Part shown: positions 1 through 64,000 of the stretch, piece by piece
Numbering within the stretch: position 1 is the stretch's first letter
Layout: each line of letters begins with the position of its first letter
Program-made: the position numbers and the translations under genes
From: an uncultured Gammaproteobacteria bacterium
GTDB taxonomy: Bacteria; Patescibacteriota; Patescibacteriia; SBBC01; CAIJZX01
Assembly: GCA_964397195.1 (NCBI GenBank)
Contig: CAYNGY010000002.1
Coordinates: 180,012 to 244,011 of the forward strand
Length of the DNA stretch: 64,000 nucleotides
Reading direction: 5' to 3'
Notes under the pieces: generated by a model
Databases searched by the model: none
What the model was told of the DNA's origin: nothing
The model's input: the letters and a program-made list of their open reading frames with translations, nothing else

Positions 1-3000
1 ATCAGCAGCGAGAATTATCAATTCCGGCGGTGGTACGCTCACGTTTTCCGGCGCCCCATCCGGCGCATTCAACTTCGTGGTTGGTGGCAGTGGGAACACG
101 ACGTTTTCAACCGCCTTTCCAAATGCTGCGGCGACGATTACGAAATGGGGTGCTGGAACTATGACCATCACCGGAACCAACCTCAACACCGGATTAGTTC
201 AAGTGAACGCCGGCACGCTCAAGTACGCCGCCACCACGACACTCGCGGCGCCAAACCTGATCGTAAATGGTGGAACATTTGATTTCAATGGGAATACTGA
301 CACGATTGGGACAGTCACGATGCGGAGTGGGACGATTACCGACTCGAATGGCACGCCGGGCGCTTTGACCGGCGCGACGGCGTATGAGCTCTATTCGGGG
401 ACGATAAGTGGAGTGCTGACTGGTGGTGGTGTTCCGCTGAACAAACGTACGGGCGGGACAGTCACGGTCACAAAATCACAGTCCTATACAAACTTAACGA
501 CTGTCCTAGCGGGAACGTTGCAATATGGTGCAAGCAACATCATTGCTGATGCGGCTGCGATCACGGTAAATGGAGGGACGCTCGATGTTCAGTCATATGC
601 TGACACGCTCGCGACGGTGACGTTAACGAACGGGTATATTATCGGCGGCGGAACATTAACCGGATCTGCGTATAACGTGATGAGTGGTAGTATCAGCGCG
701 ATCCTAGCCGGTGCGGTTAATCTGACGAAGACAACAGGCGGGACCGTTACCCTGTCTGGGACAAACACCTTCTCTGGGATTACAACCATTAGCGGTGGCA
801 CACTCAGCGTCGGGTCAATCGGAAACGGCTTATCGGCTGGAAACTTAGGCGCGGCCTCAAATGCTGCCGCGAACATCGTCTTCAATACGGGGACGGGAAC
901 GTTAGCCTACACCGGTGGTAGCGCTTCAACCGACCGCAACATCACCACCACGACAGGGATCACGATGCAAATCGACGTGACGAACCCGGCGGCGGTCTTG
1001 ACGTGGTCCGGGGCAACGACGGCGACGACTGCACCGTACACGAAAATCGGTCCCGGTACGCTTATTCTCTCCGGATCCAATCTTCACACTGGATTAAACA
1101 CCGTGCTGGCTGGGACACTGAAACTCGGCGCTGCAAACGTACTAGTGACCGGGGGGTTAACAGTTACGAACGGAACGTTTGATCTGAATAATTTTTCTGA
1201 TAGCTTAGGGGCGATTACGATTTCTAAGGATGGTCAAATTATTGATTCTGTCGGAACAACGGCAATTCTGACCACGTCGGCGGCCGGGGTGTACCAAAGC
1301 GGCACGATCAGCGCTAGAATCACCGGTTCTTCGGCCTCGGCTTTTACCAAGTCGACTTCCGATCGCGTCATTCTTTCCGGCAATAATACGCACACCAGCA
1401 CGGCAGTGACGTTGAGCGCCGGCGCGTTAAACCTACAACACAGTAATGCGCTCGGTATCTCGACGACGGCACTGCTCGTCACGGAGACTTCCGGAGCGGT
1501 TGTTGAAGTCCAGAACACGGTCACGATTCCGAGCAACAAAACATTTAATATCAGCGGGACGGGTGTTAACCTGGGTGGGGCAATCGAGAATGTGGCTGAT
1601 TCGAATACGTTGCAGGGGACAATTACTCTTGGTGCATCGAATACCCGAATTAATTCAAATCTTGGCACGCTGACCATCAGCGGTAATATCGCCGGCAATG
1701 CTCTTAATGTCGTCTATGGTGGAGCGGGAAATATTGCCCAGAATGGCACCATTGGCACGACCTCTGGGACACTGACGAAAGATGGAACGGGGATACTATA
1801 CCTACCGAACGCAAACACATATACGGGTCTGACGACAATAAATGCTGGTATTATTGATATTCAAAACGCGACATCACTCGGTACAACCGCAAACGGGACC
1901 GTGGTCAACAGTGGGGCCACGTTACGATCGTCTGTTTTCGTGACTGTCGGCGTCGAAGCCTTGACCTTAAACGGTACGGGGGTGAGTAATGTTGGTGCGC
2001 TGCAAAGCTACGTTGAAGCCGTGACCTGGCAGGGTGCCGTTACATTAGCAAGTAATGCTTCGATCGGTGTCAACGATTCGCCGGCTTCCATTACTGGAAC
2101 TATTATCGGTTCTGGGTCGAACGGATTAACGAAAGTGGGATCGGGTTCACTGACGGTTTCGACGACGACGCTCGGCGGGGACCTGACCATCTCAGCCGGG
2201 ACGCTCGTCGCTTCGGGCTCGAGCGTTATCAGTGTTGGCGGGAGTTGGTCAAATAGTGGGACCTTTACGGCCAATAGCTCGACTGTTAGTCTGACTTCAA
2301 CCACCTCGGCTACGATTACCGGCAACACCACGTTCAACAATTTCTCCGTGACCGGTATTGGCGCGGCGAAAACGATCAGCTTCGTCCACGGTTCAACGAC
2401 GACAGTGAGCGGGACCTGGACGGTCAATGGCGGTGCGGTTGGGACACGGATTGTCCTGACGCGTGACAACACGTCGAACTGGAATGTGAACCCCGCGACG
2501 GCCGCTCTTGATTATGTCGATATTTCGTACGTGACAAACCAAGGATCGTACTTCTGTGCGACGCATTCAGTTACGGCGAACGGCGGTAACGCAAACATTG
2601 GTGTGACCAGTGGGACGGCTTGTGGGGTGACCGTCTCCGGCTTCATTTATACGAACGACGCGTCGAGCGCATTAAATTGTACGGTCGGTGGAACACGCAC
2701 TGTGGCGGTGAAAGTGAATGGATCCGGATCGTTTACTGGGGCCTGTTCAAGTAGCTCAGGAGATTTCACAGTGAGTGCGGTGCCAATCACGGCGGCTGGC
2801 GATGTGTTGACCGTGTTCATATCGGGCGCGACCGAGAAAGCGGCGACTGTCACTATCGCGGCCGACAATACGTCAGATATCACAAATATCCCGCTCCGAG
2901 TTAGTCGGTTGGTGGTGACGCATGAGAGTGCCGGGCCAATCACGAACCATGCCACGACCGGGATTGGGCGGTACGACAAAGACGATGATGCGACGAACCT

Positions 3001-6000
3001 GTTCTTTACGGCCAACTCGAATAACCTCGTCGTCGACGCCGGCTATAAGCTCATGGTCAATTCCGGGAAAACCTATACGCCGGGTGGGAATGTGACGACC
3101 GGACCTTCTACCAACGCGGCCACGGTGGACGGTGATGTGAATATTCCGGCTACGTCGACATTGAACCTCGGCACCAATACATTGTCTGTCGGTGGGCATC
3201 TGGTGAACGCCGGGACATTAAATAGTTCGGCTGGGTCGGCGATTGTTTTCACCAGTACCGCATCGGGAACGATGACGATTACCGGCGGCGGTGCGACGAT
3301 TTATGATCTAACACTGAACAATGCGAGCGGGCACTGGACAAACTCGGGGAATATCACGATCAACGGCAATTTCAATTTAACGGCCGGTGAATTTATTCAG
3401 GCGAATAGCACGACGATAACTGTCAACGGAACTGGTTTTACCTTAGCGAGTGGTTCAACATGGACGAAGGCGACATCGGGCGGCAATCTGATCCTTGAAA
3501 ACGGATCGAACCTCTCGTTTACGGATAATACGTCGCCGAAACAAAATCTCGGAGCGGTTCAAATCGGCGCCAGCCCCGGAACGACAACGTTGACGACAGA
3601 TATGAGTGCGACCTCGGTCACCATTCCGAACGGCGATACCTTTAACACAAAGGGGTATGACGTGACGACGACGGACTTCTTCGATTGCCAAGGTACTTGT
3701 ATCTTGAACTTAACCGATACCGGCCCGAGTAATGAAGGCGACGGGACGGTGCTTGATGTCGGCGGGGATTTCTCGATGTCGGATACCGCGACGTTTACGG
3801 CGGCGACGAGTATCTTGTTCATGAATAGCACGGCCGCCGCAAATTCGAATCGAACATGGATTACCGGCGGGAAGACGTACAACCATGTCGAATTAAAGAA
3901 TGCTGGGACATCTTTAAGCACCATCGAACCGTCTGGTGATGTTGATGTCAATGGCGATTTTACCATAACGGATGGGTACGTTGATTTCGGTGCGAACCCG
4001 CCAGTAACGGTGACGACGGCCGGGAATGTGACTATTGTGGTCGGGGCAACGGTCGTTGCACCGGACTCGTGGACCTTCGATGGCTCGGGGACAAAAACGT
4101 GGACAGATGGGACATCGGGTGGCGGTCAAAACCTCGGTGCGGTCGCCATTAATGGGAGTAGTAAAACCGTTAACCTTGGATCAGACGCGAAAGCGACAAC
4201 CGTAACCATTGCGGGGAGTCAAACACTGGGACTCGCCTCATCGGGGTATACGTTAACCATCACCGGATCTGGGACGGCTGGCTCGCGCCCATTCCAGAAT
4301 AATGGCACGCTCAACGAGGGGACGGACTCGACAGTCAAATATACCGGTACGGCGACGACGGATCTGTTCGACGAGACCTACTACCATTTGACGCTCGCCC
4401 CGGCTTCCGGGTCGCCGACGTTTAACATGGGGCCGGACGGCGTTTCGGGTTTCACGGTGACGGGGACATTGACCGTTGGCGACGCGACGCATGCGGTCAC
4501 CCTTGATACGAACTTTGACGATCAGCAGTACCTCAACGACGTCGTTATAGCTAATGCCGCAACATGGAATACGAATGCCGTTAATGGTCAGAGCATGTCG
4601 GGCAGTCTCGTCATGAACGGCACATTAACGATTAATGACGTTCTTGGGTTTACCGCGGCCACCCTCGGGCACACGATTTCTGGTAGTACCCTCAACTCGA
4701 CCGGGGCGTTGACGGCGGTTGTGTTTGATGGTGTCGGCGGAGGCTGGACCATTCAAAACGATACGGCATTTAGTAGTTTTAACATTATTGGCGGTTCGGT
4801 CATTCAAGGGCCAAATGTGAATATCACGGTTGATGGAGCCTGGGCGATGGCTTCAGGTACGACGTTTACCAAAGCTTCGGGGTCCGGGACGGTGACCTTT
4901 ATTGGGACGAGCGCGACCACCTTTACCGACAGCACGGCCAGTAAGCAAAATATTGGCGATGTGTTTATCACAAAAACGCATGGTACGCCGAGTAATAATA
5001 AAGTCACCTTAGCCTCTTCAATGCTCGCGGATACGGTCACCGTCAGCGCGAGTAATACACTTGATCTGGCGTCTGGCGGGTATACGCTGACGGTGGCAAA
5101 CGTCGGATCCTCGGCTGATCCTTTAACGGTGACCGGCACGTTGACGGCTTCCGGCAGTTCAACTGTGGCGTTAACCGCGACGAATAGCGGGGGAAGCGTG
5201 AACATTCCTACCACGACGTACTATGCCTTAGGTCTCGGGACGACCGCCGATTCGACGGCCGAAACCTACGTCTTGTCTGGGAATACGACGGTCAGCACTG
5301 TCTTGACGGTTGGGAATGCGTCCTCAGGAGCCGCCGATGCGTTTGATGCTTCGTCGCGGACGCTGACATTGCCAGGCGGCGGTACGCCTTTTGTGCTGAC
5401 TAGCCAAGGGACCTTTACAGCTTCGTCATCAACCGTGAATTATACCGGCGGACCATCGACTGTCACGGTCGTCGGCGCGACATATAATAATCTTGGGGTT
5501 GGGACGACGGTTGATATTACGACGGGCGTTATATATCAACTCGCCGCGAACACGACGGTGAGTGGAGTTCTGACCGTCGGAAATACTGGATCCACGAACA
5601 TCGATACCCTCGACGGCTCGTCAAGAACCTTAACGCTTTCCGGGTCCGGGACGCCGTTTGTCTTGACCTCAAAAGGGGCCTTCGCGCTCGGTACCTCGAC
5701 TGTCCTGTATAGTGGGACGTCGGCTACCACTATTGCGGCCACGCAATATTATAGTCTGACGACTGGGGTGAATGATGGGAATACGGTCACCTATACTCTC
5801 GATACTACTGCTGTTTCAAATACCTGTGCGACCGGGTCGACTGGGACGTATACTCAGGCATGTGGCGGGACATTGGCGATTACGACGGGTGATACGCTGA
5901 CGATCACCGGTGTCAACTTGTCCCTTTCGGCGGGCGGTACCCTTGTGTTGGATGGGACGATGGACGGAACTGGTACCTTCACCTATTTCTCAACGACGGA

Positions 6001-9000
6001 GTTCCCAAGCTCGGGCACGGTTTCGGTGGCGACTATCTACATGAACCTTTATTATAATGACGTAACGTTGAGTCCGCGGACATATGGCGGAGACGTCCTG
6101 GCCATTTCGTTTACTGGTTCAAATCGGACGCTCTATTTTGGGGCGGTATCTGAGGCCGGATCGCTCACGATTGGGGGTAGCAAGCGTTTGTTACTATACG
6201 CACAAAGTACCGGAAATATCACGCTTGATAACACTCGGAATAATTGGAACGTCACGATAGGAACCGATCTTCAAACACCGGGGAGCGGGGGCGGAACGGA
6301 AACTATTCTGGCTGGTTCCGGCACGTGGACTGCGAGCGGAAACGTGACGTTTACCAACGGGATATTTACCGCTGGTTCGAGTACGTTGACGATGAACGGT
6401 ACATCAAAAACGTTGACCTCGGCCGGAAACGCGCTCAATAATTTCAATCAGACCGGTGGGACGGTGACGATGTCTGGTGCGACTACCGTCAATAACAACT
6501 TTACCATTACCAGCGGGACGTTGACGGCGCCGAGCGCGGCAAACCTGAGTGTTGGCGGCGACTTCAATAATGCGGGAACCTTCACCCATAACTCGGGGAC
6601 GGTCATCATGACCGGGACGAGCAAAAATATTACCGGCGGCTCGGCCACAACCTTCAACAACCTGCAGATTTCCGGGACGACTGGCATTGATGCGGCTGGG
6701 AGTGATGCGACCGTGGCTGGGACGTTGACGGTCGATTCGTCAAAAATTTTGACAATTAATACCGGCCGAGTGGTCACTCACACAGGTACGACCGACGTGG
6801 CAAATTCTGGAACGATACAGGGTGCCGGGACATTACGCTTTACGAGCTCTTCGACCGGTGGGCCTGGAACCGGCGGGGCTATCAACTCGATTGTTCGATT
6901 TGATGCGAGCGGCGCTAGTATCCCGACGGCGGTCGTCGATGCGCGGACATATGGTGGTGACCTCGAATACTATTCGAATGTGGCCGCGGTGCGTACGATC
7001 ACCCCGGCAAGTACGACTCACACGGTGAGCGGGAATTTGAAGATCATAACCGGTGCCAGTCAGACGTCCTCGTTTACCGTCGCGGCAAATACAAACAATC
7101 CGACGTTCACGATTGCTGGCAACCTGAGTTATACGAAGGGCGCTTCGGCCACGCCGGCTGTGACCAGTGGGTCCGGGACGTGGACGGTAAGCGGCGACGC
7201 GACCTTTACCAATGGCACATATACGCCATCAACGAACAATACGTTCGTGATGGATGGATCAGGGAAGACTGTAGCCAGTACGGTCAGTTTTTATAAATTT
7301 ACGAGCAACGGCACAATTACATCTACCGGGAATGTTAGTGTGGCAAATATTCTGACGCTTCAATCCGGTAAGAGTCTGACTGTTTCGGGGACCTTGAACT
7401 GCTCCAATGCGAGCACGATCGTTATGACCGGGGCGACGCTTGATGGCGCCGGTACCCTTATATACCAAAAAGGCGGGACGGGGTTCCCGACCGATGGGAC
7501 GTTAAATATCGCGACGACGATGTTTGCGCCGACAACGGGGGCCGTAACCATCCCAAGTCGAACGTATGGTGGTAGCGTAGTATGTGAAGATGGATTGTCT
7601 GCCACCACTTGCACATTGACGGGGACGCCGATTATTACCGGCAATCTTTCGTTGTACGATGTCAGCTTGGGGGCGTCGTTTGATGGTACGCCGACATCAG
7701 TTACGATCGGCGGGAATTTCTCAGGGATCAATAATGGTGGCGGGAATGGATTGACCATGGCTGGGACGTGGACGGTCAGTGGCGACTTCGACATGTCGAG
7801 CCTGTCGAGTTTTAGCGCCGGGACGAGCTCGTTGGTCATGAATGGTGCCACCAAAACGCTGACCACGAACGGGAATAGTTTGTATGATTTTAGTGTCTCG
7901 GGTGGGAGTGTTTCCGTGGCTGGCACAAATGCGACGGTGTCTCATGATTTGACGGTGAGTAGCGGGGTGCTGACCGCTCCGACGGGAACGCTTTCCGTCG
8001 GTCGTAATTTTGCCCATTCGGGCGGAACATTTACACACAATAACGGGACTGTCGCTTTAACGACGAGTACGGCGGCGGCGGTATCGGGGAGTACTACATT
8101 TAAGAATCTCTCGGTGACCGGGATTGGGGCGGCTAAAACTATCACCTTCACGGCCAGCTCGACCCAAACGGTGACGGGGACGTGGACGGTGACCGGCGCA
8201 TCAGGGCAGATTGTGACCTTGCAATCGAGCTCGTCACCCACCAAGTGGAATATTAACCCGACGGCGGCGAGCGTCAGTTACGCGGCTGTGACCGACTCCG
8301 ATAACCAAGGCGTTTCGTTCTGCGCCACGTTCTCAACGGGAAGTAGTAATACCGGTTGGTCAATCGGTGCTGGGGCGAGCTGTGGTATTACGGTGTCGGG
8401 GACAGTCTATCAGTCGTCGAATGAAGGGTCAGGATATGGATGTAACAGCGACAACCTGACCATGTATGTTGCGGTTAATGGTGATGTCACTCCGGATTCT
8501 GGATTATGCAATTCCGCAGGCGGGACATTCACCATCACCGGTGTGACCGACCCGGGCGCGGCGAATATTCCCATTGCGGTCTACATCGATACTGGGGAAT
8601 CGGTGAAGGGGACGACCGTCACGCTGTCGAGCGCCAGCGGAGCCGACATTTCAGGGCTTTCGTTGATGCTCGATCGACTGGTCGTGAGTCAACAGAGCGG
8701 GACGGCCACGACGAATTCTCACTTAAACACGGCCGATAACGGAAATGCCGGTATTCGATATGCCGTGTCCGGCGGTGCGTTAACCGTTGACGCGGGGATG
8801 GAGCTCCATGTCCTGAGCGGAAAAACATTCACACCGGGCGGCGCAGTAACCACAACGGCGACTGGAACAGCGGCGGGAGCGGCCGGCGATGTGCATATCG
8901 CCGGGACGTTAACGATGGGTACGAACGCGCTCAATGTCGGTGGCGACTATACAAATGCCGGTACATTTAATAAAACGAACACACAGACGACAACCTTTGC

Positions 9001-11920
9001 GGCCACGGGCTCTGGATTTACGGTGACACCGGGCACGGGCGACATGAACGCAGTCACGTTCAGCGGTGATAGTGGTGGTAATGGTTCATGGACCATTACT
9101 GGGAGCGATCTGACCGTCGATGGTGCGTTAACGGTCAATACAGGCGATTCGTTGACGATTGATACAAGTCGGACACTGACCGCTTCCAGTAGTACCAATG
9201 TAAACAACGATGGGACTATCACCGGGGCTGGGGTGTTGAAGTTCCCAAGTGGTGCGGGCGGTCCTGACTCGGACGCAAATTCAACGGGCACGTATAGTTC
9301 GATCGTGCGCTATGATGCGACAAATGGCGATGTGGCGAGTACGACGATTGATGGTCGGACCTATAGTGGGCGCGTCGAACTTGTATCGACGTCATCAAGT
9401 AATCGCACCATCACCCTACCGAGCACTGCATTCACCGTATCCGGTGGAAGCTCACATTTTTATGTGCAAGCAAATGGGACTGGGGACCTGACCGCTGAAG
9501 CCGGAACGAACAATCCGACCATGACCGTCGGTGGGGCTTTGAAACTGAACGGGACCGGGGGCGGGAATGAAGTGTTGGCGATGGGTGACGGAACGTGGAC
9601 GGTGACGGGCGATGTGGACCTGGCACAAGGATTCACCGCACCGCACGTCGCTCAGCTCAACCCGGTTTGGGATAATTATGGCTATTCACAAGATGAATTT
9701 TTTGATGATGGCTTTGGAGGATGTAATTACGTCAATACAATCTATTCTTGCGGTACATCGAGTAGCACGACGATGGATACGGGCGATGATTTGACCACGA
9801 ATGGAGGTCAAACTTGTCCGAATCTAGGATCGAATTTCGACACACTCAACCGGGCGTATTTGAAGTACGATTTGTCGTCGATCAGTAACACCTATACGGT
9901 GACGGCCTTACAGCAACAAGTCTACGTTACGTCGGCTGGGTCGGGACCGACCATCGGGCGGGCGACGAGCGATACTCCAAACACGGCCGCTTGTGAGGAC
10001 TTATACAATGTTAGTGTGGCGACGCCGTATAATTCCTTCACCGACTGGGGGACTGGATCGAGGGTCGTTTCTCTGCCAACCTCGGGTGCTCAAGCCGCAC
10101 TTGGTACCACTGCGTTCTCGTTGGTCACATATAGCGGTACGCAGAGCATAATTAATTCAACCGACGCCGCGACGAATAAGCCGGTCTTGCGCATTGGATA
10201 TTATACGCCGTCGACATCACCAACCTTAATCATGAACGGGACAGGGGTGACGTTGACGGCGAACGGTGCCCAGCCGGCGAACTTCTATAATTTGACGCTC
10301 TCCGGGACGGTGACGGTCAACTTGACCACGACGGTGTACGTCTTCCACAACTTCGATTTGTCGGGAACGGTTACGAATAACACCGCCGCACTGGTCATGA
10401 CCGGTGTGGCCAGCGGCGCAACGTTATCTGGCCATGGCAATACCATCGGTAACATGAGCATCACTGATAATGGCAATGTGACCATGGATAGTAGTTTGAC
10501 GTTGTCGAGTGCGTTGGTGGTCTATTCGGGCGCGACGCTGACCCTAGCGTCAGGTCAGACACTGACTCACTCGGCGGGCACATTCATCCTCAACGGCACC
10601 ATTGCTGGTCCGGGATTGCTAACTATCACCAATAGCTCCTCGGGTCCCGGCTCGACGGGCACCCTGAATGCCCCCGTACAGTTTGATGCGACCGCGGGGA
10701 ATATTGCGACCACGACATTCGATGCCCGAACGTACAACGGTGCGGTTGAATTGTACTCGAACAGCGGCTCGGCCCGATCGATTACGGCGCCGACCTCCGG
10801 GACGTATTCCTTTGCATCGAGCGTCACGACTACGAGCGCGAATACTGGCGCGCTCACCTGGGATCTCGATAACACGACCGATCCAACCGTCACTATCACC
10901 GGCGCCACGTCGATTGGATCGAATACGACGCTCGAAGCTCCAAGCTCGACTACTCTGACGTTGAATGGGAATTATACAAACAGTGGCACGTTCACCGATG
11001 ATGCCGGCACGGTCGCCATTGGCGGCGGGAGCCCCCAAACACTCGGTGGTACGCTGAGTGGTAGTTCCGACTTTAATAACCTGACCATCACGAACACCAG
11101 TGGTAGCGAATCGGCACCCGGCGTGGTCTTTAGTGCCGCTGTGGCCGCGGCTGGGACGTTGACCGCGAACGCGAACACCAAGCTTCAATTCCTCGCCGGG
11201 ACGACATCGTCCGCGGCGGCTCTCGCCTTGAACGGTACGGTCGGGAATATGATCTATCTCCGTTCATCGTCGCCGGGCTCGTCGTGGAATTTCAATAAAA
11301 CATCCGGCGGAACGCCGACTATTACCTACACGAATATTCGCGATTCGTACGCCTGTGGTTCAAGTGGTGGGGAAATTGATGCGTCCGATGCGCCGAACGG
11401 CTCAAACGTTGATTATGCGAATAATACGTGTTGGCTCATCAATACCATCTCGCTCAGTATTTCTGATACGAGTGTCGGCTTCGGGAGTTGTCAGGCCGGT
11501 TCCGCACGCTACGCCACTGGCGATACACTTGGCGCCTCGAGTGATTCAACGGATGCCCATACCGTCAGCGTAACCACGAATGCGCGGAATGGATATACCC
11601 TGAGTGTACAAGGGGCGACGCTGACCTCGGGCGGCAATACGATTTCGGCGATTGGTGGATCGCCGGCCGCGTCCAACCCGGGCAGCGAACAGTTTGGTCT
11701 TCGGGCCATAAAAAATAGCGGCACCGGCACCATACAGAGTCCGTATAATTCGGCTAACTGGGGGTATAATGGGGTGTCCGCGGCTTCAACCATTGCCAGT
11801 CATACCGCCGGTGTTGCCTCGACCGTCTATGGTATTCGGTACATTTGTAATATCAACGCGTTGACTGAGGCGGGAAATTACTCGTCAAATTTGACCTACG
11901 TGCTGACCGGCCAGTTCTAA
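1..11920 (+). CDS. Giant secreted surface protein, partial at the 5' end (the reading frame is open to nt 2). The N-terminal part carries at least six autotransporter-associated PATR beta-strand repeats, followed by long beta-helix-like G/T/S/N repeats. The C-terminal ~170 aa is a WxL-like domain shared with the 13673..14728 gene.
   Basis: The ORF runs to the window edge with no stop upstream in frame. It contains repeated motifs of the form LTKxGxGTLxLSGxNTYTGxTTIxAGTLxL, for example TKWGAGTMTITGTNLNTGLVQVNAGTLKY, LTKTTGGTVTLSGTNTFSGITTISGGTLSV, YTKIGPGTLILSGSNLHTGLNTVLAGTLKL and LTKDGTGILYLPNANTYTGLTTINAGIIDI. The C-terminal block ...ISDTSVGFG..RYATGDTLG...LTSGGNTISA...EQF...TEAGNYSSNLTYVLTGQF aligns at roughly 45% identity with the C-terminus of the small protein downstream. 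Confidence 0.8.
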   Translation, partial: SAARIINSGGGTLTFSGAPSGAFNFVVGGSGNTTFSTAFPNAAATITKWGAGTMTITGTNLNTGLVQVNAGTLKYAATTTLAAPNLIVNGGTFDFNGNTDTIGTVTMRSGTITDSNGTPGALTGATAYELYSGTISGVLTGGGVPLNKRTGGTVTVTKSQSYTNLTTVLAGTLQYGASNIIADAAAITVNGGTLDVQSYADTLATVTLTNGYIIGGGTLTGSAYNVMSGSISAILAGAVNLTKTTGGTVTLSGTNTFSGITTISGGTLSVGSIGNGLSAGNLGAASNAAANIVFNTGTGTLAYTGGSASTDRNITTTTGITMQIDVTNPAAVLTWSGATTATTAPYTKIGPGTLILSGSNLHTGLNTVLAGTLKLGAANVLVTGGLTVTNGTFDLNNFSDSLGAITISKDGQIIDSVGTTAILTTSAAGVYQSGTISARITGSSASAFTKSTSDRVILSGNNTHTSTAVTLSAGALNLQHSNALGISTTALLVTETSGAVVEVQNTVTIPSNKTFNISGTGVNLGGAIENVADSNTLQGTITLGASNTRINSNLGTLTISGNIAGNALNVVYGGAGNIAQNGTIGTTSGTLTKDGTGILYLPNANTYTGLTTINAGIIDIQNATSLGTTANGTVVNSGATLRSSVFVTVGVEALTLNGTGVSNVGALQSYVEAVTWQGAVTLASNASIGVNDSPASITGTIIGSGSNGLTKVGSGSLTVSTTTLGGDLTISAGTLVASGSSVISVGGSWSNSGTFTANSSTVSLTSTTSATITGNTTFNNFSVTGIGAAKTISFVHGSTTTVSGTWTVNGGAVGTRIVLTRDNTSNWNVNPATAALDYVDISYVTNQGSYFCATHSVTANGGNANIGVTSGTACGVTVSGFIYTNDASSALNCTVGGTRTVAVKVNGSGSFTGACSSSSGDFTVSAVPITAAGDVLTVFISGATEKAATVTIAADNTSDITNIPLRVSRLVVTHESAGPITNHATTGIGRYDKDDDATNLFFTANSNNLVVDAGYKLMVNSGKTYTPGGNVTTGPSTNAATVDGDVNIPATSTLNLGTNTLSVGGHLVNAGTLNSSAGSAIVFTSTASGTMTITGGGATIYDLTLNNASGHWTNSGNITINGNFNLTAGEFIQANSTTITVNGTGFTLASGSTWTKATSGGNLILENGSNLSFTDNTSPKQNLGAVQIGASPGTTTLTTDMSATSVTIPNGDTFNTKGYDVTTTDFFDCQGTCILNLTDTGPSNEGDGTVLDVGGDFSMSDTATFTAATSILFMNSTAAANSNRTWITGGKTYNHVELKNAGTSLSTIEPSGDVDVNGDFTITDGYVDFGANPPVTVTTAGNVTIVVGATVVAPDSWTFDGSGTKTWTDGTSGGGQNLGAVAINGSSKTVNLGSDAKATTVTIAGSQTLGLASSGYTLTITGSGTAGSRPFQNNGTLNEGTDSTVKYTGTATTDLFDETYYHLTLAPASGSPTFNMGPDGVSGFTVTGTLTVGDATHAVTLDTNFDDQQYLNDVVIANAATWNTNAVNGQSMSGSLVMNGTLTINDVLGFTAATLGHTISGSTLNSTGALTAVVFDGVGGGWTIQNDTAFSSFNIIGGSVIQGPNVNITVDGAWAMASGTTFTKASGSGTVTFIGTSATTFTDSTASKQNIGDVFITKTHGTPSNNKVTLASSMLADTVTVSASNTLDLASGGYTLTVANVGSSADPLTVTGTLTASGSSTVALTATNSGGSVNIPTTTYYALGLGTTADSTAETYVLSGNTTVSTVLTVGNASSGAADAFDASSRTLTLPGGGTPFVLTSQGTFTASSSTVNYTGGPSTVTVVGATYNNLGVGTTVDITTGVIYQLAANTTVSGVLTVGNTGSTNIDTLDGSSRTLTLSGSGTPFVLTSKGAFALGTSTVLYSGTSATTIAATQYYSLTTGVNDGNTVTYTLDTTAVSNTCATGSTGTYTQACGGTLAITTGDTLTITGVNLSLSAGGTLVLDGTMDGTGTFTYFSTTEFPSSGTVSVATIYMNLYYNDVTLSPRTYGGDVLAISFTGSNRTLYFGAVSEAGSLTIGGSKRLLLYAQSTGNITLDNTRNNWNVTIGTDLQTPGSGGGTETILAGSGTWTASGNVTFTNGIFTAGSSTLTMNGTSKTLTSAGNALNNFNQTGGTVTMSGATTVNNNFTITSGTLTAPSAANLSVGGDFNNAGTFTHNSGTVIMTGTSKNITGGSATTFNNLQISGTTGIDAAGSDATVAGTLTVDSSKILTINTGRVVTHTGTTDVANSGTIQGAGTLRFTSSSTGGPGTGGAINSIVRFDASGASIPTAVVDARTYGGDLEYYSNVAAVRTITPASTTHTVSGNLKIITGASQTSSFTVAANTNNPTFTIAGNLSYTKGASATPAVTSGSGTWTVSGDATFTNGTYTPSTNNTFVMDGSGKTVASTVSFYKFTSNGTITSTGNVSVANILTLQSGKSLTVSGTLNCSNASTIVMTGATLDGAGTLIYQKGGTGFPTDGTLNIATTMFAPTTGAVTIPSRTYGGSVVCEDGLSATTCTLTGTPIITGNLSLYDVSLGASFDGTPTSVTIGGNFSGINNGGGNGLTMAGTWTVSGDFDMSSLSSFSAGTSSLVMNGATKTLTTNGNSLYDFSVSGGSVSVAGTNATVSHDLTVSSGVLTAPTGTLSVGRNFAHSGGTFTHNNGTVALTTSTAAAVSGSTTFKNLSVTGIGAAKTITFTASSTQTVTGTWTVTGASGQIVTLQSSSSPTKWNINPTAASVSYAAVTDSDNQGVSFCATFSTGSSNTGWSIGAGASCGITVSGTVYQSSNEGSGYGCNSDNLTMYVAVNGDVTPDSGLCNSAGGTFTITGVTDPGAANIPIAVYIDTGESVKGTTVTLSSASGADISGLSLMLDRLVVSQQSGTATTNSHLNTADNGNAGIRYAVSGGALTVDAGMELHVLSGKTFTPGGAVTTTATGTAAGAAGDVHIAGTLTMGTNALNVGGDYTNAGTFNKTNTQTTTFAATGSGFTVTPGTGDMNAVTFSGDSGGNGSWTITGSDLTVDGALTVNTGDSLTIDTSRTLTASSSTNVNNDGTITGAGVLKFPSGAGGPDSDANSTGTYSSIVRYDATNGDVASTTIDGRTYSGRVELVSTSSSNRTITLPSTAFTVSGGSSHFYVQANGTGDLTAEAGTNNPTMTVGGALKLNGTGGGNEVLAMGDGTWTVTGDVDLAQGFTAPHVAQLNPVWDNYGYSQDEFFDDGFGGCNYVNTIYSCGTSSSTTMDTGDDLTTNGGQTCPNLGSNFDTLNRAYLKYDLSSISNTYTVTALQQQVYVTSAGSGPTIGRATSDTPNTAACEDLYNVSVATPYNSFTDWGTGSRVVSLPTSGAQAALGTTAFSLVTYSGTQSIINSTDAATNKPVLRIGYYTPSTSPTLIMNGTGVTLTANGAQPANFYNLTLSGTVTVNLTTTVYVFHNFDLSGTVTNNTAALVMTGVASGATLSGHGNTIGNMSITDNGNVTMDSSLTLSSALVVYSGATLTLASGQTLTHSAGTFILNGTIAGPGLLTITNSSSGPGSTGTLNAPVQFDATAGNIATTTFDARTYNGAVELYSNSGSARSITAPTSGTYSFASSVTTTSANTGALTWDLDNTTDPTVTITGATSIGSNTTLEAPSSTTLTLNGNYTNSGTFTDDAGTVAIGGGSPQTLGGTLSGSSDFNNLTITNTSGSESAPGVVFSAAVAAAGTLTANANTKLQFLAGTTSSAAALALNGTVGNMIYLRSSSPGSSWNFNKTSGGTPTITYTNIRDSYACGSSGGEIDASDAPNGSNVDYANNTCWLINTISLSISDTSVGFGSCQAGSARYATGDTLGASSDSTDAHTVSVTTNARNGYTLSVQGATLTSGGNTISAIGGSPAASNPGSEQFGLRAIKNSGTGTIQSPYNSANWGYNGVSAASTIASHTAGVASTVYGIRYICNINALTEAGNYSSNLTYVLTGQF

Positions 11921-11956
11921 TATCGTTGACAGCTATAGGAAAAGGGGGTAAGAACC

Positions 11957-13552
11957 ATGCGTATGAAGCATTTGTGGTCGCGTCGACGAGTCATCTCTTG
12001 GGCATCCCGTGGCCTTTTTTGTGGGCTGTTGATGGTGATGTTTTTTTCTGGGGCACAGGTAGTGCAGGCCCAAATGACCTTGATCGACGAGGCTGACGAC
12101 GGCGTCTTGGTCAGTGGCGGCATCACCTTCGATCTTCGTCAGTACCGATTCTGTCGCGACCCGATCACTTGTGAACTTCCGGATCGGCTTTCGAACATCG
12201 ATCTCTTCCTGCGCCGACACAAAGTTGGTCTGTATACACCTGATGCCCGTCCATTAGAGCCGGCGGCGGAAGTGGTGCGATTAAATATCGTCCCGCAGGC
12301 ACTCGGATATCTGAATTTGTACCAGACAACTCATGTGTGGCGATACCGTCAGGAAGCTGTCGATCGTTTGCAGTATCTTCTACACATTGGACCAGATGTC
12401 TACGGTCGGGGCGTGCGCTCCGGGATGACTGGGTACGCATTTCTCATGGGGTATCGGTATACCGGAAACGCGGCTTACAAAAAAGCGGCCCAGCGTATCG
12501 CTGAAGAGTGTCTGACACAGCCGCTCGGGGATCGATGGATGAATGGGGGATTGATGTGTGGGTTTCACTTAGCGGGCATGTATCGACTGACCGGGGACGT
12601 TCGGTATCAAACGGAGGCTCGTAAGATTGTCGAGCGAACGTCAGTTTGGCAGTACCCAAATGGCGCTTGGCCACATCAGCCCCATCCGGATGGCGGAAAT
12701 ACGAGCTATACGGCGTGGATGGTGACCGAGCTATTATTGATGCATGAGGATGATCCCGGGTACGAGCTTGGTGATTTATTGCTGGCAAAATCCATCAACT
12801 TTTTGGCGCAACGTGTAAACACCGACGGGAGTTTGAATTATAGTGATGCCGCCGGTGACTACTACCTTGATCCGGGCGGCTTGGAATCACGTTTCTGGAC
12901 CGGAGAACTAGCCAATATTGCCCTCGATTTGTCGGCTGGTGGTCGTCGCGATGCCGCGAACAAGGTTTTGCGAACACTCTTTTCCTATGAAATGACAGGG
13001 AAAAATCGTGGCGGATACCCGGATAAATACAATCTATCGAACACGACGACTATTTGGGAAACAGGGAGCCCCTCAGTTGTTCGGACGTCGATGATATTTT
13101 GGTATCTGTCGATGATTGATCAATTCGATCGCCCGTGCCGGTCTGGCGGCACGCCGACGTGTACTATTTCGTCGCCATCGTGTAGTCCGTTGTATTCCGG
13201 TATGGGTCAATGTCCGCAAGGGATAACAGGGAACCGTACCTGCCTCGCTGGTACTTACACGTCGTGTTTTGAACTAGCTACGACTCAGCTTTCTGAGCCG
13301 CTCATTTGCCAGGTCGATTCGTATTGTGAGAATGATCGTCAGTGGGGAGCGTGTTATTATACGTGTTATCGATCTGGGAAACAGCTCTGTCTGAATGGGG
13401 TTTGTGCAGGGATCTGCTACGCGGTACAGGAAGGGGAGGTGCAATGCGATTCTGAGTGTTACCAAGATCAGTCCTGTCCGGCTGGGGCGGACGCTCTACC
13501 GCCTGGACTGTCCGTGGACGACCAGAAGTTGCGGCGCCAGCCTTCCCGATAG
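11957..13552 (+). CDS. Secreted protein of unknown function. It has an N-terminal signal or transmembrane segment, an alpha-helical repeat-rich core, and a Cys-rich C-terminal module of about 120 aa with roughly 25 Cys.
   Basis: The ATG at 11957 is preceded by a GGGGG Shine-Dalgarno sequence. A hydrophobic N-terminus (LFCGLLMVMFFSGAQVVQA) is present. The C-terminus has dense cysteines (CRSGGTPTCTISSPSCSPLYSGMGQCPQG...CYAVQEGEVQCDSECYQDQSCP). No motif allows a confident family assignment. Confidence 0.55.
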   Translation: MRMKHLWSRRRVISWASRGLFCGLLMVMFFSGAQVVQAQMTLIDEADDGVLVSGGITFDLRQYRFCRDPITCELPDRLSNIDLFLRRHKVGLYTPDARPLEPAAEVVRLNIVPQALGYLNLYQTTHVWRYRQEAVDRLQYLLHIGPDVYGRGVRSGMTGYAFLMGYRYTGNAAYKKAAQRIAEECLTQPLGDRWMNGGLMCGFHLAGMYRLTGDVRYQTEARKIVERTSVWQYPNGAWPHQPHPDGGNTSYTAWMVTELLLMHEDDPGYELGDLLLAKSINFLAQRVNTDGSLNYSDAAGDYYLDPGGLESRFWTGELANIALDLSAGGRRDAANKVLRTLFSYEMTGKNRGGYPDKYNLSNTTTIWETGSPSVVRTSMIFWYLSMIDQFDRPCRSGGTPTCTISSPSCSPLYSGMGQCPQGITGNRTCLAGTYTSCFELATTQLSEPLICQVDSYCENDRQWGACYYTCYRSGKQLCLNGVCAGICYAVQEGEVQCDSECYQDQSCPAGADALPPGLSVDDQKLRRQPSR

Positions 13553-13592
13553 CGATCCGTAGTCAGATTAGGTGGGTGGCGGTGTCCCTATT

Positions 13593-13621
13593 TTGACCGA
13601 GTTGTAAAAATGTGCTACAAT
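13593..13621 (+). promoter_or_regulatory. Sigma70-like promoter: -35 TTGACC, a 17-nt spacer, and an extended -10 TGcTACAAT.
   Basis: TTGACC sits at 13593-13598 and TACAAT at 13616-13621, with TG two nt upstream of the -10. It lies about 50 nt upstream of the 13673 start. Confidence 0.5.
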
Positions 13622-13672
13622 AAGGTGAGTAAATATCAAATAGTAGCCTCTTGGCTAAGGTTGGCCAAATAT

Positions 13673-14728
13673 ATGATTAAAAGACATTCCGTTCGTTCCC
13701 TTTCCCGTCGTAGCGCCGCGCTATTAGCCATTTTTGGCTTGATGGTAGGGATGAATATCGGGTCAATTCAGGAGGCCACAGCGGCCCAGATTACTCCGGC
13801 GAAGGTGACCATGTCCAACCTTAACGCGAGTGGTACTGGTACCTTGGCTTTTGCCTTTACCACCATCACCTCGTTATCGGCGACCAATACCATTAAATTA
13901 CAGTTTGATCCAACGGGAGATCTCTTTACACTGGCATCCGTAGCCGATACGGATTTTTCAGCCGTCTCTGGAATGACGATTGTTAATGCTTGTGGTGGCG
14001 GGTCTGATGAAGTAACGGTGACGTCGGATACGTCGGCGCCTGATGAGAGCTATACGTTGACGGTTTGTTCGGGTGATACCGTTGGTGCCGGAGCCAAGGC
14101 ATTTACGATCGCCACCGCGAAAGTGACGAATCCAGCAACACCAGCCGCGTATAAGATCGCCATTACTACCACATCAGACTCGGCGACGATCGCCATTCCG
14201 GTCATTACCAATGATGTGGTCAATGTGTCGGCGACTGTCGACCCATCCATTACGTTCAGCATTTCTGATGTGACCGTTGGGTTCGGAACGTTGGCTTCGG
14301 GTGCTGTCCGCTACGCCACCGGTGATACGCTCGGTGGGACGACCGAAACGACCGCTGCGCACACGATGTCGGCCGGGACAAACGCCGTGTCGGGGTTAGC
14401 GGTCACTTACTCTGGCGGCCTGCTCACGAGCGGTGGTAATACGATCAGTGCGGCAACGAGCGTCACCCCGCCGGGGAACACCGCGGCCGAGCAGTTTGCT
14501 ATTGCAGTTGACGATAATGGAACGGCCTTTACGATTGCCGCGGGCTACGATCAGGCGACACCGATCTATTCGTACGTCGGTACGGGCACGACGACGGCAT
14601 TATTTTCGTCGGCGGGGCCGCTGTCCTCGACCAACGTTGATGTTCATTATCTGGCGAACATTGCCGCCAATACCGAAGCCGGTAACTACTCGACCAACAT
14701 CACCTACATCGCTACGGCTACTTACTAG
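13673..14728 (+). CDS. Secreted protein whose C-terminal ~170 aa is homologous to the C-terminus of the giant protein. This is a WxL-like surface-binding domain with a C-terminal motif YSTNITYIA.
   Basis: The start was chosen at MIKRHS... (RBS AAGG, 13 nt upstream) rather than at the ORF-track start, which overlaps the promoter. A signal peptide is present (LLAIFGLMVGMNIGSIQEATA). The C-terminal domain aligns with giant-protein residues around 3775-3947. Confidence 0.7.
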   Translation: MIKRHSVRSLSRRSAALLAIFGLMVGMNIGSIQEATAAQITPAKVTMSNLNASGTGTLAFAFTTITSLSATNTIKLQFDPTGDLFTLASVADTDFSAVSGMTIVNACGGGSDEVTVTSDTSAPDESYTLTVCSGDTVGAGAKAFTIATAKVTNPATPAAYKIAITTTSDSATIAIPVITNDVVNVSATVDPSITFSISDVTVGFGTLASGAVRYATGDTLGGTTETTAAHTMSAGTNAVSGLAVTYSGGLLTSGGNTISAATSVTPPGNTAAEQFAIAVDDNGTAFTIAAGYDQATPIYSYVGTGTTTALFSSAGPLSSTNVDVHYLANIAANTEAGNYSTNITYIATATY

Positions 14729-14758
14729 GTCGGCAGCAGCGGTACTGGATTTACGTCC

Positions 14759-15784
14759 ATGTCAAAACAAATAGCACGTTCCCTCCTGATTGCCGCGGTT
14801 GTCCTCGCTGGACTGTCGGTTCACCATTCAGCGCAGGCGCTATCCTTAGTGCCACCGAGTTTGGAGTATAGCGTTAAGCCGGGAGATGTTGTTGCCGATC
14901 AGGTAAAGCTCTATAACGAACAGGATCAGTCCATGACGGTCACACCGTCGTCGGCGAATTTTGGTGCAAAAGACGAAACCGGCCAGCCGGACTTTACCTT
15001 TGATGCGCCATCGGCCGATTTGGCGTCGTGGATTACGCTTGATACATCGCCTCTGACGATTAAACCGAGCGATCGTGCCACAATTGCCTTCACCATCACG
15101 GTGCCAAAGAATGCCGAACCGGGCGGGCACTATGCCGGAATTTTCTTTGCCACCGGTGCGCCAAAAGAGGGACAGGTCGCGGTTCAATCAAAAATTGGGA
15201 CGTTGATTATTCTCAGTGTGGCAGGGAATGAGAAAGAATTAGCGTCGATTGTCGAAACCGGTGTCAATAATGCACAAAAAACACTTAGTCGCTTGCCGGT
15301 ATCATTTTTCGCGAGAATTCGGAATACCGGAAATGTCCATGTTCGCCCCGAGGGATCGGTGACGATTAAGAATATGTTCGGGCGAGTTTCGGCCGTGATT
15401 CCGGTGAACGATGTGCGCGGCGCGGTGTTACCGAAGAGTATTCGTCGTTTTGAGATGAGCTGGTCGAAAGGTGCGGATGTCTGTGATCAAGAACCCGATG
15501 GGACCTCAAAGCCGTGCGGTTTTTTTCAGCAAGTTGGCGCGGAGTGGCGGAACTTCGGATTTGGCACATACACTGCCTCGTTTGATCTGACCTATGGGAA
15601 AACATCGAAGGCGCTGAGTGACAGCGTTTCCTTCATGATCATTCCGTGGCGACTCTTGTTAGTTGAGTTTCTGGCCTTGGTGTTGCTAGTCGTGGTGTTC
15701 CTGTTTGGCATTCGTCGTTATAATCGCGCGATCATCCGGAGCGCGCAATCAAGGAAGAACATCCCGCCGGTTAAGCGCATGTAG
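14759..15784 (+). CDS. Surface protein with a signal peptide, a DUF916/DUF3324-like beta-sandwich region and a C-terminal transmembrane anchor. It resembles the CscA-type partner found in WxL loci.
   Basis: A signal peptide is present (LLIAAVVLAGLSVHHSAQA). The core YSVKPGDVVADQVKLYNEQDQSMTVTP resembles the DUF916 motif F.L.VKPGQ.Q.L.V.V.N. The C-terminal hydrophobic helix WRLLLVEFLALVLLVVVFLFGI is followed by a basic tail. Confidence 0.45.
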   Translation: MSKQIARSLLIAAVVLAGLSVHHSAQALSLVPPSLEYSVKPGDVVADQVKLYNEQDQSMTVTPSSANFGAKDETGQPDFTFDAPSADLASWITLDTSPLTIKPSDRATIAFTITVPKNAEPGGHYAGIFFATGAPKEGQVAVQSKIGTLIILSVAGNEKELASIVETGVNNAQKTLSRLPVSFFARIRNTGNVHVRPEGSVTIKNMFGRVSAVIPVNDVRGAVLPKSIRRFEMSWSKGADVCDQEPDGTSKPCGFFQQVGAEWRNFGFGTYTASFDLTYGKTSKALSDSVSFMIIPWRLLLVEFLALVLLVVVFLFGIRRYNRAIIRSAQSRKNIPPVKRM

Positions 15785-15787
15785 CCC

Positions 15788-16660
15788 ATGTTCGGCTCTT
15801 GGGCGCAGTTTGTTCATCGGGCGCTCCTCGGGAGCGTCGCTTTGGTTTTAGGGATGTGGCCGTATTCGGTGGCGGCGCAAACCGTGACCGGCTCGGCGTC
15901 GGTTGGAGTGAGTGCAGTCGTAATCGACCAGAACGTCGTGCCAACAAACCCGAGCGTCGAGTTTCATGGTGTTGTTTCGCCCAACGCGACGGTCACCATT
16001 TCTCGGGACGGGACGGTCGTGTCGTCACAGCTTGCTTCCAGCACAGCTGATTTTGTCGCCGTGTTGCTCGACCAGCCGGCTGGACCGCAAAACTATCTCA
16101 TCTCTGCGGTTGATACGAGCGGCGCGGCCTTAGCGCCGATCTCGTTTTCGCTAACGCTGGTGGTCAATACGAATACCATCATCACCGGCGTTTTCTTGGG
16201 TCCGTCAATTCGGATTGATAAATCAGCCGTCAAACTCGGCCAATATGTCACCGTAGCTGGTATGACCGCTCCGAGCAGTGATGTGAGCGTTACCATCCAT
16301 TCGACCCAGGCTAAGAGTTTTACGGTCACGGCCGACGGATCCGGGCGGTGGTCGAAGTTGGTGAACACGGATGATGTGGGTGTTGGAACGCATACCGCCC
16401 AAGCACGGGCCGTGCTCGGTGGGAGTCAAATTTCAGCGGTGAGCGCAGTAGTGTCGTTCGCGGTTAATCCGCTCGAACAGTGTGATGGAAAAAAGACGGC
16501 CGATGTGAATTGTGATGGACATGTCGATTTAACTGACTTTAGTATCTTGCTGTATTTCTGGCAACAGACAAATCCACGGAATAGTCGGGTCGATATTAAC
16601 GCCGATGGCCGGGTTGATGTGATTGATTTTAGTATCATGCTCTACCAATGGACAAATTAA
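15788..16660 (+). CDS. Secreted protein with Ig-like beta domains and a C-terminal type-I dockerin module of two Ca-binding repeats.
   Basis: The C-terminus reads DVNCDGHVDLTDFSILLYFWQQ...VDINADGRVDVIDFSIMLYQW. That is a duplicated DxNxDGxVDxxDfsilL dockerin signature. An N-terminal signal peptide is present. Confidence 0.75.
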   Translation: MFGSWAQFVHRALLGSVALVLGMWPYSVAAQTVTGSASVGVSAVVIDQNVVPTNPSVEFHGVVSPNATVTISRDGTVVSSQLASSTADFVAVLLDQPAGPQNYLISAVDTSGAALAPISFSLTLVVNTNTIITGVFLGPSIRIDKSAVKLGQYVTVAGMTAPSSDVSVTIHSTQAKSFTVTADGSGRWSKLVNTDDVGVGTHTAQARAVLGGSQISAVSAVVSFAVNPLEQCDGKKTADVNCDGHVDLTDFSILLYFWQQTNPRNSRVDINADGRVDVIDFSIMLYQWTN

Positions 16661-17766
16661 GAAACATGCTCGTAGTCGCTCCGGTGTTGGCGTTGAGTTT
16701 TTTAGCCGCGCCGGCGCGGGCCGTGGAGCCATCCATACAATTCGTCCCGCAAGTTGGCTTTACGCGACCGGGCGAGACGCTGACGGTTGATGTCCGACTG
16801 ACGAACCTAGATCAGCCAATTAACGCCGTTGACCTGTCAATCGGTTATCCAACCGATGTATTGCGACTTGATCGGATCGATCGTGAACGGTCAGCGTTCA
16901 CCCTATGGCCGGAGGAACCGCAAATTCAGTCAGCGTCGGGCGTGGCGCATGTTGTAGGCGGTCTGCCGAACGGTCTCTATGCGCATGACGCCCGGGTGGT
17001 GACGCTCCGATTTACAACGCGTCATGCTGGCCAAGGCGCCTTTCGCATCGTGGCCGGTAAGGTCTACCTCAATGATGGACTTGGTACGGCAGTGCCTATT
17101 GTCGCCGAACAGACAGCGGTTACGGTACAGAGTGAATTTCTCGATCATATTCAGCTGACGTCGTCGCATCATCCGAATGATGGCGCATGGAGTGCGGAAC
17201 GGACCGTCGATATTTCATGGGTCGCCGAGGCCGGACGACAATACAGTTACATTTTTGATGCGGACGGAACCATCGCTCCCGATACCCACCTGGATGAAAT
17301 CAAACCGTTGCTCTTTACGGATCTTGCCGACGGTCGATATTCATTCGCTATTATTTCGCGTGGCGCTGACGGTCTATGGTCTCCAGTTACCCAGCGTTGG
17401 TTTCTGATTGACGGCACTGCCCCGGAGGTACCAATCCTGGTCCACCCCGATCCGACGACCGTGAACGGGGCGAATCTTCTGGCCTGGTCAGCTGTTGATC
17501 GAATGTCGGGCATTGTCCGATCCGAACTGTACGTCGGTGGAAAAAAACAGGGCGATGTTGAGAGTCCCGTTCGATTACAATCTCGTTGGGCCGGTCAGAC
17601 GCTGACCATCCGGGCGTACGACGCGGCGGGGAATAGCCAAGCAGCGTCTTGGGTCATGCCGGGTATGCGCCAACCGAGCTGGGTAACGCTTGGGGCTGGC
17701 GGTGGTGGCCTATTACTTCTCCTGTTCGTGCTGGTCATCATATTCCGACAACGACGTCGAACATGA
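16648..17766 (+). CDS. Membrane-anchored protein with a signal peptide, a cohesin-like domain, an FN3/Ig-like domain and a C-terminal transmembrane helix. This is paralog 1 of 3.
   Basis: The N-terminal domain VEPSIQFVPQVGFTRPGETLTVDVRLTNLDQPINAVDLSIGYPTDVLRL...VTLRFTTRHAGQGAFRI fits the cohesin strand pattern. A C-terminal GGGGLLLLLFVLVIIF transmembrane segment is followed by RQRRRT. The start overlaps the upstream stop. Confidence 0.6.
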   Translation: MDKLRNMLVVAPVLALSFLAAPARAVEPSIQFVPQVGFTRPGETLTVDVRLTNLDQPINAVDLSIGYPTDVLRLDRIDRERSAFTLWPEEPQIQSASGVAHVVGGLPNGLYAHDARVVTLRFTTRHAGQGAFRIVAGKVYLNDGLGTAVPIVAEQTAVTVQSEFLDHIQLTSSHHPNDGAWSAERTVDISWVAEAGRQYSYIFDADGTIAPDTHLDEIKPLLFTDLADGRYSFAIISRGADGLWSPVTQRWFLIDGTAPEVPILVHPDPTTVNGANLLAWSAVDRMSGIVRSELYVGGKKQGDVESPVRLQSRWAGQTLTIRAYDAAGNSQAASWVMPGMRQPSWVTLGAGGGGLLLLLFVLVIIFRQRRRT

Positions 17767-17782
17767 TATACTCTGTTCAAAT

Positions 17783-19153
17783 ATGCACCGTTTTTCTCGA
17801 GTAGTGCGTGGATTAACATCGGGGCTTGCTGCGGCCTTTTTGACAGTCGTTTTTTTGTCGCGTCCGACGGCCGCCGCGGCAGCTGGGGCGTCGTTAAAAT
17901 TGTCGCCGAGTAGCGGGACCTATGAGGTCGGGTCGTTGGTGGATATTTCGATGATGGTTGATACTGGCGGCGAGTCAATAAATGCAGTCGCGGCCACGTT
18001 GCGTTTTCCGGCCGATAAACTTCAGGTTGTAAATCCGGCGGCGAGCACGTCGTTCATTTCTATTTGGGTCAATGCGCCTACCTATTCAAATACCGACGGA
18101 ACCGTTTCGTTCCAAGGCGGTTTGCCGAATCCGGGTATCAAAACGAGCGCCGGCGTCATTAGTACGATTTCCTTCCGCGTCAAGGTGCCGGGCACGGCGA
18201 CCCTTAAGTTCGATCCGAACGCAAGCATTTTACGCAACGACGGACAGGGGACAAATATTCTGACCTCTACAAGCTCGGCTGACCTGACACTCAAGGTGCC
18301 GCCGCCGGCGGGACCAGTTGTCAGTAGTCCGACGCACAGCGATCAAAATGCTTGGTACAATAATGGGCAAGTTCAGTTTACTTGGGAGGCGATTGATGGC
18401 GCGGTAGGGTACAGCTATGTGTTTGATCAGTCGCCAAAAACAATTCCGAATGAGACGATCAACTCGGCTCTTCACGCGGTGAGCGTCAAAGCGGCCAATG
18501 ATGGGATTTGGTTTTTTCACATCCGCTCGAAAACTGATTCATGGGGCGGAGTGACAACATTTCCGGTTCAGATCGACACGACGGCTCCGGCCACCTTCGG
18601 TCCGGTCATCGACCAAGATCCCTTAACCACCGAAGACTCCGGGATAGTACGATTTGCCACGACTGATGCGGCCTCCGGGATTGATCACTACGAAGTGAAA
18701 ACGGTAGCGCAGTCAGGCGGATCAACGGCGCAGAATACGCTGTTCGTTGAAGCGAGTAGTCCATTTTCACTACCGAAACTGTCGGCCGGAACGTATACGG
18801 TGATTGTCCGGGCCATTGACCGGGCCGGAAATGCCTACGATGGGACTCGCTCTGTGCAGGTTGTGAGCGGTGGTGTACCATTCTATTCGCGGGTTCCATT
18901 CCTTCGGGATCCGGCGGTTGCTAACGCCGTCCTGATCGTCCTCGGTGTTATTACCACGACGCTCCTCTCGAGTCTCTTGCTCCGTCGAGTGCGGTTACGT
19001 GCAACCTTCCATCACGACTTGGAGATGCTCGAACACGATGCGCAGAAGAAAGCGGCAGTGCTTCAGCGGGAATTAGATGAGCTTCGTCGCGCGCAGCAGA
19101 TGTTCCCGGCGCCGCCCCAAAACCAACCACATGACCAACACCCAACGCCTTAG
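17783..19153 (+). CDS. Membrane-anchored cohesin-like-domain protein, paralog 2 of 3, with an FN3-like domain, a transmembrane helix and a coiled-coil cytoplasmic tail.
   Basis: The start was chosen at MHRFSRVV, just after the previous stop at 17766. The ORF-track start at 17690 overlaps the previous gene. The cohesin-like block is LKLSPSSGTYEVGSLVDISMMVDTGGESINAVAATLRFPADKLQVV...ISFRVKVPGTATLKF. The transmembrane segment is AVLIVLGVITTTLLSSLLL. The tail is ELDELRRAQQ. Confidence 0.6.
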   Translation: MHRFSRVVRGLTSGLAAAFLTVVFLSRPTAAAAAGASLKLSPSSGTYEVGSLVDISMMVDTGGESINAVAATLRFPADKLQVVNPAASTSFISIWVNAPTYSNTDGTVSFQGGLPNPGIKTSAGVISTISFRVKVPGTATLKFDPNASILRNDGQGTNILTSTSSADLTLKVPPPAGPVVSSPTHSDQNAWYNNGQVQFTWEAIDGAVGYSYVFDQSPKTIPNETINSALHAVSVKAANDGIWFFHIRSKTDSWGGVTTFPVQIDTTAPATFGPVIDQDPLTTEDSGIVRFATTDAASGIDHYEVKTVAQSGGSTAQNTLFVEASSPFSLPKLSAGTYTVIVRAIDRAGNAYDGTRSVQVVSGGVPFYSRVPFLRDPAVANAVLIVLGVITTTLLSSLLLRRVRLRATFHHDLEMLEHDAQKKAAVLQRELDELRRAQQMFPAPPQNQPHDQHPTP

Positions 19154-20813
19154 TTTTATCGGGTTCCTCGCGGTCGGCTTGTTCAGTCTGCCACTGTTTG
19201 CGCAGGCCGCGTCGCTCGGGCTGTCGCCATCGTCGACCTCGGTCACGGTCGGGAAATCGTTTAGTGTGACCGCGCGAGTGAATGCTGGCGGTGAAGCCAT
19301 TAACGCCGCTGAGGGGACGATCATGTATCCGACCCAGCTCCTGAAATTAACCAGCGTCTCGAAGTCCGGGTCTATTTTTACCTTCTGGGCGCTTGAACCA
19401 CGAGCGAGTTCGTCGGGGCAGGTCAGCTTCATTGGCGGTCTGCCGCATCCGGGGTATACGGGCAGTGCCGGGACGATTGTCCGTATGACCTTCACTGCTT
19501 CGGCGACCGGCACGGCCACAATTTCGTATGGTGGCGGAAAAGTGCTCGCTGATGATGGGAATGGGACAAATATTTTATCGAGTCAGGGATCAGCCACGGT
19601 GCATATCACGGAGCCAGGATCAGCGACACCGTCGACACCCGCCGAGCCGCCGTCGACACCACGTCCAATTCCGGGTCTTTCCTCGACGACGCACCCGAAA
19701 CAGACGGAGTGGCTATCAAAGACAGCCGGGACGTTGCAAATTTCTAAGCCAAGTGGTTCGACCGGGTTCAGTTTTGTCATTGACCAGAAAGCATCGACCG
19801 CGCCTGATGAGAGTGTTGATACAACGGCTGGTAGTATTGATGTGCCATTAGCCAGCGATGGGGTGTGGTACGTCCATGTTCGGGCCAAGTACGCTACTGG
19901 GTGGAGCAATACCACATCGTACATCTTCCGACGAGATACGGCGGCCCCGCAGCCGTTTACCGTGACCGTCGAACAAGACCGTGGGGTGACCGATCCGACG
20001 CCAACCATTGTCTTTTCGGCGCACGATGTTTCAAGTGGTATCGCGGGGTATACGGTTTCGGTGGATGGCGGCGCCCCAGTTGCGGCGGTGAGTCCATATC
20101 AGCTCTCGTCACTTCTCCCCGGAGCACATCGGGTGCTGGTGGTTGCAGTCGACCAGGCTGGGTTAGCGCAAACCGCGTCGGCGGATGTATTACTGACCGG
20201 CTACCCGGTGCCGAGCATTGACTCGCTGACAACCCCAATCATGTTGATGGAGAGTTTCTCCATGAATGGGCTGGCGTTAGCCGGTGATATTGTGATTATT
20301 GCCGTGGACGGACAAACCGTTGGTCAAACGGTGGCGAAGCGCGCCGACACGACTGATGAAGATCAGGTACTCGTCCGTGTGCCCTGGACCTACACATCGA
20401 CCATGTTGTTGCGACCGGGCACCCACACGGTGACCGTCACGGCCGTTGGGTCGGATGGCCAGCGGAGCGTGGCCACTGATCCGCGATCGCTCCACGTGGT
20501 TGGAGGAACAATGATGTTTCGGGGTCGACCCGTGGCGACGATCGCGCTGGCTCCGGCCATTGGGATTGGTATTATCCTGGTTCTCTTTTTGAACGCGGCC
20601 GTCTTCGCAAAACTCTGGTGGAGTGTGCGAAAAGTGGTTCAACGCGATGATCGGGTAGAGGATGAGCTCGAGGGTCTGCGCCAGCGGATTCGTCACGATC
20701 GACTGACCACCACGGAACTGGATGAAAAAATCCAATTTATTGAAGCCGATCTTGCCGGACGCGTGCGGAAAGCACGACGACGTACGGGGAGTCGTCGCGG
20801 ACAGAGCGTATGA
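19131..20813 (+). CDS. Membrane-anchored cohesin-like-domain protein, paralog 3 of 3, with a Pro/Thr linker, two Ig/FN3-like domains, a transmembrane helix and a coiled-coil tail.
   Basis: The start was chosen at MTNTQRLSF (ATG 19131), which overlaps the upstream stop at 19151-19153. The cohesin-like block is LGLSPSSTSVTVGKSFSVTARVNAGGEAINAAEGTIMYPTQLLKL...MTFTASATGTATISYG. The transmembrane segment is IALAPAIGIGIILVLFLNAAVF. The tail is charged (VEDELEGLRQRIRHDRL). Confidence 0.6.
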   Translation: MTNTQRLSFIGFLAVGLFSLPLFAQAASLGLSPSSTSVTVGKSFSVTARVNAGGEAINAAEGTIMYPTQLLKLTSVSKSGSIFTFWALEPRASSSGQVSFIGGLPHPGYTGSAGTIVRMTFTASATGTATISYGGGKVLADDGNGTNILSSQGSATVHITEPGSATPSTPAEPPSTPRPIPGLSSTTHPKQTEWLSKTAGTLQISKPSGSTGFSFVIDQKASTAPDESVDTTAGSIDVPLASDGVWYVHVRAKYATGWSNTTSYIFRRDTAAPQPFTVTVEQDRGVTDPTPTIVFSAHDVSSGIAGYTVSVDGGAPVAAVSPYQLSSLLPGAHRVLVVAVDQAGLAQTASADVLLTGYPVPSIDSLTTPIMLMESFSMNGLALAGDIVIIAVDGQTVGQTVAKRADTTDEDQVLVRVPWTYTSTMLLRPGTHTVTVTAVGSDGQRSVATDPRSLHVVGGTMMFRGRPVATIALAPAIGIGIILVLFLNAAVFAKLWWSVRKVVQRDDRVEDELEGLRQRIRHDRLTTTELDEKIQFIEADLAGRVRKARRRTGSRRGQSV

Positions 20814-21520
20814 ATTCGGTTTGGATCGTAACGCCGACGTATAACGAGCGGGAGAATATTCGGACACATATATCCGGGCTACGGGCGACAGTGCCGCAGG
20901 CGACGCTATTGGTAGTGGATGATTCTTCGCCTGATGGAACGGGGGCGGTGGTTGACGAGCTGGCGACTGGTGACGCGCAAGTGCGCGTTCTTCATCGCCA
21001 ACAGAAGGCCGGGCTCGGTCTGGCCTATATGGAAGGATTACGGATGGCGCTAGCGGCGGGGGCGACGCAGATCGTCCATTTAGATGCAGACGGCTCACAC
21101 CCGATTGATCTGATCCCGTCACTGCTCGCAGCGCTTGAGACCGCCGATTTGGCGATCGGGTCGCGTTACGTTCAGGGCGGGTCGATGCATATAGATATTT
21201 TCCGTCGGCAGGTGAGCAACCTAGGAAACATATATATCCGGTCGCTCTTAGGCCGAGCGATTCATGATTGGAGCACTGGGTTTAAGGCCTGGCGTCGGGC
21301 GTCGCTTGAAGGGGTCCTAGCCGTGCCCCCGCGGGCCCATGGGTATGCCTGGTTGATGGAGACGAGTTGGTTAGCGGTGCGAGCCGGGGCGCGGGTGACC
21401 GAAATACCGTTGGTTTTTCAGTCCCGCCAACGCGGCGAGTCGAAATTTTCCCTGACTATTGCCAAGGAAGACCTTCAAGTGGCCTGGCGTCTCGCGCGGG
21501 GTCGGACCCTTGCGGAATGA
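20810..21520 (+). CDS. GT2-family glycosyltransferase, of the dolichyl/polyprenyl-phosphate mannose (or glucose) synthase type.
   Basis: The sequence shows VTPTYNERENI, a DDSSPDGT motif, and DADGSH (the DxD region). The ATGA start/stop overlap with the upstream gene suggests translational coupling. Confidence 0.75.
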   Translation: MNSVWIVTPTYNERENIRTHISGLRATVPQATLLVVDDSSPDGTGAVVDELATGDAQVRVLHRQQKAGLGLAYMEGLRMALAAGATQIVHLDADGSHPIDLIPSLLAALETADLAIGSRYVQGGSMHIDIFRRQVSNLGNIYIRSLLGRAIHDWSTGFKAWRRASLEGVLAVPPRAHGYAWLMETSWLAVRAGARVTEIPLVFQSRQRGESKFSLTIAKEDLQVAWRLARGRTLAE

Positions 21521-21538
21521 CCTCAGACATGGTATACT
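21510..21538 (+). promoter_or_regulatory. Promoter for tRNA-Val: -35 TTGCGG, a 17-nt spacer, and an extended -10 TGgTATACT.
   Basis: TTGCGG lies at 21510-21515 and TGGTATACT at 21530-21538. It is about 40 nt upstream of the tRNA 5' end. The same TGGTA(T/A)A motif precedes ftsZ, rpsU and the 45232 gene. Confidence 0.5.
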
Positions 21539-21577
21539 GTGCCCATTCGTCGCGCATTCCGCGATTTTCACGGTCGC

Positions 21578-21654
21578 GGGTGATTAGCTCAGTTGGTTAG
21601 AGCGCGCCGTTCACATCGGCGAGGTCTCAGGTTCAAATCCTGAATCACCCACCA
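21578..21654 (+). tRNA. tRNA-Val (anticodon CAC), with an encoded CCA end.
   Basis: The sequence is GGGTGATTAGCTCAGTTGGTTAGAGCGCGCCGTTCACATCGGCGAGGTCTCAGGTTCAAATCCTGAATCACCCACCA. The acceptor stem is GGGTGAT/ATCACCC. The anticodon loop is TTCACAT. The T-loop is GGTTCAAATCC. Confidence 0.85.
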
Positions 21655-21671
21655 GACAGATTTTTTATCAC

Positions 21672-22382
21672 ATGCCACCAAAAAGCTCGCCACCATCACA
21701 CCCACTCGGTGACCCCAAAGCATTTCGCGGCTATAGCACGCGACTCAAGAAGCTAGCGGAGAGCGAGAAGCGGAGCGATTTTTTGCCCCCAATTGAGCGT
21801 TCGATTGGATCGTTTGTTGTTGAGCTCCTGAAGATCATCGTTTTGGCGTTCGTCATCATCATCCCAATTCGTCTCTACGTCCTGCAGCCGTTCTATGTTC
21901 GTGGGGCGTCGATGGAACCGAATTTTGAGGATAATCAGTATTTGATTATTGACGAACTTTCGTATCGTTTTCACCACCCGCATCGCGGGGATGTGATTGT
22001 CCTGCACAACCCGAGCTTACCGAGCGAATTCCTGATTAAGCGCGTGATCGGACTCCCGGGTGAACACATCGTGATCGCCAACGGCAAAGTCTCGGTCTAT
22101 CAGCCGGATAACGGTGCGGGCGGAAAAATTGATGAGAGCGCCTACCTCCCGAAAGGGCGAAGCACGTTCGGCAGTATCGATCTTGTCCTAGGGAGCGATG
22201 AATATTACGTCTTGGGCGACAATCGCCAATTCAGCCTTGATTCACGGAGCTTCGGGCCGGTGGCGCGCCGCGAAATCATCGGTCGCACGGCACTTCGTGC
22301 TTGGCCGCTGACCGTAGTCGATGTTTTCGGCCGAGTCCAGGTTCCTATCTCAACTTCAACGACGACTACTACTACTCCATAG
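21672..22382 (+). CDS. lepB: Signal peptidase I.
   Basis: The conserved boxes are all present: GASMEPNF (Ser nucleophile), KRVIGLPGE (Lys general base), and GDNRQFSLDSR. Confidence 0.9.
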   Translation: MPPKSSPPSHPLGDPKAFRGYSTRLKKLAESEKRSDFLPPIERSIGSFVVELLKIIVLAFVIIIPIRLYVLQPFYVRGASMEPNFEDNQYLIIDELSYRFHHPHRGDVIVLHNPSLPSEFLIKRVIGLPGEHIVIANGKVSVYQPDNGAGGKIDESAYLPKGRSTFGSIDLVLGSDEYYVLGDNRQFSLDSRSFGPVARREIIGRTALRAWPLTVVDVFGRVQVPISTSTTTTTTP

Positions 22383-22384
22383 CT

Positions 22385-23788
22385 ATGGCCAGCCAAAATC
22401 CACCGCAGCTCCTGCGCGGTATGAAAGATATTCTCCCGACCGACCAGCCACACTGGTGGGCGACCTTTGATGCGGTCCGTCGGATCGCGACAAACTACGG
22501 CTTCGATCGGATTGAAACGCCGGTGCTCGAAGCGACATCATTATTTGTTCGGTCGGTTGGCGAGGGGACCGATATTGTCGGGAAGGAAATGTACAGTTTT
22601 GTCGATAAGGGTGGTGACAATGTCTGTTTGCGCCCGGAATACACGGCTAGCGTCGCTCGGACCTACATCGAGCACGGGATGTTGAACATGCCCCAGCCGG
22701 TGAAGCTGTGGTACTTTGGACCATGTTTCCGCCATGATCGCCCGCAAGCGGGGCGGTATCGTCAATTCTGGCAATTTGGCTTCGAGATTTTCGGGGCCGC
22801 TCACCCAATTTCTGATGCCCAGCTCATCTTAGCCGGCCGCTCCGTCTTCCGTTCGCTCGGGATCGAAACGGTGGTTCAGATTAACTGTTTGGGCGATAAG
22901 GCCGTCCGTCAGCAATATGGGAAAGCGCTCCAGGCGTATTTCCGAACGAAGAAATCCGAGTTGACCGAAGACCAGCGCCTGACGCTCCAAAAGAATCCGC
23001 TCCGACTCCTTGATAGTAAGGATCCGAAGCTGGTTGAATTGTTAGCCGACGCGCCGCAGATTGTTGACCATCTTGATGAGGCGTCGCGTCAGCATTTCGT
23101 CCAGGTTTTGGAATATCTCGACGAGGCGGAAGTGGCCTATAACTTGAATCCGCGCTTGGTGCGTGGACTTGATTACTATACGAAGACCGTGTTCGAATTC
23201 TGGGCGCAAAATGACGAGAGCGGACAATCGGCCTTGGGTGGTGGCGGTCGGTATGACACCCTAGTGGAGCAGCTTGGTGGGCAACCTACCCCATCGGCGG
23301 GCTTTGCCGTCGGGGTTGAGCGCCTGATCATGAAAGCCAAGGAGTTGTCGCCAAATCCATTGCCGATCGTTCGACCAGAGGTGTTTATGGCCCAACTCGG
23401 CGAACCAGCCCGAAAAAAGACGCTCAAGATCTTTGAGGCCCTTCAAGTGCGTGGGGTGCGTCTTTCGGAGGCAATGACCAAGGATGGCTTGAAACAGCAA
23501 CTGGAAGTGGCGAACCGCGTCGGCGCCCAATACACGCTGATTATCGGCCAAAAAGAGATCATGGACGATACGGTGCTGATTCGCGATATGGAGAATGGCA
23601 TCCAAGAGGTTGTACCGTACGATCGGATTGTTCCGGAGATCGTAAAGCGGATCGAGAAGAACCGCGCAGCCGGCATCGTGCCGGTGACCGGGGCGGTCAC
23701 ACCGGAAAAACTCGAATCGATGCCGTCGCTGGAAGAACAAGAACAGCCGGAGCTTCCGTTTGATGCGGCTAGCGAAAGCGATGAATAA
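22385..23788 (+). CDS. hisS: Histidine--tRNA ligase.
   Basis: The start was placed at MASQNPPQLLRGMKDILP, immediately after the lepB stop. The sequence shows class II aminoacyl-tRNA synthetase motifs and HisS-specific regions (RYDTLVEQLGG, GGGRYD). The ORF-track N-terminal extension overlaps lepB. Confidence 0.9.
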   Translation: MASQNPPQLLRGMKDILPTDQPHWWATFDAVRRIATNYGFDRIETPVLEATSLFVRSVGEGTDIVGKEMYSFVDKGGDNVCLRPEYTASVARTYIEHGMLNMPQPVKLWYFGPCFRHDRPQAGRYRQFWQFGFEIFGAAHPISDAQLILAGRSVFRSLGIETVVQINCLGDKAVRQQYGKALQAYFRTKKSELTEDQRLTLQKNPLRLLDSKDPKLVELLADAPQIVDHLDEASRQHFVQVLEYLDEAEVAYNLNPRLVRGLDYYTKTVFEFWAQNDESGQSALGGGGRYDTLVEQLGGQPTPSAGFAVGVERLIMKAKELSPNPLPIVRPEVFMAQLGEPARKKTLKIFEALQVRGVRLSEAMTKDGLKQQLEVANRVGAQYTLIIGQKEIMDDTVLIRDMENGIQEVVPYDRIVPEIVKRIEKNRAAGIVPVTGAVTPEKLESMPSLEEQEQPELPFDAASESDE

Positions 23789-24131
23789 TCCGGACTGTAT
23801 TTTCTGTCAGATTGCCGTCGGAACTATCCCGAAGGCGTTCACGTACCAAGATGACGAATATATGGTTTTCCCGGATATCCATCCGCTGGCGCCGACCCAT
23901 CTCTTAATCATCCCCAAAGATCACTGCATGCGCTCTGTGGCCGAGATGGAGCCTGATCAGCAGGGGATAGTGACCCGGATGATTGTCCTCGCCAAAAAGA
24001 TGGCTGAGGAGAGCGGCGTGGACAAAACCGGGTACCGCCTGGTTTTTAATGCACGCCATCATTCCGGACAAGAGGTTGATCATATCCATCTGCATTTGCT
24101 GGGTGGGGCGATGCTCGGTCCGGTTGCGTAG
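23781..24131 (+). CDS. HIT-family (histidine triad) nucleotide hydrolase.
   Basis: The HIT motif DHIHLHLLGG is present, preceded by CIFCQI. The likely start is MNNPDCIFCQ. Confidence 0.8.
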   Translation: MNNPDCIFCQIAVGTIPKAFTYQDDEYMVFPDIHPLAPTHLLIIPKDHCMRSVAEMEPDQQGIVTRMIVLAKKMAEESGVDKTGYRLVFNARHHSGQEVDHIHLHLLGGAMLGPVA

Positions 24132-24316
24132 AAAGGTAGTTTGTCGGGATTTCTTCTTCTCAGCTTCGCTGTTGACGTTTTGTACTAGGTTTGATAGGAC
24201 GTCTATGTTCGCCTGTTTTAGGTGAACGACGCTATTTCACAATTGTCTCGGATGGAATGTCCTGAGAAACTCTCGGGAATGGCCGCTGGGACACGTCCGC
24301 TCGACGACGTAGGTCG

Positions 24317-25294
24317 TTGGGTTTGGAGGACGGCATGAACCTCAAGGAGCTGTTCAAGGATCGGCATTACCGGTGCGACTGTGTCTCTCCGGAAGGCTGG
24401 TTCGATCAGCGATCGTGGGCGACCGGAAGGAAGATCTTCTGGATGATCACGCTCTTCATCGTCTCCGCTGGCTTCGACCTGCTCGCGATGACACTGCGGA
24501 TGAAGTATGGTGCCAACTCCGCGCCTGCGGATATGGCAAACGCTGCTGGTGTGTTTCTCTGGCTAGGCAGCCTCATCTTTTTCCTAGGGCTGGGCCCGGA
24601 GATGTTCGGGACGTGGCATTTCGCCTACAAGATGAAGGGCGAGTGGCACATCCACAACGACGATCCGCGCAGGCAACTCGGAACCACCACGCGGCGATGG
24701 GTCGCATGCGGCACGCACGTCGACTACACCAGCATCGTGAACACGATCGAGGGGCCGATCTTCCGCTTCCGGAACGGCGGCATCATGTTCAAGGCACTCT
24801 ACCGGTTCTTCCAGCGCCAGGATCCGAACCAGATCTTCTGGCCGGTCCATGGCGTCACCGGAAAGATCGTGGGCCCGATGCGTCTCGCTGACGCCTCGAG
24901 CATCTACGACGTTCGACTGTGCGGTGAGTATCGCGGCAAGCCTCATCAGCTCTGCGTCGATCTCGATCGTGCGTACGATCTGGCGACTCGCTTCCTGCGA
25001 TTCGGGGAGCCCTACGGACTGCTGGGCGACCTGTTCAGCGAGAGCGAGTACTACATTCGGCTCCGGCTGAGCGTCCAGGCGGTCTGCGTCTACCTCACGT
25101 CGACGCGTGACCGGCGTAGTTCGCCGGTCGGCAAGCACGCCCGAGAGCTGCTCGAGGCCGCACTGACCGACGATCTCGGTATCTCGATGGGCCCGCTGCA
25201 GCCGCGCCCCGACCACCACGAGCGCCTGGAACGCCTCGAACGGTTCGTCGCAGAACACGCGACACCGAAACCCGAAGCCGTCAACGTCGGCTAA
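24317..25294 (+). CDS. Compositionally foreign (GC3-rich) membrane-anchored protein of unknown function. It has two N-terminal transmembrane helices and a cytoplasmic domain.
   Basis: Codon usage shifts strongly to NNC/NNG (ctc, ttc, atc, gac, aag) relative to the flanking genes. The transmembrane segments are IFWMITLFIVSAGFDLLAM and VFLWLGSLIFFLGL. No recognisable motif was found. Confidence 0.45.
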   Translation: MGLEDGMNLKELFKDRHYRCDCVSPEGWFDQRSWATGRKIFWMITLFIVSAGFDLLAMTLRMKYGANSAPADMANAAGVFLWLGSLIFFLGLGPEMFGTWHFAYKMKGEWHIHNDDPRRQLGTTTRRWVACGTHVDYTSIVNTIEGPIFRFRNGGIMFKALYRFFQRQDPNQIFWPVHGVTGKIVGPMRLADASSIYDVRLCGEYRGKPHQLCVDLDRAYDLATRFLRFGEPYGLLGDLFSESEYYIRLRLSVQAVCVYLTSTRDRRSSPVGKHARELLEAALTDDLGISMGPLQPRPDHHERLERLERFVAEHATPKPEAVNVG

Positions 25295-25331
25295 GCGAAC
25301 CCTTTGTACGGACTGAGCAGGCCAGCTGCTT

Positions 25332-25364
25332 CCCGCCATGTCTTCGGACCTCTGGCGGGATTTT
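25332..25364 (+). terminator. Candidate intrinsic terminator: stem CCCGCCA/TGGCGGG followed by ATTTT.
   Basis: The 7-bp stem lies at 25332-25338 and 25353-25359, followed by a T-run. It sits downstream of the foreign ORF. Confidence 0.35.
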
Positions 25365-25416
25365 CATTCCTGGTTTGGAATGGGAGATTGCCTCATTTTT
25401 TGTTTTTTGTTCGGAT

Positions 25417-25445
25417 TTGACGGCACTGCCAGAAGATGGTAAAGT
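25417..25445 (+). promoter_or_regulatory. Promoter for rpsU: -35 TTGACG, a 17-nt spacer, and an extended -10 TGgTAAAGT.
   Basis: TTGACG lies at 25417-25422 and TAAAGT at 25440-25445, with an upstream TGg. A canonical AAAGGAGGTG Shine-Dalgarno sits before the ATG at 25511. Confidence 0.5.
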
Positions 25446-25510
25446 ATTTCCGCTTAGATTTGTATATATCCGATTCAATTCGGAATTCCTAAAGGAGGTG
25501 TTGACCCCAG

Positions 25511-25792
25511 ATGATTGAAGTACGACGACGAGATAATGAGTCCAGCGAGAGTTTGTTGCGCCGTTTTTCGAAGCGTGTCCAGCAGAGTGGTGTCTTGCTA
25601 CGAGCCAAGAAACGCCGGTTCTACGAAAAGGGGAAGAATAAGCGTGCCCAGCGCACTGATGCGCTTCGCCGCCTGGCTATTCGCGAACAACGCGATATTC
25701 TCCGTAAACTCGGCAAACTTGAAGAATATGACCTCAAGAAGCGCGGGAAACGGCCGCGCCGCTTACCATCTATTCCAAGCGCGACGACGTAA
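25511..25792 (+). CDS. rpsU: 30S ribosomal protein S21.
   Basis: The S21 signature MIEVRRRDNESSESLLRRFSKRVQQSG...KRRFYEK is present. Confidence 0.8.
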   Translation: MIEVRRRDNESSESLLRRFSKRVQQSGVLLRAKKRRFYEKGKNKRAQRTDALRRLAIREQRDILRKLGKLEEYDLKKRGKRPRRLPSIPSATT

Positions 25793-25797
25793 CACGT

Positions 25798-26238
25798 ATG
25801 TCACTTCAGGCTCGTATTGATTCCGCCTACAAAAACGCCTTAAAAAGCCATGAAGCCATGGCGGTTGAGACGTATCGGATGATGAAATCAGCCGTTAAAA
25901 ACGCGGAAATCGAAGCGCGTCATGAATTAAGCGACGACGAGACTGTGGCGGTGCTCGCCCGTGAGGCGAAGCGCCGCCGCGAGTCGATGGGCATGTTCAC
26001 GGCCGCGAATCGAGATGATCTGGCCGCACATGAACAAGACCAGCTGACGATTATTGAAACGTTTCTCCCGAGTCAGCTGTCCGACGACGAACTGAAAGCC
26101 GCGGTTGAAGCCGTCATTGCGGCCCAATCGGCGACCGCCCGAGATTTCGGCAAAGTGATGGGCGCCGTCGTCGCCGCGACGAAAGGCCGCGCCGACGGCG
26201 GACGAATATCGGCGATCGTCAAAACCCTTTTAAAATAG
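25798..26238 (+). CDS. GatB/YqeY-domain protein.
   Basis: Typical YqeY features are present: ...AYKNALKS, AVLAREAKRRRESM..., and a C-terminal GKVMGAVVAATKGRADGGRISAIVKTLL. Confidence 0.7.
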   Translation: MSLQARIDSAYKNALKSHEAMAVETYRMMKSAVKNAEIEARHELSDDETVAVLAREAKRRRESMGMFTAANRDDLAAHEQDQLTIIETFLPSQLSDDELKAAVEAVIAAQSATARDFGKVMGAVVAATKGRADGGRISAIVKTLLK

Positions 26239-26268
26239 TTTCGATCAATTTTCAAACAAAGACCGCAC

Positions 26269-29200
26269 ATGCGGCAAAAAAACATTCGAACAATTCTCAG
26301 CATTGGTCTTCTGGTGGCGGCAGTCAGCGGTGGGTTGTGGCTGGCTTCGACCGCTCTTCCGGCCTCGGCCCAGACCGCGACCGCCTTTAGTATCGAGTCG
26401 ATTGGGACCAAGGTTGGACTGAAGAATACCGACCTGTTGCAGGTGGTCTATAACGTCATTCGATGGGCGCTGGGTATCTTGACCTTCACTGCGCTCGGCT
26501 TTGTCATGTACGGCGGTTTCTTGTGGTTGACGGCGGCGGGGAATGAAAAGCAGATTGAAAAGGCGAAACGGGTCATTCTCCAGGCTTTAATCGGCATGGT
26601 CATTGTGCTGATCGCTTGGGCGATTGTCTTGTTCGTCGCCCGGTTCTTCCGTGATGCGACCGACACCGGGAACACGAACAATACGAACTCCGGTGTGTCG
26701 TGTTTGCCCGGAAGTCCGGATTGTCCTGACCCGACCAGCACGTTCAATGTGACGACCGTGGCTACCTGTGCGGATCCGTCGGATTACACGACGAACGTGC
26801 CGCGCTCAAGTAATGTGGCGGTGTTCTTTAATGCGCCGGTGGCCCAAGACTCCGTCCAGGGCGCGGTTGAAGGGTCGGCACCAAAACTGATGACCTTGCG
26901 CTGTGGGACTGATGCGGCGAACGATCCGGCCTGTGCGACTCAAGACGTGGCGACGCGACCAGTCAGCAGTCAGCGATTTACCGCCAACAAGTCGGCCGCC
27001 ACCGAATCGAATCCGGGGGCCGAATGGGTGGCGAAGCAGCGCAGTAATGCCATTACGTTTGTCCATCGCTCGTTTGATACAAACGCGACCGACGCGAAAA
27101 ATCAATTATTTGAAGCCGAGCGAAGCTACCGAATTCAGGTGCCGCGTCAGGGATCGGCGACGGCGCTGACCGATGCGACCACTCAAGAACGGCCACTGGT
27201 TGATTGTCGAAATGATGACGGCAGTATCATCCCAAACTGTCAGGTTGATACCGACCAGCATATTATTCACTGGACCTTCACGACGGGTGAAGATGTGGCC
27301 GGTCCGGCCTTTGGGGTGACAAAAACAGTGCCGGTTTCAACCTACAAGTATCCGACGCCGGTGCCATCACCCGCGCCGGTTCCGGATCGCGATGTCGATC
27401 GGGATGGCGCACTGTGTATTTATTTCAGCGGTGCGGTCGATCCAATGTCGGTTGATGCCTCGAGCTTCACGGTCACAAAGTATCAGGCGACCGCGCCGCC
27501 GACAGCGGCCGGGAACTGGGTCAACGGGACACTCGAGACATCGACCCTGCCGACGGGCGACTTTACCGAGCCGTATTTCGTGAGCGGCGGACGCGGGGTA
27601 TGTATCGGTCCGAAAGCGCAACATGAATACGACGCGTTCTCCTGGTATCGGGTGCATGTGGACGGGATTCGAAACTTGTGTGGGACGGAAATGTCGCCGA
27701 CCCCATTCGAATGGGTGTTTGAGTCGAATGATCGGTTGCCGGGTGTCGAGAAAGTATACCCAGCCGACGGGGCGACGAATATGTGCCCAGCGACAAAAGT
27801 GAAAGTCGTGTTCCGGACGTCGATGTGGAATCGAGAGGCAAGTAACTGTACGGTTGGTGTCGGAAGCTACGTCACAAGCGGTCGTCTGACGACGGGTGGT
27901 GTTGATGCCGGTCGGGCCTTCCAAGTGGTGGATCAATTTGATCCGGATCAACCCAACCAAAACTGTCGCGTCTTTGAATTTGCACCGACGACTACCGCGT
28001 TGCGGCTCGGCCAAACATATAACGGCGTAGTGCTGACCAATCGGTCCATCGACTCCGATGGCAAAAAGCTGGAGGTCGGGACGGAGAACTCCGGGCATCC
28101 ATGGAGCTTTACCGTTGGTGCCGATGCCGCTACCTGTGTGCAACCGCCGTTGATTACACGGATTAGTCCGGCGGCTGGGAAAAACGGCCAGTGTATTACG
28201 GTCCAGGGTGATTATTTTGAAAAAGTGAATCAGGCTGATACAAACCCGGATAAGGCCGATCCGGGAGATGGATTAACCTTGGGTGGGCGCGATCAACTTA
28301 CCGATGCGGATGCGACCTGGACGAATAATAGTATCGTGACGGTGGTCGATGCCGGATCGCTTGAGCGCGATCGAAAGCAGCCCTATAAGGTTACCGTTCA
28401 TTACGGCGCACCGCTGAACGTTGATTTATCTGATGAGGTGGCTGATCGATTTACGTTACAGTCCGGCGATGGGTCGAGTGGCCCGTGTTTATTGAAACTG
28501 ACAAAGACGAGCGGTCCGCCGGGCACCCTCTTTAATGCGCTAGGGAAACGATTTGGAAATGGGACTGGTCAGAGCGCGGTGGCTTATCCGCTGTCACCGG
28601 CCGCCCAAGAGTTGCCGTACGCGTCGTGGTCAGCGACACAGGTTACGGGTGCAAATATTGTGACGGGGACGCCGGTTGGTGAAGCGCCGGTGAGTATTGT
28701 CGATGCCGCCGGTCAGATCAGCAACGAGATTCAATTTACGACAACCGCGCCGGTCGTGGCTGGGCCCGGGGCGCCGCGGGTTGAGGAATCAACGCTCTGC
28801 GAGCTGGATCCGGCCCGACGTGCCATTCCAAGTCCGAATCCGAAAGATGGTGACCAGAACGTTTGCTTAACCGTCCAACCTGAAGTGCGATTTACGATGC
28901 CGATGTTGGATACGAGTCTCACGGCGAATGGGGCGGTCGTAGTTTCCGATTGCACGTCGGGAACGTGTGATGTCGTGCCCGATACGTCGGTACATGTTGA
29001 TGCGGATGCAAAAGGGCTACAAATTCAAATGCCCCGTTTGACGCCGAGCCATAAGTACAGTGTCACCATCAGTGGTGATGTGCAAAGTACGACTCATGCC
29101 GTGATGGGGGCGGATTATACATGGCGATTTACCGCTCAATCGGGGAATGGGGACTGCCCAATTAAGGCGATCGGTATTGCCGAACGGAATACCTCATTTT

Positions 29201-32200
29201 CGACTTTGCCGTTCTCATACGCGCTGCATTCGCGACTCTATGATGCGGCCTGTCGAAGTATTACCGGCGCATGTGCGGCATACGACTGGACAAAAACGTC
29301 GTCGCCGAATGTCATCACACTCTCGTCAACGACGAGTCAGGATACGATTGCCAGTAGCGTTGACGATGGCACGATAGAGGAGGGGGTGGCGTCGGTGCAG
29401 GTGCAGTGTCAGGAGAAAGTCTCGCCGAAAGTGACGATCACGTACGACGCGACATCTTGTACGAGCGACGCGCAGTGTCAGGGCACGAATCGATTTGGTG
29501 AATCATGCACCACGGCTTCGCACTGCGTGAACTCTAGTTGTACGCCGGTGGTGACGAAACTAATGCCGGACAGTGGTCGGGCCGGTTCAGGTGTTTCGAT
29601 TCATGGCTGTTGGTTTGGCTCGTATGTTGACGGACGGAGTAAGGTTATTTTCGGCGCTGACCAAGGCGAACTCGCAAGAGAGGCACCGGCGTTTGACCCG
29701 CAGATCTGTGATAATCGTAGCAGTTGGCAAAATGATTATATAATCCGGGCGGTGCCGGCGAGTAGCGTTACCGGGTCGGTCAAAGTGATTCGGAGCGATA
29801 CGCGAGAGGCTAGCAGCGGCACGCCGTTCACCGTCAATACGGTGCTCCATCCGATATTGTGTAAGGTCCTTCCGCCATCGGCCGCACCGGGAACAAATGT
29901 GACAATGGTTGGAACGGGGTTCACTGATAAAACACTTCCGGATGCCTCATTGCCGGTTGACTCTTCAAATACGACCGCCCAAAGCTCAGCCCTGATTCAA
30001 AATGTTGATGCCGCGGCGAGTCTGCGGTCCATGACCGGATACCTGCGCTGGAACGACAAAGAGATTGCCGCGCCAATACCAAGCATCGGCTTCGGACTGA
30101 GCCGCGTTTATATTCGCGCCAATGCGATTGAGTCAAATGATGTCCTATTTACCGTTAAGGACCCGAACGCAGCGGCCTGTGTTTCTTGTACCGAGACGAC
30201 ATCCTGTCCAAATGCTGCTGATGGGTCGGTGCAGGGCTGTTCAAACGTGACAAAATGCTGCGCGCCGAGGCCGCGGGTTATTTCCTCAAATCCAAATGAC
30301 GGAGAGACGAATATGTGTCGCAATACTGTGACGCAACTACGTTTCTCGTTGCCGCTTGATGCCAATACCGCAACACCGGAGTCTGTGCGATACACCGACG
30401 GCGCATTTGTCCGGGCGACTGAGGTGAGCGTCCATACCGATGGTACCGAGGGTATTCTCACCATTCAGCCGGGACTGCTCGAGTCGAACGCTACCCAGCG
30501 TGTCTCCTTGCAAGGAGTGGCCGTAGCGAACGTTGCGGATCTCAAAAACGCGTCATTTGAAACAATGCAAAATGGCCAGGTGGCTTCGTGGGTAAACGTG
30601 CGGTCGAAGCAGACAACCGATCATCCCTCGGGTGTGACAGGGAAGTCGGGATTGGCCGATTGTTCCAACTGCGCAGCCGGTGAGCAAGCGTATTTAGCGC
30701 AAACTATCTTCCAATCGAACGGTGATCCGTGGCCGGCGAATAGCATGTTCCGAATAACCGGGTGGGTGAAAGTTGAACAGCCGGCCAACGTAAAATCTGG
30801 TTTGATCACACAGTGTACGGACGCGGCGGACCGACTGATTGATTGTACGTTTGATCTGGTTGAGGCGGCACCAGGATTATTCACCGGTACCTCGAGTGGG
30901 TGGCGGAAAGTGACATGGTATGCGCGAACAACGGTTCCGGCCGGATTGCATCTGAACTGTTTCGCTCGGGCTGGGGCCAAGACCTGGTGCGATAGCATCG
31001 TGGTCGAGCGAATGACTGATCAGGCGACGACGCTTCGTGGGCAGAATGGTGTTTTAGTTGACACGACAACGGGGACAAGGAGCTTCACCACGAGCACGGA
31101 AATATGTACGCTGGACCACGTGTCGGTCACCCCGTCGTATGATCATTGGGAAACAACGAATGACCAGCAAACATTCGTCGCTGAGGCTCGATCAACGAAT
31201 GGGCAGGTTATCGCGAATACGCCGGCATATAGTTATACGTGGACATGGAAAACTGGTGACGCGGGGATTGCAAAGCTCGGGACTGGTTCAGATCAAATTT
31301 CATTCAGTCTGCGGCAGGCTCTCTCGGGCGGGAAAATTGGGTCAACGCGGGTAACGGCCACAGCGGCGGTGACCACGAATAGTGCCCAGCCAACCGAGAA
31401 ACCGAAGAAGTCTGGCTCGGCAAGAATTGTTTCCTCAGTTTGTGCGAATCCTTGGCAGTTTGTTGATTCGGCAGATAATTGTGACACGGCGTCGTCACCA
31501 GCCGCCTGTGCAGACTTTAATTTCCAGATTGATTACTGCCGCGGAGCGGTCGGGGCGACACTCTTACCGGACTTCTCATATGTCGGTCAGGATGCGAGCA
31601 CGGGCATTGGTGCCATTGAAGGGGAGAATACGTCCCTCGGTCGCAAGAAATCTATTTTCTTTAAGGTCGATGCAAATGCAACTGATGCAATCGGGATTCT
31701 CATTTACGATAATACAAACTTTTTAACGCCAGCCGACTGGTTTGCGGATCACTTTCCATCACGTGCCGGCTCGGGCGTCTTCACGACTGTTGGTGGTTAC
31801 GGTGCCTATCAGGTTGGTTCAACCGTCTACGTTGGGGTGACCGATTTGGTTGGAACGGCGATGCGTGGACGCATCTTCGTCTTCGACTACAACTCCAATC
31901 AAGCGGATAGTCAGACAAAAGTTGTCTACACAGCGATGCTTGATGGCTTGATGTTCAACAATAATTTGAATGACGATATTGAGCGAGGCCAGCTCCAGCG
32001 CGATACGCAGCGCCGGCAAGATCTGAGTGCCATGGCTCGTTTGCTCGAGGCATACAAAAAGAGTAAAGGCACATTCCCATCCCTCGGCTCGGGGAGCTAC
32101 GTGACCGGGATCTCAACATCAAAGTGGCCGTCGTGGCAGGCGACACTTGGGGCGGCCTTGGGGAAGACGTTGCCGGTTGATCCACTCAATTCATTTGCCC

Positions 32201-32514
32201 GCACCTGTTCCGACAATGCGGCCCAACGGTGTACCCATGATGATCAGTGTGGTGGCGGGACCTGTAAGGCCCAAACCGTGTGTGCGACGCCCTTCGAGTC
32301 GTCGACCTGTTGGGCGGAGTCAACCCATAGATTTATGTTCCCAGCGGGCTCGACCGTTTATGGATATCAGTTCTCGGCCGGAACGTACCAGCTCAGTGCG
32401 CAGATGGAGTATGCGGGGGTCGGCAGTTTCCGGAACTTCTCGCCGCGATCAGCCGAGTGTGAATCAGGGGCGCTGAACGACTATCAGTGCTATAATTACC
32501 ATTACATCCAGTAA
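26269..32514 (+). CDS. Giant (2081 aa) cell-surface protein. It has an N-terminal signal peptide plus a VirB2/TrbC-pilin-like double-transmembrane module, several IPT/TIG domains and Cys-rich modules, and a C-terminal type-IV-pilin-like globular domain.
   Basis: The N-terminus reads LQVVYNVIRWALGILTFTALGFVMYGGFLWLTAAGNEKQIEKAKRVILQALIGMVIVLIAWAIVLFV, with two hydrophobic helices as in T4SS pilins. IPT-like segments include PLITRISPAAGKNGQCITVQGDYFE, VVTKLMPDSGRAGSGVSIHGCWFG and ILCKVLPPSAAPGTNVTMVGTGFT. The C-terminal RDTQRRQDLSAMARLLEAYKKSKGTFP matches the pilin/pseudopilin helix motif RxxDLxxxxxALELYxxxxGxYP. Confidence 0.6.
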   Translation: MRQKNIRTILSIGLLVAAVSGGLWLASTALPASAQTATAFSIESIGTKVGLKNTDLLQVVYNVIRWALGILTFTALGFVMYGGFLWLTAAGNEKQIEKAKRVILQALIGMVIVLIAWAIVLFVARFFRDATDTGNTNNTNSGVSCLPGSPDCPDPTSTFNVTTVATCADPSDYTTNVPRSSNVAVFFNAPVAQDSVQGAVEGSAPKLMTLRCGTDAANDPACATQDVATRPVSSQRFTANKSAATESNPGAEWVAKQRSNAITFVHRSFDTNATDAKNQLFEAERSYRIQVPRQGSATALTDATTQERPLVDCRNDDGSIIPNCQVDTDQHIIHWTFTTGEDVAGPAFGVTKTVPVSTYKYPTPVPSPAPVPDRDVDRDGALCIYFSGAVDPMSVDASSFTVTKYQATAPPTAAGNWVNGTLETSTLPTGDFTEPYFVSGGRGVCIGPKAQHEYDAFSWYRVHVDGIRNLCGTEMSPTPFEWVFESNDRLPGVEKVYPADGATNMCPATKVKVVFRTSMWNREASNCTVGVGSYVTSGRLTTGGVDAGRAFQVVDQFDPDQPNQNCRVFEFAPTTTALRLGQTYNGVVLTNRSIDSDGKKLEVGTENSGHPWSFTVGADAATCVQPPLITRISPAAGKNGQCITVQGDYFEKVNQADTNPDKADPGDGLTLGGRDQLTDADATWTNNSIVTVVDAGSLERDRKQPYKVTVHYGAPLNVDLSDEVADRFTLQSGDGSSGPCLLKLTKTSGPPGTLFNALGKRFGNGTGQSAVAYPLSPAAQELPYASWSATQVTGANIVTGTPVGEAPVSIVDAAGQISNEIQFTTTAPVVAGPGAPRVEESTLCELDPARRAIPSPNPKDGDQNVCLTVQPEVRFTMPMLDTSLTANGAVVVSDCTSGTCDVVPDTSVHVDADAKGLQIQMPRLTPSHKYSVTISGDVQSTTHAVMGADYTWRFTAQSGNGDCPIKAIGIAERNTSFSTLPFSYALHSRLYDAACRSITGACAAYDWTKTSSPNVITLSSTTSQDTIASSVDDGTIEEGVASVQVQCQEKVSPKVTITYDATSCTSDAQCQGTNRFGESCTTASHCVNSSCTPVVTKLMPDSGRAGSGVSIHGCWFGSYVDGRSKVIFGADQGELAREAPAFDPQICDNRSSWQNDYIIRAVPASSVTGSVKVIRSDTREASSGTPFTVNTVLHPILCKVLPPSAAPGTNVTMVGTGFTDKTLPDASLPVDSSNTTAQSSALIQNVDAAASLRSMTGYLRWNDKEIAAPIPSIGFGLSRVYIRANAIESNDVLFTVKDPNAAACVSCTETTSCPNAADGSVQGCSNVTKCCAPRPRVISSNPNDGETNMCRNTVTQLRFSLPLDANTATPESVRYTDGAFVRATEVSVHTDGTEGILTIQPGLLESNATQRVSLQGVAVANVADLKNASFETMQNGQVASWVNVRSKQTTDHPSGVTGKSGLADCSNCAAGEQAYLAQTIFQSNGDPWPANSMFRITGWVKVEQPANVKSGLITQCTDAADRLIDCTFDLVEAAPGLFTGTSSGWRKVTWYARTTVPAGLHLNCFARAGAKTWCDSIVVERMTDQATTLRGQNGVLVDTTTGTRSFTTSTEICTLDHVSVTPSYDHWETTNDQQTFVAEARSTNGQVIANTPAYSYTWTWKTGDAGIAKLGTGSDQISFSLRQALSGGKIGSTRVTATAAVTTNSAQPTEKPKKSGSARIVSSVCANPWQFVDSADNCDTASSPAACADFNFQIDYCRGAVGATLLPDFSYVGQDASTGIGAIEGENTSLGRKKSIFFKVDANATDAIGILIYDNTNFLTPADWFADHFPSRAGSGVFTTVGGYGAYQVGSTVYVGVTDLVGTAMRGRIFVFDYNSNQADSQTKVVYTAMLDGLMFNNNLNDDIERGQLQRDTQRRQDLSAMARLLEAYKKSKGTFPSLGSGSYVTGISTSKWPSWQATLGAALGKTLPVDPLNSFARTCSDNAAQRCTHDDQCGGGTCKAQTVCATPFESSTCWAESTHRFMFPAGSTVYGYQFSAGTYQLSAQMEYAGVGSFRNFSPRSAECESGALNDYQCYNYHYIQ

Positions 32515-32524
32515 GCTTTCGCGT

Positions 32525-32869
32525 ATGACCGACCACCTCGAAATGCCGTCACCAGCCCCATTCGGTTGGCGTGGTCGTTTGGCGTCGAAGCGAAAAATCG
32601 TTATACTAGGCGGGCTTCTCGTGATACTCTTGATTCTTGGGGCGGTTGCCTTTTTCACGCGAAATCCACTTGGACCAAGCGATCCCGATATCAACACCAG
32701 TACGGAGAATACGAACACACCGGGTTCAAGCTCAACAAACCGAACATTCGAACGTTTTCAGGCGGTCGTCAATCGGCCGACAACGAATACGCCGACTAAC
32801 CTGAATCGTCCGACCAAAGAAGATACGGCGGAAGCCATTCGTTCACTCACTAACACCAACCCACGTTAA
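32525..32869 (+). CDS. Small bitopic membrane protein with an Asn/Thr-rich tail.
   Basis: A single transmembrane segment IVILGGLLVILLILGAVAFF is present. The extracellular tail is low-complexity (NTNT). Confidence 0.4.
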   Translation: MTDHLEMPSPAPFGWRGRLASKRKIVILGGLLVILLILGAVAFFTRNPLGPSDPDINTSTENTNTPGSSSTNRTFERFQAVVNRPTTNTPTNLNRPTKEDTAEAIRSLTNTNPR

Positions 32870-32874
32870 TCAAC

Positions 32875-34254
32875 ATGCCTATGTTTGACTCACCACGTCC
32901 ACCACAAGCGCCGAACCCACTCAACCCAGTGATGCCGGCACCAGGAATGCAGACGCCGATGCCGGGAGCGGTTCCGCCTCCGCCAGCGCCTGGCCCAAGT
33001 TTGCCACCACAGCCACAGATTCATACAATGCCGGAACGATTCCGATCTACTGGTGGGTCAGCGAAGGGGGGCGGTGGTTCGAAGCGGTTGATTATTATTC
33101 TCGCCGTGGTGATTGGAGTTGGAGTGATCGTGTTGGGTGGTTTGTACGCCATGAACCGTTTCTTGTTAAACGGGAATGCAAATACCGCCAACACGAATAC
33201 CGAGCTTAATACGAACGCTGATGAGAATACCAACGCCGATGGTGGTGAGGTCCGCGATACCCAACGGAAAACCGATATTTCGGCAATTGTGACCGCCGCG
33301 CAGGATGTATTTGCCACGACCAGCGCGTATCCGACCACATTGGATGCCCTGAAGGCAGCGACCACAACAACCACGCTTAATATTACGGATCCGGGAACCG
33401 GTGTCGCGTATACGTACCAAACCTGTGATAGCGCGACCCATTTTGTGGTTACGGCGACACTTGAGACCGGCGAGGCGTGGGCGGCGAGTGATGTGACGAC
33501 GCTGGGGCAGGTTGGCGCCTTGTCATGCGGACAGGCAACCAACACCAATACGAGTACGAACACGAATAGCACGGTCGATTCGAACACGAATACAACGACG
33601 AACACGAATACCTCGACTAACACAAATACATCCACCTCCACCTCTTCCTATCTCAACTTGCCGTCGTCAACGGATACGGATGCTGATGGGTTGACGGATA
33701 CCGAAGAGGGCGTCTACGGGACGGTGGTCTCGAACCCAGACACGGATGGTGACGGGTTCATTGATGGGAAACAAACCCGAACGGATGGCACAGTCGTTGG
33801 AGAGCTCTACAACTTGTATGACCCGACGAAAGCGAATGGCGGCACTCTTGAAAGCAGCACCATTGCGCAGCGAGTATCGGATACGGCCAATACCTACAGC
33901 GTGCTCGCGCCAAAAGCCTGGACGTCGACTCCTGACGCGCAGGGCGGCATTCTCATCCAACCCTCGATCAATACCGGCGAGTTCTTCAAATTGAGTGTGG
34001 CGGACAATGCGTCGGGGCAGACACCAAAGCAGTGGTATCTGCAAGCAAACCCGTCGGCGGCGATCGATACGATGTCGACCGTGGCGGTCAACGGCCTTGA
34101 GGGCTTGGTGAGCGAAGACGGAACGACAGTCTATCTCTTTAAAGGGACAAAAGTGTACGCCATTCAGTATGGGGTTGGTTCGGTGACGAAGGTGAGCTAC
34201 CGCGCGACCTTCGATCTGATTGTCCGCAGTTTCAAGCTCGTTGCCAGTAGCTAA
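32875..34254 (+). CDS. Bitopic membrane protein. It has a Pro-rich N-terminus, a transmembrane helix, an Asn/Thr linker, a pilin-like domain, TSP3-like Ca-binding Asp repeats and a C-terminal beta domain.
   Basis: The transmembrane segment is RLIIILAVVIGVGVIVLGGL. The pilin-like helix is VRDTQRKTDISAIVTAAQDVFATTSAYPTTLDAL. The aspartate repeats are DTDADGLTDTEEGVYGTVVSNPDTDGDGFIDGKQ. Confidence 0.55.
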   Translation: MPMFDSPRPPQAPNPLNPVMPAPGMQTPMPGAVPPPPAPGPSLPPQPQIHTMPERFRSTGGSAKGGGGSKRLIIILAVVIGVGVIVLGGLYAMNRFLLNGNANTANTNTELNTNADENTNADGGEVRDTQRKTDISAIVTAAQDVFATTSAYPTTLDALKAATTTTTLNITDPGTGVAYTYQTCDSATHFVVTATLETGEAWAASDVTTLGQVGALSCGQATNTNTSTNTNSTVDSNTNTTTNTNTSTNTNTSTSTSSYLNLPSSTDTDADGLTDTEEGVYGTVVSNPDTDGDGFIDGKQTRTDGTVVGELYNLYDPTKANGGTLESSTIAQRVSDTANTYSVLAPKAWTSTPDAQGGILIQPSINTGEFFKLSVADNASGQTPKQWYLQANPSAAIDTMSTVAVNGLEGLVSEDGTTVYLFKGTKVYAIQYGVGSVTKVSYRATFDLIVRSFKLVASS

Positions 34255-34663
34255 GTCTCATCCACACGTTGACGTCACATGTGCCGTCAACGCCGGAGTC
34301 CCACCGACGTCGATACGCCGGTGGGCAGAGCAAGCGGTGAAAAAACTCCCGCTGCCGGTTGGACGAATCTCGATTGCTGTTGTTGGTGCGACCGCCTCAC
34401 GTCGGGCTAATGGGGCCTATCGAGAAAAACCATACCCGACGAATGTTCTCTCCTTTGTTTTTTCGCCAGCGGTGGATGGAGTGATCGGTGAAATTCTCCT
34501 CTGTCCGACGGTCATTCGTCGCGAGGCGCGCGGCCCTGAGTATCCGCAGCGATTCCGCTTCCTCTTACAACATGGTTTGATCCATCTGTGCGGATTCGAT
34601 CACCACACACGGCCAGAGCAGCGTCGCTGGGATCGCTACGAAAAACGGTTGTTACGATTATGA
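34220..34663 (+). CDS. ybeY: Endoribonuclease YbeY (rRNA maturation factor).
   Basis: The conserved HGLIHLCGFDH motif (HxxxHxxGxxH) is present. The 5' end may start internally and overlaps the upstream gene. Confidence 0.8.
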   Translation: MSAVSSSLPVAKSHPHVDVTCAVNAGVPPTSIRRWAEQAVKKLPLPVGRISIAVVGATASRRANGAYREKPYPTNVLSFVFSPAVDGVIGEILLCPTVIRREARGPEYPQRFRFLLQHGLIHLCGFDHHTRPEQRRWDRYEKRLLRL

Positions 34664-35022
34664 TGTTAAGTCCATACCGATTCTCCAGAAGCTTGGGCCA
34701 TGCGGCACGAGGCTTTTCCCGAGCCTTTCAAGGTGAGCACTCATTCCGGATCCATGTGGTTGTGGCGTTATTGGTGACGGTGTTGTTGTTTCTGCTCGAC
34801 CTCGACCCGCTGGCCATTGGGGTGGTGGTGTTAGTCATTGGTCTCGTCCTCATGTTGGAGCTCGTCAATTCGGCCATTGAGCGGTTAGTGGGGATGATGG
34901 AACCGCGGGTGCATCCGGCGGTGGCCGCGATTAAGGATTTGATGGCCGCGGCTGTCCTAACGGTGGCTGTAACCGCTCTGTTAATAGGGTGTTTAGTCTT
35001 TATACCGGCTCTAACGCCCTGA
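34660..35022 (+). CDS. dgkA: Diacylglycerol kinase (DgkA family).
   Basis: The ELVNSAIERLV motif and three transmembrane helices are present. The ATGA start overlaps the ybeY stop. Confidence 0.7.
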   Translation: MMLSPYRFSRSLGHAARGFSRAFQGEHSFRIHVVVALLVTVLLFLLDLDPLAIGVVVLVIGLVLMLELVNSAIERLVGMMEPRVHPAVAAIKDLMAAAVLTVAVTALLIGCLVFIPALTP

Positions 35023-35100
35023 ACACTTCCGGTGTTCAAGGGGTTTTCCTCCTTGACAATAATGGTGTATACTATTCTCGTCACAAACCCAATTTGACCC

Positions 35101-36345
35101 ATGTCTCGAACTGAACTCATGACCGGCCTCGATATCGGATCTTCAGCGATCCGGGTTGTTGTTGGCCAGCCGCACCCGGCGGGAGAGGGGATTCAAATCA
35201 TCGGGGCTGCCGAAGGCCCAGCGGATGGGATTGCCAAGGGCACAATCACCAGCATCGAAGAGGCGGTCTCGGCGATTTCGGCTACCCTCGAAAAAGCTGA
35301 ACGAATGACCGGCGCGCCAGTTGAGCATGCGGTGGTTAGTATCAATGGCCCGCAGATTGCGTCCCAGGATAGCCATGGGATTGTAGCGGTGGCCAAGGCG
35401 GATGGTGAGATTAAACAGAACGATGTCGATCGAGTTCTGGAGGCTGCCCAGGCCGTGGCAACGCCCCCGAACTACGAGATTCTACACCGCATCCCACGCG
35501 CCTTTACCGTCGATAACCAGCATGGCGTAAAAGACCCGATCGGCATGTCGGCCATGCGTCTCGAAGTTGATGCGCAAATCATGCAGTGTCCGACGGCGCA
35601 GATGAAGAACCTAGAAAAAACAATTTACCGGACCGGCGTGAGTATCGATGATATCGTCCTCGGTGTTTTAGCCTCCGCGGAAGCCGCGGTAACCAAACGT
35701 CAAAAAGAGTTAGGGGTGGCTCTCGTCAACATCGGTTCGTCGACGACCAGCCTTTTGGTGTTTGAAGAGGGCGATGTTCTCCATACAAAAGTATTGCCGA
35801 TCGGCGCGAGCCATGTGACCAATGACATTGCCATCGGCCTGCGGGTGTCGATTGACCTGGCGGAGAAAGTGAAGATTGAACATGGAACGGCCATGCCAGA
35901 TGATGTGCAGAAGCGCGATGATATTAATCTCTCCACACTCGGTGGTGACGATATTGCGGTGTCACGACGGCAGGTGGCCGAGATTATTGAGGCCCGGATT
36001 GAGGAAGTGTTTAAGCTTCTCGATCGTGAACTGCAACAGATTGATCGTTCGGGGTTATTGCCGGCCGGTATTATTTTGACCGGTGGTGGTGCGAAACTCC
36101 CAGGACTGGTGGAGATGGCGAAAAAAGAATTTCGTTTGCCGGCGGCTGTCGGTATGCCAGTCGGTTTCACCAGTGCGATAGAAAAAATAAATGACCCGTC
36201 GTTCACCACCGCACTCGGTTTGGCGGCGTGGGGTCTTAGTGCGCATCGAACCCAGGGTCTCCTCGGCGGCGTCGGCAATCGACTCGGAGCCGTCCGCGAT
36301 ACCGTTGGCTCGATCCGCGGATGGTTTAAGGGTTTTCTCCCGTAA
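35101..36345 (+). CDS. ftsA: Cell division protein FtsA.
   Basis: Actin-like ATPase motifs are present (GLDIGSSAIRVVVG, VNIGSSTTSLLVF, ILTGGGAKLPGL). Confidence 0.9.
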   Translation: MSRTELMTGLDIGSSAIRVVVGQPHPAGEGIQIIGAAEGPADGIAKGTITSIEEAVSAISATLEKAERMTGAPVEHAVVSINGPQIASQDSHGIVAVAKADGEIKQNDVDRVLEAAQAVATPPNYEILHRIPRAFTVDNQHGVKDPIGMSAMRLEVDAQIMQCPTAQMKNLEKTIYRTGVSIDDIVLGVLASAEAAVTKRQKELGVALVNIGSSTTSLLVFEEGDVLHTKVLPIGASHVTNDIAIGLRVSIDLAEKVKIEHGTAMPDDVQKRDDINLSTLGGDDIAVSRRQVAEIIEARIEEVFKLLDRELQQIDRSGLLPAGIILTGGGAKLPGLVEMAKKEFRLPAAVGMPVGFTSAIEKINDPSFTTALGLAAWGLSAHRTQGLLGGVGNRLGAVRDTVGSIRGWFKGFLP

Positions 36346-36408
36346 ACTCATCTGAACACCTAAAGTGTTCAGCCTCGTTCCTGTGGATTTCTTTGCTGGA
36401 AGGGGCTG

Positions 36409-36417
36409 TGGTATACT
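36409..36417 (+). promoter_or_regulatory. Extended -10 element TGgTATACT upstream of ftsZ.
   Basis: The element lies at 36409-36417. It is preceded by a perfect 8-bp hairpin CTGAACAC/GTGTTCAG at 36350-36370 in the ftsA-ftsZ spacer. Confidence 0.4.
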
Positions 36418-36426
36418 ATTGCTACC

Positions 36427-37584
36427 ATGTCACCACGACAACCGTTAGAAGTAAAACCAGACATCGAGACATTTGCCAAGATTAAGGTGGTTGGCGTTGG
36501 TGGCGCGGGCGGTTCCGCACTCAATCGGATGATGCAGCATAAAATTCGCGGCATCGAATTTATGGCAATCAATACTGATGCCCAGGCGCTTCATCACAAT
36601 AGTGCGCCGGTCAAAGTTCATATCGGCAAAACGACGACCCGTGGGCTCGGAGCGGGGATGGACCCGGAACTGGGACGCAAAGCGGCCGAAGAAGACCAAG
36701 ATGAAATTCGGGAAATGCTGAAAGACTCGGACATGGTTTTCATTACCGGCGGTCTTGGCGGCGGCACGGGCACAGGCGCGATGCCGTTGGTGGCCGAGGT
36801 GGCGCGTGATCTTGGGGCGCTGACCGTAGCGGTTGTCACCCGCCCATTTTCTTTTGAAGGCGCGCAACGAAAACAGTTCGCCGACCAAGGCTACGGTGAG
36901 CTGGTTGATAATGTCGATACCATTATTACGATTCCAAACGATCGGTTACTGCAGATCATTGATAAGAAGACATCGTTACTTGAGTCCTTCCAAGTGGTTG
37001 ACGATGTGTTGCGTCAGGGTATCCAAGGAATCGCCGAGTTGATTACGGTTCCCGGATTGATCAACGTCGATTTCGCTGACGTCAAAGCGATTATGAAAGA
37101 TCAGGGTACGGCCCTGATGGGAATTGGTCGCGGCACCGGTGAGAACCGAGCAGTTGATGCGGCGAAAGCAGCGATTGATTCGCCACTGTTGGAAATTCCG
37201 ATCGATGGTGCAAAAGGTATTCTCTTTACCGTTACGGCCGGCACAAGCATCAGCATGTACGAGGTGAACGAGGCGGCACGAGTCATTACTCAATCGGCTG
37301 ATCCGAATGCCAAAATTATTTTTGGTGCGGTGATTGACGAAGATCTGAAGGATGAAGTGAAGGTCACGGTCATCGCGACAGGTTTTGGCAAAGGCGTGCC
37401 TCGTCCAACAAAGAAAGTCATGCCAGCGTCGACGCCATTTGAAACGCAAATGGAGCGACCAAAACCGACGCCGACCATGGCGGCTCCGATGCAGTCACCG
37501 ACGCCAATGGTCAAGCCAACCCCAAAACCGGCACCGGAGAATGATCTGGAGATCCCGGCGTTCATTCGGAAGAAGATGATGTAA
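36427..37584 (+). CDS. ftsZ: Cell division GTPase FtsZ.
   Basis: The tubulin signature GGGTGTG is present, along with NTDAQAL and a C-terminal DLEIPAFIRKK peptide (the FtsA/ZipA-binding tail). Confidence 0.95.
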   Translation: MSPRQPLEVKPDIETFAKIKVVGVGGAGGSALNRMMQHKIRGIEFMAINTDAQALHHNSAPVKVHIGKTTTRGLGAGMDPELGRKAAEEDQDEIREMLKDSDMVFITGGLGGGTGTGAMPLVAEVARDLGALTVAVVTRPFSFEGAQRKQFADQGYGELVDNVDTIITIPNDRLLQIIDKKTSLLESFQVVDDVLRQGIQGIAELITVPGLINVDFADVKAIMKDQGTALMGIGRGTGENRAVDAAKAAIDSPLLEIPIDGAKGILFTVTAGTSISMYEVNEAARVITQSADPNAKIIFGAVIDEDLKDEVKVTVIATGFGKGVPRPTKKVMPASTPFETQMERPKPTPTMAAPMQSPTPMVKPTPKPAPENDLEIPAFIRKKMM

Positions 37585-37594
37585 CTGGACGCAT

Positions 37595-39109
37595 ATGGCG
37601 TCCATTATCCAGGGGCATGCCCGTCGATGGTTGACGGTTTTTTTGTTTGTAGCGATGATTGGGTTTACCGGCTGGTATGGCTGGCAATGTGGATTGAATG
37701 CCAGTGTGGCCGATGTTGCTTCTCAGGATTTACCGCATGCCTGGCAAACGGTTTGGAATGTCGCCCATGGCCATGGTTTTCGGTACACCGATCTGTTACG
37801 GCAGCTCGATCTGCCGCGGTTGTCGGCGCACGCTGATTACATCTTATTAGGATTGGCGCCCTTGGCGCGGGTCTGGTCAGACTATATGATCCTCGTTTGG
37901 GTTCAGGCTGCCGTCGTTGCTTCAGGCGCTTTGGCGGTGTGGCGGATTAGCCGACGCTGGGTTAATGCGGATGGCTGGAGTTTCGGTCTCAGCCTGGCCT
38001 ATCTCCTGAATGGCCCGTTGCAGTTTGCGGTCACATTCCAGTTTCACGCCATCACCTTGGCGGTCGGCTTTATCCTCTGGATGGCTGAGGCGGTGGTCTA
38101 TCGGCGACGGTGGTGGGTGATAGGATTGTGGTTGTTGTTGGCACTCTGCACAAAAGAGCAGGTCGGGTTGATTGTCGGGCCACTCATTTGGTGGCTAGCG
38201 GCAACTGAAGGAAAAAAGTCCCTGGGGTATCTTTTCGGGGCGGTGGCGGTACTATGGAGTACCGTCCATTTTGTCTGGATAATTCCGGCGATGCGTACAA
38301 CGGGTGGCCCGCATTTATTCTGGGAGTTTTATTATGGTTCACTTGGTGATACACCGCGAGCGATACTCCCGCGCCTGATGCAACCGATGGAGCTGTGGTC
38401 ACGACTGGTGTCTTGGTCGCAAGTCGGACGCGGAGTCGCTCTCCTCGTGCCGTTCGCCGGTCTATCTCTCGGCTCACCATTGATCCTTCTGGCCGCCGCC
38501 GCCTGGGTACCACATGCGCTTGGTGATTCGGAAGCCGTCCGTTCTCTCTATTATCAGAATCAGGCTTTGGCCATTCCGATTTTGACGCTGGCCGCCATCG
38601 ATACCGTTCGTCGTCTTTCTCGTTGGGCGCGCTGGCCGCGTTTTCAGCTGCCGGCTCTTCTTGGCGGACTGGTACTGCTGACGATTGGTAGCGGCATATT
38701 TAGCCCGAATCCATGGAGCGCGGTCTATCGGCCCGTTTTTCGCGCCGGCGATGATCGGGTAGAGATTTTTCAGACGATGGATCGCCTGATTCCGGCGTCA
38801 GCCGTGGTGGCGGTGTCATGGGGCTTGCCCCCGACATTCCGGGATCACCCGACGGTGTACGTACTCCCGGCTGGCGTGGCCCAGGCGGAGTATGTTGTGG
38901 TGGGCGTCAGTGCGCTGGAGACGCTCCGGACCTACGCTCCGGCCTATGCGTCCGACCTTCGCGACTATTTTGACCATTCAGTGGCGTTTATGCCGGTCAT
39001 TCGCTATGCTGATGTAGTCTTGTACCGGCGCGTGCCCGGTGTGACCCCGGAGCCGCTCCCAGCCGGTTTTCATGACCCGACCCTCAATCGATATTGGTCT
39101 CATCCGTAA
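37595..39109 (+). CDS. Large polytopic membrane protein, paralog A of a tandem pair (DUF2079-like, possibly a glycosyltransferase-type membrane protein).
   Basis: More than ten hydrophobic segments are present. It shares blocks with the next gene (HAWQTVWNVAHGHGFRYT vs MSQTVWRAGHGYGFSFT; NGPLQFAVTFQFHAITLAV vs YAPLQFAVIFEFHAVTLAI; CTKEQVGL vs MKEQVGV). Confidence 0.5.
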   Translation: MASIIQGHARRWLTVFLFVAMIGFTGWYGWQCGLNASVADVASQDLPHAWQTVWNVAHGHGFRYTDLLRQLDLPRLSAHADYILLGLAPLARVWSDYMILVWVQAAVVASGALAVWRISRRWVNADGWSFGLSLAYLLNGPLQFAVTFQFHAITLAVGFILWMAEAVVYRRRWWVIGLWLLLALCTKEQVGLIVGPLIWWLAATEGKKSLGYLFGAVAVLWSTVHFVWIIPAMRTTGGPHLFWEFYYGSLGDTPRAILPRLMQPMELWSRLVSWSQVGRGVALLVPFAGLSLGSPLILLAAAAWVPHALGDSEAVRSLYYQNQALAIPILTLAAIDTVRRLSRWARWPRFQLPALLGGLVLLTIGSGIFSPNPWSAVYRPVFRAGDDRVEIFQTMDRLIPASAVVAVSWGLPPTFRDHPTVYVLPAGVAQAEYVVVGVSALETLRTYAPAYASDLRDYFDHSVAFMPVIRYADVVLYRRVPGVTPEPLPAGFHDPTLNRYWSHP

Positions 39110-39111
39110 CT

Positions 39112-40647
39112 ATGAAACGCTCAACGTTCTTCCGCCAGGCGCCGATATGGATTGTCGTGGGAGCGATGATTGTTTACGCTGTGTTTTGGTCATGGTTTAC
39201 GATTGGCCGGGCGGCTAATTACACGGCCGGGTGGTACGATCTGGGAATTATGAGCCAAACGGTGTGGCGAGCTGGGCATGGGTATGGTTTTAGCTTCACG
39301 AACCCGGAAATGGGCGCCAATGGTCAGCATGGCTTGGAAACGGTCCGAACCGCTATTCATACCGACTACATCCTCTGGCTCCTTGGCCCCCTTTCGTGGG
39401 TCGGGACGACGTGGAAGAACCTGTTGGCGCTTCAGGCCGTGGTGGTGGCCCTTGGGGCTTGGTTCATCTTTCGCCTCGGTCGACGATTCCTTGATTCCGC
39501 CTGGTGGGGCTGCGGCCTCGGATTGGTGTATTTGCTCTATGCGCCATTGCAATTCGCGGTCATTTTTGAGTTTCATGCGGTGACGCTGGCTATTTTGTGC
39601 ATTCTTGCGGCGGCCGATGCGATTGTCGGCAAGCGCCCACGTTTGGCGTGGGTGTGGGTGGCGCTCGCCCTGATCATGAAAGAGCAGGTTGGCGTTACGC
39701 TGGGGCTCATGACCGGGTGGTTATGGTGGCGTCAGCATCAACGGCGACAAGCTATCCTGATGGCCGCGGTCTGTTGGATCTACGCCATCGTCCAGTTGGT
39801 CGTAATTATTCCGGCGTCGCGTCCGAATCTACCGGCCAGTTTCGTGTCAGGGAAGTTCTACTCGGCCGAGGAGGGGAGTTTGGCCATGGTCAAGCGTTTA
39901 TGGCCGCCTCAGGCCGCGTGGAACCGCCTGGTGACCGCCCAGCATCGTTCCGACCTGACCCAGCTCTTTGTACCGCTCGGCGGGGTTATCCCGCTCTTGA
40001 GCCCGGTGACCTATTTTATGATGCCGGAGGCGCTGGTCTACTGGCTATCGGATAGCCCGAACCAGCAGACGCTCTATCTGCACTATCAGGCCCTGTTCAT
40101 TCCATGCCTGTTCCTTGGGCTGTTGTTTGGTTTGCACTGGATCCGGCGTCGTTTTGGGCGCTGGTGGTGGCCATGGGCATCTTGGGCGTCAATATTCTTG
40201 ATTGTAGCCGGGTCGGTCTGGATGCTCCGGGTGGCGAGTCCATTGCCGTGGAGCCCGATGACTCGCTGGCCGTTAGTGGCCTGGAAAGAGCGTCAGAGCC
40301 CCGACGTGCAGGCGGCGCTGGCATTGTTGCCAAAAGATGCGTCCGTGGCCGTCACGCAAAATCTGGGGCCACAGGCGAGCGAGCGGCCGCGAGTGACCCT
40401 GCTGCCAACGGGAGCGGGGACGGAGCGCTTCCTATTGATACTCCAGCGTTCTTTTGACCCGGCGGTGCGGTCGAATGATAAGCGCTATGCCGAACGGACG
40501 ATGCTCGAACAGCTGTTGGCTTGGGTTGAGGCACAGCCAGCGTCGTTTACTGTGCGATATCACGTCGATCGGGTCTGGTTGATCGAGCGAATCGGCACGC
40601 CGACGCTCCCAGAGCCAACATGGCCAGATAATTTATTAGGTCGGTAG
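39112..40647 (+). CDS. Large polytopic membrane protein, paralog B of the tandem pair.
   Basis: See paralog A. The start was chosen at MKRSTFF, just after the upstream stop. Confidence 0.5.
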   Translation: MKRSTFFRQAPIWIVVGAMIVYAVFWSWFTIGRAANYTAGWYDLGIMSQTVWRAGHGYGFSFTNPEMGANGQHGLETVRTAIHTDYILWLLGPLSWVGTTWKNLLALQAVVVALGAWFIFRLGRRFLDSAWWGCGLGLVYLLYAPLQFAVIFEFHAVTLAILCILAAADAIVGKRPRLAWVWVALALIMKEQVGVTLGLMTGWLWWRQHQRRQAILMAAVCWIYAIVQLVVIIPASRPNLPASFVSGKFYSAEEGSLAMVKRLWPPQAAWNRLVTAQHRSDLTQLFVPLGGVIPLLSPVTYFMMPEALVYWLSDSPNQQTLYLHYQALFIPCLFLGLLFGLHWIRRRFGRWWWPWASWASIFLIVAGSVWMLRVASPLPWSPMTRWPLVAWKERQSPDVQAALALLPKDASVAVTQNLGPQASERPRVTLLPTGAGTERFLLILQRSFDPAVRSNDKRYAERTMLEQLLAWVEAQPASFTVRYHVDRVWLIERIGTPTLPEPTWPDNLLGR

Positions 40648-40722
40648 GTTTTTCCACAACGCCGCTCGGTCGGAACGTCGGAAAATATTGTCGGACGTAA
40701 AAAAACCCAAAAAACCGCCCCT

Positions 40723-40752
40723 TTGACCGACCACTACATGTAGTGGTATCTT
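40723..40752 (+). promoter_or_regulatory. Promoter of nrdR-nrdJ: -35 TTGACC, a 17/18-nt spacer, and -10 TATCTT. NrdR box 1 sits in the spacer.
   Basis: TTGACC lies at 40723-40728. A -10-like hexamer is around 40746-40752. Confidence 0.4.
40731..40746. promoter_or_regulatory. NrdR box 1: the perfect 16-bp palindrome CCACTACATGTAGTGG.
   Basis: The palindrome is perfect and fits the NrdR-box consensus acaCTAtATaTAGtgt. It overlaps the promoter spacer upstream of nrdR. Confidence 0.6.
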
Positions 40753-40763
40753 ACCCACATCCA

Positions 40764-40779
40764 GTACGAGATGTAGTGT
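40764..40779. promoter_or_regulatory. NrdR box 2, half-degenerate: GTACGAGATGTAGTGT.
   Basis: It shares the half-site ATGTAGTG with box 1 and is offset 33 bp from it, which is about three helical turns. Confidence 0.4.
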
Positions 40780-40914
40780 TGTACCAGAATGGTCAGCAAT
40801 CCGCGCGGCGAACATAACACCAAAGAATAGTTTTTCTCGACTTGTCTCCGCCAGTATGGCCGGCGTTCTTCGTTCTGCCCGAACTGACCCGACCGGTTAG
40901 ACCCCAATATCCGT

Positions 40915-41385
40915 ATGAAATGCCCATCTTGCCACCACGACGATACCAGCGTCCTCGATTCACGCCTGACGGAAGAGGGATTCTCCATTCGACGCCGGCG
41001 GGAGTGTGATCGATGCGGACATCGGTTTTCCACGATCGAGGAGGTGGAAATCCTGAACTTAATGGTGGTGAAACGTGATGGTCGACGGGAGCCATATAGC
41101 CGGGATAAGCTGGAAATGGGCCTACGCAAGTCCTTGGAAAAGCGCCCCATTACCGCGGATCGCTTTAAAAAGCTGGTTGGTCTCATCGAGCGGGATATCC
41201 AGTTGCGCGGGCGGACGGAAATCACCTCGGCGCAGATTGGTGAGGTGACGATGAAGCGATTACAGAAGTTCGACATGATCGCCTACATCCGATTCGCTTC
41301 GGTCTACCGTCAATTCAAAGACGCCGAGTCCTTTCAGCAGGAACTCAACCGGCTTTTACCGAAGCGACCAAAACGAACGTCATAA
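40915..41385 (+). CDS. nrdR: Transcriptional repressor NrdR.
   Basis: The N-terminal zinc ribbon is MKCPSCHHDDTSVLDSR...CDRCGHRFSTIE. An ATP-cone follows. Confidence 0.9.
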   Translation: MKCPSCHHDDTSVLDSRLTEEGFSIRRRRECDRCGHRFSTIEEVEILNLMVVKRDGRREPYSRDKLEMGLRKSLEKRPITADRFKKLVGLIERDIQLRGRTEITSAQIGEVTMKRLQKFDMIAYIRFASVYRQFKDAESFQQELNRLLPKRPKRTS

Positions 41386-41419
41386 TTTTACTCTTCAATC
41401 ACTCACTCCTCGTCATCGT

Positions 41420-44400
41420 ATGTCGACACTGTCTTCCACGCTCACCTCGACCACAACTTCTTCGCGCGCTGAGGACCGTCGGCCATTGCCGGTGCCAGCC
41501 CGCAAAGGTCGGGGATTAAAAATTGAGCGGCGGTACACCATGGCGGGACAGGACCCGCTCGATCAGGTGCAGTATGAGAAGCGTTCGTCGATTATTAAGA
41601 ACCCGGACGGGAAAGTGATTAAAGAAATCCCGGTGGTGGAGGTACCGGTGACGTGGAGTCAGGTGGCGAGTGATATTTTGGCGCAAAAGTATTTCCGGAA
41701 AGCCGGTGTGCCGCTGACCGACGATCAGGGTCAGCCAATCGTGGACGCCGAAGGGCGGCGGAAGCTTGGTTCGGAGACGAGCGCGAAGCAGGTAGTGCGC
41801 CGCTTAGCCGGGACGTGGCAACACTGGGGTGAAACGCACGGCTACTTCGCGTCGAGTGATGATGCGCAGGCTTTTCAGGACGAGATGGAGTACATGCTGA
41901 TTCGGCAGATGGGCGCGCCGAATTCACCGCAGTGGTTTAATACCGGATTACATTGGGCGTATGGAATTACGGGCGAGCCGCAAGGACACTACTATGTCGA
42001 CCCGCAGACCGGTGTATTGACCGTCTCGGCCGATGCCTATACCCACCCACAACCGCACGCCTGTTTTATTCAACGAATCAAAGATGATTTAGTGAATGAT
42101 GGCGGGATATTTGATTTGGTGACCCGCGAAGCGCGACTGTTTAAATTCGGCTCGGGGACGGGGAGTAATTTTTCGGCGCTCCGTGGTCGCGGGGAACGGC
42201 TCTCCGGCGGCGGCCAGAGCTCGGGGATGATGTCATTTCTGAAAATTTTTGATCGCTCGGCCGGGGCCATTCAATCCGGGGGCACGACCCGACGCGCGGC
42301 GAAAATGGTGATCGTAAACGCCGATCATCCGGACGTCCAAGAATTTGTGCAATGGAAAGTTGTCGAAGAAAAAAAGGTTGCCGATCTGGTGACCGGGAGT
42401 CAAATGAATGCGCGGGAGTTGAATGAAGTGATGCGAGTCGCCGTGGCCGAGAAATCTACCGACTTTACTCGGAATACGCGCTTGAAACAGGCCGTGCAAC
42501 ATGCGGTTCGACGTCGCGTCCCGCTTAGTTATATTCACCGCGTCTTGGCGTTAGCCGATCAGGGGCAAACGGAATTCGACATGGCGACCTACTCAACGCA
42601 TTTTGAAGATGAAGCGTACAACACGGTATCCGGACAGAACTCGAACAACACCGTCCGCGTCACCAACGACTACATGACCGCCGTTGAGCGCGATGAGGCC
42701 TGGCACTTGCGCTGGCGAACAAACAATGAGGTCGCGCGAACGATTCAGGCGCGTCACCTGTGGGACGAAATCGCTTTTGCCTCGTGGTCGTGCGCTGATC
42801 CGGGATTGCAATTTGATACGACGATTAATGAGTGGCACACCTGCCCGGAAGATGGGCGAATCAACGGGTCAAATCCGTGTTCGGAATATATGTTCCTCGA
42901 TGACACGGCCTGTAACTTGGCGTCCATCAATCTCGCCCACTTCTACAATCCGGAAACCGGCATTTTCGATGTTGACGCGTTTAAACATGCGTCACGCATT
43001 TGGACGATTACCTTGGAAATTTCCGTGTTGATGGCGCAGTTTCCGGGGAAGGAGATTGCCGAGCTGTCGTATCTCTACCGAACACTCGGACTCGGGTACG
43101 CCAACCTCGGAACGGTCTTGATGATGATGGGGATACCGTACGACTCGCCGCAGGCCTTAGCGGTGGCCGGATCGTTGTCGGCAATTATGACCGGCGAGGC
43201 CTACGCGACGAGCGCGGAAATGGCCGCCCATCTCGGGGCCTTCCCGAACTACGAGCGGAATGCCGAGCATATGCTACGCGTGATTCGTAATCATCGCCGC
43301 GCGGCGTATAACGCACCGGACGGTGAGTACGAAGGACTGACGATTAAACCGATGGGGATTGCGCCGGAGGTGACGCCGGAATACCTCCTGAAGGCCGCCC
43401 GTGATGCATGGGATCGCGCCTTGCAATGGGGGAAGGAACATGGGTTCCGCAATGCCCAGGTGACGGTCATCGCGCCGACCGGGACGATCGGCCTGGTGAT
43501 GGATTGTGACACGACGGGCGTCGAGCCGGATTTCGCCATCGTCAAATTCAAAAAGTTGGCCGGCGGCGGATACTTCAAGATCGTCAATCAATCGGTGAAC
43601 AAAGCGCTGAAGCGACTCGGATATTCTGAGCAGCAGATTGCCGATATCGAATTATATAGTCGGGGTCATAATACGCTGGTTGGGGCGCCGTACGTGAATC
43701 ATGAGACACTCAAAGCGAAAGGCCTTCAGGGTGACGAGCTGGCGCGAATTGAAAAAGCACTCGATGGTGCCTTTGACATTCGGTTCGTCATCACACCGAC
43801 GCTCCTCGGCGCCGCGACCCTCGAGCGACTCGGATTTGGGGCCAGTAGCGCGAATCTCGGGATCGCCCTGCTCGAAGGACTTGGATTTACAAAAGAAGAG
43901 ATTGCGGCGGCGAATGAATATGTGGCCGGGACGATGACGATTGAGGGCGCACCGCACTTAAAACTTGAGCACTACCCGATCTTTGACTGTGCGAACCGCT
44001 GTGGTGTCAAAGGCAAGCGGTACATCGCCTACAACGCCCATATCAAAATGATGGCGGCGGTCCAGCCGTTCATCTCGGGCGCGATTTCGAAGACCATTAA
44101 CATGCCGGCCGAGGCGACGATTGAAGAGGTGAAACAGGTCCACTGGGATGCTTGGAAAATGATGATCAAGGCGATCGCGCTCTATCGCGACGGGTCGAAA
44201 CTTTCACAACCGCTGAATAGTACCTCAGCCGATGATGAATCGTTACTGGTCGGCTTGGAGGATCAAGATACCGACCCAGTGGTCACACCACAGCAGATCC
44301 AGGACGTGGCGGCGGTGCGCGCGGTGAAACAGAAACTTCCGCCGAAGCGGGTCGGCTGGACGCAGGAAGCAGTTGTCGGCGGACATAAGATATTTATCCG

Positions 44401-44926
44401 CACCGGTGAATATAACGACGGTCGGCTGGGTGAGGTCTTTATCGACATGTACAAAGACGGCGCGGCGTATCGCTCGCTCATTAACTGCTTTGCGATTCTG
44501 GTTTCGAAGAGCCTCCAGTACGGCATGCCGCTGGAAGAATTGGTCGACACCTTCACCTTTACTCGCTTTGAACCGGCCGGACCGGTACAGGGCCATCCGA
44601 ACATCAAGATGTCGACGAGCGTCCTCGACTACATCTTCCGCTTGCTCGGGTACGAATATCTTAATCGTGAAGACTTAGTGCAGGTCAAACCGAATCATGA
44701 TCAACCGATCCAAACCGAATTGCCGATGGCGGCCGCGACCGCGGTGGTCAAAAAGCCGGAGGAGCGTCAGGTGACTATGAGCGCAACGGAACCGGATGGA
44801 CGCCAAACCGCCCGGGCCCAAGGTTTTACCGGTGACACCTGTACAAATTGCGGGTCGATGAAAATGAAGCGCAATGGATCATGTCTCGTCTGCATTGAGT
44901 GTGGGACGACAACCGGCTGTAGTTGA
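41420..44926 (+). CDS. nrdJ: Class II (adenosylcobalamin-dependent) ribonucleoside-diphosphate/triphosphate reductase NrdJ, with a C-terminal Zn ribbon.
   Basis: It is 1168 aa long with RNR-barrel signatures. The C-terminus reads CTNCGSMKMKRNGSCLVCIECG. It is co-located with nrdR and a B12 adenosyltransferase. Confidence 0.85.
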   Translation: MSTLSSTLTSTTTSSRAEDRRPLPVPARKGRGLKIERRYTMAGQDPLDQVQYEKRSSIIKNPDGKVIKEIPVVEVPVTWSQVASDILAQKYFRKAGVPLTDDQGQPIVDAEGRRKLGSETSAKQVVRRLAGTWQHWGETHGYFASSDDAQAFQDEMEYMLIRQMGAPNSPQWFNTGLHWAYGITGEPQGHYYVDPQTGVLTVSADAYTHPQPHACFIQRIKDDLVNDGGIFDLVTREARLFKFGSGTGSNFSALRGRGERLSGGGQSSGMMSFLKIFDRSAGAIQSGGTTRRAAKMVIVNADHPDVQEFVQWKVVEEKKVADLVTGSQMNARELNEVMRVAVAEKSTDFTRNTRLKQAVQHAVRRRVPLSYIHRVLALADQGQTEFDMATYSTHFEDEAYNTVSGQNSNNTVRVTNDYMTAVERDEAWHLRWRTNNEVARTIQARHLWDEIAFASWSCADPGLQFDTTINEWHTCPEDGRINGSNPCSEYMFLDDTACNLASINLAHFYNPETGIFDVDAFKHASRIWTITLEISVLMAQFPGKEIAELSYLYRTLGLGYANLGTVLMMMGIPYDSPQALAVAGSLSAIMTGEAYATSAEMAAHLGAFPNYERNAEHMLRVIRNHRRAAYNAPDGEYEGLTIKPMGIAPEVTPEYLLKAARDAWDRALQWGKEHGFRNAQVTVIAPTGTIGLVMDCDTTGVEPDFAIVKFKKLAGGGYFKIVNQSVNKALKRLGYSEQQIADIELYSRGHNTLVGAPYVNHETLKAKGLQGDELARIEKALDGAFDIRFVITPTLLGAATLERLGFGASSANLGIALLEGLGFTKEEIAAANEYVAGTMTIEGAPHLKLEHYPIFDCANRCGVKGKRYIAYNAHIKMMAAVQPFISGAISKTINMPAEATIEEVKQVHWDAWKMMIKAIALYRDGSKLSQPLNSTSADDESLLVGLEDQDTDPVVTPQQIQDVAAVRAVKQKLPPKRVGWTQEAVVGGHKIFIRTGEYNDGRLGEVFIDMYKDGAAYRSLINCFAILVSKSLQYGMPLEELVDTFTFTRFEPAGPVQGHPNIKMSTSVLDYIFRLLGYEYLNREDLVQVKPNHDQPIQTELPMAAATAVVKKPEERQVTMSATEPDGRQTARAQGFTGDTCTNCGSMKMKRNGSCLVCIECGTTTGCS

Positions 44927-44946
44927 CGCAGGCAATGTGAGTGGTC

Positions 44947-44976
44947 GTTCTTCTTCTGCGCGGCCAGAAGAAGAAC
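44947..44976 (+). terminator. Perfect 12-bp hairpin (GTTCTTCTTCTG / CAGAAGAAGAAC, 6-nt loop) immediately downstream of nrdJ. No U-tract follows.
   Basis: Seen directly in the sequence. A second hairpin with a 12-bp stem, CCGCGACCAGCA/TGCTGGTCGCGG, lies at 44989-45055. Confidence 0.3.
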
Positions 44977-45231
44977 CAAGAAGAGCCGCCGCGACCAGCA
45001 AACTCCCGCCCGGTAATTGACCGTTAGGTGCGGGTTCGAACAGTGCTGGTCGCGGTTATTGACTGATCCAATTCGACGCGTAACCTCATTGGAGCTGTAC
45101 GAGCAACCTTCCATTATTGCACCATAAACTGAAAATTCGCTGAATTTTTCGAGATTTAGGCTAAGGTTAGGCAAATTCGAAAATGCGCTTTCAGAAGGTG
45201 GTATACTTAGGTTCTTAAGGAGATATCCACT

Positions 45232-45576
45232 ATGACTGACCAACCACAATCAAACGCGACCGAACAGATTAAGAACGAGCTGAATAAGATTCCGCCGACG
45301 ACCGATCGGAATATGATGGCCGCGCTATCGTATGTTTGGATTCTCTCGATCGTGATGCTCGCCGTGCGCGGCAAGGAGCCGTTCATTAAATTCCATGCGA
45401 AGCAAGCCCTCGTACTCTTCATTCTCTCGATTTTCTCGTGGATTCCGGTGCTTGGCTGGATTGTTGGTCTCTTGGCCTTAATCGGCATGATCCTCGGCTT
45501 TATCAATGCCTGGCAAGGAAAGGAATACCGCTTGCCGTTCGTGGCGGACTTAGCAGATCGATTCATCAAGATCTAA
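45232..45576 (+). CDS. DUF4870-family small membrane protein.
   Basis: Two to three transmembrane helices are present, plus the HAKQALVL motif typical of DUF4870. It is preceded by a TGgTATACT element at about 45197. Confidence 0.5.
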   Translation: MTDQPQSNATEQIKNELNKIPPTTDRNMMAALSYVWILSIVMLAVRGKEPFIKFHAKQALVLFILSIFSWIPVLGWIVGLLALIGMILGFINAWQGKEYRLPFVADLADRFIKI

Positions 45577-45640
45577 CGTTTTGCTCATGAGCGCCGGACG
45601 ACCGACAGCACGTTGGCGGACGGCGTTTGTGTTTTAGCCA

Positions 45641-46216
45641 ATGCAGAAAAAAGCACCAAAAAATCTTCGCCTTGCCGAACGTGGACTGACCCACGCGTAT
45701 ATTGGCGACGGAAAAGGCAAGACGACGGCGGCGATTGGGACGGCCGTTCGCGCCCGCGGCTATGGCTGGAACGTGGCGTTCATTCAATTCATCAAAGAAG
45801 AGAAATGGCCGAGTGGGGAGCGGGGGATGTTACGGAAACTCGGAATTGAGGTCCATGTTCTTGGGCAGGGGTTCTATAAAATTATCAATGATCGGAAACC
45901 GGCCGCGGCGCATAAAACGGCGGCCAAAAAAGCGCTACAGTTCGCGCAGGCACTCGTTCGCTCCGGAACATTTCAGCTGGTGGTACTTGATGAGGTAGGC
46001 TCGGCGGTCGAAGAGGGGCTCCTGCCGCGGGCGCCGGTGGAAGCAATGCTGCGGGCGCGAGCGCGGGATGCGCGGGCGAAGCATGTCCATCTGATCTGGA
46101 CGGGACACAAACGAATCCCGTGGATGTTGAAATACGCTGATTTGGTGACGGATATGCGGATGGTGAAACATCCGTACTATCGTGGTATTATTGCCACGAA
46201 GGGATTAGATTACTAA
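45641..46216 (+). CDS. cobO: Cob(I)alamin/cob(I)yrinic acid a,c-diamide adenosyltransferase (CobA/CobO/BtuR family).
   Basis: A P-loop-like GDGKGKTTAAIG is present, along with VVLDEVG and a C-terminal WTGHKRIPWMLKYADLVTDM. Confidence 0.75.
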   Translation: MQKKAPKNLRLAERGLTHAYIGDGKGKTTAAIGTAVRARGYGWNVAFIQFIKEEKWPSGERGMLRKLGIEVHVLGQGFYKIINDRKPAAAHKTAAKKALQFAQALVRSGTFQLVVLDEVGSAVEEGLLPRAPVEAMLRARARDARAKHVHLIWTGHKRIPWMLKYADLVTDMRMVKHPYYRGIIATKGLDY

Positions 46217-46220
46217 CTAT

Positions 46221-46685
46221 ATGAAACAAACAAATCAAACACGTATCGGCGGAGTGATGATCGCCCTAGTCTTGCTCTATGCGCTGTCGCTGATTTGGAC
46301 GACGACACAAGATCATCCGCTCTGGATGGATACCGGGTGGCTGCGGTATATGTACTACTCGTTTAGTATGGTGGCCATTTTGGGCGTTGGACTCTGCATC
46401 GTGTCCCTGCTGACCCTTCACCATCCGCGGAGCGGAAAAGTGGCGTGGTTATTCCCGGCAATTTGGGCCTTCATTTTTTCCTGGCTGTGGTATACGTTCG
46501 CCTTAGGCGTGGCCTACAACCTGACGCTCCTCCAGGAGCTGCAATTTCTTGGTCCGAGAGTGATCGCCAATTATGACGCCTACATGTGGTGGCGTTTCGC
46601 GGCTCTGGATGGGCTGAATATGGCGTTTGCCTCGGTCGTCCTCGTGACGCCGCTCATTGTCTGGCTGTACCGGAAAAAACAATAA
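46221..46685 (+). CDS. Membrane protein of unknown function with 4 transmembrane helices.
   Basis: Called from its hydrophobic helices. No recognisable motif was found. Confidence 0.4.
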   Translation: MKQTNQTRIGGVMIALVLLYALSLIWTTTQDHPLWMDTGWLRYMYYSFSMVAILGVGLCIVSLLTLHHPRSGKVAWLFPAIWAFIFSWLWYTFALGVAYNLTLLQELQFLGPRVIANYDAYMWWRFAALDGLNMAFASVVLVTPLIVWLYRKKQ

Positions 46686-46695
46686 CACGCCATTT

Positions 46696-47154
46696 ATGAT
46701 TCACTGGAAACCCGCTCACTCAGCTGCCATCTCGGCTATCTCGCTATCGGTTGCCCTACTGCTGTACTACCTTTTTGCGACCTTGCCGATCCTTCTGCCG
46801 GGGTGGTTGGCCACGGTCATGTCGTTTATGGTGGCCATTCTTCTCGGTTCGACGCTCGATCATGGTCTGCGTGGTGCGCCGCTGAAAAAGCGACTCACTC
46901 GGTTTGTATTGTCGGTGATTACCATCGTCGCTTGGCTCGAGGTAGGTCAGTATATCCTCGTCCGATTATCGGAGGCACCGAATCGGTTGAATTTTCAGAA
47001 TGAGGGATGGTGGTGGCAGATGATCCTGAGCGAACTCGGCTGGCTCAGCTTGGTGGCGATCGTTTTAGCCGGGGTGGGGATGGGCGTGGCGCGTTGGCTG
47101 GAACGGTCATCCACAGCCCTCTTGGTTATTGACCAGCCCAAACAGAAAGCGTAA
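46696..47154 (+). CDS. Membrane protein of unknown function with 4 transmembrane helices.
   Basis: The start was chosen at MIHWKPAHS, after the upstream stop. The ORF-track start overlaps the previous gene. Confidence 0.4.
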   Translation: MIHWKPAHSAAISAISLSVALLLYYLFATLPILLPGWLATVMSFMVAILLGSTLDHGLRGAPLKKRLTRFVLSVITIVAWLEVGQYILVRLSEAPNRLNFQNEGWWWQMILSELGWLSLVAIVLAGVGMGVARWLERSSTALLVIDQPKQKA

Positions 47155-47157
47155 CAT

Positions 47158-47345
47158 TTCGCTACGGCAAGCCGGTGTAAATCCGGCACTGTCCCGCAAC
47201 CGTAATCCCGGATCACGTCCGGGAAAGTCGGACGCCATCCTGAACGCTGTTCAGGTAAAGATAAGACCTTCGTGGAAAGGCACGCATATTCACGTTTGGT
47301 GAATTGCCTGCTCAACACGTTGGCGGGTCCTTATTCGTCCCCGTT
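47158..47345 (+). ncRNA. Cobalamin (B12) riboswitch.
   Basis: The conserved core GCCGGUGuAAAUCCGGCaCuGUCCCGCAACcGUAA lies at 47171-47204. It matches the cGGUGnnAAUCCnnnnCnGnCCCGCnACnGUaa consensus. A downstream GGGAAAGUCGGAcGCC B12-box-like segment follows. The element sits 5' of DUF4430 genes, a known B12-riboswitch regulon. Confidence 0.7.
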
Positions 47346-47367
47346 TTCGGGATAACCCACCACGCGT

Positions 47368-47712
47368 ATGAAAAAACCCCTTATTCTTGCGGCGATATTC
47401 GCCGTAGCTCTGTTCGGGGCGAGTTGTAGCTCGTCATCGACGACTAATACAAACACGGTCTCAACCGTGACGAATACCTCGAGTGCCGTCAGCTATGCTG
47501 GTCAGGACGGCAAAACTGCGCTAGAATTGCTCGCGCAAACCCACACTATCGATGCCACAACCGAAGGCTTCATCAACGCGATCGACGGACAGAAACCGGA
47601 AGGCCGGCAGTTCTGGGCGTTCTACGTTAACGGCGCGCAAGCGAGCGTCGGCGCGAAAGACTACACGACGAAAACCGGCGACCAGATTGAATGGCGCCTC
47701 GAAGCTTACTAA
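47368..47712 (+). CDS. DUF4430-domain lipoprotein, a BtuG-like putative surface B12-binding protein.
   Basis: A lipobox LFGASC is present, followed by a Ser/Thr linker. The DUF4430 C-terminus reads FWAFYVNGAQASVGAKDYTTKTGDQIEWRLEAY. Confidence 0.6.
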   Translation: MKKPLILAAIFAVALFGASCSSSSTTNTNTVSTVTNTSSAVSYAGQDGKTALELLAQTHTIDATTEGFINAIDGQKPEGRQFWAFYVNGAQASVGAKDYTTKTGDQIEWRLEAY

Positions 47713-47761
47713 TCAACCGCACGTTTCACTCCATCACCATTGGACCGTCACCTGGACAACA

Positions 47762-48142
47762 GTGGCCGGCGGAACGATCGTGCTCCTCGGATTCATCGTC
47801 TTCGTGCTCTTGGCGATTGTCCTTGTCACCCCCGATAGCCCGGCCGATGCCCGATCGACGGTCACGGTTACCTCAGTCACGCCGCAGGCTCAGCGTTCGG
47901 GTGTGATCCGACTGCGAACGCCGCGTCTGCTCGAAGCGGTCGCGCGCTGGTCGGCCGGGACTGGGCAGGCCACCGAGTACATGACCGTCGGGAGCGGCGC
48001 GACACTGCAACAATGTCTCGGGTATTCAGCGGCTGACGGTCGCTGGCTGATCCGGGTCAACGATCGTATCATCGATGATCTGTTCCACGCCAGACTCCAG
48101 CAAGGTGATGATGTGCGACTCGAATTTATCCCACACTCATGA
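47762..48142 (+). CDS. Second DUF4430-domain protein, membrane-anchored by a single transmembrane helix. The start codon is uncertain.
   Basis: The transmembrane segment is TIVLLGFIVFVLLAIVLV. The C-terminus WLIRVNDRIIDDLFHARLQQGDDVRLEFI matches the same DUF4430 pattern. The ORF-track start at 47552 overlaps the previous gene in another frame. GTG at 47762 is a possible start. Confidence 0.45.
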   Translation: MAGGTIVLLGFIVFVLLAIVLVTPDSPADARSTVTVTSVTPQAQRSGVIRLRTPRLLEAVARWSAGTGQATEYMTVGSGATLQQCLGYSAADGRWLIRVNDRIIDDLFHARLQQGDDVRLEFIPHS

Positions 48143-48699
48143 ATAAAACGCGAACTCTTTTGCTTCCGGTTTTTGGCCTGATTATCATCGGCGCGTTGCT
48201 CCGCGTGTTACGACATTACGGGTGGATTGATCTTCCGCCAAATGTGGCGCCGGTCAGCGTGATTGCCTTCTTGGCGGCGGCGTATCTGCCGCGGCGGTGG
48301 GGCGTTTTCGCGCCACTTGGGTTGATGGCGGCGAGTGATATCGCCATTGGCGGGTATAACTGGCGGATTATGGCCGTGGTCTACGTTTCGTTCGGTATTT
48401 CCTACCTGCTGGGCACGATCTTGCGCCATCGGCGCAGTGTGATGCGGTTGAGCGCGGTGACGCTGGCTGGTGCGACCAGCTTCTTCCTCTTGACCAATGC
48501 CGCTGATTGGCTCTGGAGCGGGACATACGCTCGAACGTTGGGCGAACTCGGCCGGGCGTACCAGGCCGGACTGCCGTTCTTCCGAAATATGCTGATCGGT
48601 GATCTCGCTTACGTCGGCATCGGCTTTGGCATCGTGGAGGGATGTGTGCTATATTGGCGGCGTCATCAGGCTCAGGCCGAGATGACATCCCATGGCTGA
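48139..48699 (+). CDS. Polytopic membrane protein, candidate B12 transporter/ECF-type substrate-binding (S) component.
   Basis: About 5-6 transmembrane helices are present. The start overlaps the upstream stop by ATGA, so the gene sits in the riboswitch-controlled operon. No defining motif was found. Confidence 0.3.
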   Translation: MNKTRTLLLPVFGLIIIGALLRVLRHYGWIDLPPNVAPVSVIAFLAAAYLPRRWGVFAPLGLMAASDIAIGGYNWRIMAVVYVSFGISYLLGTILRHRRSVMRLSAVTLAGATSFFLLTNAADWLWSGTYARTLGELGRAYQAGLPFFRNMLIGDLAYVGIGFGIVEGCVLYWRRHQAQAEMTSHG

Positions 48700-49597
48700 T
48701 TATCGACGGTATCAACCGCGTCGGACCACGTCGTCTATTTCCGGACGAACGGTGGCTATTTGGGTTGTGGCTGGGGTACTGGTGATTGCGGTTTCGACCT
48801 GGCTCTTCCGTGGTCGCGCCACGCCAACTGACACTGGGAATGGGCCGGATATTACGCTCGTCAATGACCAGGCCAACACAAATCAGGTCGTGACCAATGC
48901 GGCGGTGACGAATACCAGTGTGACCAATACCGCGGTGGCGACCACGAGTAGTTTGTCGTCAGCGACGATGGCGACGATTCTCCAGTCTTGCCCGAACGCG
49001 GTATCGCAAGTTGGAACCTCGAAGCGAGTGGCGCTGACCTTTGATATTGTTGATGATGGTGAAGCGGTGACACGCCTGATAGACGTCCTCAAAGCCAAAA
49101 GTATTCCGGCCGCCTTTTTCATTACTGGTACCTATGCGGTTGACCACGGTTCGCTGTTGCAGGAGATTGTGGCCGCCGGGTTCCCGGTCTACAGTCGAGG
49201 CACGTCGACGAGTGTCAAATTTGGGACGGCCGAGGCGGCGACTGTGACGAGCGATCTGACGACCGCTGAGGCGAAAATTTCGGCGGCCAGCGGCCAGAGC
49301 GCAAAACCGTTTTTCCGCCCGGCCCGTGGTGAGACAAGTGCGGCGGCGGTGACGGCGGCGCGGCAGGCGGGTTTTTGTACTATCACTTGGACGGTAGACG
49401 GGAATGATTGGGACGATACGCAAACCGCGGATGGTGCGTCAACGCGCGTGCTGGACCGACTGACAAACGGGGCGATTGTGCTGTTTGGCGCTGGGTACGA
49501 GATTACGCCAACGGCCGTGGAAACGCTCGCCACCGAGATCCCGAAACGGGGATATACGTTATCCACGCTCGCTGAACTCTTCACAGCTGACAGGTAG
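48692..49597 (+). CDS. Polysaccharide deacetylase (NodB/CE4 family) with an N-terminal membrane anchor and a Thr/Asn linker.
   Basis: A CE4-like TFDIVDDGEAVTRLIDVLKAKSIPAAFFITGTYAVDH is present. The transmembrane segment is VAIWVVAGVLVIAV. Confidence 0.6.
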   Translation: MADYRRYQPRRTTSSISGRTVAIWVVAGVLVIAVSTWLFRGRATPTDTGNGPDITLVNDQANTNQVVTNAAVTNTSVTNTAVATTSSLSSATMATILQSCPNAVSQVGTSKRVALTFDIVDDGEAVTRLIDVLKAKSIPAAFFITGTYAVDHGSLLQEIVAAGFPVYSRGTSTSVKFGTAEAATVTSDLTTAEAKISAASGQSAKPFFRPARGETSAAAVTAARQAGFCTITWTVDGNDWDDTQTADGASTRVLDRLTNGAIVLFGAGYEITPTAVETLATEIPKRGYTLSTLAELFTADR

Positions 49598-49647
49598 CGG
49601 AGAGTCGTATATACTACGTTCTGTCGTAGCATTAGGAGTTACGTTTT

Positions 49648-50847
49648 ATGGATACACCTATCACATCGCGTCCGTCGACGCTTTCCACAAATACCATCGG
49701 GTTGCTGATCGTGCTGAGTCTCGTTTTTGGCGGGGCAAGTGGGGCGACCATGGCCTACGTCCTGATCGGTAACGATGCGACGCCGGGAACCGGGACCACG
49801 CGACAAACAGTGAGTGTCGTGGAGAGCTCGGCCACGATTGATGTCGTGAAGAAGGCGAACCCGGCCGTGGTTAGCGTCATTGCTAGTAAAGACTACTCGC
49901 AAATTTACGGGAACCGCCCGGTCTCCCCATACGACCAATTCTTCGGTATCGGGAACAACACGCCATCAACACCGCAAGGGAAAACCGAAGTCTCAAGCGG
50001 ATCGGGGTTCATTGTTCGGGCCGATGGATTGATTGTGACCAATAAGCATGTGGTGAGCGATACCGATGCCCAATACACGGTGGTCATGAATGACGGGAAG
50101 AAATACGATGCCAAGATTTTGGCGACCGATCCCTCAAATGACGTGGCCTTTGTGAAGATTGAGGCTACCGGGTTGCCAACCTTAACGTTGGGCGACTCGG
50201 ACGCGGTGCAGATTGGTCAGAGTGTGGTGGCTATCGGCAATGCCCTCGGTCAGTACCGGAACACCGTGACGCAAGGGGTGATTTCTGGACAATCACGGAA
50301 TATTACGGCTGGTGACGGCTCGGGTTCGTCGGAGAGCCTGACAGACGTGTTCCAGACGGATGCCAGCATCAATCCGGGGAACTCAGGCGGCCCGTTGTTG
50401 GACCTGACCGGGAGCGTGGTGGCGATGAATACGGCTATTGATCAACAGGGGACGTTGATCGGTTTTGCGATTCCCATTAATGCGGTCAAAAAAGACCTCG
50501 AGAGCGTTGAAAAGAACGGTAAGATCGTCCAGCCGTACTTAGGTGTTCGCTATACGCTTCTCACAAAAGCCATTGCCGATAAGAATTCGTTGCCGGTTGA
50601 TGCTGGGGCCTGGATTCAAAAGGGGACCGGGGCGGATGAGGTCGCGGTCTTGGCCGATAGTCCGGCTTCCAAGGCGGGCTTAGCCGAGGGCGACATCATT
50701 GTCTCGCTCAATGGTGCGGAGATTAGTGAGGATCATCCGCTGACCGGCATTTTGACGAAATTCATGCCCGGGGATGTGGTGACCATCGTTATTTACCACG
50801 GCAATCAGAAAAAAGAGGTCAAAGTGGCGCTCGAGGAGCGAAAGTAG
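49648..50847 (+). CDS. htrA: HtrA/DegP-family serine protease with a PDZ domain.
   Basis: The catalytic motifs TNKHVV and GNSGGPLLD are present. A C-terminal PDZ domain (GDIIVSLNG) follows. Confidence 0.85.
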   Translation: MDTPITSRPSTLSTNTIGLLIVLSLVFGGASGATMAYVLIGNDATPGTGTTRQTVSVVESSATIDVVKKANPAVVSVIASKDYSQIYGNRPVSPYDQFFGIGNNTPSTPQGKTEVSSGSGFIVRADGLIVTNKHVVSDTDAQYTVVMNDGKKYDAKILATDPSNDVAFVKIEATGLPTLTLGDSDAVQIGQSVVAIGNALGQYRNTVTQGVISGQSRNITAGDGSGSSESLTDVFQTDASINPGNSGGPLLDLTGSVVAMNTAIDQQGTLIGFAIPINAVKKDLESVEKNGKIVQPYLGVRYTLLTKAIADKNSLPVDAGAWIQKGTGADEVAVLADSPASKAGLAEGDIIVSLNGAEISEDHPLTGILTKFMPGDVVTIVIYHGNQKKEVKVALEERK

Positions 50848-50953
50848 ACTCTCCAATTCCATCCGGCCCATGACCGCCTGGCAGTGGCGGGTTTCTTGGG
50901 ATCTGTGGAAAAAAGATGCGCATGATCTCAGAATGTGGTATAGTAGTGCCCGA

Positions 50954-52372
50954 ATGGAAAGAATCAATATGCGGAGACGCTCGGGCCAAGTTCCGACGGC
51001 CGCCATCATCGTTGTCTCGATATTTGCCGTCATGTTTATCGGTACGGTGACGTTTTTTGTGTATCAGTTCCAAAAAGGGAGCTCAAAGACTAATAAAAAC
51101 ACGACGGTTGTTACTAAGAACAACAATAAAAACAAGAACGCGAATACAGGTAATACTACGAATACGGCGGCCAACCAAAACACCAATGCGAGCGTTGGTG
51201 TTGATATTGCGCCAAGCGAATCGATCCCCGAGACATGGAAAACCTATACCAACGGCTTAGCGAACTACTCCATTCGATATCCCGACACGTGGACATTGCA
51301 GGAAGTTTCGATCGCAGATCATCCGGTGCAAAAGATTGCCGTTCGGTATGTGAAGTTTTTAAACCCGAATGGGCAAGTCACCTTGAGCCTTGGTGTTCGA
51401 CGTGTGGGTGATACCTATGGTATCAATGAGCGCACGGCGGCGCCGACCGGGACGCTGTCGACCGGTATCACATTCCGGATCGCCGCGATTGACGTCAATA
51501 GTTCAAACCTTGTGGTTGACAGTGCGGTGCCGGCAATTTTCTACTACCCGCTCAAGCCATTTGGCTACACATATCTCGAGGGTCGCGAAGTCCAGGCTGA
51601 GCTGGCGATTACGGCAGTGCCGGGAGTGGCCAAGCCGGTGACCGATTTACTGAAGAGTAATGAAACGCAGGTCGCGAACACTATCCTCAGCTCGCTGGCG
51701 TTCACGGACATTAGTACGCCGGTAACACAGCCACCAGTTTCGGCGGTGCCGCTCGGCCAATTCAAAATCGAATCCTACCGACCAGCGCCGGGTGAGTTAG
51801 CCGATACGCGACTGATTAACCTTGACGGTGGGAAACGAACGGTCGAAATCGAAAGTACCAGAACCCGAGCGGGGCTGGCTTCCGGTCATGCGTTAACGAT
51901 GGTCGTGTTTCCGGCTTTTGGCACAACGCTCTATTTGCAAGACCAGGAATTAAAAACGGGTACTGTGGGTGGGGCGTTATGGACCTACGACGTGACATCG
52001 AAACGTTTAACGAAACAGTCGACGTATCCGGAAATAGGCTGGGGGAAAGTGGCGGTGAATAAAGTTCGAACGCGGGCCGTGTACACGTCGAGTACTGTTC
52101 GTGATGACAGTGGTGATGTGAAAGTCTTGTACTATCTCGATCTTGTTCAGAACTCGCTGGCGTCGTTGGTGACCCTCGTGGACAATCGAACCTTCAGTTC
52201 CGGTTGGGGCGGATCGACGAACACATTTCTTTTTAGCTTCAAAACGGACGACACGGTCAAGTACACGTTCTACGACCAGAACTCTGGAAATAAGCAATCA
52301 AAAATGCAAAAAACGAAACTGGGCGAGGGCCAAATCGTCGTGCCTGGCGCGAACCCAGCAACACAAAAATAA
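50954..52372 (+). CDS. Secreted or membrane-anchored protein of unknown function, with an Asn-rich linker.
   Basis: The transmembrane segment is AAIIVVSIFAVMFIGTVTFFVY. A NKNTTVVTKNNNKNKNANTGNTTNT linker follows. The start is uncertain; the ORF-track start at 50870 overlaps the htrA end. Confidence 0.4.
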   Translation: MERINMRRRSGQVPTAAIIVVSIFAVMFIGTVTFFVYQFQKGSSKTNKNTTVVTKNNNKNKNANTGNTTNTAANQNTNASVGVDIAPSESIPETWKTYTNGLANYSIRYPDTWTLQEVSIADHPVQKIAVRYVKFLNPNGQVTLSLGVRRVGDTYGINERTAAPTGTLSTGITFRIAAIDVNSSNLVVDSAVPAIFYYPLKPFGYTYLEGREVQAELAITAVPGVAKPVTDLLKSNETQVANTILSSLAFTDISTPVTQPPVSAVPLGQFKIESYRPAPGELADTRLINLDGGKRTVEIESTRTRAGLASGHALTMVVFPAFGTTLYLQDQELKTGTVGGALWTYDVTSKRLTKQSTYPEIGWGKVAVNKVRTRAVYTSSTVRDDSGDVKVLYYLDLVQNSLASLVTLVDNRTFSSGWGGSTNTFLFSFKTDDTVKYTFYDQNSGNKQSKMQKTKLGEGQIVVPGANPATQK

Positions 52373-52410
52373 CAATATATTTACTCCTAACAAGATAATA
52401 CCAAACATCT

Positions 52411-52674
52411 ATGGCGGACATGCAAACACCACAAACCCCGATGATGCCGGTGCAGAAAAAGCCGGTTAAAAAGAGCGGAGCCTGGCACGTGATGATGCCG
52501 ATCGCCGTTATGGCCTTCGCCATTATGGCGCTGATCTTCTTCATCGACTGGTCGATGGATTATTTCAGCAACGGGACCGTTAAGAACACGTCGAATACGA
52601 ATACGACGAATACGGCGGCGACGCGTTTAATGAACACGAACGGAGCGAACACCAACGCCGCCGAAACAGAGTAA
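52411..52674 (+). CDS. Small bitopic membrane protein with an Asn/Thr tail.
   Basis: A single transmembrane segment MMPIAVMAFAIMALIFFI is present. Confidence 0.35.
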   Translation: MADMQTPQTPMMPVQKKPVKKSGAWHVMMPIAVMAFAIMALIFFIDWSMDYFSNGTVKNTSNTNTTNTAATRLMNTNGANTNAAETE

Positions 52675-52779
52675 ATTTTTTCTGTTTTCCCTGGTCGTGG
52701 TTCGATCGGGGACGCACACGCACCGCCGCGGTTGGCGGTGCTTGTGTTTTTGCGTGATTGGCCGTATTCTGAGGGGACT

Positions 52780-53899
52780 ATGAATGATCAGGTGCGTAAA
52801 TTGGAACACCTCCGGACGAAGCTCGATTCGGCCCGGGGGTTACTTTGACCTCGATCAGCGCCGTCAGCAGATTTTAGAATCAGAGGAGGCGATGAGTCAC
52901 CCCGGCTTTTGGGCTGACAGAAACACTGCGGAAACCCGGACGCGCGACCTGAAAGCGATGAAAGATGAGGTCGCGGCCTGGGAGGCGATTGAACGCGATG
53001 TGGCTTCGTGGCTGGAGTTAGCGGCTATGGCTGAGGAGAGTCAGCGTGCGGAAGTGGAAAAAGCGGTCGCCGAGATTGAGGAGCGATACCGTCAACTTGA
53101 GTTTTCGCTCTTACTTGATGACGAACATGATGTGACGAACGCGATTGTGGCGGTTCATGCCGGGACCGGCGGGACCGACGCCATGGACTGGGCAGAGATT
53201 CTTGAACGAATGCTCCTGCGTTTCTGTGAGCAACGGGGCTGGAGTACGCGAGTGATTGATCGATCGATGGGACAAGAAGCGGGGATTAAAAGTACAACGA
53301 TCGAAGTTCGCGGACGAATGGCCTATGGGTATTTAAAGAGCGAGCATGGTGTCCACCGACTGGTTCGAATTTCGCCGTTCGATGCGGAGAAAATGCGACA
53401 CACATCTTTTGCCTTGGTCGAGGTTCTCCCGGAACTGGAAGATGTCCAGGCAATTACGATTGATCCAAAAGATATTCGCGTTGATACGTACTTAGCGTCA
53501 GGTCATGGTGGCCAGGGCGTGCAAACGACCTACTCCGCGGTGCGGGTCGTCCACTTGCCGACGAAAATTACCGTGGCGGTGCAAAATGAGCGGTCACAAA
53601 CACAGAACAAAGAAACGGCCATGAAGATTCTTTACGCGAAACTCCTTCAATTGGAGATTGAAAAAAAAGCGGCTGAAAAAGCTAAGTTGCGCGGCGAGTA
53701 TCACGAAGCCGCGTGGGGAAATCAGATTCGATCATACGTCATGCAGCCGTATCGGCTCGTTAAGGATCATCGGACGAAGCATGAGACGTCGCAAGTTGAT
53801 GCGGTGCTGAACGGAGACTTGATGCCGTTTATGGATGCGTATTTACGTTGGGTCAAGGCCGGACGGCCGCGCTTGGTGAAAGAATCGGAAGACGTATAA
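52780..53899 (+). CDS. prfB: Peptide chain release factor 2, carrying the conserved programmed +1 frameshift site CTT TGA C in the sequence (TGA at 52846-52848). Whether this gene actually requires the frameshift was not established.
   Basis: Frame 0 reads ATG(52780) MNDQVRKLEHLRTKLDSARGLL then TGA. The +1 frame continues DLDQRRQQILE... through the GGQ motif (SGHGGQGV). An SD-like CGGGGG lies 3 nt before CTT, as in the classic RF2 shift site. Confidence 0.9.
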
Positions 53900-53911
53900 T
53901 TATTTCAATCT

Positions 53912-55789
53912 ATGTGTGGAATCGTTGGATATATCGGACAACAATCGGCGGCGGGGCTCTTAGTGGCTGGCCTAGAGAAGCTTGAATATCGTGGGTATGA
54001 TTCAGCCGGAGTGGCGATTATTGATGACCAGCAGAGCTTAGTCATCCACAAGCGGCAAGGAAAGGTGGCGGTGACGGCCGCCGCTGTTCGTGAACATCAG
54101 CCGCGGGGGACGATGGGGATTGCCCATACTCGCTGGGCCACGCATGGTGAGCCGAGTGACCGGAACGCACATCCGCACGCTGACTGCTTGGACACGATCG
54201 CCGTCGTCCATAATGGACAACTCCCGAATTATCAGGCCTTGCGAAGTCGCTTGGCGGCGGACGGTCATACGCTTCGTTCGGACACCGACACGGAAGTGAT
54301 CGCGCATCTCCTGGAAGAGTTTCGGTCGAAAGGCGATGATTTCGTTACAGCGGTACGTCATACGATTAGCCTTCTGGAAGGCGGGACATTTGCGTTAGTA
54401 GTGATTGATCGTCGGGAGCCCGATCAAATGGTCGCCGCGTGTCTCGGGAGCCCGATGTATGTTGGAGTGAATGACCACGAACTTTTTGTCGCCTCGGATC
54501 ATCGGGCCTTTCGGGCCTCGACATCGCGTTCCATTCAGCTGCAAGACGGGCAGATGGCCATCTTAGGACGCCATGGGGCATACAAGATTATGACCTTTGA
54601 TCAGACGACCATCGCCCCGGCTGTTCAGGAGTTGAAATACCGGCTGGAGGATCTCGAGAAGGAAGGGTATGGGACGTTTATGGAAAAGGAAATCCATGAA
54701 CAACCGGACGTTATTCGACGGGTGCTTGAGGGACGCGCGACTGATGATGGCCATGTTCGTCTGGGTGGTATTGAATCGCATCCGGAGTTTGCTCGGTTTG
54801 TCGCCGAAGAAATGCGTCAGGTACTTATCCTTGGTTGTGGGACATCTCTGTTTGCGGGGGAGGCGATCGCACGTTTTTTTCAAGAACAAGGATTCACCGT
54901 GGAAGCGATGGATGCGGCGGAATTTGCCACCTCACATATGAAGGTGACGCCAGCCACGTTGGTGATCCCAATTTCACAATCTGGCACGACCGCCGATCTG
55001 TTGGTGGCGATGGATAAAGTGCGGGCTGCCGGCGCTGTCAGTTTTGCTTTGGTCAATGTGCCGGGTTCGAAATTGACGACCTACGGAACGGGAATGCATC
55101 TCCAGGCCGGACCGGAGACTGGGGTGGCTTCAACTAAGGCGTTCGTGGCGCAGGTGTTGAGCGGTGCGCTACTCGTCACGGCTCTGGCGCAACGTGATCG
55201 ACTGAATGCGCCCCACGTCCGGGCGTTTCTCGATCGGGCCGAGGGTCTCTCACGGGCGGTGGCTACAATCCTCGAGGCAAATGATACATTTCGGATGATC
55301 GGGCACGAATTAGCGACTACCCCGCGGATGCTGTACATTGGTCGCGGGTACGGATTGTCGGTGGCGAAAGAAGGGGCTTTGAAGATGATGGAAATCGCTC
55401 GAATCCCAAGTTTAGGGATGTCCGCGGCGACCATGAAGCACGGTCCGATCGCCTTGGTTGATACAGAGACAACCGTGGTGGCACTCTGTTTCCGCGATCC
55501 GCGAGTCCCCGAGCTCTACGACCTGACATTAAGTAATGTTGAGCAGGTGCTGGCACGAGGCGGCAGAGTGATTGCCATTACCGAAGTTGGTGATGAGCGC
55601 GTCCCAACGCTTGGCCCATCCGGGAACCACCCGCGACATGTGATTCAGGTGCCGGCGGTGCAGTACGGCATTTTGACGGCTATTACCGGCGTGGTGCCAT
55701 TGCAGGCCATCGCCCTCCATACAGCAGCGGCGCGGGGAATGAATGTTGACCAGCCGATGAATCTCGCGAAGTCGGTGACGGTCCTGTAG
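53912..55789 (+). CDS. glmS: Glutamine--fructose-6-phosphate aminotransferase (GlmS).
   Basis: The N-terminal glutaminase domain starts MCGIVGY. Two SIS domains follow. The length is typical of the family. Confidence 0.95.
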   Translation: MCGIVGYIGQQSAAGLLVAGLEKLEYRGYDSAGVAIIDDQQSLVIHKRQGKVAVTAAAVREHQPRGTMGIAHTRWATHGEPSDRNAHPHADCLDTIAVVHNGQLPNYQALRSRLAADGHTLRSDTDTEVIAHLLEEFRSKGDDFVTAVRHTISLLEGGTFALVVIDRREPDQMVAACLGSPMYVGVNDHELFVASDHRAFRASTSRSIQLQDGQMAILGRHGAYKIMTFDQTTIAPAVQELKYRLEDLEKEGYGTFMEKEIHEQPDVIRRVLEGRATDDGHVRLGGIESHPEFARFVAEEMRQVLILGCGTSLFAGEAIARFFQEQGFTVEAMDAAEFATSHMKVTPATLVIPISQSGTTADLLVAMDKVRAAGAVSFALVNVPGSKLTTYGTGMHLQAGPETGVASTKAFVAQVLSGALLVTALAQRDRLNAPHVRAFLDRAEGLSRAVATILEANDTFRMIGHELATTPRMLYIGRGYGLSVAKEGALKMMEIARIPSLGMSAATMKHGPIALVDTETTVVALCFRDPRVPELYDLTLSNVEQVLARGGRVIAITEVGDERVPTLGPSGNHPRHVIQVPAVQYGILTAITGVVPLQAIALHTAAARGMNVDQPMNLAKSVTVL

Positions 55790-55842
55790 ATCTTGACGCG
55801 AAAAACGCGTCGGCTACACTACGGGTAGGTTGGTGGCGCGCT

Positions 55843-57213
55843 ATGCGTCTCTCTTTTCTCATCGCCGTTACCATTGGGTTCAGCCTCGGCATTTTTTTGG
55901 CTGAACGAGGTGGGTCGGGGATATTTTGGCTGGTTGGCGTGGCGGCAGTTTCTTCGTTTTGGAATCGGGGGCGAACGTACGGACTTTTGATCTGCGCCTC
56001 AGCGCTCTGTGCTGTGATCATACTTGTATATGCGGTTCGGACCGATGTGCAGGCGTGGCGACCACAGTATGGACGTCCGGTCACCTTGACTGGAGTCGTC
56101 GTTGATGTGCAAACGGGCCGGACAATCGTTGGGTATATTCGGAATCCGCACCTTCCGGGCATGATCGTTTTACCGGTGGCGATCCCGGTCGGACGAACCG
56201 TGACATGGACCTGTACGCCGACACGGTTTGAGACTCGACCCTGGATGTATTTGGCGAAGCGGTGGCGAGCACGATGTGAAACAGTAACCATCACACACAT
56301 TTCCGATCGGGCGGAGCATTGGCATGGGTGGCTATCGGCATGGCGCACGCAAACAGTGCTTGGTTTACAACGTCGACTGCGGTCAGACGCCGCCGCACTC
56401 GCCGTTGGATTTCTGGTTGGGGACGATCAGTACTTTTCTGACGAATTACGCCAAGCTTTCCAGGCGACGGGTACGACCCATTTGGTCGCGTTATCAGGAT
56501 TTAATGTTTCCATCATTCTGGTCAGCCTTGTTGAGCTCACGGTGCCGTGGTTGGGGCGACGCCTAGGGTCGCTGGTTGGCTTAGCCGCGGTGCTAGCGCT
56601 GGTCGTTATTTCCGGTGCGCCGGCCTCAGTGGTGCGAGCGGCGGTCATGGCGGTGGTCGTGCTGGCGGCGCGAGCGCTAGGACGTCCCGTACAACCGGTG
56701 CGGCCGCTCCTCTACGCGATACTGTCCATGTTGGCACTCAATCCGTTTCTAATCAGTGACCTCGGGTTCCAACTGTCCGTCGCCTCAACCATCGGTCTGA
56801 TGCAACTTAGCGCCGGGCTTGCGTTGCGACTGAACTGGTTGCCGGATTTTTTTAGCATCCGCACAAATATGGCCACGACGCTGGCGGCGAGCGCCGCGAC
56901 ACTGCCGATCATACTTGGTACCTTTCAGCGCTTGTCGTTGGTGAGCGTGCTGGTGAATACTATCGTTTTGCCGTTGGTACCATTCGCTATGGCGTTAGCG
57001 GGAATTATGGCGTTGACGAGCACATGGCCAGTCGTGCATCAACTGGTACAGCCGATAACGGAGCTGTGGCTGATAACCATTTTGATCGTGATTCGCAGTG
57101 GGGCGAAACTGCCGTTCGCATTCGTAACGCTCTCGGGGTGGATTGGGCCGGCGGTGATCGCCATCGTGGCGATGATCGTGGTACGATTTGGGTATGCGAC
57201 GCGTCATTCTTAG
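55843..57213 (+). CDS. comEC: ComEC/Rec2-family DNA internalisation channel (DUF4131 plus the competence domain).
   Basis: The competence motif reads GTTHLVALSGFNVSIIL. The protein is polytopic. Confidence 0.7.
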   Translation: MRLSFLIAVTIGFSLGIFLAERGGSGIFWLVGVAAVSSFWNRGRTYGLLICASALCAVIILVYAVRTDVQAWRPQYGRPVTLTGVVVDVQTGRTIVGYIRNPHLPGMIVLPVAIPVGRTVTWTCTPTRFETRPWMYLAKRWRARCETVTITHISDRAEHWHGWLSAWRTQTVLGLQRRLRSDAAALAVGFLVGDDQYFSDELRQAFQATGTTHLVALSGFNVSIILVSLVELTVPWLGRRLGSLVGLAAVLALVVISGAPASVVRAAVMAVVVLAARALGRPVQPVRPLLYAILSMLALNPFLISDLGFQLSVASTIGLMQLSAGLALRLNWLPDFFSIRTNMATTLAASAATLPIILGTFQRLSLVSVLVNTIVLPLVPFAMALAGIMALTSTWPVVHQLVQPITELWLITILIVIRSGAKLPFAFVTLSGWIGPAVIAIVAMIVVRFGYATRHS

Positions 57214-58057
57214 TCTTATCTTGGTGTTGACCATCGCCGTGACGATGGTTCGCTGGCCAGCACCTACAGCGCCGGCGGTGAATAGTCATACCTGTCTCTT
57301 TGCGGCGCTTGATGTTGGACAGGGGGATGCCTTGTACATTCGGACATCGGATGGCCAAGACGTTTTAATTGACGGTGGCCCGGGAGATCGAGTGGTTGGT
57401 GCCCTCGAGACAGTCATGCCGCTCGGTGACCATGACCTCGAACTAGTGGTAGCGACGCACCCGGATAGTGATCACATCGCTGGTTTGCCGAGCGTCTTAG
57501 ACCGATACGATGTCCAGACGATTTTCGTGACCGGGGTGACGGCGGATACCGCCACTGACCGTCGATGGCGAGCGGCCATCGACACCGAACACGCGGCGCG
57601 TAAAATTGTGCGAGGTGGGCAACAGTACCAACTTGGCGCCGACTTAACGCTCCGTGTATTATGGCCGACCGAGGCGTGGATGGCGGATACAAAACGTGTC
57701 GACGCCGATCGAAATGCGACGAGCATCGTCATTCAGGCGACCTGTGCGGGGAGTACGGTGTTACTGACGGGCGATGCGTCGACTGACGTAGAGGAGCAAC
57801 TCCTCGCTGCCCATGTTGATGTGCGAGCCACCATGGTAAAGCTTGGACATCACGGGTCGAAGTATTCATCGTCGTCTGAATTTTTAGCCGCAGTGAAACC
57901 GGCGTTGGCGATAGTTTCGGCCGGAAAAGATAACCGATATGGGCATCCATCACCTTCAGTTATTGAGCGGTTACGCCTGCTGGGCATTCCGGTTCGTCGA
58001 ACCGATACCGAGGGAACTATACTTTTTCATACTGATGGCCAAGGTGGCTGGAAATAG
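57188..58057 (+). CDS. Metallo-beta-lactamase domain protein (the ComEC C-terminal MBL module) as a separate, 26-nt-overlapping ORF.
   Basis: The MBL motifs are ALDVGQGDALYIRT...VLIDGG, ATHPDSDHIAGL and KLGHHGS. It has its own N-terminal hydrophobic segment. Confidence 0.65.
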   Translation: MGMRRVILSLILVLTIAVTMVRWPAPTAPAVNSHTCLFAALDVGQGDALYIRTSDGQDVLIDGGPGDRVVGALETVMPLGDHDLELVVATHPDSDHIAGLPSVLDRYDVQTIFVTGVTADTATDRRWRAAIDTEHAARKIVRGGQQYQLGADLTLRVLWPTEAWMADTKRVDADRNATSIVIQATCAGSTVLLTGDASTDVEEQLLAAHVDVRATMVKLGHHGSKYSSSSEFLAAVKPALAIVSAGKDNRYGHPSPSVIERLRLLGIPVRRTDTEGTILFHTDGQGGWK

Positions 58058-58126
58058 TTCGGCCATTTCGGTTTTGTAAAAAATATTGACATCGTTGTCG
58101 ACGGTCCGGTGAGGGCGTAGCTGGGC

Positions 58127-58155
58127 TTGACAAATCTAATGTTTTGTGCTAGATT
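58127..58155 (+). promoter_or_regulatory. Strong sigma70-like promoter for the foreign two-gene cassette: -35 TTGACA, a 17-nt spacer, and an extended -10 TGcTAGATT.
   Basis: TTGACA lies at 58127-58132 and TAGATT at 58150-58155. A ~150-nt structured leader follows, with hairpins TTGTCGA/TCGACAA and AATGCTG/CAGCATT. A GAGGAG Shine-Dalgarno precedes the ATG at 58306. Confidence 0.5.
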
Positions 58156-58305
58156 CATGCGTTATTCTGGTGCTAGAAATATTGTCGAGAGGTCCTTCGA
58201 CAACTGAATAGAGAATTAGAGAAACAACGCGCATCACGCGCAGACATTCACCGGCCAATAGGCCAATGCTGAGGTTCATCCCAGCATTCTCAGAGGAGAT
58301 TTCGC

Positions 58306-59181
58306 ATGGCTTCGAATGCTCTACTCGACGCAGTCGGGACGACGCTCGGTCTCGGAGCGGCCCGGTGGGTTGCTCCGCAGCTTGAAGGCGGATTCCGTCG
58401 CGCTGCCGAAATGCTGGCGACGGACAACCCTGAGGCGTGGCATCGGCTGCGTCACGGTTGGAAGCTCAAGCTTCCGTTCCGTGGCAACGTCGACAAGAAG
58501 ACGATCGTGGGGAGCACGGTGCTCAACACGGTTGCGCAGAGCCTGACGAACCACCTCGGGCCGCTCGGCGGCACGGTCGACGAAGTTGTCGAACGTGTCG
58601 TCAGCGAGCTGCCGCAGGTTCTTCCGCGCGTGTTCGACCCGATCGCTGAGGCGTATACGCCGCGGCCCGGTGTCACGGCGCCGACGAATGATCAGGCCGT
58701 CGAGGCGTTCAACCTCTACACGGCCCTGTTCTTCAAGAACCTACCGTTCACGCTCGTGACGTTCACGGGCGGCCAGAATCCGACGCGACTGCTGACCCGA
58801 ATGGGTGAGCAGATGCAACAGGCGGTCAACGCCTGCGGCCCGATCGCGGTGCTGGCGATGTCCCACATCTGGATGGAGGAGTTCAACGAGGCCGACCGCA
58901 CGAAGTACGCCGCGACGTTCTACGCCATGAACACGCCGACGGAAGTCGAGGTGTTCTTGTCGGCCCCGAACAAGGCGGCGAGGAAGACGGTACTCGACTT
59001 CTACGTCGAGATGAAGCGGCTGCGCCTGCCGATCACGTCGGATCAGGCGATCGCCTTCCTCAAGGGCCTGAAGACGAAGGGTTGGGACGCGCATGCGGTG
59101 CCGTTCCTGAAGAAAGCCGCGACGGATCTCAACGATCACGCGGCTAAAGTTCGCGCCAAGCGCGCAGCTCGGCGTCGGTAG
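58306..59181 (+). CDS. GC3-rich foreign gene. It encodes a soluble alpha-helical protein of unknown function with a basic C-terminal tail.
   Basis: Composition and codon usage differ markedly from the host genes. No recognisable motif was found. Confidence 0.5.
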   Translation: MASNALLDAVGTTLGLGAARWVAPQLEGGFRRAAEMLATDNPEAWHRLRHGWKLKLPFRGNVDKKTIVGSTVLNTVAQSLTNHLGPLGGTVDEVVERVVSELPQVLPRVFDPIAEAYTPRPGVTAPTNDQAVEAFNLYTALFFKNLPFTLVTFTGGQNPTRLLTRMGEQMQQAVNACGPIAVLAMSHIWMEEFNEADRTKYAATFYAMNTPTEVEVFLSAPNKAARKTVLDFYVEMKRLRLPITSDQAIAFLKGLKTKGWDAHAVPFLKKAATDLNDHAAKVRAKRAARRR

Positions 59182-59228
59182 CCACAACCTCATGGACGCT
59201 TGCGTCCACTACGATAGGAGAGTGTCCA

Positions 59229-60944
59229 ATGGCTGGTGAAGACAAGAAGAAGGGGAAGCCGGAAGGTGACCCCAAGCCGTCGCCGGCTCCGGCTCCGTCT
59301 GGCCCGAAGGGTTGGGCGGACGTCGTCGCTGAGCATATCGACAAGGTGCCTGGGGTGGCGCTCGAAGGAGTGCGCATCGGTGCCTTGACCGCCGCGATCG
59401 TGACCCCGGAAGGCCGCGGGTTGGTCAGCAGCGGCTTCAACGTGGCCAGAGAGTACTTCATGCTCTGGCTCGAGCAGATCATGGACTTCAACTCGGAGAT
59501 GGGCGCGCGGATGCGGACCCGGATCCTGTTGCTGTTCGGGATGATGCTCCTGGGCATGGCGGCAACGCTCATCTTCCACGACAAGGATCAGCGCATCCCG
59601 GTCGAGGCGATCTTGGCCATCATCACGGTGGTGCTGGCAGCGCTCTTCTCGGTTCAGGAGATTCGCTGGTTCGTCACGGTCGGCGCGGCCAAGAACGGGT
59701 TCAGCGCGATCAAGCCGGAACATATTCAGAGTCTGTTCCGGTTCAATCCGTTCGACCTGATCTTCGCGGCCGCTCCGCCGGCCGTGAGTGGTGGGCTGGG
59801 ACTGTACTGGATCTACGTCCAGATCATGCAGAAGATCGGCTTCTACGGCATGCTGCTCTTCTGCTACTACATGTTCCCGTTCTGGCATCTGCCCTGGCTC
59901 GTTGCGAGCGGGCCGATCCTGCTGTTCTCCTACGTCATCCTGGCGGTGGCCTACACGGACGCCGCGAAGGGGCAGCTGTGGTTCTTCTGGATATTCATGA
60001 CCACACTGCTCCTGAGCGTCTGTCTGGCGCTGACCATCTTTCCGGATGTCGCGGACTGGATCATCGCCGGCGGATCGCTCTTGGCGGTTGCGCTTTGCCT
60101 CATTGTTGGTGGTCTCGTGCGCTTCGGCGTGATCTGGTCTTCGGATCAGGATCGCCAGCACAAGATCAACATGGCGGCGAAGGGTAAGGACGGCAAGGGC
60201 GTGGCGACCCCGGGTTCCAACGGGTCGCGCTCGAACACGCGGAAGGGTACGGGGTGGGCAATCCTGATCGGTTCAGGAGTCGTGCTCGTTCTCGTGATCG
60301 CGTTCTTCGGGTTCCAGAAGGTCTACGCCGCGTGGGGTCACTTCAACACGGTGACCGGAATCGCGCCGGCCATGCAGAGCAAGACGGCCAAGAAATTCGG
60401 TCTCGCCTCGGCATACCCGATGCCGGCGGTTGGGGCCGACGCGATCACGGACGCCACCGAAGCTGATGGCACGACCGGGACCGTGACGCTCGAAGACAGC
60501 GTGCAGGTTCTCGCCTTCACGCGGTCGCTCAACGTCCAGCTCGGGCCGATGAAATCGGGCGTGGTCGTCGAACGCGGCGACGTGGTCACGATCACGACCG
60601 ACGTGGCCACCTACAACGCCTACGACACGCAGGGGAACGTGGCCGCCTGTCGTCTCGACGGGGGAATGGTGAACGGTCATCCCGACCGTCCGACGGACCA
60701 TCCCGACCTGATGGCAGAGTTCGGCAAGTTCTACCCGGCGACCTGGATGCGTACTGGGTCGCTCCTGATCCGAATCGGCGACGACTTCGTCGATGTCGGA
60801 ACCCGGAAGACCTTCACGGTCACGACGGGCGGGAAGAACGAGATGATCGGCTACCTCAACCAGCCGGTCATCGATGAAATGCAGGGGGTTCTGCTTCCGG
60901 ACCAGAAGATCCCCATGACCGTCACGGTCAAACGTCCGCGCTGA
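59229..60944 (+). CDS. GC3-rich foreign gene. It encodes a polytopic membrane protein (about 8 aromatic-rich transmembrane helices) with a ~200-aa C-terminal beta-rich soluble domain.
   Basis: Examples of the transmembrane helices are ILLLFGMMLLGMAATLIF, FYGMLLFCYYMFPFWHLPWLV and LWFFWIFMTTLLLSVCLALTIF. The function is unknown. Confidence 0.5.
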   Translation: MAGEDKKKGKPEGDPKPSPAPAPSGPKGWADVVAEHIDKVPGVALEGVRIGALTAAIVTPEGRGLVSSGFNVAREYFMLWLEQIMDFNSEMGARMRTRILLLFGMMLLGMAATLIFHDKDQRIPVEAILAIITVVLAALFSVQEIRWFVTVGAAKNGFSAIKPEHIQSLFRFNPFDLIFAAAPPAVSGGLGLYWIYVQIMQKIGFYGMLLFCYYMFPFWHLPWLVASGPILLFSYVILAVAYTDAAKGQLWFFWIFMTTLLLSVCLALTIFPDVADWIIAGGSLLAVALCLIVGGLVRFGVIWSSDQDRQHKINMAAKGKDGKGVATPGSNGSRSNTRKGTGWAILIGSGVVLVLVIAFFGFQKVYAAWGHFNTVTGIAPAMQSKTAKKFGLASAYPMPAVGADAITDATEADGTTGTVTLEDSVQVLAFTRSLNVQLGPMKSGVVVERGDVVTITTDVATYNAYDTQGNVAACRLDGGMVNGHPDRPTDHPDLMAEFGKFYPATWMRTGSLLIRIGDDFVDVGTRKTFTVTTGGKNEMIGYLNQPVIDEMQGVLLPDQKIPMTVTVKRPR

Positions 60945-60968
60945 CGTTTAACAGCGCGAGCACCTTCA

Positions 60969-61016
60969 GCCTCGGGGCGAGAGTTCGACTCTCTCGTCCC
61001 GAGGCTTTTCTTTTTG
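60969..61016 (+). terminator. Intrinsic terminator: the stem GCCTCGGGGCGAGAG/CTCTCGTCCCGAGGC followed by TTTTCTTTTT.
   Basis: The stem is 14-15 bp with a short loop and a T-tract at 61006-61016. It lies directly after the cassette. Confidence 0.7.
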
Positions 61017-61179
61017 CTAACTCTAGCGGAAATATACCTTCAGCATTTCTTCAGTTTCATTTTGTATACTATAGGGTTGGTCCGTGTGGCTGGATTCTGC
61101 TACGGAAAGGGACGTGGTTTCCACAAACCTAGACATATCGTTATCGGCGTGTTACGATAGCGCCCGCTAGAAACACCGT

Positions 61180-61201
61180 GGGCTCATAGTGTAGCGGTTA
61201 A
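61180..61201 (+). repeat. 22-nt direct copy of the tRNA-Asp 5' end (acceptor 5' strand through the D-loop): GGGCTCATAGTGTAGCGGTTAA.
   Basis: It is identical to 61275-61296 and diverges thereafter. Confidence 0.7.
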
Positions 61202-61274
61202 TCCCGTATAACCCGCTACGCGAGTTTACGGGACAGGCACGTCAAGTTTTACGTTCGTTTCGTTTCGCTCCTGG

Positions 61275-61350
61275 GGGCTCATAGTGTAGCGGTTAACACG
61301 TCTCCCTGTCACGGAGAAGATCGGGGGTTCGAATCCCCCTGGGCCCGCCA
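61275..61350 (+). tRNA. tRNA-Asp (anticodon GTC), with an encoded CCA end.
   Basis: The sequence is GGGCTCATAGTGTAGCGGTTAACACGTCTCCCTGTCACGGAGAAGATCGGGGGTTCGAATCCCCCTGGGCCCGCCA. The acceptor stem is GGGCTCA/TGGGCCC with one G·U pair. The anticodon loop is CTGTCAC. It is flanked by a 14-bp inverted repeat (61258-61271 / 61351-61364). Confidence 0.8.
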
Positions 61351-61413
61351 GGAGCGAAACGAAATGGAGAAGACTTGCCCCGTAATCCCGAGTCTACGAA
61401 GGGATGTACGGGG

Positions 61414-61443
61414 TCGGGGGTTCGAATCCCCCTGGGCCCGCCA
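61414..61443 (+). repeat. 30-nt direct copy of the tRNA-Asp 3' end (T-arm plus acceptor 3' strand plus CCA): TCGGGGGTTCGAATCCCCCTGGGCCCGCCA.
   Basis: It is identical to 61321-61350. Confidence 0.7.
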
Positions 61444-61628
61444 CGCGTCATCGCGCCCGCCGCTACAACGGCGGGTGCTTTGCATCCCACCGTCGCCGCT
61501 TCAGGTGCGTGCCGCTCTTCCCCAAAACGAGCAAGTCGTTTTGGGGACCCCGGCGCTTGCACTGTATCCCACCAGGTGGCACTCTTTGAATGTAGGTAGC
61601 GGATTTAAACCGATATTACCTTACGTAT

Positions 61629-62390
61629 ATGACGCTAAAGCAAGATACAGTCCAAGATTTGATCGACGGCGAAGGGTTTCTGTTGTCCGAAGCCCCTAAA
61701 CAATACGGCGAATATTTTTCGCATGCCCTTGGGTTTGGGGAATTTTGGGGGACCTTCCTGTCATCAATTGATCCGGATAGATATATCTTCGCTGCCTTTC
61801 TTTCACAAGTAAGGAAGAATTATTTTCTATCTCTATTCTCATCCTTACGGCGCCACCACGTACAGGCGGGCATGGACTTACGCCAAATGCTTGAGTCTGG
61901 TGCTTGGGCGGCATATGCCATAGGGAATCCCGAACAGGAAAAATTTACGGAAAAAATCAACGGAATTCTTGAAACCCCGGACAGGTTGTCCGATGCTAGG
62001 AACGATTGGTTGAATGATAACTTCAAAACGCAGTCAGATGCCATCAAGCGATTTAAAGGCCTTATCAACAATAGCGTAGCGCATGCCAGTATTGTGTACG
62101 CCTTAAATAACTTCCGATTGGACGCCAAAGCGGGGAAGTTTGAGACGCCTTATTTTGACTTCGAAGATAGATTCCAAGTAAAAAACGATTTATGGTTCAT
62201 GTCGAATATTGCTTTGGGGCTACTGGATTTATTTTTTGGAGCCAATATCGGCAGGGGCGTCATAAAATTTTCACCGACATTTTCTCAAACCCTTAAATCT
62301 TTAGAAGCGGTAAATATCCGACTTAAGACGGAGATGCTAAAGGGGAGAACCGCAGCTGATCCACGGCCTAACCGAGGAGTCAAGGAATAG
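61629..62390 (+). CDS. AT-rich (low-GC) gene of unknown function. It is a likely accessory or defence-type gene adjacent to the tRNA-Asp locus.
   Basis: Its composition is clearly lower in GC than the flanking genes. The protein is soluble, with no recognisable catalytic motif. Confidence 0.45.
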   Translation: MTLKQDTVQDLIDGEGFLLSEAPKQYGEYFSHALGFGEFWGTFLSSIDPDRYIFAAFLSQVRKNYFLSLFSSLRRHHVQAGMDLRQMLESGAWAAYAIGNPEQEKFTEKINGILETPDRLSDARNDWLNDNFKTQSDAIKRFKGLINNSVAHASIVYALNNFRLDAKAGKFETPYFDFEDRFQVKNDLWFMSNIALGLLDLFFGANIGRGVIKFSPTFSQTLKSLEAVNIRLKTEMLKGRTAADPRPNRGVKE

Positions 62391-62422
62391 CGGTCTCCGG
62401 AATATAACAAACTATCAAAACA

Positions 62423-62450
62423 CCCCGCCGCGGCGGGGTCTTTTGATTTT
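62423..62450. terminator. Bidirectional intrinsic terminator: the stem CCCCGCCGCGGCGGGG flanked by T/A runs on both strands.
   Basis: It sits between the 3' ends of the + strand gene (61629-62390) and the - strand rplT. Confidence 0.65.
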
Positions 62451-62456
62451 CGTTGA

Positions 62457-62801
62457 TTACTTGGTGGCTAGTTTAACGATAGCCGCGAACACCTCGGGCT
62501 GGTTCATCGCCAGGTCGGCGAGAATCTTGCGGTCGAGTTCGACCTTGGCGATCTTCAGCTTGTTGATCAACTTGCTGTAGGTGGTGCCGTTTTCACGAGC
62601 GCCGGCATTCATCCGAATTTGCCAGAGGGAGCGGGCTTCGCGCTTCTTCAGCTTCCGGCCACGGTAGGCATGTTGCCCGGCGCGGGTTGAGGCTTGGCGC
62701 CCAAGGCGGATTGAGGACTTACGCTTCCAGCGGAATCCTTTAGTGGTCTTGAGGAGATTTTTTCGGCGTTTAACGTGAGCGACACCGCGTTTTACGCGCA
62801 T
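62457..62801 (-). CDS. rplT: 50S ribosomal protein L20.
   Basis: The L20 signature is present: MRVKRGVAHVKRRKNLLKTTKGFR...RLGRQASTRAGQHAYRGRK. Confidence 0.9.
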   Translation of the reverse strand: MRVKRGVAHVKRRKNLLKTTKGFRWKRKSSIRLGRQASTRAGQHAYRGRKLKKREARSLWQIRMNAGARENGTTYSKLINKLKIAKVELDRKILADLAMNQPEVFAAIVKLATK

Positions 62802-62804
62802 ACA

Positions 62805-63023
62805 TCAGTCCTTCTTAGAGGCGTTCGCCGGCGTCAGCCGTCGAACGGATTTATCCAGTGTTGAGTGAAGTTGGAGATCGCTTCGCTTCCCCATGGTGCG
62901 GACACCAGTGTCGCGAGCGTTAAAATGATTTTGGCCGGCTTTGCGCTTCAGGAGCTTGCCGCGGCCGGTCTTTTTAAATCGCTTGGCAATCGCCTTATGC
63001 GTCTTGATCTTCTGCTTTGACAT
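62805..63023 (-). CDS. rpmI: 50S ribosomal protein L35.
   Basis: It reads MSKQKIKTHKAIAKRFKKTGRGKLLKRKAG. It lies between infC and rplT in the conserved operon. Confidence 0.85.
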   Translation of the reverse strand: MSKQKIKTHKAIAKRFKKTGRGKLLKRKAGQNHFNARDTGVRTMGKRSDLQLHSTLDKSVRRLTPANASKKD

Positions 63024-63103
63024 ATCGTGGTCGGTTGGTGGTAATGAATTGAGAGATGGGAGATGCTGAAGTGTTGTTCAGCACGATCTGGTTGTTAACG
63101 AGA

Positions 63104-63616
63104 TTATTTTTTCCGGCCGACGATCATGGTGAATCGATTGCCGAGGCGACCGAGCGGCTGTTCGGTGGAGATATCGTCGCCGAGCGATTTGACGAATTCG
63201 TCGATAACCTTACGACCGTGATCGGCGAGGGCATTTTCACGACCGCGTAGTCGCATTTCGATCAGGACCTTGTGTCCTTCATCGAGAAACTCGAGGGCGG
63301 TTCGCTTGCGGGTGTCTAAATCGTGCTGGCCGATGCGGAAGGTGAGGCGGATGCCTTTCAGGTCAACTTTTTTCTGGTTGGCCTTCGCTTTCCGGAGTTG
63401 CTTTTCCTGTTGGAACAGGAAGGCATTAAAATTCAAGATGCGGCAGACCGGTGGGCGAGCTTGGGGGGCGACTTCGACGAGGTCGAGGCCGCGGCTCTGG
63501 GCCAGGGTCAGGGCTTGGGCGGTGTCCATCTGTCCGAGTGGTTTCCCGTTCTCGTCGATAACCATGACGAGGGGAATTCGGATTTGATGGTTGAGGCGAT
63601 AACGACGGTCTGAAAT
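63104..63616 (-). CDS. infC: Translation initiation factor IF-3, with a probable non-AUG (ATT) start.
   Basis: The IF3 N-domain motif is LVMVIDENGKPLGQMDTAQALTLAQSRGLDLVEVAP. The start was placed at the ATT codon (63616-63614, ISDRRYRLNHQIRI). The ORF-track N-terminal extension (MPAVYL...) lacks IF3 similarity. Confidence 0.75.
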   Translation of the reverse strand: MSDRRYRLNHQIRIPLVMVIDENGKPLGQMDTAQALTLAQSRGLDLVEVAPQARPPVCRILNFNAFLFQQEKQLRKAKANQKKVDLKGIRLTFRIGQHDLDTRKRTALEFLDEGHKVLIEMRLRGRENALADHGRKVIDEFVKSLGDDISTEQPLGRLGNRFTMIVGRKK

Positions 63617-64000
63617 GTCAGGTAGGGTTATGAAATAAATGGTGGAGATGGCGGGTCTTTCACCCGCGTCTCGACGGACGATCCGTTCATACTGTTTCCC
63701 ATGCTCAGCCCACTGTTCGTTGGCCGCCATCAGGTAGACAGCGGGCAAAAGCCCTGCTGGCGGTGTTCAGAAGCTACACAGTGCTCGTCCTGAACGAGCG
63801 ATCACTGGCCCGGCGAAATGACACCCGCGGTCGGCCTAGCCGGAGTTGACCGGGCGGATGCGTCACGGGGTTTAGACCGTGGCGAAAGCAAGCTGTTGAA
63901 CAGCAAACGCTTTCGCGAGCGCTGTTTTCAGCCGCGTAAGTGTGTTGGCACTTATCGCTTCCCGCACATTAACGACGGTGCGAGCGTGTCGGCATGATAC

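Follow-up and report, generated by a model that had tools for sequence, protein, structure and literature searches.

A candidate Pam-type pilus locus of Patescibacteria with a dockerin-bearing subunit and cohesin-like membrane proteins

Eight open reading frames follow one another on the plus strand at the left end of the window (the whole 64,000-nucleotide stretch of DNA analysed), and all of their products are secreted or membrane proteins (Table 1). This run of co-oriented surface-protein genes had already been recognised in a first-pass annotation, whose positions agree with ours apart from the open left end of gene 1, the probable start of gene 3 (both below) and the starts of genes 7 and 8, the last two being corrected to 17783 and 19131 using an identical Logan contig. 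The genes lie close together: the gaps from gene 1 through gene 8 to the following gene, encoding a GT2 glycosyltransferase, are 36, 120, 30, 3, -13, 16, -23 and -4 nt. The start of the GT2 gene overlaps the stop codon of gene 8 by 4 nt; the gene is probably co-transcribed with gene 8, and many related loci keep it in this position, behind the cohesin genes. Judged from its encoded proteins, the cluster is a predicted Pam-pilus locus of the ultrasmall CPR/Patescibacteria, with Kerfeldbacteria as the nearest relatives, the lineage being judged by closest relatives. In the synteny check suggested at first pass, the gene order was found to be kept across dozens of Patescibacteria genomes, again with Kerfeldbacteria nearest, and such conserved synteny excludes a chance arrangement.

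Table 1. Positions of the genes, domains and signals of the locus within the window
Feature	Position	Strand	Basis
Gene 1, giant PATR-repeat surface protein, 5'-truncated by window	1..11920	+	PATR/TIGR02601 above cutoff
Gene 1 end, Pam pilin C-terminal (acceptor) domain	11519..11917	+	NF058581
Gene 2, secreted 531-aa protein, Cys-rich tail	11957..13552	+	weak (alpha/alpha)6-type matches
Sigma-70-like promoter match TTGACC-17-TACAAT, with TG	13593..13621	+	ahead of pilin gene; consensus match only
Gene 3, Pam-type shaft pilin	13610..14728	+	NF058581 and domain plan
Gene 3 linker/donor strand PVITNDVVNVSATVDP	14198-14245	+	most conserved stretch of family alignment
Gene 3 C-terminal acceptor domain	14246-14725	+	NF058581
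Gene 4, two-domain chaperone-like protein with membrane anchor	14759..15784	+	WxLIP homolog (DUF916/DUF3324 and transmembrane helix)
Gene 5, proposed terminator of the pilus and adaptor at its base	15788..16660	+	dockerin and donor-strand-like motif
Gene 5 donor-strand-like segment SVGVSAVVID	15899-15928	+	family alignment
Gene 5 dockerin	16490-16657	+	Dockerin_1 (PF00404)
Gene 6, cohesin-like domain (16732-17118), Ig-like domains, C-terminal transmembrane helix	16648..17766	+	cohesin HMM
Gene 7, cohesin-like domain (17885-18298), Ig-like domains, transmembrane helix, cytoplasmic tail	17783..19153	+	family Pfam Cohesin
Gene 8, cohesin-like domain (19206-19607), Ig-like domains, transmembrane helix, cytoplasmic tail	19131..20813	+	cohesin HMM
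GT2 glycosyltransferase gene	20810..21520	+	PF00535, 87 bits

Since 2..76 contains no stop codon, the reading frame of gene 1 continues past the left edge of the window, and the gene call in the identical Logan contig (L001) gives a product of at least 5,928 amino acids. It is a giant PATR protein, as first annotated, scoring 54.4 with the Pfam model (threshold 27) and 55.2 with TIGR02601 (threshold 19.85). Its C-terminus matches the NCBIfam model NF058581 (CPR_Pam_pilin_C) at 82.1 bits (cutoff 55, E 4e-23), and no donor-strand (linker) motif was found ahead of this acceptor domain, the linker HMM matching gene 3 only within the window. The first position in related loci is held by giants with the same C-terminal domain, and the pilin-HMM match of the giants in related genomes begins past the linker, at HMM positions 198-202. 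On these features of its sequence, gene 1 is proposed to be the tip adhesin of a pilus, and the original idea of the giant as the displayed component is retained in the form of an adhesin at the surface.

The product of gene 3 consists of an N-terminal beta-sandwich, a linker with the alignment consensus DDxVxVTATVDPSITFSISD and a C-terminal domain that matches NF058581 at 57.0 bits (cutoff 55), as do all 53 gene 3 homologs. An AF2 model (pLDDT 86.6) shows two beta domains, with low confidence at residues 201-210, which correspond to the linker. This domain plan matches that of PamA and PamB, in which an N-terminal domain, a linker and a C-terminal domain were seen by cryo-EM (bioRxiv 10.64898/2026.03.03.709456), and supports Pam identity. 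Genes 1 and 3 have homologous C-terminal domains (42% identity, E 3e-34), so that the annotated pairing of a large and a small protein with a common C-terminal domain stands, and by its profile matches this common domain is the Pam pilin C-terminal domain. With a domain of this type and a conserved donor linker in gene 3, the first module of the locus is thus best read as a donor-strand-exchange pilus and not as a peptidoglycan-docking complex. The WxL-like identity first given to the two C-terminal domains was rejected, since they contain no W-x-L motifs and have no Pfam WxL match: PF13731 at E<=1 matched none of the 53 gene 3 family members, hhalign of the domain against WxL gave a probability of 1-2% (P about 0.045, not significant), and the gene 3 domain contains no Trp. 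Fold searches with the whole gene 3 model singled out neither chaperone-usher pilins nor WxL. Gene 3 probably starts at 13673, behind the promoter-like site, which is the best-scoring one in 11.8-21.8 kb. Upstream of it, gene 2 encodes a secreted-looking protein with 21 Cys, in agreement with its first description. Its Pfam matches (Pec_lyase, GH76, GH127 and LanC) were all sub-threshold, a search of the PDB gave no match, and its homologs were found in only two (L011 and L030) of 80 loci; it is an accessory gene outside the core parts.

In the AF2 model of gene 4 (pLDDT 92.3), a pair of beta-sandwiches is joined by a helix at the C-terminus (297-333). The best Foldseek matches of this model were the WxLIP structures 9i1y and 9i25 (E 1.6e-11), headed by E. 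faecium WxLIP, behind which came the chaperones CsuC, CfaA, Caf1M and DraB (E 1e-9 to 1e-7). Profile comparison by hhalign against nine WxLIPs gave a probability of 98.1% (E 1.2e-13, 264 columns), 93.9% once the signal peptide and transmembrane helix were removed, and 94.8% for the DUF916 domain alone, and the gene 4 profile matched EfmWxLIP1 in the PDB (E 0.0075). PF06030 (DUF916) scored 24.3 on gene 4 itself, below its cutoff of 27.3, and matched 29 of 51 gene 4 homologs, while DUF3324 on its own was not significant in gene 4 (P 0.043). Profiles and predicted fold together confirmed gene 4 as a WxLIP homolog and upheld its annotation as DUF916/DUF3324-like and anchored by a transmembrane segment at the C-terminus. 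In architecture and predicted fold the protein is also PamC/PamD-like and may be their counterpart, although the NCBIfam Pam models gave no match to the gene 4 family; membrane-anchored chaperones have been proposed for Pam pili (bioRxiv 10.64898/2026.03.03.709456).

In the product of gene 5, a signal peptide is followed by a donor-strand-like segment, two beta-rich modules and a dockerin. The dockerin, recognised as canonical from the outset, scores 38.3 bits with PF00404 (Pfam cutoff 22.9) and is of type I, with two F-hand repeats and two canonical Ca loops, DVNCDGHVDLTD and DINADGRVDVID. Directly behind the signal peptide, the gene 5 family carries the motif xQVxVTATV, in the same alignment column as the linker NDQVLVTATV of long-form homologs, in which a pilin N-terminal domain and linker precede an Ig-Ig-dockerin arrangement. 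The long forms match the pilin HMM from about position 10 to 197-222 (library representatives end at 197-200), and an acceptor domain was never present in the gene 5 family. A PSSM gave the gene 5 family higher scores than the remaining secreted families at these loci (p=1e-14; as the sequences are related, the sample is not independent), and in individual gene 5 proteins the motif resembling the linker is weak, at 2-8 HMM bits. These alignments indicate that the dockerin protein is pilin-derived, and we infer that it would end polymerisation and form the base of the pilus.

Genes 6-8 form a set of paralogs (E 1e-20 to 2e-55; gene 8 against gene 7, 35% identity, E 2e-55), each with a C-terminal hydrophobic helix, the transmembrane segment of gene 6 lying at residues 344-366. 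Their description as three paralogous cohesin-like membrane anchors holds for the paralogy and the helix, and for the cohesin assignment at the level of the family; taken singly, gene 6 matched Pfam Cohesin (PF00963) at 21.3 bits (E 3e-4), sub-threshold against a cutoff of 24.1, and genes 7 and 8 gave no direct match. A family cohesin HMM detected gene 6 (E 1.5e-12) and gene 8 (E 3.6e-31), Pfam Cohesin matched 34 of the 40 gene 7 homologs scanned (best 1e-10), and about half of the gene 7 homologs have a precomputed PF00963 match. The best matches of the cohesin-like domain profile in the PDB were likewise cohesins (4ums_A, E 0.0025, full length). Thus the cohesin identity of genes 6-8 is supported at family level.

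Of 80 related loci that were examined, some 39 contain dockerin and cohesin genes as a conserved component. Among 35 non-redundant loci with a dockerin gene, cohesin-transmembrane genes adjoined it in 33, and the contig ended in the other two. In six distant loci with another gene order (L043, L053, L054, L060, L067 and L075), one gene encodes a pilin N-terminal domain together with a dockerin-like C-terminus, and the gene immediately after it is of the cohesin-transmembrane type. The first-pass view of a fusion between two docking systems is not borne out, given the pilin-derived dockerin protein and the conservation of the dockerin and cohesin genes.

The Pam pilus was described from Candidatus Mycosynbacter amalyticus by Troman et al. 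(NCBIfam NF058581 and NF058579), with an assembly model that is largely AlphaFold-based, and has been reported mainly from Saccharimonadia and Microgenomatia (bioRxiv 10.64898/2026.03.03.709456). The present locus shares with it the family of the pilin C-terminal domain (NCBIfam score over the cutoff), two-domain pilins with a linker donor strand, what is predicted to be a membrane-anchored, PapD-like chaperone, the absence of an usher, a CPR host and signal peptides on all parts. In contrast, the closest relatives point here to a Kerfeldbacteria-like lineage, a single pilin and a single chaperone are encoded, and ATP-synthase neighbours are absent. Whereas the tip of the Pam pilus is the single-domain PamT, here it would be the giant gene 1 product, a PATR adhesin at least 5,900 amino acids long, and the PamT equivalog model reached only 48.6 bits against a cutoff of 240. 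PamR is RbmA-like with its own transmembrane helix, while the present locus has a dockerin subunit and separate cohesin membrane proteins; none of the locus proteins has, in the manner of PamR, a donor strand at the N-terminus together with two FnIII domains and a transmembrane helix. Chaperone-usher pili (Pap/Fim, Csu, CFA/I and Caf1) likewise use a two-Ig-domain chaperone and incomplete Ig-like subunits completed by a donated strand, have a tip adhesin with a pilin domain but no donor strand, and stop growth by a subunit unable to accept a strand, as with PapH. They differ in having an outer-membrane usher, no usher family match being found among the eight proteins, and in that the chaperone here would be tethered to the cytoplasmic membrane. 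Their donor strand is an N-terminal extension, whereas that of the present locus is an inter-domain linker, and sequence homology between the two is undetectable.

The homology of gene 4 to WxLIPs raises the question of a non-polymerising WxL/Csc-like complex, in which gene 4 would hold genes 1 and 3 at the cell surface by a strand entering their C-terminal domains, without any filament, and the cohesin-dockerin pair would be a second docking device. Gene 4 is homologous to WxLIP over DUF916 and collinear with it through the second domain and transmembrane helix, and a large and a small secreted client with a common C-terminal domain of ~160 amino acids, together with one transmembrane-anchored WxLIP, fit the published definition of WxL clusters, in which a DUF916 hairpin is predicted by AF2 to insert into WxL (Hassan et al. 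2023, PMC10599100). In both systems, a strand from an Ig-like partner is predicted to enter the client domain. However, the clients here carry the Pam pilin domain, for which cryo-EM shows filament formation in M. amalyticus, gene 3 has retained a conserved donor linker, and the client domains differ from those of Lactobacillales and Listeria in lacking significant WxL similarity and both W-x-L motifs; nor was an LPXTG-like motif of the CscD type found in genes 2-8. WxL proteins are thought to bind peptidoglycan rather than to polymerise (PMC10599100). We consider a complex of this kind quite improbable. The dockerin and three cohesin-like modules might also suggest a minimal cellulosome-like scaffold displaying enzymes, a reading to which the weak matches of gene 2 to polysaccharide-active (alpha/alpha)6 folds would lend themselves. 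The locus does share with cellulosomal and non-cellulosomal cohesin-dockerin systems a canonical duplicated F-hand dockerin, a cohesin-like family matching PF00963 and PDB cohesins, and cohesin on one cell-anchored partner. It differs in that the anchor is a transmembrane helix and not SLH or sortase, that the cohesin match is sub-threshold for the three window proteins singly, and that the cargo would be a pilus and not enzymes. Since a catalytic domain is absent from the sole dockerin protein, gene 2 lacks a dockerin and is missing from most related loci, and CPR genomes of this type are not known as those of polysaccharide degraders, an enzyme scaffold is very hard to credit.

Alternatively, the Pam pilus genes (1, 3 and 4) and the dockerin and cohesin genes (5-8) could be independent, their adjacency being the gene order of the lineage, with the cohesins displaying gene 5 and perhaps other dockerin proteins. 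No other protein of the locus is as conserved as gene 7 (homologs 58-71% identical), which far exceeds the pilus parts in this respect, and the block lies directly upstream of the genes for GT2, a signal peptidase and HisRS in many genomes; this conservation beside housekeeping genes means that gene 7 may have another or an additional role. The window, moreover, holds three cohesins against one dockerin. The dockerin carrier, however, is pilin-derived, with long forms retaining the pilin N-terminal domain and linker, and the dockerin-then-cohesin pair recurs in the six Pam-like loci of other gene order, where it has no housekeeping neighbours. We therefore regard two independent systems as unlikely, if deserving of serious consideration.

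From the domain identities, homologies, predicted folds and conserved gene linkage computed here, we hold it reasonably probable that the genes together specify a single surface machine in the form of a Pam-type pilus, that is, an usher-less donor-strand-exchange pilus of the CPR. All parts would be exported via Sec, and gene 4, its C-terminal helix in the membrane, would cap the open C-terminal domain of the subunits in the way of PapD, PamC/PamD or WxLIP with their clients. Gene 1, which has an acceptor domain but no donor strand, would occupy the distal tip, and gene 3 pilins would join below it by strand exchange, each linker strand entering the acceptor domain of the preceding subunit. 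Gene 5 would act as terminator, since it has the donor-strand motif but two Ig-like modules and the dockerin in place of an acceptor domain, and polymerisation would stop there. Its dockerin probably plugs into the cohesin domains of the gene 6-8 membrane proteins, a binding to which conserved gene adjacency points, and would so dock the filament non-covalently at the cell. Gene 1 appears to stand in for PamT, and gene 5 with genes 6-8 for PamR, and, unusually for a Pam pilus locus, the base subunit of the pilus would carry a dockerin.

Eight co-oriented ORFs (genes 1-8), separated by gaps of -23 to 120 nt, occupy the leftmost 20.8 kb of the window. Every product begins with a signal-peptide-like segment, and those of genes 4, 6, 7 and 8 end in a hydrophobic helix. 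Gene 1 extends past the left edge of the window, since no stop codon occurs in 2..76, and the gene call on a Logan contig carrying identical genes gave at least 5,928 aa, still cut; calls on the same contig placed the starts of genes 7 and 8 at 17783 and 19131, respectively. The best-scoring sigma-70-like site of the region (13593-13621) lies directly 5' of gene 3, the start of which is likely the ATG at 13673, and a terminator scan of the locus region found a number of sites no higher than in shuffled sequence. Gene 2 has a Cys-rich C-terminal tail (21 Cys in total) and is accessory; among the fetched related loci, its placement between the putative tip adhesin and pilin genes recurs only in L011 and L030. 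Single-sequence PDB searches with genes 2, 3, 4 and 8 returned nothing useful.

Gene 2 and features outside the eight-gene locus
Feature	Position	Strand	Remarks
Gene 2	11957-13552	+	secreted; weak matches to the (alpha/alpha)6-barrel families Pec_lyase, GH76, GH127 and LanC-like
GT2 glycosyltransferase gene	20810-21520	+	4-nt overlap with the gene 8 stop codon
tRNA gene	21578-21651		
tRNA gene	61275-61347		
tmRNA gene	63640-64000	minus	truncated at the window's right-hand edge

The description of the Pam pilus dates only from 2026 and comes from cryo-EM of filaments of one Saccharibacteria-related organism, Ca. Mycosynbacter amalyticus (Troman et al., bioRxiv 10.64898/2026.03.03.709456). Its proposed assembly is usher-less and relies on two PapD-like chaperones held in the membrane, PamC (WP_260763277.1) and PamD (WP_260763284.1), on the tip protein PamT and on PamR, a terminator that is likewise membrane-anchored (bioRxiv 10.64898/2026.03.03.709456). 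The pilin family is already known from this preprint and from NCBIfam, and gene 3 unexpectedly matched the NCBIfam model NF058581 (Pam pilus system pilin subunit) at 57 bits, the cutoff being 55. The final 133 residues of gene 1 matched the same model at 82 bits, and the C-terminal domains of the two proteins share 42% identity. All 53 aligned gene 3 homologs matched NF058581. The most conserved stretch of the family, DDxVxVTATVDPSITFSISD, lies between two domains in the alignment, and in the AF2 model of gene 3 (pLDDT 86.6) it forms a low-confidence connector (linker 197-212) joining two beta domains, exactly the plan of the Pam pilins (two domains and a linker strand). The family profile found no real match in the PDB. 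This linker motif is absent from gene 1 and the other giants, in which the match to the pilin profile begins past the linker, as would fit a distal tip position. The first-pass annotation had called the C-terminal domains of genes 1 and 3 WxL-like, and membership of the WxL family was not supported: none of the 53 gene 3 homologs matched Pfam WxL at E<=1, the gene 3 domain is devoid of Trp, and the Pam C-terminal domain aligned to the WxL domain in hhalign with a non-significant probability of 1-2% (P 0.045). This alignment, collinear only in greedy mode, was not accepted as evidence that the two domains are homologous.

Gene 4 had been read as a DUF916 anchor, and this was borne out. Its high-confidence AF2 model (pLDDT 92.3) comprises two beta-sandwiches and a C-terminal helix, and its top matches among solved structures, at an E of 1.6e-11, were the E. 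faecium WxLIP entries 9i1y and 9i25 (the latter "bound to long WxL"); next came the chaperones of chaperone-usher systems, namely CsuC, CfaA, YadV, CupB2, Caf1M and DraB. The match of gene 4 itself to Pfam DUF916 (WxLIP_PGBD) was sub-threshold; PF06030 was matched by 29 of the 51 family members, and the family profile matched EfmWxLIP1 in the PDB (E 0.0075). For comparison, nine WxLIP (the DUF916, DUF3324 and transmembrane helix proteins of WxL clusters) and thirteen WxL proteins were taken from plasmid-borne WxL clusters. Alignment of the gene 4 family to these WxLIP by hhalign gave a probability of 98.1% (E 1.2e-13, 264 columns), or 93.9% after removal of the signal peptide and transmembrane helix and 94.8% for the DUF916 domain alone; the second domain alone was not significant, and control alignments with other Ig-like families of the locus reached at most 9%. 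No Pam chaperone model was matched by the family in an NCBIfam scan. Most related loci carry two paralogous chaperone-like genes of ~307 aa and ~333 aa (for instance L003 9043-9978), a pair that recalls PamC and PamD. Two pilins are also frequent there, against a single pilin and a single chaperone-like gene in the window.

The PATR repeats of gene 1 (Pfam, NCBIfam) and the dockerin of gene 5 (Pfam), both recognised in the first-pass annotation, scored above curated cutoffs; the dockerin spans residues 235-290. Immediately after the signal peptide, members of the gene 5 family carry a segment xQVxVTATV(P/D), which lines up with the linker (NDQVLVTATV) found in longer members of the family. In these long forms (~440 aa; L010, L031, P0362, P0376 and P0381, for example) the pilin-profile match is limited to the N-terminal domain and linker, ending near positions 197-200 in the library representatives, and is followed by the same Ig-Ig-dockerin arrangement as in the short forms. 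A short linker HMM was non-significant on individual gene 5 proteins, and a family-level PSSM test was used in its place alongside the long-form homologs. With the pilin-linker PSSM, the short gene 5 N-termini scored far above those of the remaining secreted families at these loci (p 1e-14 by Mann-Whitney, the sequences being related), and 73% of them exceeded the 95th percentile of other ORFs, single matches being weak. The linker-like segment, the long forms and the PSSM result thus make the gene 5 family look like a pilin in which a dockerin module has replaced the acceptor domain, a strand donor rather than an acceptor. In a number of distant loci (L040, L041, L046-L048, L055, L056, L061, L063, L064, L068, L069, L074, L076-L078, L080 and L081) the gene next in line after the gene 4 homolog encodes a 1,100-1,200-aa protein that starts with a pilin N-terminal domain plus linker, goes on with FnIII and CarboxypepD_reg-type domains and lacks an acceptor domain; it may be another type of terminator or base subunit.

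Genes 6, 7 and 8 are paralogs of one another, with cohesin-like domains at residues 29-157, 35-172 and 26-159, respectively. The cohesin assignment made for them fell below threshold in Pfam for gene 6 itself but found support at the family level, as 34 of 40 gene 7 homologs matched Pfam Cohesin (best 1e-10) and the profile of the gene 7 N-terminal domain found cohesins as its best PDB matches (4ums_A, E 0.0025, full length). Homologs of gene 7 in Kerfeldbacteria-like genomes share 58-71% identity. Weak matches of the full-length gene 7 profile to antibody VH domains, made by the middle domain (18380-18640) through the motif DGvWyFHvRAK..WGG, were dismissed as spurious and probably reflect convergent Ig-like features without meaning. 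Past their transmembrane helices, genes 7 and 8 encode charged, coiled-coil-like cytoplasmic tails of ~60-75 aa (19000-19150 and 20590-20810), which hint at an intracellular partner.

A search of one genome per species found gene 4 relatives in at least 158 species-level genomes, and the 80 loci fetched came without exception from Patescibacteria or from MAGs wrongly labelled as something else; the groups represented are Kerfeld-, Falkow-, Uhr- and Buchananbacteria, Parcubacteria and Minisyncoccales. Several public MAGs with this CPR locus (L009, L010, L017, L036 and others) are titled 'uncultured Gammaproteobacteria', 'Pirellulales' or 'FCPU426', and are probably mislabelled or contaminated bins. 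The synteny check that the first-pass annotation had called for showed a common gene order in ~36 of the 80 loci. A giant ending in the Pam C-terminal domain comes first and is followed by a pilin or a pair of pilins, in many cases by another chaperone, and then by the homolog of gene 4; next are the dockerin protein and a set of two or three cohesin-transmembrane proteins, in some loci a GT2, and finally signal peptidase and HisRS. The GT2 gene, found 3' of the cohesin genes in many related loci, might glycosylate the pilins, given the extra density seen on PamA Ser356 (bioRxiv 10.64898/2026.03.03.709456). A second large surface structure is encoded close to the pilus locus, at 26269-32514: a 2,081-aa protein that has a T4SS_pilin domain at its N-terminus as well as Big_5 Ig-like domains, and whose syntenic counterparts are a 1,890-aa protein in L002 and a 3,314-aa protein in L003.

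All eight genes probably serve one machine, namely a donor-strand pilus of Pam type with dockerin-cohesin anchoring. Gene 1 would be the giant PATR tip adhesin and gene 3 the shaft pilin; gene 4 would act as a membrane-tethered WxLIP/PapD-like chaperone that helps assembly, and gene 5 as the dockerin-bearing subunit that ends the pilus and docks onto the cohesin membrane anchors, genes 6-8. The analysis shows the identity of the domains, the homologies, the predicted folds and the conservation of gene linkage, whereas we infer polymerisation, subunit order, chaperone capping and dockerin-cohesin binding. In favour of the proposed anchor, cohesin-transmembrane genes adjoin the dockerin gene in 33 of 35 non-redundant loci, the other two stopping at a contig edge.

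One alternative is that the pilus genes (1, 3 and 4) and the dockerin and cohesin genes (5-8) form independent neighbouring systems. Against it stand the pilin-derived look of the dockerin carrier and six distant, differently ordered loci, in which a protein combining the N-terminal domain of a pilin with C-terminal dockerin-like repeats directly precedes a cohesin-transmembrane gene; we hold separate systems to be unlikely. A surface complex of WxL-like type that does not polymerise draws on the kinship of gene 4 to WxLIP, and the comparison with Csc/WxL clusters stands in so far as the cluster logic parallels that of published WxL clusters; it fails on WxL-domain membership, and we consider such a complex somewhat less probable still. 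A cellulosome-like scaffold would account for the dockerin and cohesins, but was rejected because no dockerin-bearing enzyme is present, and appears highly improbable.

The single-pilus reading differs from the published Pam pilus in that a dockerin terminator and cohesin anchors would take the place of PamR. The preprint (bioRxiv 10.64898/2026.03.03.709456) makes no mention of WxL, DUF916, cohesin or dockerin, and the searchable literature on WxL with donor strand, and on cohesin/dockerin with Patescibacteria, yielded nothing relevant. Relative to both, three things are new: an architecture of Kerfeldbacteria type whose tip adhesin is a giant, the proposed replacement of PamR by dockerin and cohesin, and the kinship by homology between the chaperone-like protein and WxLIP. 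More tentatively, and as a joint claim that we would sooner doubt than assert, Pam pili and the WxL/Csc clusters of Firmicutes would share an ancient usher-less descent, and a large branch of Patescibacteria would anchor its pili through dockerin and cohesin. In the ancestral system a membrane-tethered WxLIP-type chaperone may have completed the open ~160-aa C-terminal domain of large and small secreted clients by strand insertion; if so, WxL clusters may also use donor-strand complementation or exchange. In the Patescibacteria branch, a subunit derived from a pilin may both terminate the pilus and attach it to the cell, a dockerin that binds dedicated cohesin membrane proteins having taken the place of its acceptor domain; if true, no pilus anchor of cohesin-dockerin type would have preceded this one.

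Host attachment is a central question for CPR bacteria, most of which are epibionts that have not been cultured. The locus carries the Pam system into a different, large branch, and offers testable candidates for three points left open by the preprint: the giant PATR adhesin for the host-binding tip, a candidate for how pilus growth stops, and the dockerin-to-cohesin contact as the tie of an usher-less filament to the cell. The homology of the Pam chaperone-like protein to WxLIP of enterococci, lactobacilli and Listeria is checkable, and could recast how the WxL virulence and adhesion clusters work.

Follow-up and report, generated by a model that had tools for sequence, protein, structure and literature searches.

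Introduction

Among the described systems, the closest to the locus analysed here are the Pam pili of Candidatus Mycosynbacter amalyticus, the chaperone-usher pili of Gram-negative bacteria and the WxL clusters of Firmicutes. The Pam system consists of the pilins PamA, PamB and PamE, the tip PamT, the chaperones PamC and PamD and the anchor PamR, with the models NF058581 and NF058579 (10.64898/2026.03.03.709456). NF058581 was defined from a cryo-EM preprint of 2026, as yet unreviewed, on donor-strand-exchange pili of CPR bacteria, in which PamA and PamB were resolved as an N-terminal beta-sandwich, a strand acting as linker and an open-barrel C-terminal domain, with one subunit's linker filling the following subunit's C-terminal domain. 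Its authors proposed a tip subunit made of the C-terminal domain only, chaperones anchored by transmembrane (TM) helices, a donor-only anchor, and temporary strand complementation by PamC and PamD. The solved members of NF058581 are filament subunit-joining domains and not cell-wall binders, and Pam pilins were reported mainly in Saccharimonadia and Microgenomatia, not in Parcubacteria (10.64898/2026.03.03.709456).

The chaperone-usher pili (Fim, Pap, Caf1, Csu, CFA/I) share the logic proposed for the present locus: the tip adhesin has two domains, the shaft subunit is both donor and acceptor, and a terminator completes the set. The WxL clusters encode small WxL, large WxL and WxLIP proteins (WxLIP being DUF916, DUF3324 and a TM helix; PF13731, PF06030; PDB 9i25, 9i1y), and the role described for WxL is that of an anchor binding peptidoglycan, not of a filament subunit. 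One large, one small and one WxLIP protein form the minimal cluster, and in AlphaFold work a WxLIP strand was predicted to insert into WxL (PMC10599100).

Results

In the present study, a window of 64,000 nucleotides (the whole stretch of DNA analysed) was examined around two proteins that share a C-terminal domain. Their coding regions are as follows.

2..11920, + strand: giant surface protein; frame open to the window edge, 5' end cut by the window (5,928 aa on the source contig)
11444..11917 (HMM match from 11411), + strand: the giant's C-terminal Pam-pilin-type domain; NF058581 83.3 bits, domain HMM E=3e-59
13673..14728, + strand: small two-domain protein of 351 aa, proposed shaft pilin; signal peptide, N-terminal beta-sandwich, linker, C-terminal domain
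14246..14725, + strand: the small protein's C-terminal Pam-pilin-type domain, proposed acceptor of a neighbour's donor strand; NF058581 57.0 bits, domain HMM E=4e-64, 42% identical to the giant's

The original prediction held that these proteins share a C-terminal domain at ~45% identity, and the domain is real: BLASTP aligned the giant's C-terminus with the protein of 13610/13673-14728 over 172 aa, with 72 identities (42%), 62% positives and E=3e-34. All of the conserved blocks that had been listed (SISDxxVGFG, RYATGDTLG, AHT, LTSGGNTISA, EQF and TEAGNYS) and the termini YSSNLTYVLTGQF and YSTNITYIATATY lie in this alignment, and the spacing given as 1.7 kb is 1.75 kb from the giant's stop at 11920 to the small protein's start at 13673. 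A six-frame search of the window with the domain HMM, filters off, returned two copies only, at 11411-11917 (E=3e-59) and 14210-14725 (E=4e-64), and no third below E=0.3. Since no DNA-level repeat was found between the two coding regions, this is an old paralogy kept in the protein and not a recent duplication. The Tyr that had been read in place of Trp in the terminal motif of both copies is a family-wide trait, with Y in 48 of the 49 aligned domains and W in one. The domain always stands at the extreme C-terminus, and its last residue is a conserved aromatic (F/Y).

The NCBIfam model NF058581 (C-terminal domain of the "Pam pilus system pilin subunit", cut-off 55 bits) was matched by the giant copy at 83.3 bits, by the small-protein copy at 57.0 bits, a margin of only 2 bits, and by 46 of 48 homologues. 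The suggestion of a new surface-attachment domain is therefore not quite right, because this family is already curated and its solved members join filament subunits. The giant was rejected as PamT itself, with 52 bits against an equivalog cut-off of 240, and the search for a PamR anchor yielded no homologue. The AF2 model of the giant's domain reached pLDDT 88 and pTM 0.83. When this model of the domain alone was searched with Foldseek, chaperone-usher pilin subunits (FimF/G/A, CfaB, the PapG pilin domain 2wmp_B, Caf1, CsuA/B and PapA) made up more than 30 of the 50 best PDB matches, joined by the Sulfolobus thread, although the matches are weak (best E=6e-3, TM 0.3-0.5). The giant also contains beta-helix-type PATR repeats (PF12951, 54.4 bits over 4 stretches).

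Two further features belong to the gene of the small protein.

13593..13621, + strand: promoter-like site upstream of the pilin gene, TTGACC, 17 nt spacer, TG-TACAAT (sequence read directly)
14210..14245, + strand: inter-domain linker NDVVNVSATVDP, proposed donor strand; near-invariant, low-confidence in the AF2 monomer

The promoter-like site had the top score in 11800-21800, with 10 of 12 positions and an extended -10; it overlaps the alternative ATG at 13610 and supports the start at 13673. In the AF2 model of the small protein (pLDDT 89), a helix at 8-28 is followed by strands at 43-178, a confidence dip at 181-190 and strands at 193-349. The linker is the only low-confidence stretch inside this monomer model, and the layout reproduces that of a Pam pilin, in the order beta-sandwich, linker and C-terminal domain.

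The linker, DD[ST]VNV[TS]ATVD[PA]S, was near-invariant in 9/9 pilins from 5 loci; among 48 sequences V183 was invariant, and A187 and V189 were nearly so. Its 7-residue strand motif (VNVTATV-like, [VIL].[VI][ST]A[TV]V) had 13 matches in the 61,000 residues scanned, eight in pilin linkers and five at the mature N-termini of the dockerin proteins listed below. None was present in the giants, of which roughly 16,000 aa were covered; where the pilins have VNVTATVDPS, the segment before the domain in the giant is VDYANNTCWLINT, without the motif.

Downstream of the pilin gene, the block continues with five genes.

14759..15784, + strand: 341-aa protein with signal peptide, Ig-like domains and C-terminal TM helix (terminal sequences read); directly after the pilins in 4 other loci
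15788..16660, + strand: dockerin protein of 290 aa, proposed donor-only terminator at the filament base; Dockerin_1 38.3 bits, cut-off 22.9
15902..15922, + strand: VGVSAVV, donor-strand-like motif in the dockerin protein, 8 residues past its predicted signal-peptide cleavage site
16648..17766, + strand: 372-aa protein with signal peptide, cohesin-like domain and C-terminal TM helix; C-terminus hydrophobic, then RQRRRT
17783..19153, + strand: paralogous surface protein, conserved operon member; signal peptide, cohesin-like N-terminal domain by orthology, Ig-like domain, charged tail
19077..20813, + strand: paralogous surface protein of 578 aa (sequences read), with which the conserved block ends; orthologue in the same place in locus L003; translation probably begins at the ATG of 19131

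By sequence, the 341-aa protein is a distant relative of WxLIP/DUF916. Although its own match to WxLIP_PGBD (PF06030) stayed below the cut-off (24.3 bits against 27.3), this model matched 21 of 40 members of its family (best E=1.4e-7), the top PDB match of the family profile was EfmWxLIP1 (9i25_C, E=0.006), and hhalign against Enterococcus WxLIP gave E=1.3e-4 with a probability of 54%. No NCBIfam model matched this protein. The dockerin protein, whose position is conserved in 4 other loci, has no Pam C-terminal domain by the domain HMM, and the donor-strand-like motif was found at the mature N-terminus in 5/5 of its orthologues (VSVSATV, LSVSAVV, VSVSAVV and VNISAVV among them). The Cohesin match of the 372-aa protein (21.3 bits) was below the cut-off of 24.1, and its orthologues in loci L003 (30.1 bits) and L007 (26.2 bits) passed it, as did the syntenic orthologues of the 17783..19153 protein in L003 (29.7 bits) and L005 (25.6 bits). 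The order of giant, one to three pilins, chaperone-like gene, dockerin protein and cohesin-TM proteins is repeated in four other CPR genomes, where giants of 3,335-5,666 aa occupy the same position and each carries the domain at its C-terminus (E=1e-40 to 1e-54).

Discussion

What the analysis shows, namely the paralogy of the two copies, their family membership, the predicted folds, the synteny and the distribution of the motif, points to one reading, which we hold to be the most likely and in which we have fairly good confidence as a whole: the shared domain of ~160-170 aa is the subunit-joining domain of the Pam pilus type of CPR bacteria, and the locus builds a surface filament tipped by the giant adhesin. 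From these results we infer polymerisation by strand exchange, the order of the subunits, the chaperone role and cohesin-dockerin anchoring. In such a filament, the C-terminal domain would be an incomplete Ig-like domain that accepts a beta-strand from the next subunit on the surface of a CPR host (Parcubacteria/Kerfeldbacteria-like). Because the giant (>5,900 aa, with PATR repeats) has an acceptor domain and lacks a donor strand, it would be confined to the distal tip as an acceptor-only adhesin, comparable to FimH and PapG in E. coli pili. The 351-aa protein, having both the donor strand in its linker and the acceptor domain, could polymerise head-to-tail into the shaft; its gene has its own promoter-like site. 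The 290-aa dockerin protein, with a donor-like strand at its mature N-terminus and no acceptor domain, would form the proximal cap; through its C-terminal dockerin it would engage the cohesin modules on the membrane-anchored proteins encoded next to it, the 372-aa protein being the proposed membrane anchor, and thereby fasten the filament to the cell. As a candidate membrane-anchored chaperone of the PamC/D kind, the 341-aa two-Ig protein would keep hold of subunits just after their secretion through temporary strand complementation.

The strongest competing explanation, which we regard as unlikely, is that a distant WxL domain attaches both the giant and the small protein to their WxLIP-like, membrane-anchored neighbour and/or to peptidoglycan in a static cell-surface complex without any filament, as proposed for the Firmicutes WxL clusters. 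The locus is indeed similar to these clusters in the C-terminal beta-rich domain common to one small and one large adhesin-like protein, in the adjoining gene for a membrane-anchored two-Ig protein of WxLIP/DUF916 kinship and the same architecture, in the "large + small + WxLIP" layout that equals the minimal cluster (PMC10599100), and in a terminal motif of similar shape, G-x-Y-x-x-x-[LI]-T-[YW]-x-[LA]. When the 49 domains were compared by hhalign with 148 diverse WxL domains, ~120 columns were colinear at marginal significance (E=0.013-0.018), the FG block was superposed, G[YW]x[VIL] fell on the first WxL motif and TYxA on the second, and the score was 20 against ~10 for reversed controls; yet the probability stayed low, at 2.6-3.3%, and the real score was attained by 4 of 100 block shuffles. 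In a set of 1,134 sequences, the best matches of a WxL HMM after the true WxL proteins were mostly these domains, but Pfam WxL (PF13731) had no match at E<=1 in the giant or the small protein and none at E<=10 among 48 family members. Both Trp-x-Leu motifs are replaced (the Trp of the first by Tyr, Leu, Trp, Val or Phe, that of the second by Tyr), the Asp/Arg pair upstream of the first is absent, no DUF3324 match was obtained, and no WxL chain was among the top 50 Foldseek matches although 9i25 was in the library. The docking explanation also leaves unexplained why a near-invariant strand motif is present in the pilin linkers and at the N-terminus of the dockerin proteins and missing from the giants. 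Of the divergent WxL family put forward in the original prediction, membership is thus rejected, and a distant relationship to WxL systems is possible in view of the WxLIP-like next gene, the layout and the colinear alignment.

That the domain is only a C-terminal tag for secretion, sorting or envelope retention that joins no subunits, the Pam match reflecting a common beta-rich fold, is very improbable: its extreme C-terminal position with a final aromatic resembles many sorting domains and the structural matches are weak, but both proteins and 46/48 relatives pass a curated cut-off, no sorting-domain family was matched, and a tag does not predict the distribution of donors and acceptors over three protein classes in five genomes.

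Returning to the filament, the comparison with chaperone-usher pili rests on the incomplete Ig-like pilin fold class, the source of most of the best PDB matches, with no sequence similarity detected. In contrast to those pili, neither an usher nor an outer membrane is present here, the chaperone candidate is membrane-anchored, and the donor strand is placed between two domains instead of N-terminally. The Pam system shares with the locus a CPR host without outer membrane or usher, a C-terminal domain above the family cut-off, the domain order of the small protein, a signal-peptide, two-Ig, C-terminal-TM protein encoded beside the pilins, and one acceptor-only and one donor-only subunit. Unlike the single-domain PamT, the acceptor-only subunit here is a PATR-repeat adhesin of >5,900 aa. 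A tip of 5,900 aa on a thin filament has no precedent described in the Pam system. In place of an RbmA-like PamR, there is a donor-only subunit with a dockerin at its end, the genes for membrane proteins that bear cohesins come next, and the chaperone-like protein is nearest in sequence to WxLIP. By lineage, the host belongs to Parcubacteria (Kerfeldbacteria/Nomurabacteria-like) and not to Saccharimonadia or Microgenomatia. For the small protein, 167 homologues about 350-370 aa long were found; the majority are metagenome proteins without a source name, and those with a named source are all from Patescibacteria (Kerfeldbacteria, Nomurabacteria and Pacebacteria).

Results

The giant PATR-repeat surface protein and the 351-aa protein downstream of it had been said in the original prediction to end in a common domain of about 170 residues, and this likeness was confirmed at 42% identity over 172 aa (E=3e-34), with all of the quoted conserved blocks present in the alignment. 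The frame of the giant is open from 2 to 11920 and runs off the 5' end of the window; as called on the source contig, the protein has 5,928 aa. Using a domain HMM in six frames with filters off, exactly two copies of the domain were found in the window (11411-11917 and 14210-14725). No DNA repeat was found between the two coding regions. Recent duplication or gene conversion of the domain is therefore ruled out, and the two copies are an old paralogy kept at the protein level.

The domain belongs to the C-terminal family of Pam pilins, which was defined only recently. The NCBIfam model NF058581 (CPR_Pam_pilin_C, "Pam pilus system pilin subunit"; curated cut-off 55 bits) scored 83.3 bits with the giant and 57.0 bits with the small protein, both above the cut-off, and matched 46 of the 48 small-protein homologues (E<=0.001). 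This family stems from a 2026 preprint on the filaments of the CPR parasite Ca. Mycosynbacter amalyticus, in which the pilins PamA and PamB were identified by cryo-EM, whereas other components were proposed from AlphaFold models: a tip subunit consisting of the C-terminal domain alone (PamT), membrane-anchored PapD/FimC-like chaperones (PamC/D) and a donor-only membrane anchor (PamR) (10.64898/2026.03.03.709456). With the PamT equivalog NF058579, which has a cut-off of 240 bits, the domain of the giant reached 52 bits and the small protein 16.6 bits; the giant is a putative functional analogue of PamT and not its orthologue. A Pfam scan of both proteins gave no convincing family, and neither the small protein nor the domain profile retrieved anything meaningful when searched against PDB sequences. 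In a lenient Pfam scan (E<=10) of the 48 homologues, scattered matches below threshold were seen to DUF2808 (5/48, best E=0.002) and to the Enas endospore appendages (2/48, E=0.026). Enas are another strand-complementation fibre.

The AF2 model of the 351-aa protein, built from the 48-sequence alignment, had a mean pLDDT of 89 and predicted a signal-peptide helix (8-28), about ten strands (43-178), a dip in confidence at the linker (181-190) and a second beta domain (193-349). This predicted layout conforms to that of Pam pilins, which have an N-terminal beta-sandwich of about nine strands, a single linker strand and an incomplete Ig-like C-terminal domain. The domain of the giant was also modelled alone (pLDDT 88, pTM 0.83). 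When this model was compared with the PDB by Foldseek, more than 30 of the top 50 matches were chaperone-usher pilin subunits, including FimF/G/A, CfaB, CS20, the PapG pilin domain with PapD (2wmp_B), Caf1, CsuA/B and PapA; a Sulfolobus thread was also among the matches. The scores were weak (best E=6e-3, TM 0.3-0.5) but point uniformly to pilins, in line with the preprint. These top 50 contained no WxL chain, although 9i25 (a WxL-interacting protein, WxLIP, bound to a long WxL protein) was in the library. The full-length model retrieved generic two-Ig adhesins (SdrE, ClfA and Cna) at TM<0.27, a match driven by the two-domain shape and uninformative. Chaperone-usher pilins rely on an outer-membrane usher and a periplasmic chaperone, and their donor strand is an N-terminal extension. 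This arrangement was not found here and the likeness is of fold only; no usher-like gene lies within the conserved block of the window and four related loci.

The surroundings of the two proteins were compared with these four related CPR loci (L003, L005, L006 and L007), and the gene order was the same in all: giant (3,335-5,666 aa), one to three pilins of about 360 aa each, a protein of about 345 aa homologous to the product of 14759-15784, a dockerin protein of about 290 aa, and one or more cohesin-like proteins that carry a signal peptide and, at the C-terminus, a TM helix or a charged tail. The domain ends every giant of the related loci (E=1e-40 to 1e-54). The features of the window discussed here are as follows:

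11957-13552, + strand, 531-aa secreted protein between the giant and the pilin, present in this genome only and absent from the four related loci
13593-13621, + strand, promoter-like site just upstream of the pilin gene (TTGACC, 17 nt, TG-TACAAT; 10/12 matches, extended -10; top-scoring in the region)
13673-14728, + strand, 351-aa pilin
14759-15784, + strand, 341-aa chaperone candidate
15788-16660, + strand, 290-aa dockerin protein
20810-21520, + strand, GT2 glycosyltransferase directly downstream of the operon
21578-21654, + strand, tRNA-Val downstream of the operon
21672-22382, + strand, signal peptidase I downstream of the operon
26269-32514, + strand, 2,081-aa protein with an N-terminal T4SS_pilin domain (PF18895, 28.9 bits) and Big_5 repeats

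The 531-aa protein gave weak matches of the alpha/alpha-toroid type (Pec_lyase, GH76, GH127, LanC-like), all below cut-off, and its C-terminal part of about 100 aa is very Cys-rich. The promoter-like site overlaps an alternative ATG at 13610 and lies inside the longer ORF that begins there; for this reason the 13610 start codon was dropped, and 13673 is the correct start of the pilin gene. The position of the site suggests separate and strong transcription of the putative shaft pilin.

In the linker preceding the domain, the sequence DD[ST]VNV[TS]ATVD[PA]S was found in 9/9 pilins from five loci, and across 48 sequences V183 was invariant and A187 and V189 were nearly so. The equivalent segment was unrelated in all five giants (for example, VDYANNTCWLINT). 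The same type of strand stands at the mature N-terminus of all five dockerin proteins (VGVSAVV, VSVSATV, LSVSAVV, VSVSAVV and VNISAVV). Long ORF fragments of the window and the loci, about 61,000 residues in all, were then scanned for the pattern [VIL].[VI][ST]A[TV]V. The pattern gave 13 matches, 8 in pilin linkers and 5 at the N-termini of dockerin proteins, with none in about 16,000 aa of giant sequence and none elsewhere in these residues.

The 341-aa protein, whose gene is syntenic, matches Ig-like domains and has a signal peptide as well as a TM helix at the C-terminus. Its best Pfam family was WxLIP_PGBD/DUF916, at 24.3 bits against a cut-off of 27.3 bits, and the same family matched 21 of its 40 relatives (best E=1.4e-7). 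Furthermore, the top match of its family profile among 177,635 PDB sequences was EfmWxLIP1 (9i25_C and 9i1y_A; E=0.006), and hhalign against an Enterococcus WxLIP gave E=1.3e-4 and a probability of 54% over 121 columns of the first domain. DUF3324, which together with DUF916 and a TM helix makes up WxLIP, was not detected in the 341-aa protein, nor was any NCBIfam match. WxLIPs are proteins of 337-365 aa with a signal peptide, two Ig domains and a TM helix, and AlphaFold predicts that one of their strands inserts into the WxL domain (PMC10599100). Going by the description of PamC/D in the Pam preprint, the two have the same architecture; WxL goes unmentioned there (10.64898/2026.03.03.709456). 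As for the following genes, the dockerin of the 290-aa protein scored 38.3 bits (Pfam cut-off 22.9), and the cohesin-like protein of the window, at 21.3 bits, fell below the cut-off of 24.1 that orthologues pass (25.6-30.1 bits). No RbmA-like PamR anchor was recognised; such a protein would carry a strand at its N-terminus and a TM helix at its C-terminus.

The original prediction also proposed that the end of the domain carries a WxL motif with Trp replaced by Tyr, marking either a divergent WxL family or a new surface-attachment domain. Membership in the WxL family was not borne out. Pfam WxL (PF13731) gave no match at E<=1 in either protein and none at E<=10 in 48 family members. WxL domains were looked for by two Trp-x-Leu motifs on adjacent strands with an Asp at W1-8 and an Arg at W1-6, a pair that characterises WxL (PMC9772566). 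The giant reads G-Y-T-L and T-Y-V-L at the two motifs and the small protein G-L-A-V and T-Y-I-A; the residues at the aligned Trp positions are, family-wide, Y26/L8/W8/V5/F2 at W1 and Y48/W1 at W2, and the place of the D-x-R pair is taken by T-N. With no PF13731 match, the Trp motifs replaced and the Asp/Arg pair absent, the domain is rejected as a member of the WxL family.

A more distant relation was examined with profiles. A WxL consensus sequence did not retrieve the WxL chain from the PDB, and real WxL sequences were taken from an Enterococcus lactis locus (L001), reached via its WxLIP gene. A word-indexed search with its small WxL protein SwpA (309-989) gave only 19 close relatives, whereas an exhaustive representative search gave 148 diverse small WxL proteins. 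By hhalign, the domain matched the shallow WxL profile at E=0.3 and the 148-sequence profile at E=0.013-0.018, with a probability of 2.6-3.3% over 119-123 colinear columns. The alignment superposes GFG on the "FG" block of WxL, TNAxxG[YW]x[VIL] on the first motif and AGxYxxx[LI]TYxA on the second. Against the real score of 20, reversed profiles scored about 10 and none of 100 column shuffles reached it; 4 of 100 block-of-8 shuffles, which keep the motif blocks intact, did so. In a mixed set of 1,134 sequences, the best non-WxL matches of the WxL HMM were mostly Pam-type domains, with E of only 0.05-5.

Discussion

In Pam pili, subunits are joined by donor-strand exchange, the linker strand of one fitting into the C-terminal domain of the subunit that follows (10.64898/2026.03.03.709456). 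A putative exchange of this kind in the pilin of the window has indirect support from the conservation of its linker and from the distribution of the motif across the protein classes. From this distribution and by analogy, we infer three subunit classes: the giant as acceptor-only, the pilin as donor and acceptor, and the dockerin protein as donor-only; these in turn point to a filament with tip, shaft and terminator. The giant adhesin would sit at the tip and the 351-aa protein would form the shaft. The dockerin protein would act as terminator, tethered to the membrane by the cohesin-bearing proteins in place of PamR. Compared with the Pam system, the window has, instead of PamR, a protein with the donor motif that ends in a dockerin, followed by cohesin-TM proteins. 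Judged by sequence and analogy, the locus is probably a Pam system with new features: an adhesin of giant size at the tip, a base built on dockerin and cohesin, and a host from the Parcubacteria. Such a cohesin-dockerin-based arrangement with a giant tip is not described in the Pam preprint, in which Saccharimonadia and Microgenomatia are stressed as hosts (10.64898/2026.03.03.709456). Searches with the small protein gave 167 homologues. The majority are metagenome proteins without a name, and those with a named source are from Patescibacteria (Kerfeldbacteria, Nomurabacteria and Pacebacteria). Kerfeldbacteria belong within the Parcubacteria group, and the Pam system would thus extend beyond the classes where it was reported.

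What survives of the WxL interpretation is a possible distant common origin of the Pam-type and WxL systems, for which the cluster layout and the WxLIP-like neighbour are better evidence than the domain itself. In this layout, a WxLIP-like gene adjoins one small and one large protein with a common C-terminal domain, as in WxL clusters. Of the 148 small WxL proteins, 30 were read, and in nearly all of these the signal peptide is followed by a short alternating strand (for example, GDITFTEP, GTVTFTEN and AKITFDGT), a Pro/Asp-rich linker and the WxL domain. In the Enterococcus locus, SwpA carries GDITFTEP as its N-terminal strand motif, and a 114-aa protein with a wall-anchor-like C-terminus (2118-2462) starts with GTITFYD, the same strand motif. 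The locus thus resembles the window in its donor-only, donor-plus-acceptor and acceptor-only logic, which suggests that WxL systems may work by strand donation too. A wider reading, which we offer tentatively and consider somewhat improbable, is that CPR Pam pili and Firmicutes WxL clusters go back, as two branches, to a single ancient system of strand complementation without an usher in single-membrane bacteria. WxLIP would then correspond to PamC/D and the WxL domain to the pilin acceptor, and WxL proteins would be joined by strand donation, not simply stuck to peptidoglycan. In our literature searches, no article was found that connects WxL with CPR or with donor-strand pili, nor one that describes PDB 9i25. 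Since the nearest sequence relative of the chaperone-like protein is the WxL-interacting protein of Enterococcus, Listeria and Lactobacillus, this lead could reframe the assembly of a large Gram-positive virulence and adhesion protein family.

Those CPR bacteria that have been cultivated live attached to other microbes, and their first-contact molecules are, to our knowledge, largely unknown. If the proposed arrangement is true, a widespread Parcubacteria group mounts a giant adhesin (>5,900 aa) on the tip of a Pam-type filament, the base of which is tied to the cell via a cohesin-dockerin pair. The locus supplies concrete candidates for host-contact proteins in uncultured lineages.

Some minor observations were also made. 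In L006, a second pilin and chaperone pair lies downstream of the cohesin genes (15621-17792); therefore, the pilin-chaperone module can be duplicated within an operon. The Kerfeldbacteria giant (L007, 1-9877) has precomputed MerR/HTH_17 DNA-binding-domain matches, which are unexpected in a surface adhesin and perhaps due to a fusion made in gene calling. Because PamA carries a post-translational modification (10.64898/2026.03.03.709456), it is conceivable that the GT2 and signal peptidase I neighbours are linked to pilin processing. Further downstream, the product of 26269-32514 is a second very large surface protein, to which a conjugation-type pilin domain is fused.

Follow-up and report, generated by a model that had tools for sequence, protein, structure and literature searches.

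What do three tandem genes for membrane proteins with cohesin-like heads, lying next to a single dockerin gene, do for an ultra-small bacterium of the Patescibacteria? The genes are found on the + strand of the window, by which we mean the whole 64-kb stretch of DNA that was analyzed, and are referred to here as paralog A (16648..17766; 372 aa), paralog B (17783..19153; 456 aa from its ATG) and paralog C (19131..20813; 560 aa from its ATG), at operon positions 1, 2 and 3, respectively. The mechanical ORF starts are TTG 17690 for B and 19077 for C. A first-pass annotation had drawn the three ORFs at exactly these coordinates and had described them as paralogs of common architecture with overlapping gene boundaries, an observation that was confirmed in part. 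In a three-way alignment the identities to A are 26% and 30%, reciprocal phmmer E-values range from 1e-20 to 1e-50, and the motifs singled out in that annotation (INA, GGLP.PG and DG.W) fall among ~60 invariant columns. The common architecture also stands: in each protein a signal-peptide-like hydrophobic segment and a beta domain make up the N-terminal part, FN3/Ig-like domains follow and a single TM segment lies near the C-terminus, and all three are single-pass membrane anchors. In A, the cohesin (~16723-17142) and FN3/Ig-like domains are followed by a TM segment at 17677-17754 (aa 344-369) and a basic tail of only 6 aa. In B, a cohesin (~17882-18298), an FN3-like domain (~18320-18577) and an Ig-like domain (~18590-18865) precede the TM segment at 18899-18991 (aa 373-403) and a charged helical cytoplasmic tail of ~55 aa, and in the AF2 model a single unbroken helix (377-438) runs through TM segment and tail. 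C carries an extra beta domain in addition to its cohesin (~19206-19625) and FN3/Ig-like domains, and ends in a TM segment at 20523-20627 (aa 465-499) and a charged tail of ~63 aa, so that, as had been noticed, two of the three tails are highly charged. The claim of overlapping boundaries is true for B and C (23 nt) and for the dockerin gene and A (13 nt) but not for A and B, which are separated by a 16-nt gap. In a neighbor-joining tree A, B and C represent three ancient clades that match operon position, with A in the position-1 clade and C in the position-3 clade; A is the fastest evolving of the three and B the most conserved.

The N-terminal domains of A, B and C have a true cohesin fold and are not generic Ig or SLH modules, as their earlier description as cohesin-like had anticipated. 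Pfam Cohesin (PF00963) is matched at E <= 0.01 by 59 of 69 orthologs and paralogs (best E 1e-10). Within the window, A matches it at E 3.2e-4 but with 21.3 bits stays under the GA cutoff (24.1), and neither B nor C matches at E <= 0.1; with a family cohesin HMM, A is found at E 1e-38 and C at E 1.5e-47. Many database homologs carry a precomputed PF00963 match, and the name "cohesin domain-containing protein" has been given to some. With a pLDDT of 89.9, the AF2 model of B shows the nine-stranded flattened beta-jelly-roll of cohesins. Its top Foldseek match is 2w1n, the Coh-FN3 of C. perfringens (E 8.8e-11; sequence identity ~16%), followed by dozens of solved cohesins (TMt 0.69-0.77, rmsd 2.5-3.4 A), and more than 20 solved type I/III cohesins superpose on the model over ~148 columns. 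A homolog search with B, in which scoring covered the 8000 candidates sharing most words, returned at least 476 homologs at E <= 0.001, and every source name among the 120 matches listed is of Patescibacteria type.

The gene 5′ of A (15788..16660, +) encodes a protein with a signal peptide, a donor-like strand (VGVSAVV, ~15902-15922), two Ig-like domains and a bona fide type I dockerin (~16499-16657), with no acceptor domain and no TM segment. The match to Dockerin_1 (PF00404) covers two stretches at E 1.6e-9 (38.3 bits, cutoff 22.9), which correspond to duplicated D-x-N-x-D-G-x-V-D...DFSI(L/M)LY.W segments, two Ca2+-loop/helix repeats. In the AF2 model of the protein (pLDDT 89.3) the dockerin helices span residues 248-256 and 278-289, the Ig-like region forms two beta-sandwiches and residues 27-50, the region of the strand, are unpacked. 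According to family HMMs, the whole 64-kb window contains exactly one dockerin and three cohesin domains; the neighboring gene was thus rightly taken for a dockerin gene and for the only one here.

The surroundings of these genes are those of a pilus. One gene order recurs in 58 Patescibacteria loci: a giant adhesin with a C-terminal Pam pilin domain, then the pilin, the TM chaperone, the dockerin protein and two to four cohesin-TM proteins, the giant gene being upstream in most of them. Of 48 loci from diverse Patescibacteria that could be evaluated, 43 have a dockerin gene directly 5′ of the first cohesin gene, and the remaining five still contain a dockerin-family ORF (overlapping ORF call, 0.5-0.9 kb gap, opposite strand, or further downstream in L059). 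Within these ~20-kb loci the number of cohesin ORFs varies from 1 to 4, and there is never more than one dockerin ORF. In the window, the giant secreted adhesin (77..11920, +; cut off at the 5′ end of the window and 5928 aa long on the source contig) contains PATR repeats (E 3e-18), and its last ~133 aa (~11519-11917) are a Pam pilin C-terminal (acceptor) domain, matched by NCBIfam CPR_Pam_pilin_C (NF058581) at E 2.3e-22 (79.7 bits, cutoff 55). The same model recognizes the acceptor domain of the Pam-type pilin (13610..14728, +) with 57 bits, and the pilins of related loci with 66-81 bits. Between its N-terminal and acceptor domains this pilin has a linker/donor strand (VNVSATV, ~14219-14239); the corresponding linker motif V.V(S/T)ATVDPS is found in 16 of 23 pilins, and a linker HMM picks up further divergent ones. 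Next follows a candidate for the membrane-anchored PapD/FimC-like chaperone of Pam systems, PamC/D (14759..15784, +). It has a signal peptide, WxLIP/DUF916-like beta-sandwiches and a C-terminal TM segment (aa 289-322), and its place in the gene order is kept (46 ORFs across loci). The assignment as PamC/D-like relies on weak sequence matches, of the protein to Pfam WxLIP_PGBD (E 3.4e-5, under the cutoff) and of its family profile to EfmWxLIP1 in the PDB (9i25/9i1y; E 8e-5); a search of NCBIfam gave no match. The cohesin genes are thus part of a Pam-type donor-strand-exchange pilus operon and not of a cellulosome-like enzyme scaffold.

The Pam pilus was described in a 2026 preprint that mentions neither cohesin nor dockerin; this cryo-EM study identifies the pilin inter-domain linker as the donated strand and portrays the tip as accepting only and the base subunit PamR as donating only (bioRxiv 10.64898/2026.03.03.709456). 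Sequence comparison indicates that the dockerin protein is itself derived from such a pilin. Its long-form orthologs align in register to the pilin N-terminal domain plus linker (hhalign Prob 97.5%, E 5e-12, and 99.3%, E 5e-20), and the short form in the window aligns with the long forms from residue 33 onward. The short form appears to keep only the strand, right behind the signal peptide, where A43 and V45 are invariant in 52 homologs; its own donor-strand match is short and non-significant (linker HMM E 0.2-10, full-length hhalign Prob 2%). Pilins and dockerin proteins contain a strict donor-strand motif 1.5-2.0 times per 1000 aa and cohesin proteins 0.07 times per 1000 aa, and it is absent from 30,843 aa of giant homologs. 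This conserved pilus operon, and a lone dockerin carried by a pilin-derived, non-enzymatic protein, are at odds with the part of the first-pass interpretation that saw a "multivalent scaffold" on which proteins are displayed; the interpretation as a whole is supported in part.

The most likely role of A, B and C, judging from their place in a conserved pilus operon beside a pilin-derived dockerin protein, would be to attach the base of the pilus to the cell membrane by a "plug and socket" of dockerin and cohesin. They would then be type I membrane proteins, each with an outward cohesin head on an FN3/Ig stalk, forming the membrane-proximal part of a Pam-type pilus in this Kerfeldbacteria-like Patescibacterium. 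Assembly could begin at a tip formed by the giant adhesin, which is proposed to act as acceptor only and ends in the pilin acceptor domain; pilins would be added on, each supplying the strand of its inter-domain linker to the subunit before it with the help of the membrane-anchored chaperone. Since the dockerin protein lacks an acceptor domain and appears to have the same donor strand, it could enter only as the last subunit, at the cell-proximal end, where it would stop growth. In canonical pairs the dockerin docks on the 8-3-6-5 sheet of the cohesin; here the C-terminal dockerin may bind the cohesin head of at least one of A, B and C, and the finished pilus would so be tethered to the cytoplasmic membrane. 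On balance we lean modestly towards this arrangement as a whole, in which the terminal subunit is a donor only and is held by its dockerin in membrane cohesins. A passive anchor alone does not explain why three paralogs were retained since ancient times or why the cytoplasmic tails of B and C are conserved; one possibility is a hetero-oligomeric base that makes use of these tails.

The dockerin and cohesin-TM proteins would together take the functional place of PamR in Ca. Mycosynbacter, likewise proposed to be a donor-only last subunit, one that terminates polymerization and secures the pilus at the membrane. In Ca. Mycosynbacter amalyticus, PamR is built from a beta-strand at its N-terminus, a pair of FnIII domains and a TM helix, and its terminator and anchor roles are an AlphaFold-based proposal of the preprint and not an experimental result (bioRxiv 10.64898/2026.03.03.709456). 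The dockerin protein parallels it with a strand and two Ig-like domains, but has a dockerin in place of the TM helix, anchoring presumably being delegated to separate cohesin-TM proteins; an NCBIfam search revealed no sequence relationship between the two. No gene of PamR type (strand, two FnIII, TM) lies in the stretch from the giant protein to the GT2 gene, and the sole donor-strand-bearing non-pilin is the dockerin protein. Lacking a PamR-type anchor gene, the system in the window is a variant of the Pam system and not a copy.

Other roles have to be weighed against pilus anchoring. Three ancient, non-redundant paralogs, two of them with conserved cytoplasmic helices (B and C), look more like parts of a machine than like a simple tether, and the cohesin face could serve something other than a dockerin in an assembly platform or a set of wall-spanning proteins: usher-like binding of chaperone-pilin complexes, binding of peptidoglycan or host glycans, or a hetero-oligomeric collar for pilus growth. 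In that case the dockerin would pair with something else or be a stabilizer that binds Ca2+. Cohesin-like jelly-rolls do resemble carbohydrate-binding modules, and mirror-tree analysis with partial correlations gave no specific signal of dockerin-cohesin co-evolution and, like rate matching, did not single out one of A, B and C as the partner of the dockerin. However, the strict one-to-one coupling of the dockerin gene with the cohesin genes is most simply read as a sign of direct binding, no other function being established for this domain pair, and the Pam study found no dedicated trans-envelope machinery (bioRxiv 10.64898/2026.03.03.709456); we regard such a platform as unlikely. Somewhat less likely still is a general surface-display scaffold resembling a mini-cellulosome, in which A, B and C show varied dockerin proteins encoded elsewhere, the Ig-dockerin protein is one client and the pilus genes are mere neighbors. 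Display is the classical mode of cohesin-dockerin systems, three distinct cohesins would suit differing dockerin specificities and, as the dockerin survey covered the 64-kb window and the ~20-kb loci, further dockerins in the genome are possible. A dockerin-profile search of metagenomes indeed found 264 proteins with the same dockerin type; all are fragments of <=104 aa, however, and thus give no evidence of other architectures. The single dockerin per locus, on a protein without enzyme or CBM, also speaks against display, as does an order with pilin, chaperone and giant adhesin that was kept across deep lineages.

That A, B and C are redundant or variable surface adhesins, with the cohesin head as a ligand binder unrelated to pilus or dockerin, seems very improbable. 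Their Ig/FN3-rich stalks are like those of adhesins, and A evolves as fast as expected of host-facing proteins (mean pairwise identity 0.37). B is highly conserved by the same measure (0.66), however, and the orthologous clades are stable by operon position, unlike what recent, variable duplications would give; nor would this reading account for the coupling to a dockerin.

Anchoring of a pilus by a cohesin-dockerin pair, the reading we prefer, has partial counterparts in known systems. In cellulosomes, anchoring scaffoldins such as SdbA, OlpB and Orf2p of C. thermocellum and ScaE of R. flavefaciens have cohesins of the same nine-strand jelly-roll fold, and there too a cohesin anchored at the surface pairs with the dockerin of a protein that is structural and not an enzyme, and so holds an extensive extracellular assembly at the cell, as is proposed here. 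They are attached by SLH domains or sortase instead of a single TM helix, and in the present case the partner is a pilin-derived protein and the hosts are non-cellulolytic Patescibacteria. A cellulosome as such was considered and rejected: neither dockerin-bearing enzymes nor a multi-cohesin scaffoldin with a CBM is encoded in the 64-kb window, where no CBM match was obtained, and 146 of 147 cohesin ORFs have one cohesin per polypeptide. The best structural match, GH84C of C. perfringens, has the same cohesin-then-FN3 arrangement, and it is, with the toxin/glycosidase complexes, a non-cellulosomal use of the pair; GH84C is a secreted glycoside hydrolase whose cohesin assembles enzyme complexes, whereas here the cohesin is the head of a membrane-anchored stalk in a pilus operon. 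The terminator-anchor logic is that of PapH in chaperone-usher P pili and of the basal pilins of sortase pili, where a non-extendable last subunit fixes pilus length and attachment, but through an usher and outer membrane or a covalent wall linkage and not through a non-covalent cohesin-dockerin pair on a membrane stalk, as proposed here.

The WxL/WxLIP (DUF916-DUF3324-TM) clusters of Firmicutes, for which no cohesin or dockerin is reported, are similar in other respects. The chaperone-like protein is a sequence relative of WxLIP by the weak matches given above, with a common layout of two beta-sandwich domains and a TM segment, and in both cases a small and a large protein are paired that have one C-terminal domain in common; the WxL domain, however, is undetectable in the pilins. 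For WxLIP, a strand has been predicted to enter a gap in the beta-sandwich of WxL (PMC10599100).

The cohesin genes are followed by a GT2 gene (20810..21520, +; polyprenyl-phosphate glycosyltransferase-like, Glycos_transf_2 E 1.5e-24), which C overlaps by 4 nt (ATGA). It is found 3′ of the cohesin genes in only 9 related loci and is possibly an accessory gene.

The three membrane proteins A, B and C, described in the first-pass annotation as tandem cohesin-like anchors, are encoded by forward-strand ORFs of 372, 456 and 560 aa at 16648-17766, 17783-19153 and 19131-20813, respectively. They share 26%–30% identity across their entire ectodomains, with ~60 invariant columns that include the motifs originally quoted for them, and reciprocal phmmer E-values of 1e-20 to 1e-50 show that the paralogy is real. 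Each protein has a signal-peptide-like N-terminal segment and a single C-terminal transmembrane (TM) segment, followed by a tail of 6 aa in A, ~55 aa in B and ~63 aa in C, and the tails of B and C are strongly charged, as had been noted. The overlapping gene boundaries hold only in part: the dockerin gene upstream overlaps A by 13 nt, B overlaps C by 23 nt and C overlaps the GT2 gene that follows by 4 nt (ATGA), but A and B are separated by a 16-nt gap. As a whole, the initial observation is largely confirmed. A GG_III-CTERM sorting signal matched in A (E 8e-4) was rejected because its orthologs lack the Gly-rich motif and have merely a TM segment and a basic tail. In one related locus (L048:943-3366, forward strand), the cohesin genes at operon positions 1 and 2 form one uninterrupted 807-aa ORF, which runs from ectodomain 1 through a TM segment, an 11-aa basic loop and a signal-peptide-like TM segment to ectodomain 2 and a last TM segment. 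The predicted topology would place both cohesins outside. This single case may represent either a natural gene fusion, which would hint at joint action of the paralogs, or a missed stop or sequencing error.

Within the window, Pfam Cohesin scores A at 21.3 bits against a cutoff of 24.1 and does not match B or C. At the family level, 59 of the 69 aligned members match it at E <= 0.01 (best E 1e-10). B has at least 476 database homologs; among the 120 listed all source names are Patescibacteria-type, and several homologs already bear PF00963 or the NCBI name 'cohesin domain-containing protein'. The AF2 model of B (pLDDT 89.9) consists of an N-terminal signal helix, a beta domain (aa 36-171), an FN3-like domain (aa ~180-265), an Ig-like domain (aa ~270-361) and one long helix comprising the TM segment and tail (aa 377-438). 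When this model was compared with the PDB using Foldseek, the first match was the Coh-FN3 double module of C. perfringens GH84C (2w1n, E 8.8e-11), followed by dozens of cellulosomal cohesins (TM 0.69-0.77, rmsd 2.5-3.4 A, ~148 columns). The fold is thus that of a cohesin and not of a generic Ig or S-layer-homology (SLH) module, and the designation as cohesin-like membrane anchors is supported by both the family matches and the model. Sequence searches of the PDB with B and with the family profile gave no cohesin match, and the second domain alone weakly matched antibody VH and FN3, so that the cohesins in the PDB are seen through fold comparison only. In this FN3-like domain (window 18320-18577, B aa ~193-270), the family profile weakly matches antibody heavy-chain variable regions (E 7e-5), aligning YSYvFDq...DGvWYFHiRAKt..WGGtT with Y..KF...DTAVYYCAR..WGQGTT, which is probably a common tyrosine-corner/G-strand pattern rather than homology.

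A is preceded by genes of a Pam-type pilus operon. The pilin gene (13610-14728) matches the NCBIfam model CPR_Pam_pilin_C, 'Pam pilus system pilin subunit' (57 against a cutoff of 55). A 2026 preprint describes the Pam pilus of one Saccharimonadia species, Ca. Mycosynbacter amalyticus, in which each pilin consists of an N-terminal domain (NTD), a strand serving as linker, and a C-terminal domain (CTD), the linker being donated to the neighbouring subunit, whose open CTD barrel takes it in; the subunit at the tip is an acceptor only, PamC and PamD, the chaperones, carry TM helices at their C-termini, and PamR, with an N-terminal strand, two FnIII domains and a TM helix, is the proposed terminator and anchor of the pilus (bioRxiv 10.64898/2026.03.03.709456). 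In the window we found a pilin and a donor strand and no PamR. The giant secreted protein on the forward strand (77-11920; cut at the window edge and 5928 aa long on the source contig) carries PATR repeats of autotransporter type, with a Pam pilin C-terminal domain (79.7 bits) at its end. It resembles an adhesin of the pilus tip to which a pilin acceptor domain has been fused, and may correspond to the 'tail fibre-like protein' noted beside pam operons (bioRxiv 10.64898/2026.03.03.709456). Between the giant protein and the pilin, 11957-13552 on the forward strand encodes a 531-aa secreted protein with a Cys-rich C-terminal region and weak alpha/alpha-barrel-type matches (Pec_lyase, GH127, LanC-like), all under cutoff; since it is found in only one other locus (L014), it is not core to the operon.

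The TM chaperone-like protein (14759-15784, forward strand) has two beta domains, a C-terminal TM segment and weak similarity to WxLIP/DUF916 (Pfam E 3e-5; EfmWxLIP1, PDB 9i25, E 8e-5). For WxLIP, insertion of a strand into a gap in the WxL domain has been predicted (PMC10599100), and Firmicute WxL clusters encode a small and a large protein with a common C-terminal domain. Taken together, these similarities suggest a possible relation between WxL clusters and Pam pili as donor-strand systems. The pilin family itself has no match to the Pfam WxL domain or to the PDB, and the Pam preprint does not mention such a relation. On the other side of the cohesin genes lies a GT2 polyprenyl-phosphate glycosyltransferase-like gene (20810-21520, forward strand), which is also found 3′ of the cohesin genes in nine related loci. 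Given that PamA Ser356 carries a modification of unidentified nature (bioRxiv 10.64898/2026.03.03.709456), a role of GT2 in glycosylation of the pilin or stalk is conceivable.

The dockerin protein, encoded by 15788-16660 directly upstream of A, ends in a type I dockerin (38.3 bits against a cutoff of 22.9). It has 290 aa in the window and 437-468 aa in many other loci. In profile-profile comparisons (hhalign), the N-terminal 230 aa of these long forms match the pilin family, with Prob 97.5% and E 5.4e-12 for one group and Prob 99.3% and E 5.4e-20 for the other (L045/L055). Both alignments cover the pilin NTD and stay in register through the linker donor strand (NDqVxisAxV vs ddxVxVtATVD). From residue 33 on, the short form is an ortholog of the long forms (E 2e-69), and it retains only the strand VGVSAVV, which lies right behind the signal-peptide cleavage region and ahead of a spacer; the residues A43 and V45 in this strand are invariant across 52 homologs. 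A strict donor-strand motif, [VIL]x[VIL][ST][AV]xV, occurs 2.0 times per 1000 aa in pilins and 1.5 times per 1000 aa in dockerin proteins, with no occurrence in 30,843 aa of giant proteins and five in ~68,000 aa of cohesin proteins. Because the match of the short-form strand is not significant by itself (linker-only HMM E 0.2-10) and neither is full-length hhalign of short-form dockerin proteins against pilins (Prob 2%), we place the weight on the long forms and on orthology. These show the dockerin protein to be a derivative of a pilin. In its AF2 model (pLDDT 89.3), residues 27-50 are unpacked and are followed by two confident beta-sandwich domains, with fold matches to generic tandem Ig/FN3, and a two-helix dockerin; the model and TM analysis revealed neither an acceptor CTD nor a TM segment.

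The linkage of these genes is conserved. A genome-collection scan yielded 58 loci from Kerfeldbacteria, Colwell-, Lipton- and Parcubacteria, Minisyncoccia and unclassified Patescibacteria, in which ORF calling and phmmer revealed a near-universal order of giant protein, pilin(s), TM chaperone, dockerin protein and two to four cohesin-TM genes, often ending with GT2, LepB and HisS. In 43 of the 48 evaluable loci, the dockerin gene directly precedes the first cohesin gene, and each of the remaining five contains a dockerin-family ORF as well: as an overlapping ORF call (L025), with gaps of ~0.5 kb and ~0.9 kb (L027 and L041), adjacent on the opposite strand (L049), or ~4.5 kb downstream of the first weak cohesin match but immediately before the main cohesin pair (L059). 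Dockerin ORFs never exceed one per locus, and the family HMMs detect exactly one dockerin and three cohesin domains within the window, in agreement with the single dockerin protein first reported. The records of six loci (L002, L003, L007, L009, L021 and L030) bear TPA titles 'uncultured Gammaproteobacteria bacterium' or 'uncultured Candidatus Saccharibacteria bacterium'; they share LepB/HisS neighbours with Kerfeldbacteria MAGs, and these organism labels are probably wrong. The Southlakia dockerin protein SEML1_0315, essential in Tn-seq (PMC10633639), was rejected as an ortholog, being a stand-alone 927-aa gene with unrelated neighbours.

In a neighbor-joining tree of 146 cohesin domains, three clades correspond to operon positions 1 (A, fast), 2 (B, slow) and 3 (C), which indicates that the duplications are ancient and the copies not redundant. 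Mean pairwise identity over 19 loci is 0.37 for A, 0.66 for B, 0.51 for C and 0.62 for the dockerin, whose conservation is nearest to that of B. Neither rate matching nor a mirror-tree analysis singled out a partner, the latter with near equal correlations for A, B and C (0.37-0.40; partial ~0.1).

We propose that these components form a pilus and its anchor. By analogy with the Pam and chaperone-usher models, the giant adhesin with its CTD would only accept a strand and sit at the tip, the pilins would donate and accept along the shaft, and the dockerin protein would only donate, as the last, cell-proximal subunit and pilus terminator. Since the dockerin protein is soluble, its dockerin requires a receptor, for which the cohesin heads of A, B and C, the sole cohesins nearby, raised on FN3/Ig stalks above a TM helix, would be the candidates. 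The role proposed for PamR in Mycosynbacter would thus be divided into a plug and sockets. This anchor replaces the multivalent scaffold suggested in the first-pass annotation, as the operon consists of pilus genes and the dockerin sits on a pilin derivative; we consider it the better supported of the two, with somewhat better than even confidence. A wider reading, which we hold more tentatively and at a little under even odds, is that much of Patescibacteria (Kerfeldbacteria and Parcubacteria/Paceibacteria-type lineages) recruited the cohesin-dockerin pair as a non-covalent mechanical link between a donor-strand-exchange pilus and the cytoplasmic membrane, by a pilin losing its acceptor domain and gaining a dockerin. 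The three ancient cohesin-TM proteins would then be a hetero-oligomeric socket whose cytoplasmic helices, conserved in B and C, possibly sense or regulate pilus load.

The cohesin-TM proteins could instead be an assembly platform or collar that makes no use of the dockerin face, which we regard as unlikely, or independent adhesins, which we regard as very improbable; both leave the strict coupling of dockerin and cohesin genes unaccounted for. Slightly less likely than a platform is a scaffold for the general display of dockerin proteins whose genes lie elsewhere in the genome; a dockerin-only profile search for further architectures returned only fragments of <=104 aa. The proposed anchor resembles cellulosomal anchoring scaffoldins (SdbA, ScaE) in its way of working, but differs in its TM anchor, the lack of enzymes and a client that is a pilus subunit, and the window itself does not encode a cellulosome. 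The nearest match in structure is the C. perfringens Coh-FN3 module, and PamR, PapH and the basal pilins of sortase pili are the parallels in function.

As numerous homologs carry automatic annotations as cohesin or dockerin proteins, the domains are not in themselves novel; what is new is their link to a pilus and the model of a plug-and-socket anchor. We found no earlier description of cohesin or dockerin with CPR, Patescibacteria or a pilus operon in the literature searched, and the Pam preprint (bioRxiv 10.64898/2026.03.03.709456) mentions neither cohesin, dockerin, WxL nor Kerfeldbacteria. A large part of bacterial diversity is Patescibacteria, which live attached to host cells, and little is known of how their attachment organelles are built and held. 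Cohesin-dockerin pairs are among the most mechanically stable non-covalent protein pairs known. If the wider reading is true, this would be the first such pair for pilus biogenesis or anchoring, and it would explain how Pam-type pili are held in cells without PamR, sortase or an outer membrane. The anchor model, if right, would have such a pair hold a pilus base, outside biomass degradation. It would also extend the Pam system to other major CPR lineages and identify its giant tip adhesin. The genomic signature (giant-CTD, pilin, TM chaperone, pilin-dockerin and two to four cohesin-TM genes) can be used to annotate hundreds of 'hypothetical' CPR genes. Even if the model is wrong, this is a well-defined, widespread non-cellulosomal cohesin-dockerin gene family.

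Elsewhere in the window, 26269-32514 (forward strand) encodes a protein of 2081 aa whose N-terminal T4SS_pilin domain (PF18895, E 1e-6) precedes Big_5 Ig-like domains; it is unusual for a conjugative-type pilin head to sit on so long an extracellular protein. Downstream of ftsA/ftsZ lie two DUF2079 membrane-protein paralogs in tandem (37595-40647, forward strand), and a tmRNA gene (63640-64000, reverse strand) is cut by the 3′ end of the window.
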